From an uncultured virus (IMG/VR IMGVR_UViG_3300042356_001581) (taxonomy: Duplodnaviria > Heunggongvirae > Uroviricota > Caudoviricetes): DNA of 64,000 nt. Below are positions 1 through 64,000 of the stretch, piece after piece. The translations under genes and the position numbers were made by a program. The stretch's first letter is position 1. Each line of letters begins with the position of its first letter. The DNA lies in IMG/VR virus record IMGVR_UViG_3300042356_001581; one strand, written 5' to 3'. A model generated the notes under the pieces. That model was not told the DNA's origin. It made no database searches and saw only the letters and a list, made by a program, of their open reading frames with translations.

Positions 1-142
1 TAGGTTATTAAATGTTTTAAAAGAAAGTTTTCAATGTCAAATGGAACTCAAATGGAACTCTCGTGGAACTGTCGTGGAACTGTCGTGGAACTCTCGTGGA
101 ACTCTCGTGGAACTCTCGTGGAACTCTCGTGGAACTAATTAG
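1..142 (+). CDS. 3' end of a CDS truncated by the window start; ends inside the repeat array (possibly a replication protein)
   Basis: Frame 2 is open from position 2 to TAG at 140-142 (RLLNVLKESFQCQMELKWNSRGTVVELSWNSRGT...); function is inferred only from the adjacent iteron-like repeats. Confidence 0.35.
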   Translation, partial: RLLNVLKESFQCQMELKWNSRGTVVELSWNSRGTLVELSWNSRGTN

Positions 143-300
143 ATATGATAATCAATGTGTTAAAGATATTTTTGGAACTATCGTGGAACTGAAGTGGAAC
201 TGGTGTGGAACTGAAGTGGAACTAGAGTGGAACTGAAGTGGAACTGAAGTGGAACTAGAAAAGGGGTGGAAGATTTAAAGAGGGGGACTGGCGTGGAACT
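42..300 (+). repeat. 11-bp-period TGGAACT repeat arrays (iteron-like, putative replication origin)
   Basis: TGGAACT starts at 42,53,64,75,86,97,108,119,130 (9 copies), at 173,184,195,206,217,228,239,250 (8 copies) and at 294; followed by purine/G tracts and an AT-rich stretch. Confidence 0.85.
150..162 (+). promoter_or_regulatory. IHF consensus site between the two repeat arrays
   Basis: AATCAATGTGTTA matches WATCAANNNNTTR exactly. Confidence 0.45.
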
Positions 301-613
301 GAAAAAAAAGGGGAGGGGATTTAAGGAGGGGGGAGAAAAAAAAGAATAAAATAAAACTAATTAAAAAGTTAAAAGTTAAAACTATATTAATATAAAATAA
401 TACACGGATTTACGAAAAATAAATGTTTTTAACACACGCATACAACGTTTAAATGCCTACTTACCAAAAATCTTATTTGATTAGAAAACGGAAAAGATAC
501 CGTTAAAGCTTGGTAAGCACTGATTTTATTGAATTTTCTTATTTGACTGTTATTTGACTATGGAGTTTTAAAAAGTTTTTATACTTATTTAAAATATTTT
601 TTACAAAAACACA

Positions 614-652
614 TTGTTGAACCAAAATAGTTTTATATATTTGTACCAATAA
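614..652 (+). promoter_or_regulatory. Bacteroidota-type promoter with phage ACCAAAATA motif
   Basis: TTG at 614, GAACCAAAATAG 619-630, TATATTTG 636-643, upstream of the ATG at 671. Confidence 0.75.
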
Positions 653-670
653 AGTTAAATAACACTAAAA

Positions 671-940
671 ATGAATACTATTTATAATGTTTATGTCTAT
701 GTCAAATCACAGTCGCAATGCGACAAGTTAAAAAGATTGTGTATTGACAATAATTTGCCTTATGATAAAAATTATTTAAGTTTTGAGTTTCTTTCAAACG
801 GACAAATCGTAAGCGATGACTTCTTTTGCTTTTGGGAAACATACAATTCTTTTTTCGTAAGAAGCACTGGTAAAGCACCACAAGGTAAAATTAAAGTTAC
901 CGAAGAAGAATTTATAGAAATTTTAAATAATGCTAAATAA
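671..940 (+). CDS. hypothetical protein
   Basis: ORF directly downstream of a promoter; first gene of a tightly packed operon. Confidence 0.7.
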   Translation: MNTIYNVYVYVKSQSQCDKLKRLCIDNNLPYDKNYLSFEFLSNGQIVSDDFFCFWETYNSFFVRSTGKAPQGKIKVTEEEFIEILNNAK

Positions 941-1507
941 TGAGAATAGAAGCTAAGGTTACATCTTACACGACAAACAAGGTTTGTTGTAAAAAACATA
1001 AAAGTTTAATTCAAATAACAAGAGTAGAGTGTGTATTAGGAGAATCTTATTCTGCTAAATGCTATGACTGTGGAAAAACTATTGAGGGTTATAGGAATGT
1101 AAAAAACTTATTAGTAACTACCAACCCTTTACTTACACCTTTCTTACTTAACAAAGCAAATCAGAATTAATATGGACTATGTGCAAACAACTATAATAGC
1201 ATTACCTTTATGGTATATCCTTAAGGCTTTAATTGACATCAATAATACCTTAAATAAGAAATAATATGATAAATATGTTTGGACAGTACTTTAGCTCAAT
1301 ACTTATGGAAGTAAGTGATGAAATGGAAGAAGCAAACAAGGCTAACAAGCGCAAAATGCAAGAAGCGATTGATAAGTATTGGGGGGCTTGTAAATATCCT
1401 CGTAAAAAGAAGAAAAAAATACGTAAGGAAGCCCAAAAGGAATATGACTTTTGGTTTTCTATTGACTTATGGTATCAAAAAGAATTTTCATTTTTAAAAT
1501 TATAGTT

Positions 1508-1777
1508 ATGGAATCAGAAAACAAAAAACCAATCCAATTAAGAAACTCTAACCTACCCGCTTTTCCAACTGAATTTAGTTATGGAGATGAAGACTTCACG
1601 GGTCAGCCAATCATAAGCAAAAAGAAGTACGCAGGTATTACAAAGCGTGAATACTTTACCGCTAAAGCATTAGGCGGATTTATGGCAAAACACGGAGCAG
1701 TAGATTTTTCCGAATCGGACGCTGACAGAATTATGGTAGCAGTTGATATGATGTTAGCCAAATGCAAAATGCTATGA
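1508..1777 (+). CDS. hypothetical phage protein (PAFP...GITKREYFTAKAL family)
   Basis: Motif typical of a widespread small phage protein family; probable start MESENKK. Confidence 0.6.
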   Translation: MESENKKPIQLRNSNLPAFPTEFSYGDEDFTGQPIISKKKYAGITKREYFTAKALGGFMAKHGAVDFSESDADRIMVAVDMMLAKCKML

Positions 1778-2134
1778 GAAAGAAAATAGTTATTGTAGAA
1801 AGAGGCGAAGATGGAATTGCAATTCTTGATACGCCTAAAAAAAGGATTTTATTTATACTTATGATGGTTTTTATGTTTGTTTTTACCGTAATATGTTATT
1901 TAACGCCTATATGGCTTGTGTATTGGATTTTTACAGGTAGGAGTTTATTCAAGATAATTTTTAGTACTGACGAATTATGATAAAGTGGGGGTATAAAACC
2001 GTTTTTGGAAATATTTCCGATAGAAAACTAAACTAACTTGGCAACGATGGTTGGGAATTGGTTGCGGTTGAGCCAAACGAAAACACCGTGTTAAGAAGAT
2101 GTTATTTTAAAAGACAAATTAAATAAGTATAGAT

Positions 2135-2458
2135 ATGAAAGCAACGGAATTTAGAATAGGCAATTTAGTTAGTTGGAAAAATAGTGGTAAAGAATTTGAA
2201 ATAACGCTACAATCTCTATACAATGCAAATTTAGATTGGAAGCCACTCCCGATAACAAAAGAAATGTTGTTGAGATTTGGTTTTAAAGAATGTCAGTTAG
2301 GTGGTTTAATTATTAAAACTGACGAATACGAATATATAGAATTTAATTCTTTTTTGCTTTGTTGGGTAAACGGAACTAAAAAGCCAATTAAATATGTGCA
2401 TCAACTTCAGAATTTATACTTTGCGTTGACGCAAAAGGAATTAAAATTTAAAGAATAA
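2135..2458 (+). CDS. conserved hypothetical Bacteroidota phage protein
   Basis: EFRIGNLV...IKYVHQLQNLYFALT signature. Confidence 0.65.
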   Translation: MKATEFRIGNLVSWKNSGKEFEITLQSLYNANLDWKPLPITKEMLLRFGFKECQLGGLIIKTDEYEYIEFNSFLLCWVNGTKKPIKYVHQLQNLYFALTQKELKFKE

Positions 2459-2673
2459 TTTTATGAAATATTTACTTTTAATTTTAATAGCAACCTTGTT
2501 AATTTCTTGTTCGGTTGAACAAAGAATAAAAGACTACTCTTATACAGATGAATGGTATTTTGTAGATGGATTTAGGTATCAAGTTTATAAAACAAAATCA
2601 AGTGTTAGATATATAATTAGGCTTAATAAAAGACAAACAGTATTTAAAAGAGAATATATTAAAACACCTTAAA

Positions 2674-3612
2674 ATGGAAAACATACACGTAATACCAACA
2701 CCAAATCAAAGTAGGTTATATCTAACAAAAGAAGGATTTTATTTTTTATTACCAAATATCAAAGGTAATGATGTCAAGTTTCAAAACATCTGCATCACTT
2801 CTGATGAAGAAATTAAAGTAGGAAATTGGGCATTATATACAAAAGGAATAAAAATTCACTACATTAAAATTACTAATAGTGGAGATGAAGAATTGGCTAA
2901 TATTAAAGACTCAGGTGTTTTCAAAATAATCCTAACAACAGACCAAGAGCTAATCCAAGATGGTGTACAAGCTATTCCTGATGAGTTTTTATGCTGGTTC
3001 ATAAAGAATCCAAGTTGTGAGAGTGTTGAGGTTTATCATTCAAAAATAGATGAAGCAAGACCTTATATGTATTATTTGAATGTTCCAAAAGAAGAACCTA
3101 AAACTGCTTGGGTAGGAGTATTACACGATAAGTTAAATGAATATTATCCAGCAAAATATGAACTAAAAGACATTTATCAAGGACAAGGATGTTTACCTAA
3201 TTTTCCAAATGAAGAACTTTGTCAAATTTGGTGTGACTCTAAATATAAAGTAGAACCTAAACCTTTTAAAGATATGCGACAATTAACAGAATTTGATTTA
3301 GAAAACTTAAATAAATCTTTAAAAAAAGGTATTGAACCTAAACAAGAATGTGAATGTACAGATGAATGTTTAGGATATTTGACAAAAGAATGTAAAAGGA
3401 TTGAAGAGCCTAAACAAGAAAAAGAAAGAGGTATTACTATTACTAATGTAGGTAAACAAGAAACACTTGAAGAACACAATTATCTACAAGGATTTATAAA
3501 TCAGTTTGAAGAAGAGGGAGAACACCAAGAACTATCAAATGAAGATTGGACTGTTAGTCAGTTTCTTAAATGGCTAAAATTAAATAACTTTAAAATTATA
3601 AAAAAAAAATAA
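2674..3612 (+). CDS. modular hypothetical protein, paralog of 3939..4919
   Basis: Shares the NIHVIPT...ILTTDQELIQDGVQAIPDEFL.WF.KNPSCE domain and the KQETLEE module. Confidence 0.75.
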   Translation: MENIHVIPTPNQSRLYLTKEGFYFLLPNIKGNDVKFQNICITSDEEIKVGNWALYTKGIKIHYIKITNSGDEELANIKDSGVFKIILTTDQELIQDGVQAIPDEFLCWFIKNPSCESVEVYHSKIDEARPYMYYLNVPKEEPKTAWVGVLHDKLNEYYPAKYELKDIYQGQGCLPNFPNEELCQIWCDSKYKVEPKPFKDMRQLTEFDLENLNKSLKKGIEPKQECECTDECLGYLTKECKRIEEPKQEKERGITITNVGKQETLEEHNYLQGFINQFEEEGEHQELSNEDWTVSQFLKWLKLNNFKIIKKK

Positions 3613-3709
3613 CTTATAGACTAAGTGCAGGAAATGTTTTTATAAACAGAGTATCAACTCCACGTTGTGCTTTTTACTTGCACTTTGGTTTATTTAAAAC
3701 TAATTAAAA

Positions 3710-3970
3710 ATGAAACAAGAAACACTTGAAGAAGCAGTTGAATTATTCTTTAGAAAGAAAGATGCTAAAAATTGCACTCTTTATAAAGCTGCTAAATTTG
3801 GTGTTAAATGGCAACAAGAACAAGAAAATACTGCAAACGATATACTAAATTACATTTTGACAAATGATGATGGTGTTGGAATTGCATTAGGATATAATTC
3901 AAGAGAAATGATAGAACAACATTTTAAAAATATAAATTATGAAAAACATACACGTAATACCAACAGATAA
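3710..3970 (+). CDS. KQETLEEA-family minigene
   Basis: Shared modules KQETLEEA and KWQQE. Confidence 0.7.
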   Translation: MKQETLEEAVELFFRKKDAKNCTLYKAAKFGVKWQQEQENTANDILNYILTNDDGVGIALGYNSREMIEQHFKNINYEKHTRNTNR

Positions 3971-4919
3971 ACCAAGTAGGTTTTGGATGACTAAATTAGG
4001 TAATCTAACAAGATGTCACGATATAAAACCTATCAAAGAAGCATTAGGAAATAATGTAAACATCTCAATCACTAATGATGAAGAAATTAAAAAAGGAGAT
4101 TACTTCTATTCTTTATTTCAAGGGGAAGAAAGAATATTGAAATACAATAAATTTGTAATACCTTTTCCTAAAGATAAAAAAATCATCCTAACAGACAACC
4201 AAGACTTAATCCAAAATGGTGTACAAGCTATTCCTGATGAATTTTTAGAATGGTTTGTTAAAAATCCAAGTTGTGAGATGGTTAAGATTGATAGTTATAA
4301 AACCATTTTTCATAGTTGGATTTACAAAATCATCATTCCAAAAGAAGATTTTGATTTTGATGAATTACATTATAAAGAAACATTTGAAAGTCGTCAATAC
4401 TACATTCCAAAAGAAGAACCTAAACAATTATTTACTGATTATCCAATTACTGAATTAGGTGATGAGGAATTTAAAGAATCACCAATAAGAGAATGTGAGT
4501 TACTTTCTTATGATGATAATAAATATTGCTATGTAAAAGTAGAAGGTATTGAAAAAGAAATTAAACGTTGTTACATATACCCACAAAAAGGTAGATGCGG
4601 TGACGTTGATTGTGTATCAATTGATGAAATAAAAGAGTTGTTAAAAGAAGAACCTAAACAAGAAACACTTGAAGAAGCTACTGAAAGAGTATTAGCTAAC
4701 AATATTGATGGTTTAAAAGATGCTTTACAAGATGATGATTTATTTTTCTTTTATAAAGGTGTCATTCAATGTTATGGAGAAGCTATGGCTAAATACCAAT
4801 CTGAAAGAATGTATAGTGAGGAAGAAGTAATAAATGCTTTTAATGAAGGTCAAGCCTTAAATGTTAGGGGCAAATTAATTCAAGGGAAAGAATGGTTTGA
4901 ACAAAATAAAAAGAAATAA
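3939..4919 (+). CDS. modular hypothetical protein
   Basis: N-domain shared with 2674..3612; C-terminal KQETLEEA / RMYSEEEV / EWFEQNKKK modules. Confidence 0.75.
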   Translation: MKNIHVIPTDKPSRFWMTKLGNLTRCHDIKPIKEALGNNVNISITNDEEIKKGDYFYSLFQGEERILKYNKFVIPFPKDKKIILTDNQDLIQNGVQAIPDEFLEWFVKNPSCEMVKIDSYKTIFHSWIYKIIIPKEDFDFDELHYKETFESRQYYIPKEEPKQLFTDYPITELGDEEFKESPIRECELLSYDDNKYCYVKVEGIEKEIKRCYIYPQKGRCGDVDCVSIDEIKELLKEEPKQETLEEATERVLANNIDGLKDALQDDDLFFFYKGVIQCYGEAMAKYQSERMYSEEEVINAFNEGQALNVRGKLIQGKEWFEQNKKK

Positions 4920-4920
4920 T

Positions 4921-5160
4921 ATGAAAGAAACAATTGAAGAAGGTGATGAAATAATAACAACAACTAAATTTAGTTGGGAACAAGAAAGAATGTATAGCGA
5001 AAAACAAATGGATGATGCCTATGACAAAGGATTTAAAGATGCTACTGAAAAAATGTATAGTGAGGAGGAAGTAAAAAAATTATTATCTAAATTCCACATT
5101 GTAAGCGATGGTACTAAGAAATTTGAAGAGGAATGGTTTGAACGAAATAAAAAGAAATAA
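4921..5160 (+). CDS. RMYSEEEV-family minigene
   Basis: Probable start ATG 4921; two MYSE modules; ends EWFERNKKK. Confidence 0.7.
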   Translation: MKETIEEGDEIITTTKFSWEQERMYSEKQMDDAYDKGFKDATEKMYSEEEVKKLLSKFHIVSDGTKKFEEEWFERNKKK

Positions 5161-5271
5161 GATGGAAAAATTTATAAAAGAATGGGGGTTATCTATTGTT
5201 GTATATGGTGGATTAATTGTTTTTTTTGTTTTTTTATTATTTGGAATATTAACAATTTAAAAAGAAATAAG

Positions 5272-5472
5272 ATGAAATTAACACTTGAAGAAGCAAAGGA
5301 AAGATATTTAGATTCTCCATTACCTCATTCATACAAGTTAGCAGTAGAATTTGGTGCTAAATGGCAACAAGAAAGAATGTATAGTGAGGAAGAAGTATTA
5401 GAATTACTGACAAAAGCTCACTTTGTTGGACAAAATATAGTAGAATGGTTTGAACAAAATAAAAAGAAATAA
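5272..5472 (+). CDS. KQETLEEA/RMYSEEEV-family minigene
   Basis: Probable start ATG 5272 (MKLTLEEA...KWQQERMYSEEEV...EWFEQNKKK). Confidence 0.7.
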   Translation: MKLTLEEAKERYLDSPLPHSYKLAVEFGAKWQQERMYSEEEVLELLTKAHFVGQNIVEWFEQNKKK

Positions 5473-5473
5473 T

Positions 5474-5731
5474 ATGAAAAAATTAGCATTAATATCCATA
5501 CTATTTGCAACAATGGTAAGTTGTTCAGCAGATGAAATAAAAAAAGAAGAGCAAAAAAAAGACTGCAATTGCAATAGAGTTGTTCAAATTTTTACATTGA
5601 ATGTAGTTGCTGGAAATGGTAACGTAGGCACAACCAAAATGTATAAATATATAACTATAAACGACTGTAATGGAGTGCAACGTGAAAGCGGATGGAGTAC
5701 TGGTGTAGTGAAAGAAAATGAATGTAGATAA
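5474..5731 (+). CDS. putative lipoprotein
   Basis: Lipobox-like signal MKKLALISILFATMVSC; Cys-rich mature part. Confidence 0.6.
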   Translation: MKKLALISILFATMVSCSADEIKKEEQKKDCNCNRVVQIFTLNVVAGNGNVGTTKMYKYITINDCNGVQRESGWSTGVVKENECR

Positions 5732-5878
5732 AAAAAAGAAATAAGATTATGTATCACGAGAGTAAACACAATCAAAAAATGCAAAACATATTGTGGATTA
5801 TAATTATTGCATTTGTATTTTTAATTAAATTAATATTCAGCCAAATCGTTAATTGAAAAATTTAAAAAAAATCACATA

Positions 5879-6256
5879 ATGCAAGAATTAAATAATTCAG
5901 AAAAAATAATTCGGAAGTGTTGTAAATGCCAAAAGGAAAAAGAACTTAGCAAGGAAAATTTTAATTTTTACACAAGTAGGTTGCATAGAGGTATTCTATC
6001 TTATTTTAGAAGAGAATGTAGAGAATGTTTTAATCTTTATATGAAGAAATATAATTTAAGAAAAAGAGATAATAGAAAGGAAGATGATAAAAAATACGCA
6101 AAAAAAATGAGAGATAATATTACCGATAGGTATATTGTTAAACTAATTAAGCGTGATGATAAAAGCATAAGTGTTTCGGATTTAAAAAAGAATAAAGAAC
6201 TAATAGAGCTTTACAGATTAAGATTAATGTTAAAAAGGGGATTAAAAAATGATTGA
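5879..6256 (+). CDS. zinc-binding protein
   Basis: CCKC...CREC motif pair followed by a basic helix. Confidence 0.55.
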   Translation: MQELNNSEKIIRKCCKCQKEKELSKENFNFYTSRLHRGILSYFRRECRECFNLYMKKYNLRKRDNRKEDDKKYAKKMRDNITDRYIVKLIKRDDKSISVSDLKKNKELIELYRLRLMLKRGLKND

Positions 6257-7735
6257 GAAATTAAAAGAATTAATAGGTAAAAAAATTTCTTATAAAGACA
6301 AAGAAATTTTAATTAAAAATGTCAAAAGAGTTAGTGGTATTTATGTTGTATTAACAGACCATAAAGCCTATAATTTTTTTGAAAGCGAAGTTCCTTTTTT
6401 TTTAAAGGAAGTGATAGAGATACCAAGAGTAAAAGTTAAACCACAAATATTAGAAAAACGAAAAATGGAATTACAGAAAAACGAGAGTACAACAGAAATA
6501 GTGAGAACAGAGAATGTTAATTTAGACATCAAAACAGTTTTGTTTGATGTACTTGAAAAAGTTAGAACTGATAAAAGTTTTATACCTCAAGCTAACGCAA
6601 TTTGCAATGTCGTTACGCAAATGATTAATGTTCAGAAGTTAGAAATACAATTAAAAAAGAAATAAGATATGTTTCCATACGCCATTATTAGTGCTTCAAG
6701 ACTTCTTGGTAATAAAAAAGAGTATCAATCAAAACTGCCTTTAATACAAACCTTGCCAAACTATATTCAAATGCCTACTATTCAGTTCTATTATTTGCTG
6801 GTCAAAAAGTCTGAAAAAGTTGGTGTTTTGGAAATGTCTGATATGATTGTAAATTGGCAAAATTTTGATAGCCTTTCAGAAAATAAAAAAATAAGATTTG
6901 TTAAGGAAACAATTGAGCCTGAATATTACTCTATTATAAACAGAATAAAAAGACTATTTAAAAATAAATAAGATTATGGCAAAATTTGACGTTAAATTTA
7001 AAGAAGAATAATTATGCGACTTTCAGATTTTCAAAAAATTCAAGAGAAAGATAAAATAGAAATTACCAAGCAACAACAAGCTGAAATTCAAAAAGTTTTT
7101 GATAATAGAATTATACCTCAAAAGAATCACACGTTGTTTGAGTACAATTTAATAGACAAGTCGATTGAAGTTGCAGTCTTTGATAGTTTACCTGAAATAA
7201 AATGGGAAGATGCCGTAAAAGGCTTAATATCGACTAATAGAAAAATAACACGAAAAGATAATTGTATTTACATCTCTGCTTTAAACAAAGCTAATGTAAT
7301 TAAAATACTTGCTCGTGATTTCAAAATTAATATTTAAAATTATGTTAGTAAACCTGTTTGATTTGATTTGGGTGCTGTTGGAATTAGTATTTAAAAAATT
7401 TATAAAATAGTAATTTATGATGCTACAATTAAACCCAATGATTCCCATAATTAGGGTTTCTGACAATATGGAAGGCTATGCGTTTCTAGTTATTGATTAT
7501 TCCCAAGAGCATAACTTATTATTTACTTGCGCAATGAACAATGGCGAAATTTGGACTTTACCTAATCAAGAGATAAGATTTGATAAAAATTTGTCTTTAA
7601 ATAGACTAAAATGAAATTAAGCTAAATATGTCTTTCACTTACAAATAAATTTTTCAACATCTTTAAAAATATTAACTTTTTTCGATATAATTTTTTAAAA
7701 ATAAAAAGTTTTTATACTTTTTTTTGCATAAAAGT

Positions 7736-7780
7736 TTTGTAGAACCAAAATACTTTTTATCTTTGCTGTAAGAAACTTAA
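7736..7780 (+). promoter_or_regulatory. Bacteroidota-type promoter with phage motif
   Basis: TTTG 7736-7739, GAACCAAAATAC 7742-7753, TATCTTTG 7758-7765, then AAGAAACTTAA. Confidence 0.75.
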
Positions 7781-8445
7781 AAAACAACAAAAAACTATGG
7801 AAGCTATCAATTTTACTATCGACAACAACGACTTGAAGTGTTTGTTCATTGCTTGTGATTTCAAAAAGAGTTTTAGCGAATTCGTAAAAGAATGTGAGCA
7901 AGGTTATCGTCTTTACCACAAAAGGAATTTAGATAATTTACAGAAATATGGTCAACCTAAGACCTATTCTCAATGGATTAATGGTCAGACAATATCATTA
8001 ACATAATACTGACCAATAAACTCTCTAAGGAACTTATAAAAACAACAAAAAATGGAAAATACAACTTTGGAAAACAATAAAATGTTAGCCGATTTTTTAG
8101 GTAGAAAAGGAAATTTAGTTAAAACACTTTGGGCTTTTAAAGGAATAGAAAAAGATGGTCAAGTATGGTTTAATGAAACCGAACTTAGATTTAATGTAGA
8201 TTGGAATTGGTTAATTTTGTTAGTAGATAAAATTTCAGAAAACGATTTTGTTGATGAATTTGAAATTAAAAAATGTTCAATATATGGTAATATTGTAAAA
8301 ATAATGCCCTCCAAAAAAAATACGTTTGACGGTTTTTATTTTGATTCGAGTAAAGAAAATTTAATGGAAGTCGTTTACAATTCTTGTGTTGAATTCGTAA
8401 AATGGTATAATACACAAAAGTAAAAACCCACGAAACTTAATAACA

Positions 8446-10197
8446 ATGGAAAATAGTAATAAATTAACCTTAACAAGTCAAGAGGTTGAATTCAGAAACG
8501 GAGAGATAGTCAATGTTGAAATTGGCGATTTGCTTATGTTCACTAGCGATACAAGAGAGGTTGTCGCAATCGAAAAAGAAAACGGCTACATTCGATTTGT
8601 AACTAAAGGAGGGAGATACGGAAGCGATACAAGTTTAAGTGATGTAAGCTCTTATGCAACGGTTCTAAAAGGTTGTAAATTAGAGGAATTAGAAAACGTA
8701 GCTAATTCGATTATGGCAGGTACTTTTAATCCTGATGACTTCAAAGAAAAAGATAACTCTAATCAACAATCAGGACTGTTAGTAATGAATGTTGATGTTT
8801 TCAAAGATGCTATGGTTAAAGCCAAACATACAGAGGTTATGGTTAGTGCTATCAGAAGATTGGTGGAACAAAAAACAGATGCTATTAGAAGCCGAATGAA
8901 TGGTGTTATTAATCATTATCAAAAAATAGTCAAAAGACTTAACGGTGTGATTTTTACTCTTGAATTATACGCAGGTATCAAAGAAAACATCAAGCAAATT
9001 CAAAGCGGTACTCTTGCAAACGATGACGAGCCTATCTACCTTAATCAATTGATGAAATTTATGGACGAAGAAGTTGGCGACCCATCCAACGGAGGTCTTT
9101 CTTTTAAGAACTTGGACGATTTTGACAATTGGCTATTAGCTAAAAACGATTATACAAATTCCTTCAACTATGAGTTTCTTTTGCCTCAAAAGAAATCAGT
9201 TAGAATTATGCGAGTTCGTAGAAGTATGAGTGATAAATACAGTCGTGATGTTTTTAATAATTATTGGGAAATTCAGCAAGAAATGATGACTTATATAATC
9301 ATTAGAAATGGAGAAAATTTCTATACTATAAGCAGTCAAATGCAGTTTTCTGAAAAACTATTTCCTAACGAAAAAGAACTTACGGCTATTTATCAAAAAA
9401 GCAACGAAGAGGAAATTTTTGACGCATTAGAGAATTATAAAAACGGTATGGTTTTGATGCAGGGTCTTATAGACCGAACAGAGGTTTTCGGAAGTCTTTT
9501 TGGTAAAGTTAGTTTCCTTACTACAAAGTCTTCGGACGAGGGTTCGGTTGTTTTTCAATATGAAATGGACGAAGACAAAATGATTACTGACGGAAGCAAA
9601 TCTTTTATAGACTTTTTGGACACAACTAATGTTCAGGCAGGAGACAGAATACTTCTTTATCAAGCGGAATCAGATAAGTACAGATTCTATAACAAATATT
9701 GTGCAAGTGATTATAATTATCCTCCACGCCCTAAAGACGGTATCTATAAATTAGATTTTGACAAAGACTATAATTGCTTGTATTTAAGATACAATCCAAA
9801 AGATATTGTTTGGGGAAAAGGCTACAAAACTAACGAAAGAAAAAACAGAGTATCTTACAGAATAGATTCTAATGAATGGAATACTGTAAATATAGATAGT
9901 GTTTCTCATAGAGATATTGATTGGCTTACCAATATGCTTTATGATAGACGTGACAGAAAAAAATATTTAAGAGCAGTTGGTATGCTTTTGAGTTTAAAGA
10001 AATTCAAAGTAGCCGAATTAGAAGAGGAAAGACCTTTTACGCTTATGATTATGTCGCACACTCAAAAAAGTGAGTTAGAAGTTTTAGATGCCGTGCATTG
10101 GTGGAAAACCAAGAACAAACATAAAAGACCTCTCACTCAAGACGATGCAAAAGCGTTCAGAATGATTGTTAAAGAACTTAACCGTACTGACAAATGA
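8446..10197 (+). CDS. large hypothetical protein (583 aa) with a coiled-coil region
   Basis: Long ORF; no motif recognised. Confidence 0.8.
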   Translation: MENSNKLTLTSQEVEFRNGEIVNVEIGDLLMFTSDTREVVAIEKENGYIRFVTKGGRYGSDTSLSDVSSYATVLKGCKLEELENVANSIMAGTFNPDDFKEKDNSNQQSGLLVMNVDVFKDAMVKAKHTEVMVSAIRRLVEQKTDAIRSRMNGVINHYQKIVKRLNGVIFTLELYAGIKENIKQIQSGTLANDDEPIYLNQLMKFMDEEVGDPSNGGLSFKNLDDFDNWLLAKNDYTNSFNYEFLLPQKKSVRIMRVRRSMSDKYSRDVFNNYWEIQQEMMTYIIIRNGENFYTISSQMQFSEKLFPNEKELTAIYQKSNEEEIFDALENYKNGMVLMQGLIDRTEVFGSLFGKVSFLTTKSSDEGSVVFQYEMDEDKMITDGSKSFIDFLDTTNVQAGDRILLYQAESDKYRFYNKYCASDYNYPPRPKDGIYKLDFDKDYNCLYLRYNPKDIVWGKGYKTNERKNRVSYRIDSNEWNTVNIDSVSHRDIDWLTNMLYDRRDRKKYLRAVGMLLSLKKFKVAELEEERPFTLMIMSHTQKSELEVLDAVHWWKTKNKHKRPLTQDDAKAFRMIVKELNRTDK

Positions 10198-10308
10198 ACG
10201 CTTTAAATCCAACTTGCTACAACTGCGGAAAGCCTCTAAAAAATGTAGGTTTAAATAACAACGGCTTTCCTAAATTTAAAAACTGTAAATGCTTAAAAAA
10301 CAAACAAA

Positions 10309-10671
10309 ATGGAAAAAATCAGGGCGATAAATAACATATCTCTTCAGGATATGAATGGCGAAATTTGGAAAGACGTAATTGATTATGAGGGTATTTATAA
10401 AATATCTAATTATGGTAGAGTAAAATCTTTAAGAAGATTGTACGAGGCTGTTGCTTGGGTAAAATATAGAGAGGAGGCTATTCTTAAAATAAACATACAA
10501 AATATAAGAATACTTGTTAACTTATCTAAAAAAGCCGTAAACAAAAACTTTGAAGTTAAAGAATTGGTAGCCACTCATTTTGTGTTAAACCCTAATAATT
10601 TTTCAAAAGTTATTAATATTAATGGCGACCGTTTGAATAACAGGTTTTCTAATTTAGAATGGGTTGAATAA
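10309..10671 (+). CDS. NUMOD4 plus degenerate HNH endonuclease
   Basis: EIWKDVIDYEGIYKISNYGRVKS (NUMOD4); VININGDRLNNRFSNLEWV is HNH-like but lacks the catalytic His. Confidence 0.8.
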   Translation: MEKIRAINNISLQDMNGEIWKDVIDYEGIYKISNYGRVKSLRRLYEAVAWVKYREEAILKINIQNIRILVNLSKKAVNKNFEVKELVATHFVLNPNNFSKVININGDRLNNRFSNLEWVE

Positions 10672-12263
10672 TTTTAAAACAACAAAATAATGGACAAAAA
10701 AGTTTCAGTAGCCGTAGAGCGTTATCAATGTTCAGGTTGTATGGTAGGTAACGACACTTCTTGCTTTAAAGTAAATGAAAACGCAGGTGGTGTTGGTTGT
10801 GGAGAGCATTTCGCAGGGACTATAATTAGCGATGTAGGTAAAGTTTTTCTTGGACTTCCAAAAGGGTTTAACCGCTTGGGTCATTTGGAGAATATGAAGC
10901 CGATAATTTTTAATAGTTTTTCTGATTGGGGCTATTATGATAATTTCAATAGACCTGTTTGGAAGCACTTGGATAAACAAGGTAACACCCTTGTAAGAGG
11001 TTTGATGCCTAGAAGAAACGAGCCTTTTCTGCACATATTTCTTGAAAACTGCTTAAGTAAAATAAATTGTATTGAGATTAGTAATAAAGACATAGACGAA
11101 ATGGATTAATAATGGATAAAAAAATTGTAAAGGTTATTTATACCGACGGAGAAGAAAGTTCAGTAGAGAGTTGGAGAACACCCAATGAGCTTAAAAAAGA
11201 TTTTAGTTATGATATGGATTGGAAAGCTAATCGTCATTACGAAAGACAATTTTATAAAATAGAGAGAGATGTTTTATGGAATTTAGATGAAGAAGCAATC
11301 AAGGACTACGCTAAAGACCATTTAGATTTAAAAGACGAAGACGACAATGATTGCGACTGTGACGACAAAGACATTTCTGACTTTGAAAATGATGAGCTAA
11401 TGAGCGAAATATCAAGAAGAAAATTACTTGGCTATTCTAATGTTAACATTGTTAGTATAGATTTGTTTACAAGGTTTTCTCGTGTTATTACAGTAGCGCA
11501 TAGTCAAGATTTGGAAACAATTATTTCAGAATTAGAAAAAAAATACAACCTTTAATTAAAACCTATGAAACAAGCATTTTATTTTATTTTAGGCATAGCA
11601 TTAGTTATCCTCACATCAGTAACAACGGTTAGCGTGATGACCGTGAAACCTGCAACTCCAAAACAATTTATTGTAAAAGTATTTAATGCTGATAACTATC
11701 CTGAAAATCAAGCGATGTTTATCCAAGATATGATGAAAAAAGGTTGGATATTGAAATCTCAATCACTAGCAGGAAAACAATATTTATTGTATGGAATTGT
11801 TGTAATGGAAAAATATTAATTTAAAAAAAATGGAAAACAAAATTTTAGAAAATTGGGCAGAAATTGAAAATATAGAAGCACGAGTTAGAGAAAAAACAGA
11901 CGACCCAAAAGCGGGATTTAACGCCAGTACTTTTTGGTTAGACGGAACAGGCAGACACTTAATGATTGCTTGTATGTACAGGGGTAAAAAAGGCAAAAAA
12001 GGGCAAGAGGAATTTACCTCATCTTACAAAGAAATGATGGTGTATGCAAAGTTCTGTCCGTTTACAGGCAAACCTTTGTATAAAGATTCTGAAGATAATA
12101 ATCTTTAAATTATGAAAGACAAAATAAAAAAATGGTGGAATAGAGATTGGTCTAATTGGGAAGTAATTAAGGAAGATTTTATTTGGGCTGATTTTAAAAA
12201 CTATATAGTACTAAAAAGAGTTTCCAATCACGGTTTAAAACAATATAAAAAAATAATAAAACT

Positions 12264-13414
12264 ATGACACTAAAAGAAAAATTGTGTGAACCGTTTGGAG
12301 GTTTAAAAACTGAAACTGCTAATGAATTAATTGAAATAGTAGATGACTTTGCTATTGGGTTTACAGAGTGGAAAGATGAAAATTGTTTTAATCAAGGAGA
12401 TGGATTCTATAATAGAAACTATAAAGATGAAGCATTATTATTAAAAGAACTATTAGAAATCTATAAAAAAGAAAAAGGATTATGACACTAAAAGAACAGT
12501 TTGACGCATTAATTCCAATTGAATTTGGAGGTATGCAAGACCCATTATTAAGTAATTGTGTAGAAGTAGCAGAAGAATTTGCTATTAAGTTTGCAGAGTG
12601 GTTAGCGAATAGTTATTACTCTTACAATTTTGGGATTAAAATGTTTCAACATAGGAACAAAGAAATTTACAAAACCACAAAAGACCTATTAGAAATGTAT
12701 AAAAAAGAAAAAGGATTATGAAACTATTTGATGAAATTTTACAATGTCCAGATGAGCAAGGATGGACAAATCCAAACATTAGCAGAACAAAAAACATAGT
12801 TGAAATAGCAGAAAGTTTTGCTATAAACTTTGCAAATTGGTATGAATTTACGTTAAGACAATCTGATAATCTAAACAGTAGATTCACTCCAAAAGAATTA
12901 ATTGAAATGTTTAAAAAAGAAAAAGGATTATGACACTAAAAGAAAAATTGTGTGAACCGTTTGGAGTTTTAAAAACTGAAACTGCTAATGAATTAGTTGA
13001 AATAGTAGATGAATTTGCTATTGGATTTGCAGAGTGGTTAAACAAATCAGGTTATATAATTGAATTAATAAAAGGTTCAAGAGCAACTAATAAAATATTA
13101 GAAATTTATAAAAAAGAAAAAAAATTATGACACTAAAAGAAAAGTTAAACGATAATATTATTACCAATATCAATATTGTTGAATCAGAAAACAGAATGTG
13201 TTATAATTATAACCATTTAGAATTAGCTGAATCTTGTGAAATCATAGCAGATGATTTTGCTATTGAATTTGCAAAGTGGACACATAATTTAAGAAACGCT
13301 TGTGAAAAAGATAATGCAGAATGTAATAAATGGAAAAATATATCTAATAAAGAACTACTAGAAATTTATAAAAAAGAATATATATATGAAGACAAAAGCA
13401 ACAAAGCAGTCTAA
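12264..13414 (+). repeat. array of five paralogous minigenes (12264-12485, 12482-12721, 12718-12933, 12930-13130, 13127-13414)
   Basis: Common pattern MTLKE...FAI.F..W...E(I/M)(Y/F)KKE; ATGA stop/start overlaps; 12264-12371 nearly identical to 12930-13037. Confidence 0.85.
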
Positions 13415-14341
13415 AGTTACAGATGTAATTCAAGCATTAGAAATTGGTCAGTCATTCAATAAAAGAGAGTTTATAAAGTCAGTTTGGGGCAATTCTGATT
13501 ATTTTATCGAAAGAAGTTTTGACGTGTTTTTTAGTAAGGCAAAAAAAGAACTTCTTGGCAGAGAGTTCAAAACTGAAAAAGGGTATATAATTAGAACTAA
13601 ATAAAATAAACTTATGTCAGTACACGAAGAAGCATTAATTTGGATTTACTTTTGGGGTGGGGTTGCTCTGATATTCTGCATATTATGGGTAATTACAAAT
13701 CTTAAAAACAAATAGATTATGAGAATTTATAAAGAATTAGAAGCGTTAGGTTTCTTTAAATGGTATTGCACTCAATACGGCGGACTTGTTTATCAAGAGT
13801 ATAAGCCTGTTTATGATGATTTACCTATAGACAATTTGATTAGAAGCGAATTAAATGCTTGTGTTTTTAGATTTTTTAGAGAAAATTACGGCTGTGATAT
13901 TCTAATAAAAAAATGTAGTCCAAAAAAATTCCAGTTTACCATTGAATTAAATTACCAAGAAAATAATGATTATCATTTTATTGATTTTCCCTTTAAAAGT
14001 TATGAGGAATCTGAAATTGAATGTATTGGAAAATTAATAAAAATTGCAAAAAGAAAAATATGGAATTAGAAAAAAAATCAATGCTTGAATTATTAGAATT
14101 AAAAGAGCATTACAGAGAAAAACACGGATTATATATTGAAAATGATATGGGTGAACGTGGTTCATTTAATGATAAAACAAAACCTTATTGGGGTTGCTCT
14201 TTTAAGAAAAGAATTAAATACCCAGAAAAGAAAGGTTTGAAGTATAATGCAGAGCGAGTTTATCAAACCTTTGATTCATATCGAGAAGCATTGATTTTTT
14301 GCTTGGATAAGGCAGAACGTGTGAATAATGAGATGGTATAG

Positions 14342-14481
14342 TATTACCGCTAAAGTTTGACGGCTATACGATGGTTGGGGTTGGTACTCCTTAACTTTCG
14401 ATTAATCACAGATTTTAAAAGTAAAAACAGGCTTTAAATTAAACAATTAACCCAACTATCGTATAACCGTTGTTAGTAGTA
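14342..14481 (+). mobile_element. attC-like cassette recombination site (long imperfect palindrome)
   Basis: CGCTAAA directly after a stop codon; CGGCTATACGATGGTTGGG (14361-14379) pairs with CCCAACTATCGTATAACCG (14451-14469); ends GTTAGTAG (14472). Confidence 0.55.
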
Positions 14482-14506
14482 GTGCGGTTCTTAAAAATAA
14501 AATGTA

Positions 14507-14806
14507 ATGGGAAATAATTTTAAAATACAAGTAGTGAAAAACGATGAAATAGATGCTTTTGGAGCATACGCATCACCATCAATTAAAAAAAATGATTTTG
14601 GTATTGTTCTTTTTAATTTAGAAGCAAATCTAATAACAAGTATAGAGCATCGAGATATTTCTTTTAAAGAAATGTTTGTTGAAACTATAATGCACGAAAT
14701 CGGACACGCTTTAGAAGAATTTTATGATTTAGAATTTGACGAAGAAAGAATAGAAAGAATTACAGAAAGTTATAGAGCTAAATATTCTTCTGAAAACGAA
14801 TCGTAG
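14507..14806 (+). CDS. small HExxH (zincin-like) protein, apparent gene cassette
   Basis: [12 protein letters not shown] motif; bounded by attC-like sequences. Confidence 0.6.
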
Positions 14807-14832
14807 CATTGATGCTAACGGTTACAGCCATA

Positions 14833-15027
14833 CGTAATGATTTAGTAGTTGATTTAACTATGGGAAGCGGAAGCACTGGTGTAGCTTGTAAAAATACAAA
14901 CCGTAATTTTATAGGAGTTGAGAAAGATGATAAGTATTTTGAAATAGCACAAAACAGGATAAATAAAACGGAATTAAAACCTAACAACTTTGAAAAAGTT
15001 GAAGAGCGTGGGCTTTTTTTATTTTAA
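14833..15027 (+). pseudogene. C-terminal fragment of an N4/N6 DNA methyltransferase
   Basis: [15 protein letters not shown]...FIGVEKD..YFEIA..RI is the SAM-binding motif I region; the DPPY half is missing. Confidence 0.8.
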
Positions 15028-15158
15028 TTTTTGAACCGAAATGTTAATACGAAGAACGAATATAGCAATGGCGCATAACTACCTACTAACCGAAATTCAA
15101 TAAATTGAACTAAATAAAAAGATTTCTTATTTTAAAAAAAAAATATTTATCTTTTTTA

Positions 15159-15196
15159 TTGTACCAATGTATTTTTTATTATATTTGTACCAATAA
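15159..15196 (+). promoter_or_regulatory. Bacteroidota-type promoter
   Basis: TTG at 15159, TATATTTG 15180-15187; TTGTACCAAT occurs twice. Confidence 0.7.
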
Positions 15197-15483
15197 TTAA
15201 AAATAATTTTAAAAATGACAGAAATTAAATTTGATTCTTTAAGCGAAGACTATATAACCAATACTTTTTTATTTTTTATTGACGAAGGTTATGTTTTAGA
15301 TAAAGCATACACAAGAAAAAAATATTTTTTATTTGGAAAAACTAGATATTTTGTTAAAATGAAATACGGCAGATTGAAGTATAAAGAATTAATCAGTAAA
15401 GCCTTAGATAATGAAGATTATTTAGAAGCTGATAGATTAACTAAAGAGTATAATTGTTCAAAATCAATAAATTATAATTAAAA

Positions 15484-15978
15484 ATGAGTAAGTTAAAAAA
15501 GAAAGTCCTGTATATTGATATGGACGGAGTGGTTGCTGACTTTTGGAAAGCAATAAAAATGAATCAACCTAAAATTGATGATAAGAAATTCTTTCCTACA
15601 TACGCCGACCAAGAGAAAGAAGTCGATTCTATTTGTGAAAGAAACCCTCACATATTTAGATACCTACCGCCGATTAAAGATGCTATTGAGGCTACCAAAC
15701 CTTTATTCAAAAAGTTTGACGTTTACTTCTTATCTACTCCTATGTGGGACATTCCTGAATCTTATACAGATAAGAGATTATGGCTTGAGAAACACTATGG
15801 GGATTTAGCAAAAAAACGTTTAATATTAACCAATAGAAAAGATTTAGCGATTGGAGATTATCTAATTGATGACAGATTAAAAAATGGTTCTGAAAAATTC
15901 AAGGGTAAGTTTATACACTTTGGAACAAAAGTATTTCCTGATTGGGAAACTGTAATTTCATTTTTAAACAGACAATAG
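15484..15978 (+). CDS. 5'(3')-deoxyribonucleotidase (NT5C, HAD family)
   Basis: YIDMDGVVADF motif I, FLST, DKRLWL, GDYLIDDR. Confidence 0.9.
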   Translation: MSKLKKKVLYIDMDGVVADFWKAIKMNQPKIDDKKFFPTYADQEKEVDSICERNPHIFRYLPPIKDAIEATKPLFKKFDVYFLSTPMWDIPESYTDKRLWLEKHYGDLAKKRLILTNRKDLAIGDYLIDDRLKNGSEKFKGKFIHFGTKVFPDWETVISFLNRQ

Positions 15979-16591
15979 CAATGTTATATACTTCCAAAAT
16001 TAAAAAAGAAATTGAAAGACTTCGCCACAATAACGACATCACAGAATATGCTGAATTTTCTCTTTTGGGAGAGGTTAAGATATTAGAAAACCTATCAACT
16101 CATACTTGGATTAAATATAGTTGGGGAAACCCAATATCACACCCTCCTTCTTACGGAAGTTATTTTGTTCACAGAAAAGACGGTAAACTTCATTGGGAAA
16201 TATGGAACGGAGCAGGTTGGGCTTATAACGAAAAGGCAATTACGCATTGGGCTAAAATAACAAAACCAAATTCAATTTAATATGAAAACAATTATTAGAA
16301 ATTCAACACACAAAGATTCAAAAAGTTACGATTGTTTAATTGGAGAAATTAAAGGTAAAAAAGTGAAGATTACATACGAAGCATATAATGCAGTTGAAAA
16401 ATGTAATACAGAATTTTTTGATGGTAATAAATGGAATCACATATTAAATATGTTGGATATTGGTGTGGAACAAGAAAATAGTGCATATAACATTTGGAAC
16501 GAAGTAAAAAGAAAACAACGTGCTGATGATTTGTTTAGGTTATCAGAATTGATGTGTTCAGCTATTCTTTAATATTTAAAAATAATTAATT

Positions 16592-16912
16592 ATGCCAAGA
16601 ATTTCTGATACTGTTGCTATAAACAACGAAAAGTTAGACCGCCGAGTTAAATTAACTACTGAAGATAAAGAACTTGTTAAGTGGCTTCGGGAAGAAGAGC
16701 AAATAAGTTACCAAAAATTAGCCAATAGATTTGGTGTTTCTAAAAGACTTATAATATTTATTTGTAAACCCGAAACTAAAATAAAAGACCTTGATAATAG
16801 AGCCAAGCGTGGAGGTTCAAAAATCTATTACGACAGGGAAAGTCACAATGCTTCAATGAAAGACCACAGGGACTATAAAAAAGAATTATTCTCACAAGGT
16901 TTGATAAAATAA
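16592..16912 (+). CDS. HTH DNA-binding protein
   Basis: KLTTEDKELVKWLREEEQISYQKLANRFGVSKRLI. Confidence 0.7.
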   Translation: MPRISDTVAINNEKLDRRVKLTTEDKELVKWLREEEQISYQKLANRFGVSKRLIIFICKPETKIKDLDNRAKRGGSKIYYDRESHNASMKDHRDYKKELFSQGLIK

Positions 16913-16945
16913 TTAGTACCACTGAAAGTTTTTTAACTTTTTTTA

Positions 16946-16990
16946 TTGCCGAACCAAAATACTTTGTATCTTTGTTTCAAGAAACTTAAA
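16946..16990 (+). promoter_or_regulatory. Bacteroidota-type promoter with phage motif
   Basis: TTG at 16946, GAACCAAAATAC 16951-16962, TATCTTTG 16967-16974, then AAGAAACTTAA. Confidence 0.75.
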
Positions 16991-17015
16991 TTACAACAAT
17001 TAACACTTTTAAAAA

Positions 17016-17291
17016 ATGAAAAAAATCAACAAGATTTTATTAGGTTTAGCGGTACTTGTACTGCTATCAAGTTGCGCTAACGCTACCAATATCGAAAGTT
17101 GTGTCGGAGATTACACATACGGTTTTTCGGGCGGTATTTGGCACGGTATTATCACACCATTCTCTTTTATTGGCTCTTTATTCTATGACGACATTGCAGT
17201 TTATGCGGTTGACAACAATGGAGGTTGGTATGACTTCGGATTTGTTATTGGATTAGGTGGGTTATTCGGAGGTGCAGGTAGATATAATTAG
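17016..17291 (+). CDS. membrane lipoprotein
   Basis: Lipobox LLSSC; GIWHGII.PF and GGWYDFGFVIG hydrophobic segments. Confidence 0.65.
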   Translation: MKKINKILLGLAVLVLLSSCANATNIESCVGDYTYGFSGGIWHGIITPFSFIGSLFYDDIAVYAVDNNGGWYDFGFVIGLGGLFGGAGRYN

Positions 17292-19062
17292 TAATGGAAA
17301 GCAAAATTTTATTAGCAGAGTATGACGATTGTTATGCTCTGCTAACACCAAAAGATATTCAAGCAGGGGATTTTATGGCAGATACAAATGGTATCTATCA
17401 AGCTCCAGAAATTGACGGATTTATTGGTTTCTTGAAAGTAGTTGCTTGTACCAAACCTAAAGGGGATTTACCCTTGATTGATAAAGAGCAAATTTTTATT
17501 CCAAAGATTGTTAAAAATGAAAAGTTTTGGAAAGCAAAAATTGAACTAGATGATTTTGACTCTCCTAAAGTTAGAAATGGATTTATTAATTTAATCGGAA
17601 TTGAGATTCCATAATAAAAAAATATGTTAGATAGTTCATATAAAAATAGAGAAAATGCAATTGAAGAGGTTGTTTATGACTTCTTAAAAGACTGCGAACT
17701 TGTGGAAATGACACAAGAAACTACAGAAAATTTTTTAATGATTGGTATGATGCCAATTAATGTGAAGCTTAAAACCGAAGAAAAGCCTTTTATTTTTCAG
17801 ATTATTGAAAAAAGAGTAGAGCATTGTTTTACCTTTAAATTCACAGATGAAAGAGCATTATTAGCTCTTAGTATTTGGTGTGATAGCGTAGGCGATGCAA
17901 TAACTTATTTATGGTATATTCAAGCGTGGTGCTTTAAAAATCAAGTTAAAGAAGTTGATTTTGAAACTCTTTGTTTAAGAATATTTCCTATAGGTATTTT
18001 TTCTAAAAAAGATTTAAAGACGGTTTGGGAAAATCAAAAAGTACAAAAAATAGGTATGGAATCAGATAATTTAGTTGACTATAATGTTGCGGGTTTATCA
18101 ATTCAATTCTTAAACTAATTAGTATGAAAAAGTTAGAAGCACTCATAGAAAAATATCCTGATGAAGAATTAATTATCGCTGACGGATTTGATGAAGCAAT
18201 ATTGGGTATTGAAAAAAATACATCACGTATTATTTATTCGGTTTCTAAATGCCTTGAAATAATTGAGGCAATGGGTTTTCCTGAACAAGAAGCTCTTGAA
18301 CATTTTTACTTCAATGTTCACGTTTCATACACTGGAGAAAAAAAACCAATATTTTGTTTTGATGAATTTATAAATATTGAATTATGAGCAAGAAATATGT
18401 AAATAAAAATTTAACAAAGACTATTATAGATTTGCTTACACATAATTTTGAATTGCGTGATGATTGGCTAAGTTTAGTTAGAATGATACACGACAAAGAA
18501 ATGGATTTGCATAATATAATTGTGCAAGATTACTACTATTCCGTATTTTTTACCAATAAGCTAAGTAACACTTATACAATTAAACGTATATGGGGTATGG
18601 TTCAAGAGAACAGAGCTGATTTAAGAGGTAATTGCTGGGAAGATAGACAAAGACAAGGCGGAATGATTGCTAAAGAAATTGTAGTTATTGATGCAAAACA
18701 ATTAAAAATTTTCGATGAATAATATAACCGCAATAGTATCTTCAGATGGGGAAATTGTTCCTAATTCCGACTTTGGCTCTGAAAAAGAATTTCAATTTAA
18801 AATATTGAATTCATTAGACTTTGAAAATATTAAGGATTTCTTTATTAAGAAAACTATTTTTCAAGCTGTAAAAGAAAAAGAAAAATTAAGCAATGGAAGT
18901 AATGGAGTTAGTACCGTAGAACTAAATAACCTTTTTAAGTGGACTGATATTGCAATCTATGTTGATGAATTAGAAAGCAAAAAAATTATAAAAATGCAAA
19001 AAGGAATCAATTCAGATATGTATTTCATTTATAAAAAATAAAATCACATTAAATCTGTTATA

Positions 19063-19100
19063 GAACCAAAATACTTTTATATATTTGTACCAATAAACTT
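19063..19100 (+). promoter_or_regulatory. promoter with phage motif
   Basis: GAACCAAAATAC 19063-19074, TATATTTG 19080-19087, then TACCAATAAAC. Confidence 0.7.
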
Positions 19101-19560
19101 TTTAACTAAAATCTTTGAATTATGTCTAAAAATAAAACTCAAGACTTAGAACCTATTTTTACTACTAATAATTTGGAAGCACAAGAATACATACATAATG
19201 TCGTTTTTGAGAAAAAAAATGATTCAAGTATTGATTTAGCTTATAATTTAGAAGAGCAAATTGTTTTATTCTCAAATAATGTTTTAGGTTTAAAAGTTCA
19301 ATCAGTAGCTTTACCTAAGAACTTTACAAACCAACCTAAAACCGAAGCACAAGTACTACATTGGCTTCGCAATAAGATACATAATAGACATAGCTCCGCA
19401 TACGTTTTAGCATTGAAATACGGAGAAAAACTTAAAGTACAATTACCAGAAAATTCTAAATATACCTTGTCTAACTTAGATAATGATATTTACAGAAATT
19501 TCTCTGTTGTAAATTCAAAATAAAACTCAAATAATCTATAAATTAAAATTTTAAAAAAAA

Positions 19561-20451
19561 ATGGCAAAGAAAATCGAAGTAGATATTGCTTATTTAAAAA
19601 GCATTGGCTTATCACAAAAACAAATTTCAGACATTATTAAAAATTCTGAACCTGACCATTGGACTAATAAATTACCCGAAGGTAATGATAGTTATGAATT
19701 ATTGCCTTTTATGATTTCTCCTGAATCAAGACTTAAAGAAAGAGTGACGATTTATTGTGCAAAACAGCACGACCCCACCCTTTCTTTTTTTAAAGAAAAA
19801 GATGCAGAGTTTATTCAAAATAAATGCCGTCTGCTAATCGAGATGTCAAATTTTTCATTTGCAGTAAATGAAAGTTGGTCGCCTGATTGGAATGACAAAG
19901 ACGAGAAAAAATACGGTATCGTTTTACAAAATGGTCAAGCTAGAGTTAGTGAAAATGAATTATTTAATCTTTATGTTTTTGGAATAGTTACAAGAACTCG
20001 TAGTCTTGCTTTGGAAATGCTTGAGGAGTTTAAAGAAAGAGTAGAAACTTATTTTAATAAGCCTTTTAATTCAGTTACGGAAACCGTAAAGGTAGAGCCA
20101 ATATCATTTAGTTTAGATGGAACAACAACACAAAACTTAGGTTTAACGGCTATGAATAGTGCTTTAACCCAAAATGATTTTTATACACCAAATGACCTTG
20201 AACCAAATTTTAGTTCAGAGCATCCAAATCAAGATGATAATTTTATTTGTTCTTTTTCACCTAAATATGAAAATGCTACCTCTCGGAAAAAGAAAAAGTT
20301 TTTGATAAAAGGAGACATAGAAAAAATTCAAGATATGCTTCTTCAAAATACTCATCAAAAAGAAATAGCAGAGAGATTTAATTACAGTCAAGCAACTATT
20401 TCAAAACTTAAAAAAGAACTTGGTTTTAATATGAGAAAAAGAACTAATTAA
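19561..20451 (+). CDS. hypothetical protein with C-terminal HTH
   Basis: QKEIAERFNYSQATISKLKKELG. Confidence 0.65.
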   Translation: MAKKIEVDIAYLKSIGLSQKQISDIIKNSEPDHWTNKLPEGNDSYELLPFMISPESRLKERVTIYCAKQHDPTLSFFKEKDAEFIQNKCRLLIEMSNFSFAVNESWSPDWNDKDEKKYGIVLQNGQARVSENELFNLYVFGIVTRTRSLALEMLEEFKERVETYFNKPFNSVTETVKVEPISFSLDGTTTQNLGLTAMNSALTQNDFYTPNDLEPNFSSEHPNQDDNFICSFSPKYENATSRKKKKFLIKGDIEKIQDMLLQNTHQKEIAERFNYSQATISKLKKELGFNMRKRTN

Positions 20452-20565
20452 AATCAACTTTAAAATAAAAAACAACATTTAGCACTTTTTAATAAACTAA
20501 TCTTTATTTTTTTATATTTTTTATTTAAAAAAAAGTATTTTTACATTTATTTTAAACCTAATTGT

Positions 20566-22392
20566 ATGAAAACTAAAGATTTAGTTTATGTTGGTGCTAT
20601 TGCACTTATTGGATTTTTCTTGCTTAGAAAAAAGCCTTTAATTAACTCAAAACAAAACCAGTTGCCGAACGGAGGTATATCTAGCGCAGATAATATTCCA
20701 AATGTAGCTACTAATAGTGGAACTACTATTAGTGGAACTACTACTAGTGGAACTACTACTAGTGGAACTACTACTAGTGGCTCTAACATTTTGCCTAACC
20801 CTTTAGATGTAGTAAATGCTCAAAAAGCAGAACAAGCAAGATTGGCTGAAATTGCTAGATTAAAAGCAGTAGAAGACGCAAGGTTAGCAGAACAAGCAAG
20901 ATTGGCTGAAATCGCTAGATTAAAAGCAGTAGAAGACGCAAGGTTAGCAGAAATCGCCAAATTAAAACTAATAGAAGATACAAGGTTACTAGAGGAAGCT
21001 AAGTTAAAAGCAAGGGAATTACAAGAACAACAATATAGGACACAACAAGAAGCAAATCAATTAAGATACTATCAAGAAATTGCTAGAGCGAAGGAAATAG
21101 AGATGGCTGAATTGAAAGCCACCGAAGATGCAAGATTAAGAGGAGCAGAACAAGAAAGGTTAAAACAAATAGAAGATGCAAGAGTGGCGCAAATACTAAT
21201 TGCTAATGCGATTCAAAAATTAAGAGATGAGATAGTAGCAAATATTAATAGAAGAAATAGTTTTAAAACACAAGGTTCTAAAAATAATGTACAAGCTGAA
21301 ATTAACGCTCAATTAAACAAATTAAAAGAGTATGGATACTCTTTGGATAGTTCAAATAATTTGATTAAAGTTGATTCAGGTTATTCAGTTACAAATTCTG
21401 AAATATACCAAAACTTTTTAATTGGACAAACATTAATTAATAATGCAATTCAAAAATTAAGAGATGAGATAGTAGCAAATATTAATAGAAGAAATGGTTT
21501 TAAAACACAAAGTTCTAAAAATAATGTACAAGCTGATATTAACGTTCAATTAAACAGATTAAAAGAGTACGGATACACTTTGGATAATTCAAATAATTTG
21601 ATTGAAGTTCCGTCAGATTATTCGATTACAAGTTCTGATATTAACCGCAACTTTATGATTGCACAAGCATTAACTAATAGCGAAGTTCAAAAATTAAGAG
21701 ATGAAATAATAGCAAATATTAATAGAAGAAATGGTTATAAAACTCAAGGTTCTAAAAATAATGTACAAGCTGATATTAACGTTCAATTAAACAGATTAAA
21801 AGAGTACGGATATACTTTGGATAATTCAAATAATTTGATTGAAGTTCCGTCAGATTATTCGATTACAAGTTCTGATATTAACCGCAACTTTATGATTGCA
21901 CAAGCATTAATTGATAGCGAAGTTCAAAAATTAAGGAATGAAATAATAGCAAATATTAATAGAAGAAATGGTTATAAAACGCAAGATTCTAAAAATGCTG
22001 TACAAGCTGATATTAACAATCAATTAAACAGATTAAAAGAGTACGGATACACTTTGGATAGTTTAAATAATTTGATTGAAGTTGTGAATGAAACAATAAA
22101 TAATGATGTTAATACGCCAAGAGGCGGTTCAATAATTATTGACCCTATTTTGGATTTTCCAATATATTATGGCTCTCCTATTGAGACACCTCTACCTCAA
22201 AGACCAATTGAGACACCTCGACCTCAAAGACCAATTATTTTTGACCAAGAACAACCAATTAGTTATCCAATTGATTACCGTTCTCCAGTTGAGCCGATAA
22301 GAGGCTATCCAATTTATGAAAAAATTCAACCAATGGAAAGTTTTTCTTCAATTAAACAACCGTTTTATTTAGACGAATTGTTACCATTATAA
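20566..22392 (+). CDS. N-terminally membrane-anchored repeat/coiled-coil protein
   Basis: TM plus RKK at the N-terminus; SGTTT repeats; EQARLAEIARLKAVEDARLA repeats; four 79-aa repeats (237-bp period at 21211, 21448, 21685, 21922). Confidence 0.85.
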   Translation: MKTKDLVYVGAIALIGFFLLRKKPLINSKQNQLPNGGISSADNIPNVATNSGTTISGTTTSGTTTSGTTTSGSNILPNPLDVVNAQKAEQARLAEIARLKAVEDARLAEQARLAEIARLKAVEDARLAEIAKLKLIEDTRLLEEAKLKARELQEQQYRTQQEANQLRYYQEIARAKEIEMAELKATEDARLRGAEQERLKQIEDARVAQILIANAIQKLRDEIVANINRRNSFKTQGSKNNVQAEINAQLNKLKEYGYSLDSSNNLIKVDSGYSVTNSEIYQNFLIGQTLINNAIQKLRDEIVANINRRNGFKTQSSKNNVQADINVQLNRLKEYGYTLDNSNNLIEVPSDYSITSSDINRNFMIAQALTNSEVQKLRDEIIANINRRNGYKTQGSKNNVQADINVQLNRLKEYGYTLDNSNNLIEVPSDYSITSSDINRNFMIAQALIDSEVQKLRNEIIANINRRNGYKTQDSKNAVQADINNQLNRLKEYGYTLDSLNNLIEVVNETINNDVNTPRGGSIIIDPILDFPIYYGSPIETPLPQRPIETPRPQRPIIFDQEQPISYPIDYRSPVEPIRGYPIYEKIQPMESFSSIKQPFYLDELLPL

Positions 22393-22457
22393 AAAAAAAA
22401 TAAGATTAAATAAAAAAAAAACAAACGCCTGTGTCAACAGGTTCTAATTAAAATATT

Positions 22458-22700
22458 ATGGAAAATAAAAAAATATTATTATACGGAGGTGGCGCAATTG
22501 TTTTAGGCGCAGTAGGGTTTTTTGTTTGGTCATTTTTTCAAAAGGTAGATGTTCCTTTGACTGAAAAAACTCAAACTACACCTGATGACAATTCGACTAA
22601 TTTAGGAACAAATTGGTTTAAGTCGCAAATGGATTTTGAATTTAAACCTATCAAAACACCTGATATTTTAGATTGGTCAAGAAATAATTTCTTGCGATAA
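22458..22700 (+). CDS. small N-terminally anchored membrane protein
   Basis: MENKKILLYGGGAIVLGAVGFFVWSFF. Confidence 0.75.
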   Translation: MENKKILLYGGGAIVLGAVGFFVWSFFQKVDVPLTEKTQTTPDDNSTNLGTNWFKSQMDFEFKPIKTPDILDWSRNNFLR

Positions 22701-22723
22701 TAAAATATTTAACTTATAAAATT

Positions 22724-22745
22724 AAGTGCGTTTGCACTTTTTTTT
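22724..22745 (+). terminator. rho-independent terminator
   Basis: AAGTGC-GTTT-GCACTT followed by a T run. Confidence 0.7.
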
Positions 22746-22757
22746 ATAAAAATTTTA

Positions 22758-22780
22758 TACATTTGTACCAATAAACTTTT
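22758..22780 (+). promoter_or_regulatory. promoter -7 element
   Basis: TACATTTG then TACCAATAAAC, as at 636 and 19080. Confidence 0.6.
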
Positions 22781-22799
22781 AAACACAAAAAACAACATT

Positions 22800-23096
22800 A
22801 TGTCATTAAAAAGAAATCTAAAAAACGATATTGTCCAATTCCGAAATGAGGGCAAATCTTATAGAGAAATTCAAAAAATACTCTCTTGCTCAAGAGGTAC
22901 TATTAATTATCATTGTCGAAATACTGGTATGGTTGATACAGGTAAAAAAGTTTACCCACTTGATAATGACCTTAAAAAAAGTATTGCCGATTATTGTAAA
23001 AATCACTCTTTAGTTGCTACCGCCAAAGCGTTTAAACTTTCGCTTTCTACTATCAACAATTACAAGAACTATCAAGCCCCTGAACCAACGGTCTAA
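22800..23096 (+). CDS. double HTH DNA-binding protein
   Basis: GKSYREIQKILSCSRGTINYH and SLVATAKAFKLSLSTI. Confidence 0.7.
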   Translation: MSLKRNLKNDIVQFRNEGKSYREIQKILSCSRGTINYHCRNTGMVDTGKKVYPLDNDLKKSIADYCKNHSLVATAKAFKLSLSTINNYKNYQAPEPTV

Positions 23097-24047
23097 ATGA
23101 AAAAGAACAATTCTCTTAAGCTATTCAATAAGATTGCTAAACGTGCCTATAAGGTATCGAAAAAACGCAATTTAGGTTGGAAGTGGTCAGATGCGCAAAA
23201 ATGGACTTCGGCTAATTTATTCCAAAAGTATAAGGGTACAAAAAACCTTTCTAAAATAAAGGTTACTGAAATAGATATTCAAGTAACAGGGATTTTAGAT
23301 GGTAGTATTACTCCTTTTGTAAAACAAATTATTGCAGTTACTCCGCCAAAGCCAAGAGAGATTTGTTTTAATCCATTTGATATTGGGTCTTTCCTTTTAG
23401 ATAGTTTTGAATGGTTTGACATTGTTGATAAAGTTTCAATACTAAACAACGATGTCAAAGTTGATTTAGATTTAGAATATAACGGCAATGTTTTTGCTAA
23501 AACAGGTGTGATTAAAAAAGAACTTCTTCCTAACTTGCTTAAAATTAGAGAAGATATGCGAAAAGTAAGTAGTAAGAGTGGTTTTTACCCTATTATTTCT
23601 TTTTACATTACTTTAATTGAGGGAGAAGAAGACAACAGAGAGATTGCTTGTAATTACTATATTCTAATAACATTTGAAGGCTCTTCTACATTCAATGCTC
23701 TTAGTGTAAAAGGTCTTATAAAAGACAATTTTACTTCAAAAGAGCAAATGCCTATTACTGAAATTGAGCGTATTGAATTAGCACAAAAGCAAAAAGATGA
23801 AGAGCGTAGATTACTTACAAAGAAAAAAGCAACAACTTTTCAACTTCCTTCTAAGGTTGAGCCAAAAAAAGTTGAGCCAAAAGTAGAACCACAAATCGGA
23901 GACACCAAAGCCAATAGACTTGCAGAGTATAATAAAGCTATGGACAAATTAGATAGTCAACTTGATAGGAAACTTATTACCAAAAAACAATACCGAGAGA
24001 GATTCGACCAATTAGGTAAAAATCTAAAAGACGGAGGGCAAGTTTAA
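23097..24047 (+). CDS. hypothetical protein with a basic N-terminus
   Basis: ORF directly upstream of the PolB-like gene. Confidence 0.7.
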   Translation: MKKNNSLKLFNKIAKRAYKVSKKRNLGWKWSDAQKWTSANLFQKYKGTKNLSKIKVTEIDIQVTGILDGSITPFVKQIIAVTPPKPREICFNPFDIGSFLLDSFEWFDIVDKVSILNNDVKVDLDLEYNGNVFAKTGVIKKELLPNLLKIREDMRKVSSKSGFYPIISFYITLIEGEEDNREIACNYYILITFEGSSTFNALSVKGLIKDNFTSKEQMPITEIERIELAQKQKDEERRLLTKKKATTFQLPSKVEPKKVEPKVEPQIGDTKANRLAEYNKAMDKLDSQLDRKLITKKQYRERFDQLGKNLKDGGQV

Positions 24048-24059
24048 CAACAACAAACT

Positions 24060-24806
24060 ATGGATTTAGAATCTGAAAAATTACAAAGAAGCTACAAACG
24101 TGTTTCTATGGGTAATATGTACAATAATTTAGTCAAGGGTAAGGCTAATTTCCTTATCCGAAGAGGCACAGAATGTAATGAACTTATTTTTGATGGATTG
24201 CACAATGTTTATGCAACCGAAAATCAGAATTTTCGAAGCAATAAAATATTTCTATTTAACTTGGTTACACGTGATGTGAAAAAGTTCCTTAAAACCAATC
24301 CATTTATTGAGCTACCTCCCAAAAAAGATGTTAGTTCCTACTCATACACTTACGATTTAGAAGAAGGTACATTGACAGGTACAGACCTTGACCACGCATA
24401 CTGGAGAATAGCTTATGCAAAAGGCTACATTTCGAGAAAAACCTATGACTACGGATTAGATGATACCGCCAAGCCTTTGCGCCTTGCCACGCTATCTGTT
24501 TTAGGTCGAGAAAAGGTTTTTGAAAAGTGGGAAAACGGCGAGTATCTTGAAAGCATTACTATAAAGAAAAAAGACGAACAACTATGTATGGTATATTCTG
24601 ACATACGTTTTTCTTGCTTTTATATGATGTACGAACTTTCTGTTATGCTTGGTAAAGACTTTTTTTGTTGGAAAACTGATGCAATTTACTACCGAAATAC
24701 CCCTAAAAACATCAAAATAGTACAAGACTATTTTAATGAGCGTGAAATGCTGTTCAAGCAGTTATTTTACGATGATAAAGACCGTTCCGTAGAGATAGAT
24801 TACTAA
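24060..24806 (+). CDS. minimal family-B DNA polymerase-like protein (palm only)
   Basis: GTDLDHAYW (motif A-like), KPLRLATLSVLG (motif B-like) and WKTDAIYY (motif C-like) in the expected order. Confidence 0.5.
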   Translation: MDLESEKLQRSYKRVSMGNMYNNLVKGKANFLIRRGTECNELIFDGLHNVYATENQNFRSNKIFLFNLVTRDVKKFLKTNPFIELPPKKDVSSYSYTYDLEEGTLTGTDLDHAYWRIAYAKGYISRKTYDYGLDDTAKPLRLATLSVLGREKVFEKWENGEYLESITIKKKDEQLCMVYSDIRFSCFYMMYELSVMLGKDFFCWKTDAIYYRNTPKNIKIVQDYFNEREMLFKQLFYDDKDRSVEIDY

Positions 24807-24853
24807 ACAATATTATTATTTAGAATAATATTTAATTTATTTATACTTTTTTA

Positions 24854-24883
24854 TTGCATATATTAACTTTATACATATATTTG
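24854..24883 (+). promoter_or_regulatory. Bacteroidota-type promoter
   Basis: TTG at 24854, 19-nt spacer, TATATTTG 24876-24883; the downstream CDS likely starts at ATG 24902. Confidence 0.65.
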
Positions 24884-25972
24884 TATAATAAAACCAAGAT
24901 TATGAATTTACAAACAACACCATTCTCAAATCAAGAAATCAAGAAAACATACGAGATTAGCACTTTTCAAGAGCTAGGTGTCAACATTAATGTTCTTAAT
25001 GACATTAGCGAAAATGGGCGAAAATTATCTTCGGGAAACTGTTATAAATTTGGCGTTATAATAGACGGAAAATACTTTTGGTACTTTAATGGAGACCCAG
25101 TTAAAAAAATTCAAGACCAAAGAGTTGACCGTACAAAAATGCGTGAAATTTATAGCATTTTATTAGAAGTAAACAAAGACACGAACAACATTCCATTTAC
25201 ATTTAAAGTCAAACGATAAACTATGACGATACACATAAGCAAAGAAGATGGAGATAGGATTTTAGAAAACTTTCTCATTAGTGCTTCTAAAGAAAATGGA
25301 AGTGTCGAATGTGCTAAAGAATCTATTCAAATAATGGATGAATTTGATGATTCTAATTTAATAGTGCAAACTCTAATTTCAAGTTCTATCAGAAATAGTG
25401 GAAAAATATCTGATGATATTATTGATTTTGAAGTTGATGTTCTTTCTGCTATTGCCACTATGTACAGTACTTGTAAGAAATCCGAGATACCTATTCAATT
25501 TGAAGACCTTTTTTCTGGTTCTGAAGATGAAATATTGGATAAAGTTGGCAGAAATAAGAAGATTGGTTTTGCTGTTCAAGCATTTGTTAATGCTTTTTAC
25601 ACATTTGATAGATTTGAAAAAAAATACCCCGAAATAACAAAGATGCTATGAAACCAACATTTTTAGACCAAAAAACAGTAAAAGACAAAGTTCTTTTTTT
25701 ACTTAAAGAAATGCCTAAGTTAAGAGAAAGTGATAATGATTTGATTGCGACTTTTATTCTTAACGACATTGGTATTGCGGACATTCAGCAAATGACCGCT
25801 TTAGACTTATTAGCAAAGATGTCTAATTCTAAATTAACGCCTTTTGAAACTATTCGTAGAGCTAGAATTGAGATTCAGAAGAATCACGAAGAACTCAAAG
25901 GTGCAGAATTTGGAAAAAGAAAAAAAACAACCAAAATACCATTGTTTAAAGTAAATATTAGAGAAAAATAAA

Positions 25973-26272
25973 ATGGACGCAATCTTATTTAAAACTGACG
26001 GAACAAAGAAAAAAATAAAAGTAACCACTTTTGTTGAAGCAAGAGGAATTGTATGTAATTACGACACAGACGGACTTGCTGAAATAGTAAGACTTTCTAA
26101 TGGAAGTCTATTTATGATTGATGAAGATGGTAAGTCTAAAAACTACCCTACAAATAAAATAGCAACAAGTATGGCGCACTTAAACGAAGCTATATATCCT
26201 CACGACTATATTGTAGGCGATGTTCTTTTATTTGAGGACGATAACGAGTTTGAAGAAATGGATTATGAGTGA
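25973..26272 (+). CDS. DUF3846-like phage protein
   Basis: MIDEDGK...PTNKIAT...DYIVGDVLL. Confidence 0.6.
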   Translation: MDAILFKTDGTKKKIKVTTFVEARGIVCNYDTDGLAEIVRLSNGSLFMIDEDGKSKNYPTNKIATSMAHLNEAIYPHDYIVGDVLLFEDDNEFEEMDYE

Positions 26273-26579
26273 AAAAGTTCACACTGGTCAACTTTTAAAA
26301 AAAGCCGTAAGTGATAGCGGTATTAAAATTGCTGAATTGGCAAGAAAGATTGGTAGAAGCAGGAGATTCATTTACGGTATTTTCGACAAACAAGATGTGC
26401 CTTTGCATTATATTTTACAAATAGGAGAAACAATTAATCACGATTTTTTTGCAGAAATTAACTCTGACCATAACAACATACCGCACCTCTATCAAAAAGA
26501 TGGGTATTGGAAAGATAAGTATTTAAAAATTTTAGAGGAATACAACGAATTACTTAAATTGCACTATGGGAAAAATTAA
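26265..26579 (+). CDS. XRE-type HTH transcriptional regulator
   Basis: HTGQLLKKAVSDSGIKIAELARKIGRSRRFIY...HDFF. Confidence 0.75.
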   Translation: MSEKVHTGQLLKKAVSDSGIKIAELARKIGRSRRFIYGIFDKQDVPLHYILQIGETINHDFFAEINSDHNNIPHLYQKDGYWKDKYLKILEEYNELLKLHYGKN

Positions 26580-26847
26580 AAATATACCTAAAAATATTTA
26601 TCTTCAAGTCGATTCTGACGGAGACAATTCTGAAATTGAATTTAAAGACCTCGCAGGGGTTAGTTGGTGCGCCGATAGGATTCACGATACTGATTTAAAG
26701 TTTCAGTTAAATCAAACAGATAATAGGCTATTCACTAAAGAGGATATGATTGCGTTTGCTACCTACGTTCCTGACTTTAAAAGCATTATTGATAAAATAG
26801 AGTATATGAAAAGTAATTTTGATACTTGGGCTTTACATAGGAAATGA

Positions 26848-26875
26848 AAAAAGGCGGTAACAACTCCGCCTTTTT
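26848..26875 (+). terminator. rho-independent terminator
   Basis: AAAAAGGCGG-N8-CCGCCTTTTT. Confidence 0.8.
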
Positions 26876-27308
26876 AACCAAGAAACTTTTTCAACAACAC
26901 ACTATGGATTAATGATGTTATTAAGACAAAAATACCTAATTTAGTTTTGTAAATATTTATTTCTCCAAACAATAACTTTAAATAATCATTTTCACGTAAT
27001 TTATTTTAAGGTATGACTACCAAGTTTTACAAATACTACTTCAAGAATTTAGACAAGCCTTTGACTATGGAAGCGGAAGATAAAAGAACCGCAGACCAGA
27101 TGTTAGTGCAGTTGAGCCTTAAATCTAAAGTAAGAATGAAAACTGCTGACCTAATTGATGTGAGGATTGAAACGCCTTTATTTGGTATCACTACTAAGAC
27201 CAGAAACGATATTGAATGGGTTTGGGTAGGCAAGGACAAAACCTCTGACGGTTGGCTTGAATTGGAAGAATACGAAAGAATTGAAGAAATGAAAAAACAA
27301 CAACAATA

Positions 27309-28850
27309 ATGATAGTAGAAAAAGATAGTTTAGCGTTTTTACAAGAGCAAAAAGATTTTGCTTTTGATATTAACTACTCCGACCCACCTTACGCTCTAGG
27401 TAGTGAGATTTACATTCGACCTGATGGCAAGTTCGATTATAAAAAGGCAACTGACTTTATGAACAAGTGGGAGATGCCAACAGGGGAATATTGGGAAAAG
27501 TGGTTTGAAGAAAGTTTCAGAACACTAAAGCACGGTGGGTACTGTGTTATGTTTGGAATAGACCGCCAACTTCCTATGTTTCAATACTACGCAATCAAGG
27601 CAGGATTTCAAGTACGGCAATCTATGTACTGGTATTTTATAAGTTCCTTCCCTAAATCGAGTAATTTATCGAACAATATAGACAAAAGTTTTAAAGTTCA
27701 AAGAACTGTCGTTGGCACAAAAAAAGGTATGGGAAAACAAAACCCTGAATTTGGAGGTAAAAATCAAGGCAGAAAAGAAAATTATATAAAGCCTGAATAC
27801 GACTTGACTTATCCAACGCACGACCTTGCTAAAAAATATGAGGGCTATAAATATTCTATCGCACCTTTGAAACAAACTTGCGAAACTATTATGATTTTTC
27901 AGAAACCATACAAGACAAGTTCGTGCTTACACGACACATTGGCTTATGAGAATGGCGATGATACTTGCGCTTGTTTTGCTTGGAATATTGACGGAGGTAG
28001 GGTTGCATCACAAGAAGATTTATCCAAAAATTATAAATCCATTAGAAAGTCAGATGATGAAATGGGAGAACGAGTTGGTAAAATGGGTTTTCGTCAAGGC
28101 AAAGATAGTTTTTGTGAAGCACCTAATAGTATTGAATTAGGTCGTTACCCAAGCCAAACATTTTGTGATAGCGATGTTGCCGAAAGACTTGATAAGCAAA
28201 GTGGAATTTCAAAATCTTCGGGCGGAAGCGGGGAAAAATCTATGGGGGCATTAGGCAAGAATGGTAAATATGGAAAATTTGCTTTAAATGTAATTGCAGA
28301 TAATATAGGTGGTTTGGGAGATACGGGTGGTTGCTCTAAAATACTACATAAGTGCGACTACGAAAATGGCGAAATGGATTTGTATGTTTATGCGCCAAAG
28401 GTTTCTAAAAACGAAAGAAACGCAGGTTGTGATGAATTAGACGACAAGCATTTTCAAATGCGACCTTTTGCTGAAAAGGGTTCTGATATTTCAGAAATGA
28501 AAAACAGACTAAATAGTAAATCAGGGAAGAACAACCACCCAACCTTGAAACCAATTTCTTTGTCTTACAGAATATTGACATTGTTTAAAACCCCAAACCC
28601 GCAGAAAATAGTTTATCCGTTTGCGGGTGTTCAAAGTGAAGTAATTGGTGGCTACAAAGCAGGGTTTACAGATTTTTCAGGGTGCGAGTTAAATGCCGAG
28701 TATGTTGATATTGGAAACGTAAGATTTGAGCATTGGAAAGATAAGCCTTTTGACGAAAAAGGTAAAGTGGTTGAGCCGAAAAAACAAACCAAAGCCAAAA
28801 AAGAAGAAAAACCAAAAAAGAAACCAAACGTACAACTTAAACTTTTGTAA
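27309..28850 (+). CDS. site-specific DNA methyltransferase (N4/N6, beta-class order) with a large insertion
   Basis: SDPPY, LKHGG, NNHPTLKP, YPFAGVQSE (variant motif I), GCELNAEY. Confidence 0.85.
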   Translation: MIVEKDSLAFLQEQKDFAFDINYSDPPYALGSEIYIRPDGKFDYKKATDFMNKWEMPTGEYWEKWFEESFRTLKHGGYCVMFGIDRQLPMFQYYAIKAGFQVRQSMYWYFISSFPKSSNLSNNIDKSFKVQRTVVGTKKGMGKQNPEFGGKNQGRKENYIKPEYDLTYPTHDLAKKYEGYKYSIAPLKQTCETIMIFQKPYKTSSCLHDTLAYENGDDTCACFAWNIDGGRVASQEDLSKNYKSIRKSDDEMGERVGKMGFRQGKDSFCEAPNSIELGRYPSQTFCDSDVAERLDKQSGISKSSGGSGEKSMGALGKNGKYGKFALNVIADNIGGLGDTGGCSKILHKCDYENGEMDLYVYAPKVSKNERNAGCDELDDKHFQMRPFAEKGSDISEMKNRLNSKSGKNNHPTLKPISLSYRILTLFKTPNPQKIVYPFAGVQSEVIGGYKAGFTDFSGCELNAEYVDIGNVRFEHWKDKPFDEKGKVVEPKKQTKAKKEEKPKKKPNVQLKLL

Positions 28851-29029
28851 AATGGAAATAAAATACAACACATCAATTGAGGTAAATCAAAAGCAATACG
28901 GCATCTGTATGAGCAGACATCACGGTATCTGCGCAGGTAGAGTTGAGAACGGAAAATACTTCATTAAAATTCTCTTTATGAAGTATGTAAAAGATGTAGA
29001 AAGAGACTTAATTAACAACCAATAATCAA

Positions 29030-29818
29030 ATGATTAACATTTCACAATCATTCCTAAAAGAGTTCAACAAGTACAAGTTAGGCGAAACTTGCGGACTTCA
29101 AGTAAGAGCAAAATACATTGACAATAACTACCCAAGAACCTCATCAGAGGTAATGGAGCTAGGCAATTTTTTTGAATTTATGGCAACGGGTTCACTGCCA
29201 CGTGATGGTCATATTCCTGTTGCGAATGTAGTTTACAAAGGAACTGCAAAGCAGAAACTAGACGACAAATATCAGAGGGCTTTAGATAGTGCCGTGTTCT
29301 TCAAAAGAATAATTCAGCATTACGGAATTGAAATCAAGGAAACAGGCAAGGTTATTACCCAAGACGGTATGACGGGTATATTGGATATTTACGCCGAGTG
29401 GAATGGCAGAAATTGTATAATCGACACCAAATATAGCGGACTGTTATACGATAGATGGAATGAGATGGGATGGGACTTGGACTCACTTCCCGAAAAGCAT
29501 AATCTGATGCTACAACCAGTGCAATACAAAATATTGATGTCGTTAGAACTTGGAATTCCTGTTGAAAATATCGACTTCTACTTCTTTGTTTTTTCTTCTA
29601 CTAATCCAAACGATGCAAAGATTATTAAAGTTGTCAATGACGAAGCTACAATAGAACAGCACCACTTGGCTATTAAGTATGTAAAAAAAGAGTTGGCAAG
29701 ACCATTAGACGTTGTATTTAAAGCTAAACCAGAATTATTAAGATGCTTGGATTGTGGAATAAAAGAAAATTGTAATTTCCGCATAGAAATACCGCCAATA
29801 CAAGAGGTTTATTACTAA
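29030..29818 (+). CDS. PD-(D/E)XK exonuclease (RecE/RecB-like)
   Basis: GILDIY...IIDTK...QPVQY, plus C-terminal CLDC...C. Confidence 0.75.
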   Translation: MINISQSFLKEFNKYKLGETCGLQVRAKYIDNNYPRTSSEVMELGNFFEFMATGSLPRDGHIPVANVVYKGTAKQKLDDKYQRALDSAVFFKRIIQHYGIEIKETGKVITQDGMTGILDIYAEWNGRNCIIDTKYSGLLYDRWNEMGWDLDSLPEKHNLMLQPVQYKILMSLELGIPVENIDFYFFVFSSTNPNDAKIIKVVNDEATIEQHHLAIKYVKKELARPLDVVFKAKPELLRCLDCGIKENCNFRIEIPPIQEVYY

Positions 29819-29862
29819 AAAATAAATTTATTAAAAAGTTTCGTAAATTGTTTGCTTATTTG

Positions 29863-29893
29863 TTTGTTTTATTGTTTGTTTTATTTACATTTG
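29863..29893 (+). promoter_or_regulatory. Bacteroidota-type promoter within TTGTTT repeats
   Basis: TTTG at 29863, 19-nt spacer, TACATTTG 29886-29893; the CDS likely starts at 29933. Confidence 0.6.
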
Positions 29894-29932
29894 TCCGATA
29901 AATTGTTTTATAAACTAATAAATTTAAAAAAA

Positions 29933-30544
29933 ATGGAAACTATTTTAGAAAAAAAAGGGCATATAAAAAGATATGCTACAAAAGAAGAAATGTCAAAATG
30001 TATTGAGTGTTTAGTGGACGAACTTTGGCAAGATGTTGTTAAAAATAAAACATCAATTATATGGTGTAAAAATGATTTTGAAAAAGGAGAACAAAAATTT
30101 AAAGAAGAAGAAATATTAAGATATGAAGATATTCTTGGTTTTTTTGGGATTGTTGATTATTTTCCTGAAGAAAATTGTTCGCTAATAACAACCTCTTATG
30201 CTTACAGAGATTCGGAAGACTGTTCTGCAACAAATGTGCCGTACCGATTTATAAACATAGAGGGTGTATATTCTACTGTAGAAAGAGATAGTGATTATTT
30301 TGATTTCAAGTTAAATCTTTTTATTAAAAAAACTATTTCTTCTTTTAAAAGTATTGTAGGAAGACCAAAGAGACCTACTGATAAGTCTATAGAGAAATCC
30401 ATATTAATTTTAGATGCGGTTAAAGATAAAGTATTTAGCATTGATTATGCTTGTAAAGAAATTGGCTTACCTAAATCGACTTATTACAAAACTCTCAAGT
30501 GGATGTTAAAAAATTCAATAACGCTTTTAAATAAAAAACTTTGA
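29933..30544 (+). CDS. hypothetical protein with C-terminal HTH
   Basis: GRPKR and SIDYACKEIGLPKSTYYK. Confidence 0.65.
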   Translation: METILEKKGHIKRYATKEEMSKCIECLVDELWQDVVKNKTSIIWCKNDFEKGEQKFKEEEILRYEDILGFFGIVDYFPEENCSLITTSYAYRDSEDCSATNVPYRFINIEGVYSTVERDSDYFDFKLNLFIKKTISSFKSIVGRPKRPTDKSIEKSILILDAVKDKVFSIDYACKEIGLPKSTYYKTLKWMLKNSITLLNKKL

Positions 30545-30558
30545 TTTTATTTTTTTTA

Positions 30559-30596
30559 GTACCAAAATACTTTTATCTTTGTAGCAAGAAACTTAA
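30559..30596 (+). promoter_or_regulatory. promoter with phage motif
   Basis: GTACCAAAATAC 30559-30570, TATCTTTG 30574-30581, then AAGAAACTTAA. Confidence 0.7.
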
Positions 30597-31142
30597 CAAC
30601 AAATAAAAAAAAACACATTATCTATGAAACGATTTCACTGTAAAAACTTATTAGAAGCATTAGTAGAATGTAAAAGACTAATGGACGAATATTCATTTTA
30701 CAGTGGTAATTTTGAAATGCAATATAGTAATTGGGTAAATTTAAGAGCTTTTTTACTTCAAAAAGGGATTATTAAAACTAGATACACCACTTTTTTTTGG
30801 GTCGGACAAATACCAACTGAAGAATTGGTTACTGAATTTTTAGCATATTTAAAGGACGTAAAAATCAAAAAACCAAATAAGATAACTCAAGAAACAAGTC
30901 TTAACGAAATTTACGCCGACTACCTAATTCTTCAAAAAGAATTACAGAAAATTAAAGCTGAAAACAGAGAAATGTTTAAGGATTTAAAACTTAACTATCA
31001 AGCAAAAGTTAAAGCAGAACAAAAATATAAAGACTTATTCTCAAGAGTTAATAGTGTTTTGTACGACCCTGTAAAAGACAGTCCGTTGTTTGAATCTTTT
31101 AAAAGTGCAGTCATTAAACATTATGGTAAAAAATAAACAAAA

Positions 31143-31457
31143 ATGGAATCTACAAACACAAGTACCCTTGACCAATTTGATGCTATCAGAAAAATAACTG
31201 ACGAAACCGCAATCAGTATTTTAATCCAAGACCTTACCTCTAGTTGAAAACTTCAATCAGAAGAAGGTAAAGCATTGCTTCTACGGTTAATCAAAGTTTT
31301 AGAAGAAAGCTATTTAGGGAAAGAGCGTGATATAATGGAAAAATTTGCTTTTGATTTTTACTATGACCTATCACGCCAAATGGGAGTTCCTGAAAATCTT
31401 ATTTCAGAAAACCTCACTCACGCTGAAATATACTTTTATGAAAAATTCTACACATAA
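31143..31457 (+). pseudogene. ORF interrupted by a single in-frame TGA
   Basis: ATG 31143 is in frame with 31275..31457; TGA at 31245-31247. Confidence 0.5.
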
Positions 31458-32184
31458 AAAAGATGTGTAATCACGAAGATTTTAAAATAGCCGAAAGGCT
31501 TTTTAACAAGTTTGGAAAAAATGTTGCAACTGCTATTTTTTGTTTGAAGTGCGGGTCAAGTCAAAAAATTATAACTCCTAAAAAATAATAATTATGATGC
31601 ACGAATTACAATTAAAACTAAAAGAAGAAGCGATTAAAGTTTACCAAGAAACGGGATTTACTCCCGAAAAACTTTTGAATATGTACAAAATAGCAGTAAG
31701 TACGTTAGAAGTAAATCTCGATACAATTAAATTTATGTTTAGCGAGGAACAAAAACTACAAGAGAAATTATCACAACAAAATGATAAACTTGAAAAATTA
31801 GTGAATCAATCAGAATTATTATAAGAAACTCAAAACAATAATTATTATGAAATACATAGTCAGAATCCTTGTTTTGCCTTTTTGGGCTACTGCTTATTTG
31901 ATTTTTAATACTTACTATCTTTTGATAGGTTTGTTTAAAATTTCTTACGGATTTATGGTTTATGGTGGAGAACAAATCACACTTAATCATAAAGACAATA
32001 GAGCCTCCATATTTGAAGTTTATCAAAAACTTGAACAAATGGAACTTAACTCAAAAGTTGACCCAAGAAGCGATTGTAACCACGTTTGGGAAAAAGAAAT
32101 AGGCTATGGTCAAACAACTATGCCAAGACAAAAATGCGTTATCTGCGGAGTACAAAACACTATTAAAACTTTTTAACAAAAATT

Positions 32185-32781
32185 ATGAGAACAAAATTAT
32201 TCCTAGACCTTGAGTTCACAGGGCTACATCAAGCGACAACGCCAATATCGTTAGGTATTATTTCCGAGTGCGGAAAAACATTCTATGCTGAATTTACAGA
32301 TTACGATAGAACCCAACTTAACGATTGGTTAGACGAGAATATAATTCCGAATACGTGGGTAGCCATAAACAATCCAATTACTTCTATGGGCGAAGTTATA
32401 GGAGATACTCGTTGGGCTGACAAGCACGTTTTCGGTTCTTCTGATTACATCAAACCTTTTTTAGAAGAATGGTTGTCTCAATTTGAAAAGATTGTAATTT
32501 GGTCAGACTGCCTTGCCTACGATTGGGTTCTATTCAATCAGATTTGGGGACACGCATTTAGTATTCCTGAAAATATCTACTACATAGCTATGGATATATG
32601 CACTGTATTTGAAATGCAAGGTATTGACCCTGATATTTCAAGAGAAGAATACTGTGAAATAGAAAACTTCAAAGACGAAAAAACAAAGTTGCTATACAAT
32701 GATTTTAAGTCTGTAAAACACAATGCCTTGTGGGATGCTTTTATAATCCGTGAGTGCTATAAAAAATTAACCAATTTTTAA
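32185..32781 (+). CDS. DEDDh 3'-5' exonuclease (Rv2179c/DUF5051-like)
   Basis: FLDLEFTG, FYAE, AYDWV, HNALWDA. Confidence 0.85.
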   Translation: MRTKLFLDLEFTGLHQATTPISLGIISECGKTFYAEFTDYDRTQLNDWLDENIIPNTWVAINNPITSMGEVIGDTRWADKHVFGSSDYIKPFLEEWLSQFEKIVIWSDCLAYDWVLFNQIWGHAFSIPENIYYIAMDICTVFEMQGIDPDISREEYCEIENFKDEKTKLLYNDFKSVKHNALWDAFIIRECYKKLTNF

Positions 32782-34299
32782 TTATGAAATTTACAAGCCC
32801 TTACAAAATGTCGAGAAACTATACTGAACTTTTTGATTTAATAGCAAATGGACACGAAATACCTTGCTTTGTTGATTACTCTTTTCGTGATAATGATAAA
32901 GTCAAGTGCAGAGATATTTGTAGAGTTAGAAGAAGAGCCGATTTTGATATTTCTTTTGGAGCAAGAGGTATTGGCTATGGAGAAATTTCTTCTTGGAGCA
33001 AAGAAAATGGAGAACGTGAATTAGATGCTTTTTATGATTTATGTGAAATGCTTAATGTTGAATTTATAGAACTTTAAATTATGTCCTACACAATACTCAA
33101 ACACAAAATGGTTAAAACCAAAAAACCACACCTTTGCTTCAGTTGCCTTAAAAGGTTTCCAGAAAATACCGCTATGATTAGTTGGGCAGGTATGTATATG
33201 GGAGATTTCAATTCAGGCTACACTTGCCTCACTTGTGAAGAAATTATCGCTTTGAGCGTGAAAAAAGGAATTATAGAGACTGATGTAGTTGATTTTGGAT
33301 TTGTGACTGAATTTTTATCAAAAGAAACTACTCCTGAAATGGTGTTAGAAAACTTAAAAAAACAATAATTATGAATACAATATTATTTGAATGTGATGTT
33401 ACAGAGTTTGACATTGTGCCGAACAAACAAAATGACGAAATATGCTTTGCTTTAAACCAAAAAGCAATGGTAATTAATTTTATGGACACCAATAAAAAAT
33501 CTATTTTAATGCACTCTGAAATAGATAAAGAAGATGCTATTCGTTTGGCTAAATTGATACTATTTAATTACAATATAAAAATCCATAAAAATGAGTAATT
33601 GGAAATATTATGAGGACGTAGATTTTTCAGACCCAAATATTGCGAGATACAACATTGACACTCGTGATTTCTACTGCGCAGTTCAGACTAAGGAAGAAAT
33701 GGAACAAAGTGATAGGTTAATTGAAAAATTAGACACGAGTGTAATTGACACTTATCCAACATCAAAATTCTATCATACAGAGAAAGAGGTAAAAGATATG
33801 ATTGAAAGGTTTTGGAGAGAAAGCGGTGGAGACGGTGATTGGAGATGCCTATCTCTCAAAAGCAAAAACAAAAACGTTACAAATTGGAACTTAAAATACA
33901 TCAGAATTGTAAGAACTGACAAAGGCTTTTTAGTTTGTAATTCATACGGTGTTATAATAAGCAAAAACAGTTTAAGCGACCCAATTGAAACCGAATACTT
34001 AAACCACATTTCTGACAAGATGTATAAGAGATAATTATGTACGAATTTGAATATACAAACGGTCTTTACGAAAATGACGTTGATTCAATTATCAATTTCA
34101 TAACTAAAGAATTGTCAGCCATTAGAAAAAATAAAAAAAACCTTGTTAGGTTTGCTTATTCAGGAAGCATCAAGGGAAAACTTATTTTTCTTGACTTTCA
34201 AAGAATAATAAACGAAACTCAAAGAATGAGCGTGGAAATAGACTTTTTAGAAAATAAAAGAAAACACTACATAGAAATAAAAGAAAAACAACAACAAAA

Positions 34300-35190
34300 A
34301 TGACTACATTAAGCTCACGAGTACTTACTAACTTCAACACTTCAATAGAAAAATACGAGAAGAAAAACTTGACCGATTTGCTTTTAGGGACTAACATATC
34401 TCCTCAAAAGTTCAAACAAATGTTAGTAAATGAATTGGAACGGTCTCCAAAATTGCAAGATGCTTTTTTGAAAAATCCCACTTCTTTTTTTGCTTCGGCT
34501 CTATATTGCGCAGAACTTAATCTTTCTCCATCAAGTTTAGTGGGTGAATTCTACTTTACAGTATCAAAAGAGAGCGTAAAACCAATTTTAGGTTACAAAG
34601 GCTTGGTTGCGCTTTTACTTCGCTCTAACAAGGTTAAAAAGATTTGGGCGGAAATTGTTTATAACGAAGATGATTTTGAGTATGAACTTGGTTTAGAACC
34701 TAAAATGGTACACATTCCAAGTTTTAATTCGATAAAGACTTGTCATAATATCAAATGTATCTATGCTTGTGCTAAAATAGAAGACGAGGTTGTATTTAAG
34801 GTTATGACACTTGAGGAAATAAAAACCATAGTTGATATGCTTGAAACGCCGAGTGAATATTATTTTAACGACAAGAAAGACCCTGAAAAGTGGTCGCTAA
34901 AAAAAGTAGTGCTAAAACAAATGTCGAAGCTTATGCCAAAAGAAGACGATAGGCTATTGAAAGCGGTGTCTTATGATGATAATGTAGAGGGTGGGGGTTA
35001 TTTAGTATTAGACGATAACGATAGCGTTAGAGTAGTGCAGGGTACGATTATCGGTAAGCAAAATAATAGAAAAAAAATTAGCATTTATCAAAACCTATCA
35101 GATTTATCAGAAAATCCATTGTCAATTGAAAATAATGGATTAGATTTGTCGTCTGACATCAAAGTTACTTCTGTAAGAGACAATGAATGA
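34300..35190 (+). CDS. recT: RecT-family single-strand annealing recombinase
   Basis: LNLSP..GEFY, ILGYKGLVALLLRS, VYNEDDFEYELG, KKVVLKQMSKLMP. Confidence 0.85.
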   Translation: MTTLSSRVLTNFNTSIEKYEKKNLTDLLLGTNISPQKFKQMLVNELERSPKLQDAFLKNPTSFFASALYCAELNLSPSSLVGEFYFTVSKESVKPILGYKGLVALLLRSNKVKKIWAEIVYNEDDFEYELGLEPKMVHIPSFNSIKTCHNIKCIYACAKIEDEVVFKVMTLEEIKTIVDMLETPSEYYFNDKKDPEKWSLKKVVLKQMSKLMPKEDDRLLKAVSYDDNVEGGGYLVLDDNDSVRVVQGTIIGKQNNRKKISIYQNLSDLSENPLSIENNGLDLSSDIKVTSVRDNE

Positions 35191-35302
35191 CACTTAAAGG
35201 ACAATAATACTTATTTTTTAATCTCTATTCCAACAAGGTTTTTAATAATTTCTAATTGGAATTTTTTAGATTGTGATTTTTAAATATAGTTTTAAAAAAG
35301 TT

Positions 35303-35334
35303 AAAACCCCATTCTTGAAAAAGTTTGGGGTTTT
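35303..35334. terminator. bidirectional terminator between the convergent arms
   Basis: AAAACCCCA...TGGGGTTTT inverted repeat between recT (+) and 35360 (-). Confidence 0.7.
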
Positions 35335-35359
35335 CTCTTTATAAGATATTCCCTTTTTT

Positions 35360-36547
35360 TTATTGAACTATTACCGTTACATCGTCGCTTCCGCTATTTG
35401 CAGTATAAATATTCCCAAAAGAATCAATAGTTATTCCTGATGGTGCTATACCAGTAGTTCCAATAATTGTTGAAACCCCTAAAGGCGTGATTTTACTTAC
35501 ATCATCAGTACCAGTATTTGCAGTATAAATATTTCCAGAAGAATCAATTGTTATCCCATTAGGATTATTTCCAGTTGTTCCTAAAATCGTAGATACTCCA
35601 AGAGGTGTAATTTTACTGACATCTCCAATACCAGCATTTGCAGTATAAATATTTCCAGAACTATCTATTGTAATTCCAATAGGAAAATTTCCAGTTGTTC
35701 CTAAAATAGTGGATACTCCAAGAGGTGTAATTTTACTGACATTATCAGAACCAGCATTTGCAGTATAAATATTTCCCAAAGAATCAATTGTAATTCCTAT
35801 TGGCGTAGTTCCAGTTGTTCCTAAAATAGTAGATACTCCAAGAGGTGTAATTTTACTTACGTTATCGCTTCCAGAATTTGAAGTATAAATATTACCAGCC
35901 AAATCAATAGTTATGCCTTGTGGTTGTGAACCAGTAGTTCCTAAAATAGTGGATACCCCAAGAGGTGTAATTTTACTTACATTATCAGATTGATTATTTA
36001 CAGTATAGATATTTCCAGAACTATCAATTGTTATTCCGAAAGGGTCTGAACCAGTTGTTCCTAAAATAGTGGATACCCCAAGAGGTGTAATTTTACTTAC
36101 ATCACTTGATGATACATTTGCAGTATAAATATTTCCAGCCGAATCAATAGTTATACCTTGTGGTTGTGAACCAGTCGTTCCAAAAATAGAGCTTCCAGAA
36201 ATACCTATGTTTGAGTAAATATAAAAATCGGACGAAACATAAAGTGTAGTTCCATCTGATTGAAAAAGACCTTGATTAAGCGTGTTGAAAGCAATAGCTA
36301 ATGCTTGGATATTACCACCATTAACTTGCACAGTATATTTTATAGGAGTTGGGTTTGACGTATTAGAGATTACAATACTAGCAGTTAAGATTCCCGAATA
36401 ATTTTCCCCTGATAAATCATATTCGTAAATTACGCTTGGGGGAACGCCTAAAGGGTCTTGAGTACCACCTAATACGCTTACGCTTTGTGGTAAAGTAGTG
36501 TTATTTTGAACGTTAAGGGCAATAGTAGAACTAAAAGGTGCGCTCAT
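35360..36547 (-). CDS. beta-propeller (NHL/Vgb-like) repeat protein with a capsid-protein-like N-terminus
   Basis: Seven 40-aa repeats GTTG..P.GITID..GNIYT.N..S.DVSKITPLGVSTIL (120-bp period). Confidence 0.8.
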   Translation of the reverse strand: MSAPFSSTIALNVQNNTTLPQSVSVLGGTQDPLGVPPSVIYEYDLSGENYSGILTASIVISNTSNPTPIKYTVQVNGGNIQALAIAFNTLNQGLFQSDGTTLYVSSDFYIYSNIGISGSSIFGTTGSQPQGITIDSAGNIYTANVSSSDVSKITPLGVSTILGTTGSDPFGITIDSSGNIYTVNNQSDNVSKITPLGVSTILGTTGSQPQGITIDLAGNIYTSNSGSDNVSKITPLGVSTILGTTGTTPIGITIDSLGNIYTANAGSDNVSKITPLGVSTILGTTGNFPIGITIDSSGNIYTANAGIGDVSKITPLGVSTILGTTGNNPNGITIDSSGNIYTANTGTDDVSKITPLGVSTIIGTTGIAPSGITIDSFGNIYTANSGSDDVTVIVQ

Positions 36548-36548
36548 A

Positions 36549-37028
36549 TTATATTTTTTTATTTTTTATTAAATAATATACAAAAGCACCTATAAATAGT
36601 ATTCCTGTATATTTAACCACTTGTCTGCTGACGAAATAATCTCCTTTTGCAAAGTTAACAAAATGCTCACAGTTGTAATTAATGTGGTCATATTTTTGGT
36701 CTTTCAAATCTTTATAAAGTTGGTCAAGTGTTGCGGAATCCAAATTTGTTTCTTGAATTGAAACAATTTCCCTACCTCCTACAAGCCATTTACTTAAAGG
36801 TTCTTTAATTAAATTACCGCCACTTGAATTAACTTTATCTGGGTGTAAATGCACTATAAAAATTTCATCACCAATTCTCTCAATTATTCCATAATGAATG
36901 TAAAGAGGCATTAGTTTAGATTTTGTTGTTATAGTGTCTCCTGTTTTTAATTTAGAAACTATGTGGCTTCTATTTTCAATCTTTAATTTATAAAGACCTA
37001 ACGCATTAAATTTGTTCGACAAACCCAT
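36549..37028 (-). CDS. LRAT/NC-domain (permuted papain-like) acyltransferase or peptidase with C-terminal TM
   Basis: HYGI...YDHINYNCEHFVN; probable start 37028; TM followed by KNKK. Confidence 0.8.
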   Translation of the reverse strand: MGLSNKFNALGLYKLKIENRSHIVSKLKTGDTITTKSKLMPLYIHYGIIERIGDEIFIVHLHPDKVNSSGGNLIKEPLSKWLVGGREIVSIQETNLDSATLDQLYKDLKDQKYDHINYNCEHFVNFAKGDYFVSRQVVKYTGILFIGAFVYYLIKNKKI

Positions 37029-37473
37029 TGAAAAAATCTTCTTCGTTTTGTTTAAAAAAATAATCATCAAAGAACGTTGGCTCTTTTAAAGCATAGGCGT
37101 TTGATTGTTCCGTTGTATAAAAAATTATATTTTCATCTTCGTTTGGCAGTAAAGTAAAATTTATACTTGTACGTCCGTCAAGAACGAGGTTTTTATTGGT
37201 TGGTTTTATAAATATTGAGCTTTGCTTCTGATAAGGATTAACAGTTGTTACATCTACTGTAACACTTATAGTTCCATTAGAGTCGTAGCTTCTAAAAATC
37301 AAGGGTTGCAATAATTGTTGCGTTGTATTTGATTGTATGTAAATTTCGTCTATTCCATATTGGTAGCTACCCATAGATTCTTGTATTAAAGGATATGGAG
37401 TTCCTTTATTACTTGTTATTGTAAACACTCCATTTGGAAATGTAGTTGTTGCTGGTGCGTATAGTCCTGCCAT
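37006..37473 (-). CDS. paralog of the C-terminal part of the candidate major capsid protein
   Basis: YIQS.T..Q.LQ.L...D.NG...T..PYQ.Q..I...DG.T.I...LPN...FY shared with 61125..61820. Confidence 0.75.
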   Translation of the reverse strand: MAGLYAPATTTFPNGVFTITSNKGTPYPLIQESMGSYQYGIDEIYIQSNTTQQLLQPLIFRSYDSNGTISVTVDVTTVNPYQKQSSIFIKPTNKNLVLDGRTSINFTLLPNEDENIIFYTTEQSNAYALKEPTFFDDYFFKQNEEDFFNGFVEQI

Positions 37474-37475
37474 AA

Positions 37476-38518
37476 TTATTCTTCTTCAGCTATTACTTCT
37501 CCTTTTTTATCCATAGCCCTCAACTTCTTGGTATTTTTGGAAATCATAATCTTAATGCCGTTCTCTTGCAATATCATATTTTTCAACTTGTCCAATTCTC
37601 TTGCGGACTCTCCGTTGGTTATAGCCTCACGCATTGCCTTTAAGCCAACAACCGCTTCGTCTTTTAATTTCTTCTCGTCTTCAGCAACTACTTTTGGTGC
37701 TTGATACTTTTCCACTAAAACATCGTCTGTTTTATCAATACTACTACCATTCTTTTTTGGTTTAAATATCCAAAGAAGAACTAATGCAATTGCGATTGAA
37801 GCTATAAGTGTTTTTGATTCTTTATCCATTTTGTCTTTTTAATTTATAAAATATTAATGCGAGTGCAACAACGCCAACTCCTAATACAATTAAAGATGTT
37901 GTTCTTTTTTTCTTTGTTTCCTCTTGTAAATCTTGTATTTTTTTATCATTAAGGAACTCAATTATTACTTGGGTTTTAGCGACTTCGCTATAAGAAGTTG
38001 CTAAAAGTTTTTTTAATTTTTCTGCTTCTTGTTCGTTAAGTTCACTTAAACGCTGAAGCAGTTCTTGATTTCTTTTATTTTCTTTTTTTGCGTACAAATA
38101 CTGAACTCCTAAATCAATAGCAATTTTAGCTACTTCCGCATAACCAGCTCCACCTGCGTTTAAAAAATTACTATCCATTTGAATTTGATTTAGAAGCCAT
38201 CAAAGAAATAGCGTATATAACCCCTGTTCCTGCGCCAAGACTTGCGACATAAATCCAAGTATCACGAAGCCTTACTGTGCTTTCTTTTTGCAATGATTCT
38301 CGATATTTTAACAAACCGTCTGAAACAATACCCAAACGGTCTGTTTCTGCTTCCGTAGCTATTTGTGCTAAAGTAAGTTTTTCTGTTAATGCTTGTTCCA
38401 TTACTGCTTGATTCCACAATTGCTCTCGTTGTTTTTTAGCTTGTTTTTTAGCCGATTCCGCCCCTAACAAACTTGTTCCAAGTGATACCGCTATACCCGC
38501 TACTGCTATATAAGCCAT
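37476..38518 (-). CDS. three membrane-anchored coiled-coil proteins (37476-37829, 37822-38178, 38171-38518)
   Basis: Terminal hydrophobic helices with basic flanks; overlapping starts and stops. Confidence 0.7.
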
Positions 38519-38520
38519 AA

Positions 38521-39009
38521 TTATTTTTTTAATAGTTTGTAATTTTTATATTCTTCGTATGAAGACACAACAAACATCTCTTCTAATTTTTCTATTTCTT
38601 GTATGTTAGTTGGATTTGGGTGTACATTTACAAAAACAGTATCTTCTAAAGCAAGTGCAAACCTTTTACTTCCTGCATTAGCAGTTCCGTAAAATGGAGC
38701 TTCTATTTCTTTTACTCCTTCTTCGGTACATAACAACAATTTTCCTTTCATTAAAAAAAAAGTATGGTCAGATTTATGAATTTTTCCGATTGCAAACATT
38801 CCTTTTTTTATGAAAATTTCCCTAGTATATATGCCATCTGAAAACGAATGAGTTAAAGGCAACTCGTCTGAATTGCCTATAAATATATCTGGCGAATGAC
38901 TACTTATCAGCAAGTTTTCAATACGTTCAACTTGCTCTATGAAGTTTGAACCGTCTTTTTCAAAAAACATTTCTTGCCCTAGTGTATCTGCTAATTCTGT
39001 ATTTGCCAT
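38521..39009 (-). CDS. cupin-fold phage protein
   Basis: HSFSDGIYTREIFI..G...IGKIHK..H...NVH. Confidence 0.65.
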   Translation of the reverse strand: MANTELADTLGQEMFFEKDGSNFIEQVERIENLLISSHSPDIFIGNSDELPLTHSFSDGIYTREIFIKKGMFAIGKIHKSDHTFFLMKGKLLLCTEEGVKEIEAPFYGTANAGSKRFALALEDTVFVNVHPNPTNIQEIEKLEEMFVVSSYEEYKNYKLLKK

Positions 39010-39065
39010 ATACTACTTAAATTTTTATAAATATAGCAATATTACAAAATTATTTCTTTGGATAA

Positions 39066-39941
39066 TTATTTTAAAGAATTAATTATCAATTTTTTGTCAA
39101 AAACTTCATTTAAGTCATTGTATGGTATTGTGCTAATATCTTGAAACAACAAATATTTTTGATAATGTGAGTGGTTTAAATCAACCTCTCTTGTAGGTTT
39201 GTTTGCGACAATATTAGTGTGAATATCGTAACCAAAAACTTTTGGGTTTGTACCTATCCAAGCAACGTTTGAAGGTAAATTTAAGGCAGTAGCTATGTGC
39301 ATTGCGCTACTATCAATCAATAACCTTTTTTTCGACATACTTAACAAAACTGCAATACTTCTAAAATTGTCAAGGGCTTGTAATGTGTTTGGATATGCTA
39401 TTTGGTCTTCTCTTTTTATATGCAAAATAGAGTAATCATTTTTAAAGCACTCAATTACTTCCTCTACTATCGGTGAGGGAATATCTCTTGTCCAAGAATA
39501 TTTTAAAGGTTGATTTATTGCTCCGCCATTTGTTTGAATTGCCAAAATAGGTTTGTCTAATCTATAAAAAGGTTCAAAGTATTCTTTTTCTGCTTTAAGC
39601 AAGTGCAATTCAGGCATTTCGCCGTCATATTTTAACCCAAACATTTCGCACCAAATTTGAATTAGGTGTTTACTTTCAGTAATAAAATCCGAAGTATGGT
39701 ATGGGTCTGCAACAAAAACTTTGCAGTCTTTGTTATTCATAATGTTTTTCTCGTAAATACCGCTTAACTGGTCGTATTTTAAAACTTTATTTACGTTTGG
39801 ATTGGCAATGAAAACATCAGGATAACCTGTAACAACAATAATGTTTGATTTTTTATATTGTTTTTTTATTGCTTTTAATACTGCGGTAAACATTATGCTT
39901 TTACCTAGCCCACCGTCCACTTGACAAATTATTGTTGACAT
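39066..39941 (-). CDS. glycosyltransferase, GT9-like
   Basis: GGLGKSIMFT, PDVFIANPNV, IDSSAMHIATALNLP..V.W. Confidence 0.75.
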   Translation of the reverse strand: MSTIICQVDGGLGKSIMFTAVLKAIKKQYKKSNIIVVTGYPDVFIANPNVNKVLKYDQLSGIYEKNIMNNKDCKVFVADPYHTSDFITESKHLIQIWCEMFGLKYDGEMPELHLLKAEKEYFEPFYRLDKPILAIQTNGGAINQPLKYSWTRDIPSPIVEEVIECFKNDYSILHIKREDQIAYPNTLQALDNFRSIAVLLSMSKKRLLIDSSAMHIATALNLPSNVAWIGTNPKVFGYDIHTNIVANKPTREVDLNHSHYQKYLLFQDISTIPYNDLNEVFDKKLIINSLK

Positions 39942-39982
39942 ATTTCTTGTTTTTTTTTAGTTATAATTTTTGATTAATTAAT

Positions 39983-40306
39983 TTAGTTTGTGTGTGAGTA
40001 TTTTTTTGTGTAAATTCCATAGTCTGAAAACGTGTACCAAGCTCTTTCGTGAAGAAAGTAAACAATTGGTTTAATACAAATTTCGGTTAGCCCTAAACTA
40101 CCTGCAACCCAAAAATTACCTGTGAAAAAATATGAAATCAAAAAAGTCTGAAAAGAGCCTAAAGTTCTGTAGCTAATTGCTTTTAAAATATGTCTTTTGT
40201 AACTTACTGATTTATGACTTTTGATTAGTTGTAATTCTAAATTGTCATTTTTTAATTGTTTATATTCCTCATTTGAAATTATTTTGAATTTTGTTAAATC
40301 AATCAT
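39983..40306 (-). CDS. DUF2061-like membrane protein
   Basis: RHILKAISYRTLGS...YFLHERAW. Confidence 0.75.
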   Translation of the reverse strand: MIDLTKFKIISNEEYKQLKNDNLELQLIKSHKSVSYKRHILKAISYRTLGSFQTFLISYFFTGNFWVAGSLGLTEICIKPIVYFLHERAWYTFSDYGIYTKKYSHTN

Positions 40307-40340
40307 TTTTTTTTTGAGTTTAATTTGTTATAACGGTATA

Positions 40341-41102
40341 TTAGTTAATAGTAGCTATGTTATTTTTGAATTTTACTTCTTTCGCATCACAAACGATGTG
40401 GTGTTCAATGTCTATATCTTCAAAATTTCCTGTCAAAGTTCTTGTCGAACAGTTAATGACAATTTCACTTGTATAAAACTTATTTCCATTTATAATTATA
40501 AGCCATTTTTTAGAAATGTTTATAGCTAAATTATTGTAGTAAATTCTAACAAAAGAAGTTTCATTTTCTTTTTTTAGTACCACCTCTCTACCCTCAATTA
40601 TGTGTTTTTGAATGGAATCTGTTTTACTAAATTCTTTTTTTTCTGATGGCATTTTAATAAATTTTTGAATGTTATTAAGTAACTGGTTCATAGAAGACGT
40701 TTCATCTACGTTAGTAGTGTCTAAATTGATAAATTTTACAGTAGGTGGCTCATAGTTTTCAACGTGAAAATGTTCCCTACCTCTAATTTCTGTAGTGTGT
40801 ACATAAATTTCAACTACATCTGAATTTGCCTTTAGTTCATCTCTCATATCTTTGTAAGGAGAGACTAACGCTACAATTACATTGTAATTTAAAGAATCTA
40901 AATATTTTGCGATTGCTATTGCTTGGGCTATGTTATTTCTACGTCCTTGCTCCGTATAATCTTTATTATTATTTATTTTTCTCAAATCATCTCCATCAAC
41001 TAAAAATGTCTTTTTAATTGAGTTTTCTGATAAAAATTTGTATAAATGTTTCGCTAATGTTGTCTTTCCTGCGTGGGGTTGACCTGTAAACCAAAAAATC
41101 AT
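40341..41102 (-). CDS. cysC: adenylyl-sulfate (APS) kinase with C-terminal extension
   Basis: IFWFTGQPHAGKTTLA, VDGDDLR, YTEQGRRNNI, VALVSPY, YEPP. Confidence 0.85.
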   Translation of the reverse strand: MIFWFTGQPHAGKTTLAKHLYKFLSENSIKKTFLVDGDDLRKINNNKDYTEQGRRNNIAQAIAIAKYLDSLNYNVIVALVSPYKDMRDELKANSDVVEIYVHTTEIRGREHFHVENYEPPTVKFINLDTTNVDETSSMNQLLNNIQKFIKMPSEKKEFSKTDSIQKHIIEGREVVLKKENETSFVRIYYNNLAINISKKWLIIINGNKFYTSEIVINCSTRTLTGNFEDIDIEHHIVCDAKEVKFKNNIATIN

Positions 41103-41111
41103 AATAAAATA

Positions 41112-41930
41112 TTAAACGTAACCAAAATAGTCGTAAAACCATTTGTAGGTGTTTTTAATACTATTGCATAATACATAACCTAACACGTCATAATAGTCAT
41201 CAGGCTTCATTTCAAACTTCTCTCTTAACGTGTGGTCGCCATATATTCCGTGAACAAGGTCGTTTTCGTGCGTTAATTGAGTAATATTTTCAAAATCGTG
41301 TGATTCATAGTAAGGCAAGTCAAAATACTCGTATAAACGCTTCATTTCGATTTCTGGATTCGCCATTAAATCTTCGTAACGAATAAATAACATTTTTTTT
41401 GCTATTCCTTGCTGAATACAATCTTTTAATCTGTCCATTGAAACTCCAACTGGAACTCCATCTGCCCAAATATTTATCCTTTTGTCTAATGTAGTGCCGA
41501 CTAATTGAGGTGCATTTTGAATATGACTTTCTCTATGTGGGTTTTTACGAAAGTTTTTTTCCATTGAGGAATAAACAGAACGTACATCTCTAACCATACA
41601 AACGATTTTTGGATTTTCGTTTAGCATATTCAATAAATTATAGTGAATACCCCAATCTCTGCTCTTATCGACTATAAATTGTTTAGGCGTAAGGTTATTG
41701 AAAAAACCTTGCATACCAGCTCTACAATACCCTAAAAATGCTTTTTCCATAGCTTCTTTATCTTGCGACAATATAGCTTGGGAATGAGCATAAGTGTTTT
41801 TTGAGCTTAATACTAAATCGCCTAGTCCAGAGGTAGGCGTACAATAAAATTCTGGGTTTTGAGCAATTAAATTCTGAAGCAATGTACTACCGCTTCGTGG
41901 TAAAGAAGAATTAAAAAAAATCTTTTTCAT
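41112..41930 (-). CDS. PAPS-dependent sulfotransferase
   Basis: SSLPRSGSTLLQNL (5'-PSB loop), MVRDVRSVYSS (3'-PB), IRYEDL. Confidence 0.9.
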   Translation of the reverse strand: MKKIFFNSSLPRSGSTLLQNLIAQNPEFYCTPTSGLGDLVLSSKNTYAHSQAILSQDKEAMEKAFLGYCRAGMQGFFNNLTPKQFIVDKSRDWGIHYNLLNMLNENPKIVCMVRDVRSVYSSMEKNFRKNPHRESHIQNAPQLVGTTLDKRINIWADGVPVGVSMDRLKDCIQQGIAKKMLFIRYEDLMANPEIEMKRLYEYFDLPYYESHDFENITQLTHENDLVHGIYGDHTLREKFEMKPDDYYDVLGYVLCNSIKNTYKWFYDYFGYV

Positions 41931-42027
41931 AGTTGTTGTTTGTTACTTGGTTAAAAAAGTCTTTCACTCGGTTTCATTTGAATTAACAAAGAGGAGTTAC
42001 CGAGCAATGACTATTTTATTATTGAAT

Positions 42028-42354
42028 TTATGCTTTTGGGGCAACCACTGGTTGATTGTCTTTTACCGCTTGAAGTTCGGCAATCAAAGCATCAATAAGA
42101 GGTTTTAGTTCAGCATCGTCTTTAACATTAAAACCATTGTTTTTTACTTGCCAACGAACATCATTATAACCAAATAGGTTGATTGCGTGAAATTCTGTAA
42201 TCAGCGTTGGGTTTTCTGTTGGTTTTTTAGCAAATATCCCAGCGATTAAAGGCGTTACAGTTGTTAATGTGTCAGTAGCAACCTTTACAGATAAATCTTT
42301 TGAGTTGATTTGTGTTTCTCCGTAACCGAAGATGTGAATTGTGAAATTTTCCAT
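42028..42354 (-). CDS. hypothetical protein
   Basis: ORF preceded by its own promoter. Confidence 0.7.
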   Translation of the reverse strand: MENFTIHIFGYGETQINSKDLSVKVATDTLTTVTPLIAGIFAKKPTENPTLITEFHAINLFGYNDVRWQVKNNGFNVKDDAELKPLIDALIAELQAVKDNQPVVAPKA

Positions 42355-42390
42355 TTTATTTTATTTTTAAATTATTTATTTTTTGAAACA

Positions 42391-42414
42391 CAAATATAAA
42401 AAAGTATTTCGGTT
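42391..42414 (-). promoter_or_regulatory. promoter with the phage motif, on the minus strand
   Basis: Reverse complement reads AACCGAAATAC-TTTTT-TATATTTG. Confidence 0.6.
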
Positions 42415-42428
42415 TTATTTATTTTTTA

Positions 42429-43856
42429 TTATACAATTGTTAATACACCACTATTACTCCATACAGAACCACTTGGCAAACCAGCACTTGATGTTGGAAT
42501 GTCTTTAATTGAAAGATTATTTACAAATGTTGCACAAGCTCTATCAGCAGTAATATTACTTCCTACAATTATTGCATCAGCACAAGTATTTGTGTTGTTA
42601 TAAAACCCTCCTAAAATAGAAGAAGTATCTCCAGAAGCAATGTTATAACCTCCTCCTAAAATAGAAGAACATTGTCCAGAAGCGATGTTGTTTTTACCTC
42701 CGACAACTGTTGAACTATAATTAGAAGCAACGTTATACGCACCTCCACCAATTGTTGACCAAGTATTAGTAGCACTATTTGTAGAACCCCCTCCAATTGT
42801 TGAACAATAACCCGAAGCATTGTTATTAAAACCCCCTCCAATTGTTGAGTTACTTCCAGAAGCATTGTTATTACAACCCCCTCCAACTGTTGAACCACTC
42901 CCACAAGAAACATTACTATAACCCCCACCAATTGTTGAAGAATCACGACAAGCAATGTTATTTCTACCCCCGCCAATTGTGCTAAAACCATTAGCATAAG
43001 CTGTTACAATATTATTACAACCTCCGCCAATGACATTGCCACCAGTTGCATTATAAGTACTATAAGTATTGGTATTGATAACATTATCACAACCACCATT
43101 AATAACATCTCCGATAAATGGAAAAACTCCCGATTGTTGAGATGGATTTATTGTGTTGGTATTGCCACCTCCAATAGTTGAAGAACTTCCAGAAGCATTG
43201 TTACAAACACCACCGCCAATTGTTGACGAACATCCAGTAGCATTATTAAAATAACCACCACTAATTGTTGCCTTTTCTCCAGAAGCAGTATTTGAAGAAC
43301 CTCCGCCAACTGTTGAACAACCCCCTAAAGCAAAATTGGCATTACCTCCGCCAATCGTTGAAGCAAAATTAGCAGAATTATTGTTAACACCCCCACCAAT
43401 TGTTGAATAATAATTATTAGCATTGTTGTCTCGACCACCGCCAACTGTTGAACAAGGGTAACAAGCAATATTGCCACTACCCCCACCAATTGTTGAGTAA
43501 ACCCCCGAAGCATTATTACTGCCCAAACAAGGTTCAATGCCACTTGCATTAGTATCATACCTAAAAGGGCTACTTCCGCCACCCCCACCGCTAGTATCAA
43601 AACCAAGATTAGTTTCGGCAAAAGCAATAAAACCATTAACTGTAAAAGGTGTTGAAGTACCATCTTCGCAATTTGCCAAAGGTTGATTAAATACAACGGT
43701 TGAGTTTCCTAAATACTTATTGTATATAACGATAAATGGTATTGCATCATACAAGGCTAAAACATCAATTGCACACGAATTTTTCGGCACAACTAATATA
43801 ATAGACCCATTGTATGACACTTGTAAACTTCCGTTTACTATTTCTAATTTTATCAT
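42429..43856 (-). CDS. fibre/spike protein with 14-aa YadA-head-like repeats
   Basis: STIGGG..N.AS repeats; N-domain shared with 45333 and 43877; C-domain shared with 44150. Confidence 0.8.
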   Translation of the reverse strand: MIKLEIVNGSLQVSYNGSIILVVPKNSCAIDVLALYDAIPFIVIYNKYLGNSTVVFNQPLANCEDGTSTPFTVNGFIAFAETNLGFDTSGGGGGSSPFRYDTNASGIEPCLGSNNASGVYSTIGGGSGNIACYPCSTVGGGRDNNANNYYSTIGGGVNNNSANFASTIGGGNANFALGGCSTVGGGSSNTASGEKATISGGYFNNATGCSSTIGGGVCNNASGSSSTIGGGNTNTINPSQQSGVFPFIGDVINGGCDNVINTNTYSTYNATGGNVIGGGCNNIVTAYANGFSTIGGGRNNIACRDSSTIGGGYSNVSCGSGSTVGGGCNNNASGSNSTIGGGFNNNASGYCSTIGGGSTNSATNTWSTIGGGAYNVASNYSSTVVGGKNNIASGQCSSILGGGYNIASGDTSSILGGFYNNTNTCADAIIVGSNITADRACATFVNNLSIKDIPTSSAGLPSGSVWSNSGVLTIV

Positions 43857-43876
43857 AATCTTTTTTTTATTTTATT

Positions 43877-44137
43877 CTAAAAACCTAAATTGGCTTCGGC
43901 AAAAGCGATAAACGTGCTTGGCGTAAAAACCGTATCAGTTAAATCAACGCAACTTGATAAAGGTTTGTTAAAAACTGATGTAAAGTTAGCTAAATATTTA
44001 TTAAAAATTGAAGCAGTGGGCGTTGCGTTTGACAAAGCTAATGTATCAATAGCACACGCATCTTTTGGTATTACCAAAATAACTACGCCATCTTTTGATA
44101 TTTGCAAACTACCGAAAACTATTTCTAATTTATTCAT
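43877..44137 (-). CDS. stand-alone copy of the fibre N-terminal domain
   Basis: KLEIV.GSLQ.S..G..ILV.PK..CAID.LAL...FIAFAE.NLGF. Confidence 0.8.
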   Translation of the reverse strand: MNKLEIVFGSLQISKDGVVILVIPKDACAIDTLALSNATPTASIFNKYLANFTSVFNKPLSSCVDLTDTVFTPSTFIAFAEANLGF

Positions 44138-44149
44138 AATATTTTATTT

Positions 44150-45298
44150 TTATATAACTATACATACTGCGTTACCTATTCTGTATATTGAACCACTTGG
44201 TAAACCAGCATTAGAACTAGGAATATTTTTAATAGAAAGATTGTTTACAAATGTTGTACAAGCTCTGTCGGCAGTAATATCACTTCCTACAATCATAGCA
44301 TTAAGACAAGTGTTTGTGTTATTGTTTTCTCCTCCTAATATTGCAGACTTTTCTCCAGAAGCAATATTGTATGTTCCTCCCCCAACTGTTGACCACACAC
44401 CAGAAGCAACGTTATACGCACCTCCACCAAGTGTTGACCAAGAATTAGTAGCACTATTGGTATAACCACCTCCTACTGTTGAAAAAGCACTAGAAGAAAT
44501 ATTACCTTTACCACCTCCTACTGTTGAACAAGTACTAGAAGCAGTATTAACATACCCACCACCAACTGTTGAACTATTACCAGAAGCAGTATTACAATAT
44601 CCACCTCCTACTGTTGAAAAAGAAGAAGAAGAAGTATTAGTTTTACCACCACCAACTGTTGAATAATCATTAGAAGCAGTATTACAAAAACCACCACCTA
44701 CTGTTGAACTAGAGCAAGAAGCAAGATTGTTAACACCCCCACCAATTGTTGAAAAATAACCCGAAGCATTGTTATTATTACCCCCACCTATTGTTGAATA
44801 ATCATTAGAAGCAATATTATCTCTACCACCGCCAATTGTTGAAGCATAAGCAGAAGCAGTATTATTTCTACCACCACCAACTATTGAAAATAAATCCGAA
44901 GCAGTATTACAAAAACCACCGCCAATTGTTGAATAATCATTAGAAGCAGTATTACAAAAACCACCACCTACTGTTGTAACAAGAGAAGAAGCGGTGTTAT
45001 TTCGACCACCGCCAACTGTTGAACAATTACCAGAAGCAGTATTACTTAGACCACCACCAATTGTTGAGTAAACACCCGAAGCATTATTACTGCCCAAACA
45101 AGGCTCTATACCACTTGCATTAGTATCATACTTAAACGGACTATTTCCGCCACCGCCAACAAAATCAGATAGTGGTTGAATATTACCCATTACATCTTTT
45201 ACCTTCATTTCCCCAGTAACACCATCAACAAAAACCGCCAAACTATTACCGTTTGGACTTGTGATATTATTTTGACCAGAAGTCTTTACATTTCCCAT
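44150..45298 (-). CDS. fibre/spike protein with 14-aa repeats
   Basis: STVGGG..N.AS repeats; distinct N-domain. Confidence 0.8.
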   Translation of the reverse strand: MGNVKTSGQNNITSPNGNSLAVFVDGVTGEMKVKDVMGNIQPLSDFVGGGGNSPFKYDTNASGIEPCLGSNNASGVYSTIGGGLSNTASGNCSTVGGGRNNTASSLVTTVGGGFCNTASNDYSTIGGGFCNTASDLFSIVGGGRNNTASAYASTIGGGRDNIASNDYSTIGGGNNNNASGYFSTIGGGVNNLASCSSSTVGGGFCNTASNDYSTVGGGKTNTSSSSFSTVGGGYCNTASGNSSTVGGGYVNTASSTCSTVGGGKGNISSSAFSTVGGGYTNSATNSWSTLGGGAYNVASGVWSTVGGGTYNIASGEKSAILGGENNNTNTCLNAMIVGSDITADRACTTFVNNLSIKNIPSSNAGLPSGSIYRIGNAVCIVI

Positions 45299-45332
45299 TT
45301 TATTTTATTTTTTAATTTTTAATTTTTAATTT

Positions 45333-47033
45333 TTAATATATTTTATTCAATACAAAATTTCTTGACAATATTGAATTACTTGCGCTATTACTGTTCCATT
45401 GTGCGGTTACAACTAAAGTATTATTAACCGTTGTGTCGAATGTAGTATTGTTTAAAGAGCTTAAAACATATCCATCAAAATTATTTGAACCATTTTTTAC
45501 ATAAGAAAAAACTCCACCAGAAGATATAGATGCCACTCCAGAAGTTCCTAATGTTCTTATTGTAAATTGCAAAGATAATGTCCACGCTTTTGAAGTTGTA
45601 ACATCTAAATCAATAATTCCACTATCAACAAGCACTACTCCTAATGATGTCTTTACTTTTATTTGTATTGTAGCACTCCCTAAACAAGATAGTATTCCAT
45701 CAAAAAATGCGTTAAAACTATCTCCTACTTGAAATGCGTTTGCTGGTACACTTAATGTGCCAACTCCAACGCCTATTAAAGATGATTCAACTGTTGTAGC
45801 GGTTACTGGAACACTATCTGTTGTTTGAGCAAATAATCCAGTGTTTACTGTACTAGCATTTATATTTGAATTTTCAAGAACTTTATTAGCACCTACTGAT
45901 ACAAGGCATCCAACTGTTAAATTATCTGCCGATGCACAATTCATAAATGTAGTACAAGCTTGGGTAGCGCATAAATTAGAACCTACAATCATTGCGTTTG
46001 CAAAATTGCAAATATTGTTATACTTACCTCCTAAAATAGCTGAATAACTACCAGAAGCGTTATTATTTTTACCACCTCCGATTGTTGAATTATCGCTAGA
46101 AGAAATATTACTTTTACCACCTCCAATAGTTGAATAACTTACAGAAGCAGTATTGCAATAACCCCCTCCAATTGTTGAAGAATAACCCAAAGCAGTATTG
46201 CCAAAACCCCCTCCAATTGTTGAACAAATACCAGAAGCATTGTTACCTTGACCTCCGCCAACTGTTGAACTATAACTAGAAGCATTGTTGCCATTACCTC
46301 CGCCAACTGTTGAAAAATAATCAGTAGCATTGTTGCCATTACCCCCACCAATTGTTGCCCAACAATTAGTAGCAGTATTAAAATAGCCACCGCCAACTGC
46401 TGACCAACCTCCAGAAGCAGTATTTGAAGAACCTCCTCCAATTGTTGACCAACCTCCAGAAGCAGTATTTGAAGAACCTCCGCCAACTGTTGAACAACCC
46501 CCTAAAGCAAAATTGGCATTACCTCCGCCAATCGTTGAAGCAAAATTAGCAGAATTATTGTTAACACCCCCACCAATTGTTGAATAATAATTATTAGCAT
46601 TGTTGTCTCGACCACCGCCAACTGTTGAACAAGGGTAACAAGCAATATTGCCACTACCCCCACCAATTGTTGAGTAAACCCCCGAAGCATTATTACTGCC
46701 CAAACAAGGTTCAATGCCACTTGCATTAGTATCATACCTAAAAGGGCTACTTCCGCCACCCCCACCGCTAGTATCAAAACCAAGATTAGTTTCGGCAAAA
46801 GCGATAAAACTATTAACAGTGAAAGGCGTTGAAGTGCCATCTTCACAATTTGCTAAAGGTTGCTTAAAAACATTTGTTGAATTTCCTAAATACTTATTGT
46901 AAATAACGATAAATGGTGTTGCATCATACAAGGCTAAAACATCAATTGCACACGAATTTTTTGGCGCAACTAATATTATAGACCCATTATATGACACTTG
47001 TAAACTTCCGTTTACTATTTCTAATTTTATCAT
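45333..47033 (-). CDS. fibre/spike protein with 14-aa repeats and a C-terminal beta-rich domain
   Basis: Repeats as above; 5' end nearly duplicates 43277-43856 (offset 3177 bp). Confidence 0.8.
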   Translation of the reverse strand: MIKLEIVNGSLQVSYNGSIILVAPKNSCAIDVLALYDATPFIVIYNKYLGNSTNVFKQPLANCEDGTSTPFTVNSFIAFAETNLGFDTSGGGGGSSPFRYDTNASGIEPCLGSNNASGVYSTIGGGSGNIACYPCSTVGGGRDNNANNYYSTIGGGVNNNSANFASTIGGGNANFALGGCSTVGGGSSNTASGGWSTIGGGSSNTASGGWSAVGGGYFNTATNCWATIGGGNGNNATDYFSTVGGGNGNNASSYSSTVGGGQGNNASGICSTIGGGFGNTALGYSSTIGGGYCNTASVSYSTIGGGKSNISSSDNSTIGGGKNNNASGSYSAILGGKYNNICNFANAMIVGSNLCATQACTTFMNCASADNLTVGCLVSVGANKVLENSNINASTVNTGLFAQTTDSVPVTATTVESSLIGVGVGTLSVPANAFQVGDSFNAFFDGILSCLGSATIQIKVKTSLGVVLVDSGIIDLDVTTSKAWTLSLQFTIRTLGTSGVASISSGGVFSYVKNGSNNFDGYVLSSLNNTTFDTTVNNTLVVTAQWNSNSASNSILSRNFVLNKIY

Positions 47034-47043
47034 AATATTTTTT

Positions 47044-47349
47044 TTATATTTTCCAAAACTTTAGCACTAATCCCCATATAAAAGAAAGCACCAATCCACC
47101 GCCTACTAATCTTGACTTAAATTCTTTATCTCTTTCAATATATGCGGTATGCTCATCGACTTTTTCAATTAAACCTGTTTGACCATACGTTTTATCTCCG
47201 ATTACAGTTTGATTTAATTTCTCTAAAGATGTATTAACTTCTTGTATTTTTAAACTCATAGAAGCTATATTTTCTTTAATCCATTCTATATCGGAAGCAC
47301 TAACTTCAACTCTGTCTTTTTTAATCGGTGATTTTCTTTGTAATGCCAT
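47044..47349 (-). CDS. coiled-coil protein with C-terminal TM
   Basis: Heptad pattern followed by GGGLVLSFIWGLVLKFW. Confidence 0.65.
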   Translation of the reverse strand: MALQRKSPIKKDRVEVSASDIEWIKENIASMSLKIQEVNTSLEKLNQTVIGDKTYGQTGLIEKVDEHTAYIERDKEFKSRLVGGGLVLSFIWGLVLKFWKI

Positions 47350-47374
47350 ATTATTATATTATTATATTATCATA

Positions 47375-47770
47375 TTATAACCCTAATTCTGCTAACTGTT
47401 TGCCAAGAAGGATGTTTTTACCGCTTTTGAATTGATTATAAAAAGCCAAGCCAACCGTTTCTTTATGTTTCATTATAAAGCAATTAACTTTAGATACCTC
47501 ACAACCTGATTCTTGAGCAAACATTCCCAATGTTTTTTTTAGGAAAGGAGAGGCTAATCCCTCATATCCTAAAAAATCTATTTTTTTATCCATTATATTT
47601 AAAAAAGTAACACTCTCAACGTCTTTAAAATTGTTGCACATAGTATAGAAAACATTTCCGTTTTCATCATCAGTTACTTTAATTTGAACATTATCATTTG
47701 ACGTTCCGTATACTTGTGCATATTTATTAATTCCCGTCATCATAATTTTTTTAACAATTCCCTCAATCAT
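47375..47770 (-). CDS. hypothetical protein
   Basis: ORF only. Confidence 0.65.
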   Translation of the reverse strand: MIEGIVKKIMMTGINKYAQVYGTSNDNVQIKVTDDENGNVFYTMCNNFKDVESVTFLNIMDKKIDFLGYEGLASPFLKKTLGMFAQESGCEVSKVNCFIMKHKETVGLAFYNQFKSGKNILLGKQLAELGL

Positions 47771-47883
47771 AGTGTTTTAGTTTATATAGTTTCTTGTGTC
47801 AAAAATAGTTAAATAATTTATTTTTTTTAATAAAAAATTTATTTTTTATTATTTTATACTTAATTTTACTTATAAATTGCTAG

Positions 47884-49302
47884 TTATTTTTTTCTTGTAA
47901 CAAGAATACCTACTACTGTTAAAAAAACCATTCCAGCTATAAATATCCTTACATTTCTTTGATATTTCGATTCGGCTTCTATTCTTGTTTTGTCGTAACT
48001 CGAATAAGTATTAAAAACATCTTTTACCGTTTCATTTGCTTTTGCGTTTAATAAATCAACGCATTTGAAATTAGCCATTAATGCTTTAAAATTTTTGTCG
48101 TTAGGGTTTTGCTGTAACTTATATTGATAATAAGAGCAGTTTTCTAATTCCTTATCAGCACCGCACCCAAAATCTTTATATAACTTTACCGAACCTGTAT
48201 TTCCTAATAATCCGCATTTATTATAATCCATATTCTAACTTTTTTTTATTAGTCTAAACAACTTTTGGTTTTTAAATACAAAATACCTTATTCTTGTTAA
48301 ACCACCAATAATTACTATCTTACTTAATATTGTAACCTACAAATAAGATGAAATAGTAGTCATTAATTAACCTTTGCTACTTGTTAATATTCCCACACTT
48401 AAAACTAAAACCAAAGCCCCTATTCCTAAATAAATATTTTGATTCTTTTGACTTTTCCCTAAAACACTTATTTCTTGGCTAATAGCACCTAAAGTTGTGG
48501 TTTTACCAAAATCTAAAAATCTTTGTTTTGTTATTTTATCTCTACAACTATTAAACCTAAAATAATCTTCTAATATTTCTTTGTACCAAGTTAAAACTTG
48601 TCTATGGTCTTCGTTAGGCGCAGTTCTTGTTTGTTCCGCAATTCTATCCGTTATTCTTTTTAGTGCCGAATCTAACTCCACACAATCGTCTGAAGCTATT
48701 CGTATATCCTTACCTGATGGATAAGGTGTACTCCAAAAATAAGGATTACTTTCATTAGAGGCATAACGCCAATAATTTTTGCCTTTAAATGGAATATAAT
48801 CGTATGAGCAAGGGTTATTTTCTCCTGTTTTATATTGACAACTATCGACCTTGTTAAACGAAACTCCCGATTTGTCTTTGCCAAACATTTCATCGCCAAT
48901 TCCTTTCGTTCTTTTTTCAAAACCAAAGTTTCCGCTACTAATTTTTGAAAGTTCTGCTCCAACAATTTTTTCAAAAACTCCTTTGGTATTCATATCAGAA
49001 AAAAAGCGTTCAAGATTATAAAATTGTTGATTACTTATAATTAGCGGTTTTTGTGTTAGTAATTGCTTTTTCAGCTCAATGAGCGATTGATTTTTATCTA
49101 AATTATCATATCCGTATTGAGCAACAATTCCCCATATTTTACGATGTTCAGGTTTATCATATTTAAGAACATATCCCTCACCTTTTAACTCTTCTATTTG
49201 AGCTTCGGCAATTGTCGGCTTGTTTTTATTTAATAAATAATACCCTATTAAGCCAATACCGCCAATAGCACCAATAACACCAAATGTCTTTAAAGCACTC
49301 AT
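47884..49302 (-). CDS. two membrane proteins (47884-48231 with C-terminal TM; 48367-49302 with N- and C-terminal TM)
   Basis: Terminal hydrophobic helices with Lys flanks. Confidence 0.7.
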
Positions 49303-49311
49303 ATTTTTAAA

Positions 49312-49875
49312 TTATTTAATTCCTAAAAATTCAAATATTCTAGGGTATTTTGCTTTAATTTTTTCGTAAGCAGTTCCTAGTTTATAATCTTCAATTAAGT
49401 CAATAGAATAATTGAATTTTTGCTTATCAAAATTCAAGCTCGTGGGTATTCCAAGAAAAACAACATTAATTTTTCCAGAAACCGCTATGTCAATTGGTTT
49501 TCTTTCTAAAACGTCTTTTGCAAAGGGTATAATTGCAACTTTTGATTTTTGAACATCTATTTCTCCAAGCCCTATTACTTCAAAAGTTGAATTAGGTTGA
49601 ACTGTAATAGGTTGTGCCGATTTTGTATTAGCAAATGGAACGTCTTTATAAAATAATACTAAATCATAGTCCTTAACTAAAACTTTAAAAGAAGACTTGT
49701 TAGTGATGCTAAAAACAGCAGAGACGTTAATTACACCTTGTTTGGTTTGAGGCAAAATTTTAAAATCTTTCAAAGCGTACTGGTAGCTTAAAGCCAACTC
49801 AATTTGATATTTAAAATATCTATATAATCCAAACCCTGCAAGGGCTATTCCTCCAAATAAAAAAACTTTTTTCAT
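49312..49875 (-). CDS. membrane-anchored LEA_2/WHy-like protein
   Basis: N-terminal TM; FSITNKSSFKVLVKDYDLVLFYKDVPFA...ITVQPNSTFEV pattern. Confidence 0.6.
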   Translation of the reverse strand: MKKVFLFGGIALAGFGLYRYFKYQIELALSYQYALKDFKILPQTKQGVINVSAVFSITNKSSFKVLVKDYDLVLFYKDVPFANTKSAQPITVQPNSTFEVIGLGEIDVQKSKVAIIPFAKDVLERKPIDIAVSGKINVVFLGIPTSLNFDKQKFNYSIDLIEDYKLGTAYEKIKAKYPRIFEFLGIK

Positions 49876-49877
49876 TA

Positions 49878-50652
49878 CTATTTTCTATTTTTAACTAATA
49901 ATTTAATACTTACTAAAATTAATATAGCACCAGCTCCAACAATAAAATATCTAATTATATCTTTTTTCTTAGTCACTTCATCATCTGCTTTTTCTGCTTC
50001 ATAATTAAGCTTATTTACCAAATCATTATATCTTAAAATCTCATCAGCATCATATACTATTCCTGCTTTAGAACCTATATTTGTATAAGCCATAATTAAC
50101 TATTTTTTTGATTTACAAATTGAGATGTGTCTAAATACTCGTCAACTAAACCATTTTTTAAAAGCTGTAAATTTTCGTATGATAATTTACCGCCTCTATT
50201 TACAGTTCCGAACTTAACACCCCATCCTCCAGAAATTAAAAATTGTGAATCTCCGTAAATATTTACTATTCTGCCGAAAGGCATTTCAACAGTAGCAAAT
50301 CCATTTTCAAAATCCACACTTAAAACTTTTATGTTTGGCTTCCAAACATTATTTATAAAAAAGAAATAAGCACCCCCCAAAGCGGTTATTACAGTTGCTA
50401 CTGCAACTACTTTTAAAACAATTTTGCTTTGATTTTGAAAAGCTGTGGTTGTATTAATCGCCATTTTTATTTTATTTTTTTATTAAAAAATGCCTTGTAA
50501 ATTACATACACTCCAACAAGGCTCACAATTCCAATCATAACATAATTTGGCTTTGGCTTTTTTATTACTATTTTAGAATCAGGCGTTGTGCCACCCTCAA
50601 CGTAGCTTTTAGTACTGTTGGATGTTGCACTTGAAATTTTATCTTCTAGCAT
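49878..50652 (-). CDS. three small membrane proteins (49878-50093, 50096-50464, 50467-50652)
   Basis: One TM each. Confidence 0.7.
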
Positions 50653-50656
50653 TTTT

Positions 50657-51220
50657 TTATTTATCTAGTGTTACAGTGTCTTCTCTTACAAAAATTACCT
50701 CTGAATATTCAGGCAAGAATACACGAGTTAAAAAGGCTTTATTTCTATTCATTTCATCTAAAGTAATTTGTGCAGGTTTAATTTTAAACCACTTATACAC
50801 TTTGCCTTCGGAGTTGGTTAATTTGCCTTTATCTTCAACTACTTGCATAACCTTTCCTAAGAGAGTTCCTTTGTTACTTATAGTTGACATAATGTTATTT
50901 ACAATTCCGTTATTTACATAACTATCATTTCTAACTTTAACATCATCTAATTTAGTATAAATTGGTTTATTTATTAACGCAACAGTTGCTTCAGATGAAG
51001 TTTTCTTTAAAATTTCAGCTAATGCACTAGGTATAACAACTTGATTTTTGTCTATTACTTGTCCAGTAGAAGTAACCGCAACCCCCTTATTAGGGTCAGT
51101 ATTTTCCGAACCCTCACTTGAACTAGGTAAAGGTTTTTTCTTTGTAATAATGACGTAAGCAACTAAAGCACCTACTATTGCCAAGCCTGAATATAAATAT
51201 AATTTTTTATCGCTGTTCAT
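50657..51220 (-). CDS. membrane-anchored protein with a possible SH3-like domain
   Basis: Probable start MNSDKK (51220); TM plus KKK; VKVRND...LLGKV...WFKI. Confidence 0.55.
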   Translation of the reverse strand: MNSDKKLYLYSGLAIVGALVAYVIITKKKPLPSSSEGSENTDPNKGVAVTSTGQVIDKNQVVIPSALAEILKKTSSEATVALINKPIYTKLDDVKVRNDSYVNNGIVNNIMSTISNKGTLLGKVMQVVEDKGKLTNSEGKVYKWFKIKPAQITLDEMNRNKAFLTRVFLPEYSEVIFVREDTVTLDK

Positions 51221-51224
51221 AATT

Positions 51225-51389
51225 TTATTTTTTAGCGTTATCAATGTTTTTAATTACCAAATCAAAGTCTGATTTTAATTTTGCATCAGTATTTATATCT
51301 TTTATACTTGCCTTTTTTATTGCTAAATAAAGCACCCCTATAACTATTATAGAAGTAGTTACTATTAGTACAGTTTTATTATTTTTCAT
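51225..51389 (-). CDS. small membrane protein (54 aa, not in the ORF track)
   Basis: MKNNKTVLIVTTSIIVIGVLYLAIKK... Confidence 0.7.
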   Translation of the reverse strand: MKNNKTVLIVTTSIIVIGVLYLAIKKASIKDINTDAKLKSDFDLVIKNIDNAKK

Positions 51390-51395
51390 AATTGA

Positions 51396-51824
51396 TTATT
51401 GTTTTACAGATTTATAAATATAAATTCCTCCATAAATAACACTACCAATCAAAATAATATTTATTATTTTTTTTACGTTATCTCCTTGAAAAACAGAAGA
51501 AACTCCAGATAGAGTTCCCGCTAATACATCACTTGCCGTACCATAAGTTGAGAGAATTGGTGAAAATACACCTGCGTTAGCGTAAGGAGCTAATCCATTT
51601 TTATTTACATATTCTCTAAAATTAGAGTTAAATGTACGGCAGTCAAGATTAGAACTCAAACTTCCTGATTTTGCATACGCATAATCCCAAAGTTCCTTAG
51701 CTGTTTCTTTACCGAAATGCTCGGATAACTTTTTGTGCCAAGTAATCCAATCTTCACAATTCCAAAAAGAATCAACGCCCCATTGGTCATAGTCAGGTAC
51801 GGTATCCCATTTTATCTGCGCCAT
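51396..51824 (-). CDS. membrane protein with C-terminal TM
   Basis: Trp/Cys-rich N-domain; IILIGSVIYGGIYIYK. Confidence 0.7.
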   Translation of the reverse strand: MAQIKWDTVPDYDQWGVDSFWNCEDWITWHKKLSEHFGKETAKELWDYAYAKSGSLSSNLDCRTFNSNFREYVNKNGLAPYANAGVFSPILSTYGTASDVLAGTLSGVSSVFQGDNVKKIINIILIGSVIYGGIYIYKSVKQ

Positions 51825-52024
51825 AATATTAATTTTTATATAAATTTAACTAAAATCAATTTTGGTAACAATGTAATGCTAAAATGCTTAACAAAGCTAC
51901 GTTTTTTTTATAATCACTATTTACTTTTTTATCAAAATAGTCCCCTAAATAGAAATACAACATCTTTAACCGAATTTGTAAATTTATTGAAATATTTTGT
52001 ATTTCAGTTATACTTATAAAAATT

Positions 52025-52498
52025 CTAACCTGAATAATCTGGAATTATTTTAATCAAATTATTAAGAGTGTCTAAAGAGTATCCATACTCTTTCAGTCTG
52101 CTAAACTGATTGTTAATATCCGCTTGTACATTATTACGAGAACTTTGTTTTTTATACTTCTTAAGTAAGCCCATATTACTTATTATATCATCTCTTAATT
52201 TTTGAATTGCTATAATATCTGTATTAGTTAATGTTTTTACAATTGGCTCTTTTAAAAGTTCACCTGTTACTTTATCTCTTGTTTGCACAACTGTATTATC
52301 CGCAGGAATCGAACCTGAATTATCTGTTGAACTAGCATTTCCAGCACCTGCTGAATTTGTACCACTTGTACCACCTTCGCCAACTATGTCGCCTAATGCA
52401 CCTATACCTTTGTCTATTGCTTTTGTTTTGAAGTAAATAAAAGCTCCAACGCCTAATAAGGCAAGACTTCCTACTATTACTACTGTCTTATTTATCAT
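52025..52498 (-). CDS. membrane-anchored protein carrying one copy of the repeat domain of 20566..22392
   Basis: IQKLRDDII.N...NNVQADINNQ..RLKEYGYSLD..NNLI. Confidence 0.8.
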   Translation of the reverse strand: MINKTVVIVGSLALLGVGAFIYFKTKAIDKGIGALGDIVGEGGTSGTNSAGAGNASSTDNSGSIPADNTVVQTRDKVTGELLKEPIVKTLTNTDIIAIQKLRDDIISNMGLLKKYKKQSSRNNVQADINNQFSRLKEYGYSLDTLNNLIKIIPDYSG

Positions 52499-52499
52499 A

Positions 52500-52820
52500 T
52501 TATTTTTTTATAAATTGGTTATACTTATTTATAGACGTTTCTGTAACTCCCATCACTCTTTTAAGCCTTGCTTCTGTTTTATCACCAAAATTACTATCAG
52601 GAACTAACGTTTTTAATGCGGTTTGGAGTATTTTTACCTCCTCACCCACAGAACCTTTTTTCAAAACCTTATCATAATCGGGTTTTACAATATTAGATTG
52701 AACTGAATTATCTTGTTCATTAGCTATTTGTGCGTTTTGATTCCTTTGCTTATAAAAATAGTATAGACCTATTAATATTAGACCTGCTGAAACAATTTTT
52801 ACTTTGGTTTCGATTTTCAT
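52500..52820 (-). CDS. membrane-anchored peptidoglycan-binding-domain protein
   Basis: TM; LKKGSVGEEVKILQTAL...DSNFGDKTEARL. Confidence 0.75.
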   Translation of the reverse strand: MKIETKVKIVSAGLILIGLYYFYKQRNQNAQIANEQDNSVQSNIVKPDYDKVLKKGSVGEEVKILQTALKTLVPDSNFGDKTEARLKRVMGVTETSINKYNQFIKK

Positions 52821-52861
52821 AATTAAATTATTTGTTATGTTTCTTATTAATAAATTGGTTG

Positions 52862-53023
52862 TTAAACTTCCATTGGTGGGTTTAAATGACTTCCCTCTTC
52901 TTCTTGTGCAACATCTTCATTTCTTATGTTGAAATTCACATTTCCGATTTTAATTTTACTATAAAGCAAATATACTCCAACGCCAATTAAAACCGCACCT
53001 ACTATATAATAACCTTTACCCAT
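52862..53023 (-). CDS. small membrane protein (53 aa, not in the ORF track)
   Basis: MGKGYYIVGAVLIGVGVYLLYSKIK... Confidence 0.7.
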   Translation of the reverse strand: MGKGYYIVGAVLIGVGVYLLYSKIKIGNVNFNIRNEDVAQEEEGSHLNPPMEV

Positions 53024-53024
53024 T

Positions 53025-53357
53025 TTATAAGTCTTTTAATGCTATTTCTGTTACTCCTTTTGCTTTTTTCAAAGCAACTTCTGTTAATATTCCGAAATCT
53101 CCGTCAATACCATCTTTATTAACGCCTGTGTCGCCTAAATTAGCAGAATAATCTTTTAACAAAGCTCTTTGCAATTCCGAAACTTCTGCGCCTTTAGAGC
53201 CTTTTGAAAGCACTAAATCCTTGTTCAATTCTGGAGTGGCTTGTATTTTATCTTCAGGCTTTGGTAAAGTGCGAAGCCATTTACTAATTATGTAAATTAC
53301 TATAACTAACGTTCCGCCAATTATTAAATACTTTTTTTGTTTTGCGTCTAAAGTCAT
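53025..53357 (-). CDS. membrane-anchored peptidoglycan-binding-domain protein
   Basis: TM; LSKGSKGAEVSELQRAL...GIDGDFGILTEVALK. Confidence 0.85.
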   Translation of the reverse strand: MTLDAKQKKYLIIGGTLVIVIYIISKWLRTLPKPEDKIQATPELNKDLVLSKGSKGAEVSELQRALLKDYSANLGDTGVNKDGIDGDFGILTEVALKKAKGVTEIALKDL

Positions 53358-53416
53358 AATTTAATTTTATCTAATTACCATTTTATTTTTTTCTACGCAT
53401 CATTAGATTCACACTA

Positions 53417-53749
53417 TCAAGAAGATTGTGCGCTATATGTTTTTATGTATTCATCTTTTTGTATAAAAGTAGGCGTACCTGATGAACCGCTAGGAGAAAT
53501 ATTTTGCTTAAAAAAAGTTGTACCAGCGTTTGTATATTTCATAGGATTATTTGTAGTCAAACCCTCTAAATTTTTTGAAGCAATAAAAAATGTAGGAATA
53601 TCACTTAAATTCAATTCCTTTTTAACTAAAGGCGTTTCTGGAGCTACAACACTACTTTCAGCTACTACACTTTTATTTTTAATTTTTTTCCAAATTAAGT
53701 ACCCAGCTACTACAACTCCAGCACCTATTAATAAATTTTTGTTTTTCAT
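53417..53749 (-). CDS. membrane-anchored protein
   Basis: MKNKNLLIGAGVVVAGYLIWKK. Confidence 0.7.
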   Translation of the reverse strand: MKNKNLLIGAGVVVAGYLIWKKIKNKSVVAESSVVAPETPLVKKELNLSDIPTFFIASKNLEGLTTNNPMKYTNAGTTFFKQNISPSGSSGTPTFIQKDEYIKTYSAQSS

Positions 53750-53839
53750 AGTTTTTTTTTTAAATTATTATATTTTTTTTATCTTAAACTGCTATTAACT
53801 CTAATTAATTTTTGATAAAATAGAGACTTAAAATTAATT

Positions 53840-54562
53840 TTACTTATTTAATTCTTTATAAGCTACATATCCAACTAAAAGTACAACAGCACCAATCCAA
53901 ACATATTTAGTGTTATCAACAGGAATTGGAGCAATTGGAGCGTCTCTTGTAACAATTATAGGTTCTTTCATTCCGCCTCCAGATGTTCCATTTGCATTAA
54001 GCAAATCATCTGAATCATCATAAGGAAGATTATTTAACGCACTATATAATTTTTTTGTTTCTTCAGCAGACATTGTGAAGCCTTTTTTATAGTGCTTCAA
54101 AACTCTTTTTAATGTACTTAAAGGGTTTGTAATAATATTAATTACTAATTTTCTATCTTGTAAATCTTTAAGCGAATTATTGCTATAATACAATTCACTA
54201 CCGTCCGTTGCAAACATTGATACTGTAAAATCAAAACGATTGATAGTTGCATTTGGATTTGATGCAAATATTTTTACTAAATCAAATGTATTTCCTTTGT
54301 AAGTAACTTTCATTCCATTTTCACTCTCCCAAATCATTTTACCCCCGTTAGAAATAAAATAATTTTTAGCTTTTGTATATTCACTAAGATTAGGAAAGAA
54401 AATATCACAATCAGATTTAAGTGGCTTTTCAGAAAAATAATCTCTCAAAACTCCACCTGCAATCCAAGATTTAATTCCATTTCTTCTTAACTCTCCAAGA
54501 ATTAAATTATTGAAGTAAACAAGCGTTAAAGCCTTATTCACATTAATAGGTTTAGTTGCCAT
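53840..54562 (-). CDS. CCA/poly(A)-polymerase-type nucleotidyltransferase head domain with C-terminal TM
   Basis: IAGGVLRDY, DCDIF, RFDFTVSMFA; tail YVWIGAVVLLVGYVAYK. Confidence 0.8.
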   Translation of the reverse strand: MATKPINVNKALTLVYFNNLILGELRRNGIKSWIAGGVLRDYFSEKPLKSDCDIFFPNLSEYTKAKNYFISNGGKMIWESENGMKVTYKGNTFDLVKIFASNPNATINRFDFTVSMFATDGSELYYSNNSLKDLQDRKLVINIITNPLSTLKRVLKHYKKGFTMSAEETKKLYSALNNLPYDDSDDLLNANGTSGGGMKEPIIVTRDAPIAPIPVDNTKYVWIGAVVLLVGYVAYKELNK

Positions 54563-54574
54563 AATTTCTATTTT

Positions 54575-55942
54575 TTAATTAGATGATTTGCTATTACCAA
54601 AGATAATATACCCTGCTAAAAAAGCACCTGCTATCATCAACAAATTTTTGTTGTTATTTTTTGCAGGAACAACTGTACCGCTATTTTGCGGAATAATTTG
54701 ATATTCATTTACACTTAAAGAAGCATCTTTACCATCGAAAAAATTATTACCTACAATGTATCCATTATAGATTTGTCCCTTTATTGCAGAGACTCTACAA
54801 GGGTCATATTGCATATTTTGAATTAATGCACCATCAGTATTACATTTCCCCCTTTTTTTATCAACCAAAGCAATTACAGATACAGGTGTGCGACCATTAT
54901 TACTTGTAGTATTTTGAATCTCTCTAGTCAAATATTCAATAGGAATATTAATTAAGCCTGTTCCTTTTCCTTTAATTTCAAGAAAATCGTTATAAGAAGG
55001 AATTTCAGTTAATCCTTTTTTAACTTTAAACTCATAATTATAAGTATTCTTTCTAATCAATCGACCTGTTACTTTTGTTCCTGAATTTATTATTAATTCA
55101 GGTGGTTGCATACATTTTGCATTTGGAGGGCAATAGCTATTTTCTCTATATTTATAATCCTTATTTAAAACAAAAGTTGCGTTTTTTTCAAGCACGACCT
55201 CGTTATCTAATTCTGGAATAATTTTTTCTGGAATAATTTTTGGGTTTATAGATATAACGTTAGGGTCTGTAGGTATCTGGAAGAATGTTTGTGACTTTGG
55301 ATTTGCACCAAAATTAATACCAGTACTAACTGTTACAGGCGTATTATCATCAACTTTTGACAAATATTCTTTTGGAATTTTAAATTCTTTTTGATTTATC
55401 ATATTTCCCGCCAAAGAAGTCCAAAAACTAACTTTAGGCGCAGTAGTATTAGGTAATATATAATTTGGATTTTCAACAACCGCTATGTTTCCTTCAAACC
55501 GAATTACATTTACTACATTGCCTTTTGAAAAAGTACCTACTTGTGGGTTTGGATTTACTGTATATGAAACATAGGGCATTATAGCTCCTGTGTTTATATT
55601 TTCACGAGGTGCTATTGCGACATTTTGCATTGCCGAAGCAATTGCTTGTTCTCGCTTTGCCATTTCAACAGCTTGTATATAACTTTCTGATGGAAGGAAA
55701 TTGTAAAAAACTGGTGGAGTATTTTCTGGTATTAATGTACTTTTTCTATGCAAAAGCAAATCATTGTACACCATATTGTCGAAAATAGGATTGTAAACTC
55801 TATAATCATAAATTAATTCATATTTACCTAATTTCTCCACTACATCTAAAATGAAAGGCGGAATTATTGATACACCCATAGTTGGTCTTATCATTGAAGA
55901 ATATTTTTGATTTTGTAAAATCAAGTTGCTTTCGTTTTCCAT
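54575..55942 (-). CDS. 455-aa protein with C-terminal TM
   Basis: Beta-rich, with Cys pairs; LLMIAGAFLAGYIIFG tail. Confidence 0.75.
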   Translation of the reverse strand: MENESNLILQNQKYSSMIRPTMGVSIIPPFILDVVEKLGKYELIYDYRVYNPIFDNMVYNDLLLHRKSTLIPENTPPVFYNFLPSESYIQAVEMAKREQAIASAMQNVAIAPRENINTGAIMPYVSYTVNPNPQVGTFSKGNVVNVIRFEGNIAVVENPNYILPNTTAPKVSFWTSLAGNMINQKEFKIPKEYLSKVDDNTPVTVSTGINFGANPKSQTFFQIPTDPNVISINPKIIPEKIIPELDNEVVLEKNATFVLNKDYKYRENSYCPPNAKCMQPPELIINSGTKVTGRLIRKNTYNYEFKVKKGLTEIPSYNDFLEIKGKGTGLINIPIEYLTREIQNTTSNNGRTPVSVIALVDKKRGKCNTDGALIQNMQYDPCRVSAIKGQIYNGYIVGNNFFDGKDASLSVNEYQIIPQNSGTVVPAKNNNKNLLMIAGAFLAGYIIFGNSKSSN

Positions 55943-55953
55943 TATTCTAATTT

Positions 55954-56739
55954 TTATCTGAATACAATATTATCTTTTTCAAAGTTATCAATAAAGTTTT
56001 TAATCTTATCGTAACGTATTTTATTCTCTTGACTTGGGTAATGTTCAAAAACTTCTAAAAACGCTTCAAAAGCCTCAATTCTTGGATAGCCAAGCCCTAA
56101 ATATATAAGTAATCCGTTTATGTCCGCTTCATTTTCATCTCTCATATCTTCGTTGACATAAAAATGACTAAACTCGTGACAAAGAATAGCGAAACGCATA
56201 GGTATTGTATAATTGTCAAATTGCCTTTTGGAAACTTGAATACGACCTGTCATTCTTGAAATTCTAGCAGGGGTTGTAAGTTCTTTTCCTCTTGCATCTA
56301 CAATTGTTGGTAAATACTCAATCATAAAACCTCCGTTATCTGACTGATAAGATTTGTTAGCTTCTAAATAAGGTGCATTAAAACAAAATCTTTGAGCAAA
56401 ATCTACAAAATAAGCAATGGTTGGGTTGTGAATATCAACCACGTCAATTCTTTTTTGTAGTGGCGTCTTATCAACGGAAACAACTTTAACATTAGTGTCT
56501 TGACTTTGAGGACTATTGCCCTTTTTATCGTCGTAAACAGAAATTACAACGCTTTTAGATGTAATTGGCATACGGACGAAAAAAGTATAGTCAGAATTAA
56601 CTGTTTTATATCTGTCAGTAAAAACGATTTTAGGTCTTTGCTCGTCATAAATTTTAATTCTAACTTTAGTAGGCATTGTTACCGCAACTTTAACTACCAA
56701 GCACATCTCTTCAAATCTTGTATCTAGCCTTAAATTCAT
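55954..56739 (-). CDS. zincin-like metalloprotease
   Basis: AILCHEFSHF...ENEAD. Confidence 0.7.
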   Translation of the reverse strand: MNLRLDTRFEEMCLVVKVAVTMPTKVRIKIYDEQRPKIVFTDRYKTVNSDYTFFVRMPITSKSVVISVYDDKKGNSPQSQDTNVKVVSVDKTPLQKRIDVVDIHNPTIAYFVDFAQRFCFNAPYLEANKSYQSDNGGFMIEYLPTIVDARGKELTTPARISRMTGRIQVSKRQFDNYTIPMRFAILCHEFSHFYVNEDMRDENEADINGLLIYLGLGYPRIEAFEAFLEVFEHYPSQENKIRYDKIKNFIDNFEKDNIVFR

Positions 56740-56740
56740 A

Positions 56741-59719
56741 CTAATTATTTTTTTTATAAATTTTATAACCTATTGCTCCAGCAACAATTAGTACTGAAAG
56801 AAAAATAAATGTCTTATTTAGACCTATAAACGTATTGTCTGGCTTTTTTTTTCCTTTGGGTGCTTCGATTCCTAAATCAATTTTTGCTTGAGTAATACTA
56901 TCTTTTATCCAAGTATCATAATTTGGTGTTCCTTGCATATTTGAAAAATTTTCAAACTTTTTATTCATCAAAAAATTACTCTTGTCTTTTTCACGTTGAA
57001 TCCAATCAGCAAAGCTTAATGTAGTTCCGCTTTCTCTCCACAAACGATTTGCGCTTTTTACTTGTGTTTCCATAATTTTTATTTTTTTGTTGTTATTGTT
57101 GTTGGAGAAGTTGCACCCGCTAATATTTGAGCATCAACTTCAAGTCTTGGTTTTAAATACCCTTTGTAGAGATAAACTAATAGTCCTACTGAAGCACCTA
57201 ACATTACTATACCTATGATTTTTTTAGTTTCCATAAGGGTGTTTTATTTTATGATTCAAGGAATTCGCCTTGTCTCTTTAATTGATTTTGTTTTTTACTT
57301 GAAATAAAAGGTTCAATAACTTGACTTACTGAATTTTTTATATTCTCAAATGGCAAGTTTTTTCTCCCTAATTCAATACCTAATACACTCGGATTAATAG
57401 GAACATCATCTATAAACACACCCGAAGTTTGACTTAATGGTGTAGTTGTGTTTTTCCTATTTTTTTTAGCACGTAAACTATGTTCTTTCCAAGCATAATA
57501 TGCAAATATACCGCCTACTACTAATAATCCGTAAAAAACTGTATTGTTTTTCATAATATTTTTTTTTAAAACAAGTATGTTGTATGCAACCTATATTACC
57601 CCTTTTACCACTTGAAAACAAAGGCTGAACACTGAAACCATATTTATTTATTTATTTATTTATTTATGCGGTTTGGCTTTTTTTCCAAGCACGACCTACA
57701 ACATAAACTAATCCGAATATAACTACTGCTGATACTCCGATATAAACCAAATTACTTGTTGTACTTGGTTTTTTATTGTCTTCATAAAAATTGCCCATTT
57801 TTTCTAAATTTTAATTGTTAATGTTTTTTTAAAGGACATTTGAGGATGGTTTTATTTCCACCCCCAAGTCCTTTACCTTTCTAAATCTGTATAGATAAAT
57901 ATTGTAAGAAATCTTTAATGTGAATTATTTCTTCACAATTCCAGATTCATCTATGTACCCTCCATCTGGTATTGAATCCAAAGTTTCTTTAGATACTACT
58001 TCGTATGGATAGTCTTTTGGATTAAGACCAAATTTAATTAAAGCATTTGTACCGTAAATTGCATATTTTTTCCCATCAATTACTTGCCAAACACTACCAT
58101 TTATGTCAGAAGCCCCTAAACTTATTGGGTAATTATTTTTTGGAATAACCCCATTTTCGAGAATTTCACTATCACTAGCAACTACTTCATTCTTTTTTTT
58201 CATTGCATAATAAGCTACGCCTAGAGCAACTAACACCCCAACTCCGATTAAAATTTTTTTGTCTTTTAAAATTTCCATTTTTTTTGTTTATATTAAATTA
58301 AAATTAAGCATAATTAGCAATACAGCGACCACCGCCACAACTTCCTTTTCTTGCTCCGTAATAATAACCACCGCTTTCACATTGCGCACAACCACCTCGT
58401 CTCCCTTGAGCATTAAAGAATCCTTCTGAATTCTTTTTAGGTTTTGGTTTTAAATAAGCAAATAACGCTATTGCACCTACGATTGCCAAACCTCCGATAA
58501 TAATTTTTTTGTTTTCCATTTTTTTTGATTTTAATTATTTTTAACTATTTTTTTTTGATTCTGCTTGTAATACTGGACTTTTCTTGCAAACTAATATTAC
58601 AATTAAAACTACTACTCCTAAAAAAATTAATCCATTTCTATTGTCTTTTGTCATTTTGCTTTATTTTATTTATAAAAATGATTTTTTTACTCTTGTGATT
58701 TTTTCCATCCTTTTCCAATAACCCACGCATATCCGTAAACTACTGCGAATGATAATGCAAGTCCTAAAACTGCTCCTACTAAATTTGGTGTTTTCATTTT
58801 TTTATTTTTTAAAATTTAATATTTATTCACAAACTCCAAATCCACTAGGACACGGTGCTTTAAAACAAGCTATTTCTACCTCTCTATATTTTTTACCCAA
58901 TTTAGCACATTCTTGTGGTGTAATACCACCAAAAAAACTTGTATTTGATTTGGTATTATAACTATTGGAATTACCTTGTGGTTGAGCATTTACCAATGCT
59001 AATGCTTCCGCTAATACTTGCGCATTTGCATCTGATTTTGCTTTGTCTTTTGTTCTTTTAACATCCGTAAAGTAAAGCCAACCTAAAAAAACCGCACCTC
59101 CAATTAGTAATAAATTTGATGTTTTCATCTTACTTTATTTTTTATGTACAATTATACTCGTAGCAACCCCACCTATTACAGCACCTATAAGACCTGCAAC
59201 ATAAATGTTTTTATTCTTCCAATAACCAATCATAAGACCTAAAACAAGTCCTGTAACCGCACCGTTTACCGATGCTTGAGTAGTAACCATAAGAATTTCT
59301 CTTTTGTCTTTACTCGCTATGTCTTTTGCTTGTGCTAAAAAATTTTGCATAATAAATATTTTTTAATTTTATTTCCTTGTAAATGCAAAAACTACAGCCC
59401 CAATCAAAACTACTCCACCAACACCTAATCCAATATAAAGAGCAGTATTACTCTTTGGTTTTTCTGTTGTGTTTGCTCGTCCTTGATTTTGTAATTCAAC
59501 TGCACGTTGATTTGCTAACGCAGTTTGATATTGTAATTCAGCCAATGCTTTTGCATCATTAGCTTGTCCTTTCGCTTGTTGCACATTCTGATTATTAACA
59601 ATCAATCCTGTTCCGACACCTACTAAAGCAGGTAAAACGCCTTTTACTATTCCTCCCCAATCCCAAGCCATATTTTTATTTTTTAAAGAGTTAGTGTAGT
59701 TACGATTTGCTCTAACCAA
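56741..59719 (-). CDS. run of small membrane proteins (56741-57073, 57079-57234, 57249-57554, 57664-57798, 57925-58278, 58304-58519, 58541-58654, 58687-58797, 58823-59128, 59135-59350, 59369-59671)
   Basis: Each has 1-2 TM helices with basic flanks; the four under 60 aa were translated by hand; 57664 and 58687 both end ...G..WKKSQ. Confidence 0.7.
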
Positions 59720-61029
59720 GAACCGTATTCTTGAGTAAAAGTTGGATTTTGATTTAAACCAATAAATACACCATCTACCAATTGGTCAAGGGTGTATTCT
59801 GGTGCAGGTGCAAGTACTTGGTTATTTACAAGAAATTCGGCAACTTCTTGTGGATATGTACCAACAGAACTACCAATAATTTTTGATAACATTTGTTCAT
59901 CTATAATCATAACTCTATTTTTTTATTTTTTAGGTCTTGCGACAAAGTATATTACAGTACCTAATACTGCAACTCCAAGTAAACTCAATAAGACAATTGA
60001 AGTTGTACTCATTCCTTTATCTTCGTCTTTTGTGTCTTCTTTTTTACCTGTAATTGGGTCAACTGAAACACCTGATTGCGCTATTATACTTTGAGACTTT
60101 GCAATTTCAGTATTTGCTTTATTTGTACTAACTGTGCCAAACAACTTAATACCATCACTTAAATATTGTGGTATGTTTGCTTTAATTTCTTGCCAAAAAG
60201 AAGGTTTAGCAGGGGCTTGAGTACTTGTTGTGGTAGAACCCGAAAAAGGAGATTTAGGTATTTCATAATCCAAAAATCCTTTAGTCGTAGATGATGTGAA
60301 ATTCATATACCCATCACCAGTCATTTTTAAATATTGAGCAGTTTGCTCAAAGCCACTCGCAATTACATTTGTAACTGCTGGGTTTGTTATGAAATCGTTC
60401 AAATCTTGGAAATAAGATTTTGATACTTTCAACAAGTTAGACATTAATTTAACAACTTGTTCGTCTGAAGCACTATTATCAACAACAATTCCGTTTTTAA
60501 CTAATAAAGCAATCATTTGGCTTTTATATGATTTTACAAGTAATACCAATGTTAATGCTCCTGTTTGAGCAGTAGGTTTTGAATTTGCCATTTTTATTTA
60601 TTTTTTTAAGATTAATGCAGTCGCTATAAACAATGCTGACACTACTAAAATAACATTTGTTTGGTTTGCCAATAAATGCGTATTTCCAGAAGCGTCATTT
60701 GGTGTAGTTGCTGGAGGTACTGGCGCAACTTTTCCGCTACCCGTTACATTAAGATAATTTAAGTGTTCATCGTTGTTGCTATTTTTGTTTTTACAACTAT
60801 CGCAATTGCAACTTCCACTTTTATCATCTTCTTTTTTAGAGAACATCTCTAAAATAATGTCTTTGTCGGGGTGGTTTTCCATAACCTTTTGCAAAGCAGG
60901 TTCACCAACCTTATCTACTAATTGGCTTAATCCCATATCAGAAGTGTTAATGACATCATAATTGAATGAATTCATTATTTTTTCTGCTACTCTTGGATTA
61001 GAATCCGCAACATATTCATATACGTTCAT
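59683..61029 (-). CDS. three putative virion proteins (59683-59910, 59923-60591, 60598-61029)
   Basis: Directly downstream of the capsid candidate; two have C-terminal TMs; 59683 resembles the helical N-domain of 59923. Confidence 0.7.
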
Positions 61030-61046
61030 AGTTTTTGATTTTAAAT

Positions 61047-61086
61047 AAAAAAGAGCAAGTAGAAATAAATCAAACTTGCTCTTTTT
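61047..61086 (-). terminator. terminator after the candidate major capsid gene
   Basis: AAAAAAGAGCAAGT...ACTTGCTCTTTTT inverted repeat. Confidence 0.8.
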
Positions 61087-61124
61087 CTAAATTATACATT
61101 AATTCGTTATACCATTTCTGATAA

Positions 61125-61820
61125 TTACGCTCTTAACTTAATGGTTTGTCCATTAGTTACTGGAGGTGTTCCGAATTGTCTGCTTACTGGTTGACCACCC
61201 AATGCTCTTGCAAGGTTGATGTTATCAGCAGGGTAGAAGTATAGTGATACTGTAGCGTTAGGTAACACTTGAGCAATAATGATTTTTGTGAAACCATCAA
61301 TACGGTAAGCATACTTCATTGCAACGATATTCGTTTGTTGCTGATAAGGGTCAATTGTAGGCACTAAGGTTTTTTGCGCCAAGTTACCATTCGCATCTCT
61401 CGTGTTTACTGACAAAGTTTGTAGAACTTGGTTAGCAGTAGCCGATTGAATATAAGTTAAACCAACTGAATAAGGATTATTCATAAATTGGTATAACATC
61501 TCTTGGTAAGTGATGTCAGGAATACCTGAACTAATTGTGATTGAACCAACAGTCAATGAACCGTTAGTGAAACCTGTACTGTTAATGAATTGGTAAGAAC
61601 CAAGTACATTAAAGTTTGCAACTGCTGACCCTGATGTAGAAGTCACGTTGATTATGTAGGGTTGAGATGTTTGAATATCTTGTTGACCCATTCCTCCGTC
61701 TGCTCTGAAGAAATCATCACCTGTGAAACTTAAATCTTGGTCGATGAATCCGTCAGCATTTGAGAAAGATTCCATTGCACTTTGACGTGCGTTTGATAAA
61801 TATCTTCTTACGTTTGACAT
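61125..61820 (-). CDS. candidate major capsid protein (beta-rich, jelly-roll-like)
   Basis: 231 aa, no TM, alternating beta-strand pattern after an acidic leader, own terminator, heads the membrane-protein block, has an in-genome paralog; the fold is inferred. Confidence 0.5.
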   Translation of the reverse strand: MSNVRRYLSNARQSAMESFSNADGFIDQDLSFTGDDFFRADGGMGQQDIQTSQPYIINVTSTSGSAVANFNVLGSYQFINSTGFTNGSLTVGSITISSGIPDITYQEMLYQFMNNPYSVGLTYIQSATANQVLQTLSVNTRDANGNLAQKTLVPTIDPYQQQTNIVAMKYAYRIDGFTKIIIAQVLPNATVSLYFYPADNINLARALGGQPVSRQFGTPPVTNGQTIKLRA

Positions 61821-61883
61821 TTTGTTTTTGTTTTAATTTATTTTACACTAATTTTTTTTAACTCGGTATATATGGACACCTAA

Positions 61884-62015
61884 TTACGCTTTTGAAGCAG
61901 TAGCAGGAGATTCAATTTTTTTTGCCAACAATGTTGTTTGAACATAATTTGCAATCAAAACACCTACAACAACAACGGCAACACTTTTCAATAAAGGAAC
62001 AATTTCGTTTTTCAT
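61884..62015 (-). CDS. small membrane protein (43 aa, not in the ORF track) upstream of the capsid candidate
   Basis: MKNEIVPLLKSVAVVVVGVLIANYVQTTLLAKKIESPATASKA. Confidence 0.7.
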   Translation of the reverse strand: MKNEIVPLLKSVAVVVVGVLIANYVQTTLLAKKIESPATASKA

Positions 62016-62182
62016 TTCAGAATGATTTTTTTGTTAAACTTATTTTTAATGATAATTATTTACAGAAATAATATCAAAGCCAAATTTATAGCATATATTG
62101 AAATCAAAATTAATTAACGCCTAGTTTATCAATAAATAATCAAGTTGTAATTATTTATTTTTAGAATGTAAAAGTAGGAAGC

Positions 62183-62208
62183 AAAAAAAAACGCACCGTA
62201 TAGGTGCG
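62183..62208 (-). terminator. terminator of the lysis cassette
   Basis: CGCACC-N5-GGTGCG with an A9 run (U tract on the minus strand). Confidence 0.75.
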
Positions 62209-62215
62209 CTTTGAA

Positions 62216-62653
62216 TTAAGGTTTTATTATCAGCAGTGCGGTAGAAGCGACCCCTAACAAAGAAAAGAACTTGTAAAGGAATGTTGTTCGCTTTTGTTTT
62301 GATAGTTCTTTTTTAAATGTTTTAGATATTTCCTCTTGCTTGGCAAACATTTCATCTTTTTTAGATATTATCAAATTCAGATTTTCTTTTTGCTTACCTA
62401 AAGTTTTAATAATACTGTCTTTTAGAATAACTTCTTTCTGTTTTAAATCTAAATTACTCCTAACTAACTTTATTTCTGCTTTACAAAAATCTCCGCTTAC
62501 AAGGTCTGTGGCTATCTTTCTTGCTATAATAGTATCTATACATACTAAGTCTGACTTAATGTCGCTACTTTTTGGTTTTGTACCTGTCTGTGAAATAACG
62601 CTCATACATACGAGCATCATAAGACTTGAACTTATCAATTTCAATTTTTTCAT
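62216..62653 (-). CDS. spanin-like or lysis accessory protein
   Basis: Signal peptide, coiled coil and C-terminal TM; overlaps the upstream gene. Confidence 0.45.
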   Translation of the reverse strand: MKKLKLISSSLMMLVCMSVISQTGTKPKSSDIKSDLVCIDTIIARKIATDLVSGDFCKAEIKLVRSNLDLKQKEVILKDSIIKTLGKQKENLNLIISKKDEMFAKQEEISKTFKKELSKQKRTTFLYKFFSLLGVASTALLIIKP

Positions 62654-62948
62654 CTTTTTTTAATTTATCTATTTTAATATTGTTTATTTTAACTACTTCG
62701 TGAATTTGATTTATTCTTATATTGAATGTGTCAATTTTTTTATCTAAAGCCTTTTCAGATTCGTAAATAGCTTTTATCTCATCTTTTAGTAGTGTAATTT
62801 CTTTTTTGATGTAGTCAACTTTTTGCGCCTCTTCACCAGTCTTAAATAAAATAAATACTTGAAAACAAAAAATAATTGCCATCAAAATGATAATGAAGTT
62901 TAACTTGTCCGATAAAATGTTTTTTAAATTTTCCATACTAACTTTCAT
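62565..62948 (-). CDS. i-spanin-like protein
   Basis: N-terminal TM plus long coiled coil, directly after the endolysin. Confidence 0.5.
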   Translation of the reverse strand: MKVSMENLKNILSDKLNFIIILMAIIFCFQVFILFKTGEEAQKVDYIKKEITLLKDEIKAIYESEKALDKKIDTFNIRINQIHEVVKINNIKIDKLKKDEKIEIDKFKSYDARMYERYFTDRYKTKK

Positions 62949-63465
62949 TTTTAGAAATTACACCGTTACTTTCGAGTTTTATGACCCTTACGTTAGTTGG
63001 TTGTTTTACCTTCCAATTTGTACGTCTAATGCTGTTTAGCCTTGATTTTTCAATGCGAGTAACATTTACCATATTTGATTGGTTTCCGCCAAGAATATGA
63101 TAGCAAACATCATCTTCTCCAACATAGATACCAACGTGTCCACCACCATTTCTTTTAAACGTGAGAATATCTCCAAGCATTGCTACTGATTGCTTTGTGC
63201 CAAACTTACTCCAATTTAAAGCCCATAAAGCTTGTTTGGGTGTTAAATTAGTTTCTACATTTGCTCTTTTACATACTTCCGCCATAGCTAAACCGCACCA
63301 AGCTATTTCATCAGAGGTGTATATTTTTTCAAGACCTAAATTTTTAGCCCAACCCATTATAATATCACTATGGATATTCCCAACGATTTCTTTAGTTCCT
63401 AAAAGCAATTTTGCTTGAACTAAAATTTGAGGAGAACTCTCTTTACTTAAATAACTGTACGACAT
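62938..63465 (-). CDS. endolysin, CHAP/NlpC-P60 (TIGR02594-like)
   Basis: DEIAWCG, GGGHVGIY, ILGGNQSN. Confidence 0.85.
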   Translation of the reverse strand: MSYSYLSKESSPQILVQAKLLLGTKEIVGNIHSDIIMGWAKNLGLEKIYTSDEIAWCGLAMAEVCKRANVETNLTPKQALWALNWSKFGTKQSVAMLGDILTFKRNGGGHVGIYVGEDDVCYHILGGNQSNMVNVTRIEKSRLNSIRRTNWKVKQPTNVRVIKLESNGVISKNES

Positions 63466-63466
63466 A

Positions 63467-63691
63467 TTATTCTACTGTTTGATTAATTTGTGAACTTCCT
63501 GTTTTTGCTTTCAAAATTCTTTCTACAATACTTGTTGCACCCTCAAGTGAAATATAGATTGAGGATATAATAACCCAATCTGAACTTTGAACATTTCCTG
63601 TAAAAAGCGCAACCGAAGCAATCATAAATACTAATAGCTTACGGCTAATCCATTTAGATTGCACTTTGTCAATAAATTCTTGTTTACTCAT
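63467..63691 (-). CDS. putative holin
   Basis: 74 aa, SRKLLV plus two TM helices, directly upstream of the endolysin. Confidence 0.65.
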   Translation of the reverse strand: MSKQEFIDKVQSKWISRKLLVFMIASVALFTGNVQSSDWVIISSIYISLEGATSIVERILKAKTGSSQINQTVE

Positions 63692-63770
63692 AACTTTAAT
63701 TTTTATTGATTAATATTCAGTTAATTAAAGCTTCTTGGTTTATATTTTTTTTTAACAAAAATAATGAAAA

Positions 63771-63998
63771 TTATCCAACATACTGTTTCATTAATAATTG
63801 AGTTTTATGTTTTAAAGCCCCCTCAAGGGTTAATGGCTTTGTGGAAACAAGTGGATTTTTAACAGTTAAAGGGACTAATAATTTCTTTTGATTAGCAATA
63901 AGGTAGGTTTCTATTATTCTTTGAAACCTTTTTCTGTCTTTTACTAAAACTTTTTCATCATCAATATCAACGTATGTAAAAACTCTTTTATCGCCCTC
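63771..63998 (-). CDS. 3' end of a CDS truncated by the window end
   Basis: Open frame EGDKRVFTYVDIDDEK...KQYVG*. Confidence 0.55.
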   Translation of the reverse strand, partial: EGDKRVFTYVDIDDEKVLVKDRKRFQRIIETYLIANQKKLLVPLTVKNPLVSTKPLTLEGALKHKTQLLMKQYVG

Positions 63999-64000
63999 TT

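Follow-up and report, generated by a model that had tools for sequence, protein, structure and literature searches.

Gene content of the late block

The window analyzed here is a 64,000-nt stretch of DNA from a virus that is uncultured and whose habitat is freshwater. From 35360 to 64000, all chosen ORFs lie on the (−) strand, and both GC and AT skew switch sign at ~35 to 36 kb. The original prediction had described ~27 kb of co-oriented late genes, and the block proved to be even longer, extending past 62015 to the window end and continuing for another 45 to 65 kb in relatives. Specifically, a 132,486-bp contig (G006:C9) is collinear with window positions 1497–63753 at 70–88% nucleotide identity. 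Arrays of an 11-bp repeat are found at both of its ends in inverted orientation, which suggests that this contig may be a whole genome; similar arrays occupy window positions 37–300 and one end of another relative (G002).

Read in the direction of transcription (all features below are on the (−) strand), the block begins at the window edge with a truncated gene for a 271-aa packaging-type P-loop ATPase, of which the final 75 codons are present (63771–63998). It is followed by a 175-aa NlpC/P60/LRAT-like hydrolase (62938–63465), two overlapping genes for single-pass membrane proteins of 127 and 145 aa (62216–62948; TM calls), and a terminator-like site (62188–62212). The hydrolase matches phrog_1259 at the lysozyme end of a hub protein (E = 8.2e-27) and phrog_9589 (endolysin), with Pfam LRAT and NLPC_P60 matches below cut-off; it is 87–88% identical in two of three close relatives, has no match in G004, and may be a particle-associated wall-degrading enzyme. 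A 43-aa single-pass membrane protein (61887–62015; TM call), with a tblastn match in 4/4 relatives at 62–90% identity, is encoded directly ahead of a 231-aa gene (61125–61820), the most conserved late gene. The latter ends in an intrinsic-terminator-like hairpin and U-run (61044–61087; dG −18.7 kcal/mol, z −5.4), equaled by none of 200 shuffles. These two ORFs and their terminator, all of which proved real, had been taken to head the block, but with the terminator-like site just upstream they head a transcription unit rather than the arm.

Downstream of the hairpin, a core cluster of 35 ORFs (47044–61029) encodes mostly small proteins with one terminal TM helix, serving by hydropathy as N- or C-terminal anchor, and the majority of its ORFs are conserved in relatives and syntenic there. 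The cluster includes the second most conserved late gene (55954–56739; 69–92% identity in four relatives), which encodes a 261-aa HExxH protein with H188, E189, and H192 invariant in 34 aligned sequences. The motif makes it a candidate zinc protease; Pfam, PHROG, and PDB sequence searches returned no match supporting this reading. Also found here are a variable 455-aa protein with a C-terminal membrane anchor (54575–55942; TM at residues 433–449; 35–42% identity in relatives), a 240-aa nucleotidyltransferase-like protein (53840–54562; phrog_4400, E = 2.4e-19; phrog_1614, E = 1.6e-11) with a C-terminus that is hydrophobic by eye, and a 187-aa LEA_2-domain protein with a hydrophobic N-terminus (49312–49875; Pfam 29.3 bits, cut-off 25.4).

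Farther downstream lie three paralogous fibre- or spike-like proteins of 475, 382, and 566 aa (42429–47033), with pairwise identities of 54–65% and swapped end domains. Each contains 14–15 copies of a 15-residue Gly-rich repeat, spaced at 15 residues, and the 382-aa protein is matched by Pfam UspA1_rep. A sulfation cassette inside the late block (39983–41930) comprises a DUF2061 membrane protein, an APS-kinase-like protein, and a sulfotransferase (Pfam E = 1.3e-19, 2.1e-17, and 6.4e-19, respectively). Next come three small proteins that each combine a coiled coil with a terminal TM helix (37476–38518; TM calls); the 115-aa member shows a weak Pfam T7_gp14 match below cut-off. Beyond a 155-aa gene described below, the arm closes with a 173-aa LRAT/NlpC-like protein (36549–37070; Pfam LRAT 26.1 bits, cut-off 24.3), hydrophobic by eye at its C-terminus, and, as its last gene, a 395-aa seven-bladed NHL/SBBP beta-propeller protein (35360–36547; Pfam SBBP E = 1.9e-25, NHL E = 8e-19). 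Its seven GITID motifs are 40 residues apart, and it is a candidate receptor-binding protein.

Replication genes detected in the window and relatives (Pfam, PHROGs) comprise a DnaD-like initiator, an SSB (DUF3127), a DnaQ-like exonuclease, and RecT. Relatives also carry proteins of 1,178–2,781 aa and the Pfam families SLT, DUF932, DUF2958, ART-PolyVal, zeta-toxin-like kinase, and RecT; endolysin-type genes (M15, glucosaminidase), homing endonucleases, and tRNA genes are present as well. A Shine-Dalgarno-like motif precedes only 1 of 139 starts, and two of six genome-collection matches were in Bacteroidota MAGs. Both observations point, indirectly, to a host that is probably a member of Bacteroidota, as had been proposed.

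Density of membrane proteins

TM helices were called by crude hydropathy, with either a Kyte-Doolittle 19-mer mean of ≥1.6 or an uncharged 17-mer mean of ≥1.5 sufficing. Within 35360–62015, 32 of the 52 ORFs of at least 30 aa were positive, and 35/56 (62%) were positive up to the window end, which bears out the ~35 membrane-protein genes claimed. In comparison, the same test called 9/83 ORFs (11%) in the early arm of the window, 16/26 (62%) in the PRD1 late operons, 2/20 (10%) in lambda Nu1-J, and 10/25 among the late ORFs of phage SSIP-1, so that the share here equals that of PRD1. The proportion reached 27/36 in 47000–62015, with the 43-aa and 231-aa genes included. One of the 35 calls, on the fibre protein at 42429–43856, is probably false, and five more ORFs (starting at 36549, 49312, 52500, 53417, and 53840) have a terminal hydrophobic stretch seen by eye alone. 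The seven TM genes previously noted as too small for the ORF track do exist as ORFs of 36–54 aa (51228–51389, 52865–53023, 57082–57234, 57667–57798, 58544–58654, 58690–58797, and 61887–62015). Six of them have syntenic tblastn matches in at least three of four relatives, and 58544–58654 had no tblastn match in the four.

Predicted folds of the 231-aa protein and the ATPase

Fold prediction covered two proteins. The product of the 231-aa gene, originally described as beta-rich, is in the predicted model a single jelly roll, with a helix at residues 2–17, a floppy linker at 18–50, and a beta-sandwich at 51–215, and we regard it as a candidate major capsid protein. The model resembles capsid proteins only generically and also matches collagen-type tail-fibre heads of tailed phages; the solved capsid proteins of sphaerolipoviruses and of the other viruses with two single jelly-roll proteins were absent from its best 50 fold matches, and its profile showed no sequence-level similarity to the PRD1 penton P31. 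The 155-aa protein (37006–37473) is a paralog, aligning with the 231-aa family over 107 columns (hhalign probability 96.8%, E = 2.6e-10), and may be a second capsid or vertex protein. Syntenic homologs of it occur in G006, G001, and G003; G004 ends before this region, and its sole match is its own 231-aa ortholog. The 231-aa gene is located ~2 kb and five genes downstream of the ATPase gene, and the paralog is 24 kb away.

The ATPase encoded upstream of the jelly-roll gene is, by predicted fold, of FtsK/HerA/B204 type. B204 outranked VirB4 among its neighbors, VirB4, TrwB, and HerA were close by fold, and no terminase was among the best 50 matches. By fold, the virus has the FtsK-HerA superfamily ATPase (A32/P9/B204 type) that is a feature of Varidnaviria, and with it the packaging ATPase that the original prediction had proposed looking for. 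This realm, the PRD1-adenovirus lineage, is further marked by major capsid proteins with vertical jelly rolls, one double or two single, and in most members by a lipid membrane inside the shell, for which the predicted TM share of the late ORFs (35/56) gives a proxy. The system closest to the ATPase is the genome-packaging NTPase B204 of the Sulfolobus turreted icosahedral viruses STIV and STIV2 (Turriviridae), whose structure is the one solved for the A32/P9-like branch of FtsK-HerA ATPases. However, sequence identity to B204 is just 16–18%, the ATPase here has an extra helical C-terminal part (residues ~217–271), the host is bacterial rather than archaeal, and the genome is six to eight times the ~17 kb of STIV. 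No match in PDB was found at the sequence or profile level, and comparison with the PRD1 P9 profile revealed Walker A alone in common (probability 7%). The Atlas clusters of the ATPase are mostly labelled Uroviricota, which we take as automatic labelling.

Search for tailed-phage genes

Among the 49 late ORFs of at least 60 aa, none matched terminase, portal, capsid, or tail families in Pfam (E ≤ 0.01), and none matched terminase, portal, major head, tail tube, sheath, or tape measure in PHROGs (E ≤ 1e-3), in agreement with the absence noted earlier. Pfam matches to TerL, portal, HK97 capsid, tail tube, sheath, and tape-measure families were likewise absent from all 125 window ORFs. Extending the contig, suggested at the outset as a way of choosing between a packaging ATPase and TerL/portal, gave the same picture: neither the 64 kb of G006:C9 beyond the window (68–132 kb; 79 ORFs in PHROGs, 82 in Pfam) nor the 100,322-bp relative G003 (150/151 ORFs in Pfam, 62 in PHROGs) contained a TerL, portal, HK97 capsid, or tail family. 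In G001, G003, and G004 (47 ORFs of G004 in Pfam), families for TerL, portal, and HK97 capsid as well as for tail tube, sheath, and tape measure likewise went unmatched. ORFs of capsid or portal size in relatives (376, 529, 324/448, and 362 aa) were covered by HMMs, a PDB sequence search, and one Atlas look-up, which came back blank.

Some PHROG labels do refer to tails. The 162-aa ORF at 38521–39009 is matched by phrog_12032/24280 (short tail fibre/adhesin), the 175-aa hydrolase by positions 983–1144 of 1179 of phrog_1259 (baseplate hub and tail lysozyme), and a 206–214-aa protein of relatives by positions ~376–526 of 536 of phrog_196 (baseplate hub; E down to 2.4e-30). These labels cover only end or enzymatic domains of long profiles. 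In addition, a zeta-kinase-like protein has weak matches to "terminase small subunit" and "minor head protein". The sole PHROG match to "terminase large subunit" (phrog_2666, E = 1e-5) is the packaging-type ATPase itself, which by prediction folds like B204, and no Pfam terminase was found in the window, G003, G004, or G006 68–132 kb; assignment to Caudoviricetes by a terminase large subunit is thus not supported.

Comparison with known tailless viruses

The late region has several likenesses to PRD1 (Tectiviridae, 14,927 bp): late genes dense in small membrane proteins (35/56 here, 16/26 in PRD1), a packaging ATPase of small size, tiny TM genes on either side of the capsid gene (the candidate, here), and late wall-degrading enzymes. 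The gene order in the PRD1 record (ATPase, tiny TM genes, capsid gene, tiny TM gene) resembles the order here, and the 132-kb relative may have inverted terminal repeats. However, the genome here is seven to nine times larger, and Pfam and PHROG scans of the window and relatives detected none of the Tectiviridae hallmarks, i.e., the double jelly-roll P3, a protein-primed family B polymerase, and a terminal protein; membership in that family is not supported.

In Sphaerolipoviridae and their kin, both capsid genes adjoin the ATPase gene; the order here differs from this ATPase-then-two-jelly-rolls arrangement, as the paralogs are 24 kb apart. Sphaerolipoviridae, Simuloviridae, and Thermus phage P23-77 otherwise share with this virus two paralogous single jelly-roll proteins (by prediction here), an A32-type ATPase, and many membrane proteins (PMC6356626). 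Viruses with two single jelly rolls are described with genomes of 16–30 kb (sphaerolipoviruses ~30 kb, simuloviruses 16–19 kb). SSIP-1, a phage in culture that lacks a tail and contains a membrane, has two types of capsid protein (PMC6356626). At 43,788 bp, its genome is unusually large for such a phage, and that of the window virus is about three times larger still. SSIP-1 has a 2,319-aa structural protein, comparable to the 1,178–2,781-aa proteins in relatives; its genome is circular according to the record. The jelly-roll, ATPase, and HExxH profiles found no match in SSIP-1, and no SSIP-1 protein matched the 132-kb relative.

Proposed assembly and alternative explanations

We consider it fairly probable that the block occupies the middle of the morphogenesis arm in a tailless, membrane-lined dsDNA bacterial virus, probably of Bacteroidota, with a genome of ~100 to 135 kb and an icosahedral shell over an internal lipid membrane. 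The large-genome lipid-containing phage lineage originally envisaged gains support at the gene level from the B204-type ATPase fold, the jelly roll, the PRD1-like TM share, and the lack of tailed-phage families in relatives. In our working model, gene content is observed and every step is inferred. Approximately 35 small single-pass proteins would enter the host inner membrane and define the area from which the internal vesicle forms. The 231-aa jelly-roll protein would then coat the vesicle with its N-terminal helix and floppy linker towards the membrane, the 155-aa paralog would act as a second shell or vertex protein, and the HExxH protein may trim shared linker motifs. The 271-aa B204/HerA-type ATPase would pump the genome in via a membrane-lined vertex. 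Host binding would fall to the Gly-rich fibre proteins and the NHL propeller, and the wall would be opened at entry or exit by the NlpC/P60 enzyme, in relatives also by SLT and M15 enzymes.

A very divergent tailed phage, whose terminase, portal, HK97, and tail genes escape Pfam and PHROG profiles, would account for the genome size (normal for tailed phages), the Gly-rich fibre-like proteins, the Uroviricota labels, and the PHROG tail labels, though the latter all fall on enzymatic or end domains. Its membrane proteins would act on the host envelope (exclusion, lysis timing, or remodelling), and the jelly roll, whose model also fits collagen-type fibre heads, would be a decoration or fibre-head protein. 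Several large ORFs were examined at the sequence level alone, which leaves this reading some room. Nevertheless, we consider it unlikely: no terminase-type ATPase-nuclease was matched in the 132-kb and 100-kb relatives, the sole morphogenesis ATPase is B204/HerA-like with no terminase among its best 50 fold matches, TM density is six times that of the lambda head-tail genes, and to be the most conserved late gene would be unusual for a decoration or fibre tip. A similarly low likelihood attaches to a particle that carries lipid but is built differently, whether with an outer envelope, as a pleomorphic vesicle, or in an undescribed architecture; it would use a B204-type ATPase, and its jelly roll would not form an icosahedral shell. 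The membrane-protein density and the ATPase would apply equally to such a particle, the jelly roll is only generically capsid-like, and known tailless icosahedral phages hold at most ~44 kb (SSIP-1). However, the 231-aa protein resembles a shell protein in its extreme conservation, its size, and its N-terminal arm, B204/A32-type packaging ATPases are known from icosahedral viruses that fill preformed shells, and the pleomorphic viruses known to us have small genomes and no packaging ATPase.

It is also conceivable, but highly improbable, that the stretch is not viral and belongs to a large plasmid-like, conjugative, or vesicle-borne element, with the ATPase, membrane proteins, and lytic transglycosylase as a transfer apparatus and the giant polyvalent proteins as transferred effectors. 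VirB4, TrwB, and HerA are indeed close to the ATPase by fold, and the SLT, DUF932, DUF2958, ART-PolyVal, zeta-toxin-like kinase, and RecT families of relatives are common on conjugative elements. Yet B204 ranks above VirB4, Pfam detected no relaxase, VirB4-size ATPase, coupling protein, or Tra family across 100–132 kb, there are endolysin-type genes, homing endonucleases, and tRNA genes alongside a capsid-like jelly roll, and the family was found on 40 IMG/VR viral contigs.

Spread and implications

If the tailless membrane-lined reading is true, a 100–135-kb bacterial virus with a packaging motor, a jelly-roll coat candidate, and this membrane-protein load would show that the particle type scales in prokaryotes. 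Such a virus would also offer a way to learn how so small a jelly-roll protein can cover a very large shell. To our knowledge, there is no precedent for a genome this large in such a particle, at about three times that of any such phage grown, and this counts against the reading. An essay on virus gigantism (2026, PMC13598248) assigns the large genomes of the realm to eukaryotic viruses, with Tectiviridae as the bacterial starting point. Whether the virus represents a widespread lineage of bacterial viruses, undescribed and of high rank, that would be the PRD1-adenovirus lineage's first large member in prokaryotes or else its sister, seems to us evenly balanced; such a lineage would combine a large internal-membrane capsid built from a small single jelly roll, a B204-type motor, a genome of ~100 to 135 kb, possibly linear with inverted 11-bp-repeat ends, and giant polyvalent proteins, and in size it would link the small tailless phages to the realm's large eukaryotic viruses.

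Neither the jelly-roll protein nor the ATPase had a match among 50,697 deposited phage genomes. Homologs numbered 1,471 for the jelly-roll protein (596 clusters at 50% identity), 828 for the ATPase, and 928 for the HExxH protein. The abundance of homologs in public metagenomes, together with the lack of deposited matches, suggests a common freshwater phage group without a name, which would be overlooked or wrongly labelled by marker sets derived from tailed phages.

Gene content of the two arms

The window is divided into two arms, one with genes on the plus strand up to 35190 and the other with genes on the minus strand, starting at 35360 and reaching the window end. GC content is 26 to 36%, and the sign of both the GC and AT skews flips at the arm junction. 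The plus arm is early-type and encodes RecT, two N6/N4 methylases, a 5′-nucleotidase, a NUMOD4 endonuclease and an Rv2179c-like exonuclease; none of its 76 scanned ORFs matched a structural family. A 72-aa ORF (14809–15027) aligns to no more of the N6_N4 methylase profile than its final 44 positions and is therefore a gene fragment; in the 513-aa methylase (27309–28850), the 221-position profile is stretched across residues 20–468, indicating a large insertion.

The original prediction held that about 35 genes between 35360 and 62015 encode proteins with a terminal transmembrane (TM) helix. To call TM helices, we applied two crude hydropathy criteria to ORFs of at least 30 aa and ran the same code on annotated control records. 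A TM helix was called in 32 of the 52 ORFs within this interval and in 35/56 ORFs of the entire minus arm, versus 9/83 early-arm ORFs. Among the controls, the proportions were 16/26 for the late operons of PRD1 and 10/25 for ORFs 33–57 of SSIP-1 (both tailless membrane-containing phages), and 2/20 for Nu1–J of the tailed phage lambda. The seven predicted TM ORFs of fewer than 60 aa do exist, six of them being matched by tblastn at syntenic positions in three or more of the four relatives, and the hairpin and U-run after the 231-aa gene (61125–61820, minus strand) are real. Position 62015 heads a transcription unit but not the arm; a terminator-like site lies upstream of it (62188–62212), beyond which five further co-oriented genes reach the window end.

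When the same 49 late ORFs were scanned against Pfam and PHROGs, no family of terminase, portal, capsid, tail tube, sheath or tape-measure proteins was matched. These scans did identify, all on the minus strand, an NHL/SBBP propeller (35360–36547), two LRAT/NlpC-like proteins (36549–37070 and 62938–63465), a LEA_2 protein (49312–49875), a nucleotidyltransferase-like protein (53840–54562) and partial endolysin-type domains in two N-anchored proteins (52500–52820 and 53025–53357), along with a 162-aa ORF (38521–39009) that matched "short tail fibre/adhesin" PHROGs. They also revealed a sulfation cassette (39983–41930) within the late arm, which is kept in three relatives and comprises DUF2061 (a membrane protein), a sulfotransferase, and an APS-kinase-like P-loop protein that is extended at its C-terminus by 150 additional residues. 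This cassette may serve in the sulfation of a particle glycan or of a host-surface glycan. Between 42429 and 47033 lie three paralogous fibre-like genes, each with 14–15 Gly-rich repeats of fifteen residues. The 475- and 566-aa proteins have their N-terminal 110 residues in common and the 475- and 382-aa proteins their C-terminal end, the 566-aa protein having a different 190-aa end domain. The arrangement resembles a cassette in which receptor-binding tips have been exchanged.

Extension of the contig in relatives

The original prediction named TerL, portal, HK97 capsid and tail genes elsewhere on the same contig as evidence that would speak against it. This was addressed by extending the contig through three relatives, which were covered completely or almost completely: G004 (73 kb; collinear with window 47375–64000), G003 (100,322 bp; collinear with window 16–63.5 kb) and G006:C9 (132,486 bp). 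The last of these is collinear with window 1497–63753 at 70–88% nucleotide identity, is binned in a Sediminibacterium MAG, and has a plus arm at 0–34 kb and a minus arm at 34–132 kb. Past the window end, the arm in relatives carries genes for the packaging-type ATPase, a PAP2 phosphatase, a GDSL lipase, an SLT transglycosylase, a MoxR-type AAA+ protein, a zeta-toxin-like kinase, a glycan-synthesis cassette, a glucosaminidase and, in G004, an M15 peptidase. Replication genes are also found there, encoding a DnaD-like initiator, a DUF3127 SSB and a DnaQ-like exonuclease.

Relatives further encode giant late proteins of 1,178–2,781 aa with DUF2958, DUF5661 and ART-PolyVal domains (L041 12899–18589, L042 4390–16998, L071 2348–17999 and L076 57–3590, in stretches of relatives), near which lie the zeta-toxin-like kinase and the MoxR-type AAA+ ATPase. 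They resemble polyvalent proteins that may be packaged alongside the DNA and delivered with it; a structural protein of 2,319 aa is likewise encoded by SSIP-1.

No tailed-phage structural or packaging family emerged from this extension by Pfam or PHROGs: there were none among the 47 ORFs of G004, the 120 ORFs of G001 (a 102-kb relative) and G003 (PHROGs), 150/151 ORFs of G003 (Pfam), and 79/85 (PHROGs) or 82 (Pfam) ORFs of G006 at 68–132 kb. Several labels nonetheless pointed the other way. A "baseplate hub" profile (phrog_196) matched a protein of 206–214 aa with E-values down to 2.4e-30, but the match is confined to the last third of the profile, and the same protein also matched a "peptidase" PHROG. 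The "terminase small subunit" and "minor head protein" labels are weak matches to the domain of the zeta-toxin-like kinase, and the "terminase large subunit" label (phrog_2666, E about 1e-5) falls on the packaging-type ATPase. A conjugative element was also considered and dropped, because a relaxase, a coupling protein and a VirB4-size ATPase were missing from the Pfam scans of G003 and of G006 at 68–132 kb. For two proteins of a relative that matched no family (376 and 529 aa), PDB sequence and profile searches gave nothing significant, and an Atlas look-up of the 376-aa protein gave no usable match.

A jelly-roll protein and a packaging-type ATPase

We modeled the 231-aa protein from 76 diverse sequences (pLDDT 88.8). 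The model has a helix at residues 2–17, a low-confidence linker at 18–50 and a beta-sandwich at 51–215, and the predicted fold is a jelly roll and nothing more specific. Solved sphaerolipovirus capsid proteins fell outside the 50 best rows of either structure comparison, which is not evidence of a different fold. Comparison of the jelly-roll profile with PRD1 P31 by hhalign gave nothing, and PDB sequence and profile searches with the family gave nothing significant.

The family is very large, with 1471 homologs in a 90%-clustered collection (596 clusters at 50%), and the best 120 of the 1471 homologs share 81–98% identity, none bearing an informative name. IMG/VR contains the protein at 40 loci, the longest of the contigs reaching 102 kb. 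Its gene is the most conserved of the late genes (84–93% identity in four relatives versus a typical 40–80%), has its own terminator, and lies five genes downstream of the ATPase and behind a 43-aa TM gene; in the PRD1 record, the capsid gene is similarly placed, with the ATPase upstream and a TM gene ahead. Conservation, family size, terminator, gene position and the N-terminal arm together provide indirect support for the 231-aa protein as a candidate shell protein. By hhalign, a 155-aa ORF (37006–37473) proved to be a true paralog (probability 96.8%, E 2.6e-10). G001 carries the jelly-roll domain six times (G001:C1 17225–18415, in L050, and five other places), with two of the six in tandem in a single frame of 397–406 aa, i.e., a double jelly roll formed by duplication; two of the 50% cluster representatives (P0128 and P0156) are likewise tandem-double forms.

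ORF 63771–63998, which the window end truncates, is the C-terminus of the 271-aa ATPase. The full-length form from G004 (P0122) contains a Walker A motif (GRKGCGKT) and a Walker B motif (LLLIEDIN). Together with weak DUF87 and Zot hints, these motifs raise the suspicion of an A32/HerA-type packaging ATPase. By hhalign, the ATPase profile shared Walker A alone with PRD1 P9 (probability 7%) and nothing with lambda terminase A, and PDB sequence and profile searches with the family gave nothing significant. Its putative membership of the B204/A32 branch thus rests on predicted fold, size and gene context.

A candidate protease and a shared linker motif

The second most conserved late gene encodes a 261-aa protein (55954–56739) with an invariant H188-E189-x-x-H192 and acidic residues conserved 10–18 positions later. 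It had no family or PDB sequence match, and profile searches of the PDB gave nothing significant for its family, the one weak match, to a primase subunit, being probably spurious. From its motif, this protein is a candidate zinc protease and may act in maturation.

A second motif, [FY]xN[AVIM]xG, occurs 6 times in late proteins versus once in the early arm (shuffle mean 1.2; 6 reached in 1/1000 shuffles). One site is within the floppy linker of the jelly-roll protein (61125–61820, residue 19). Small membrane proteins carry the motif too, and the five sites outside the jelly-roll protein are in the minus-strand ORFs 37822–38178, 56741–57073, 58304–58519, 60598–61029 and 42429–43856; one of the six matches falls within a Gly/Asn-rich fibre and may be due to chance. 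Considered together, the HExxH protein and the linker motif hint that these proteins may share a signal for processing or sorting.

Proposed assembly model and novelty

The gene set is observed, and the steps that follow are drawn by analogy with PRD1-type assembly. Viral membrane proteins would form a patch in the host inner membrane, onto which the coat protein would assemble, and the ATPase would package DNA via a membrane-lined vertex. Fibres and the propeller would bind the host, and wall hydrolases would work on entry or exit.

Among 50,697 deposited phage genomes, searched at the nucleotide and protein levels, none matched the late block, the jelly-roll protein or the ATPase. The largest cultured phage of the tailless membrane-containing type among those checked is SSIP-1 (43,788 bp), to which profile, blastp and tblastn comparisons found no sequence relation. 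Searches of the full-text literature brought up the known small groups and no account of the present lineage. Overall, the observation behind the original prediction is confirmed, and its interpretation as a probable large, tailless, membrane-containing bacterial virus is supported.

Host

Shine-Dalgarno-like tetramers precede 0/56 late and 1/83 early starts (1/139 in total), a lower rate than the 5% seen in random 15-mers of the window; the same count gave 13/20 for lambda and 8/30 for PRD1. Start regions are A-rich, and the near-absence of these tetramers is a pattern that we take to fit Bacteroidota. The CarboxypepD_reg-like and DUF3127 domains likewise fit a Bacteroidota host, short of proof. 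A single-protein query found six matches in a species-genome collection, two of them in Bacteroidota MAGs (Sediminibacterium and "uncultured Bacteroidetes") and four in Bathyarchaeia (two), Planktophila and Chlamydiales bins, making binning noisy host evidence. The Bacteroidota promoter motif TAnnTTTG showed no enrichment in the window, either along the coding strand or ahead of genes, and was therefore left out as host evidence.

Genome ends

Window 37–300 contains 15 copies of the 11-bp unit (C/A)GTGGAACT, followed by a G-rich tract. Both ends of G006:C9 carry arrays of the 11-bp GGGAATTTCGT in inverted orientation (L067 1–89 and the last 300 bases of L073), with 98% identity over 56–58 nt. 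A like array adjoins a C-rich tract at the end of G002 (last 150 bases of L081), and G003 starts with a G-rich tract, indicating that independent assemblies break at one feature. We found no direct terminal repeats in G001, G003, G004 or G006, no head-tail inverted repeat in G002, G003 or G005, and no exact copies of the window and G006 terminal arrays in IMG/VR. The arrays fit the real ends of a linear genome that carries inverted repeats, like genomes of the PRD1 type, and fit equally well an inverted-iteron origin at which assemblies of a circular genome break. Should they be ends, the 132-kb contig would represent an entire genome, and tailed-phage genes would be absent from all of it at the HMM level.

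Just before the terminal array of G006:C9, the plus strand carries tRNA genes for Pro-TGG, Gln-TTG and Leu-TAG (132,035–132,276; L073 12035–12276); the window has none. The terminal repeat core, AGTGGAACT, also occurs four times with a 15-bp period at window 20716–20769, inside a 608-aa early ORF (20566–22392), where it may either encode a peptide repeat or provide another array to which the same protein binds.
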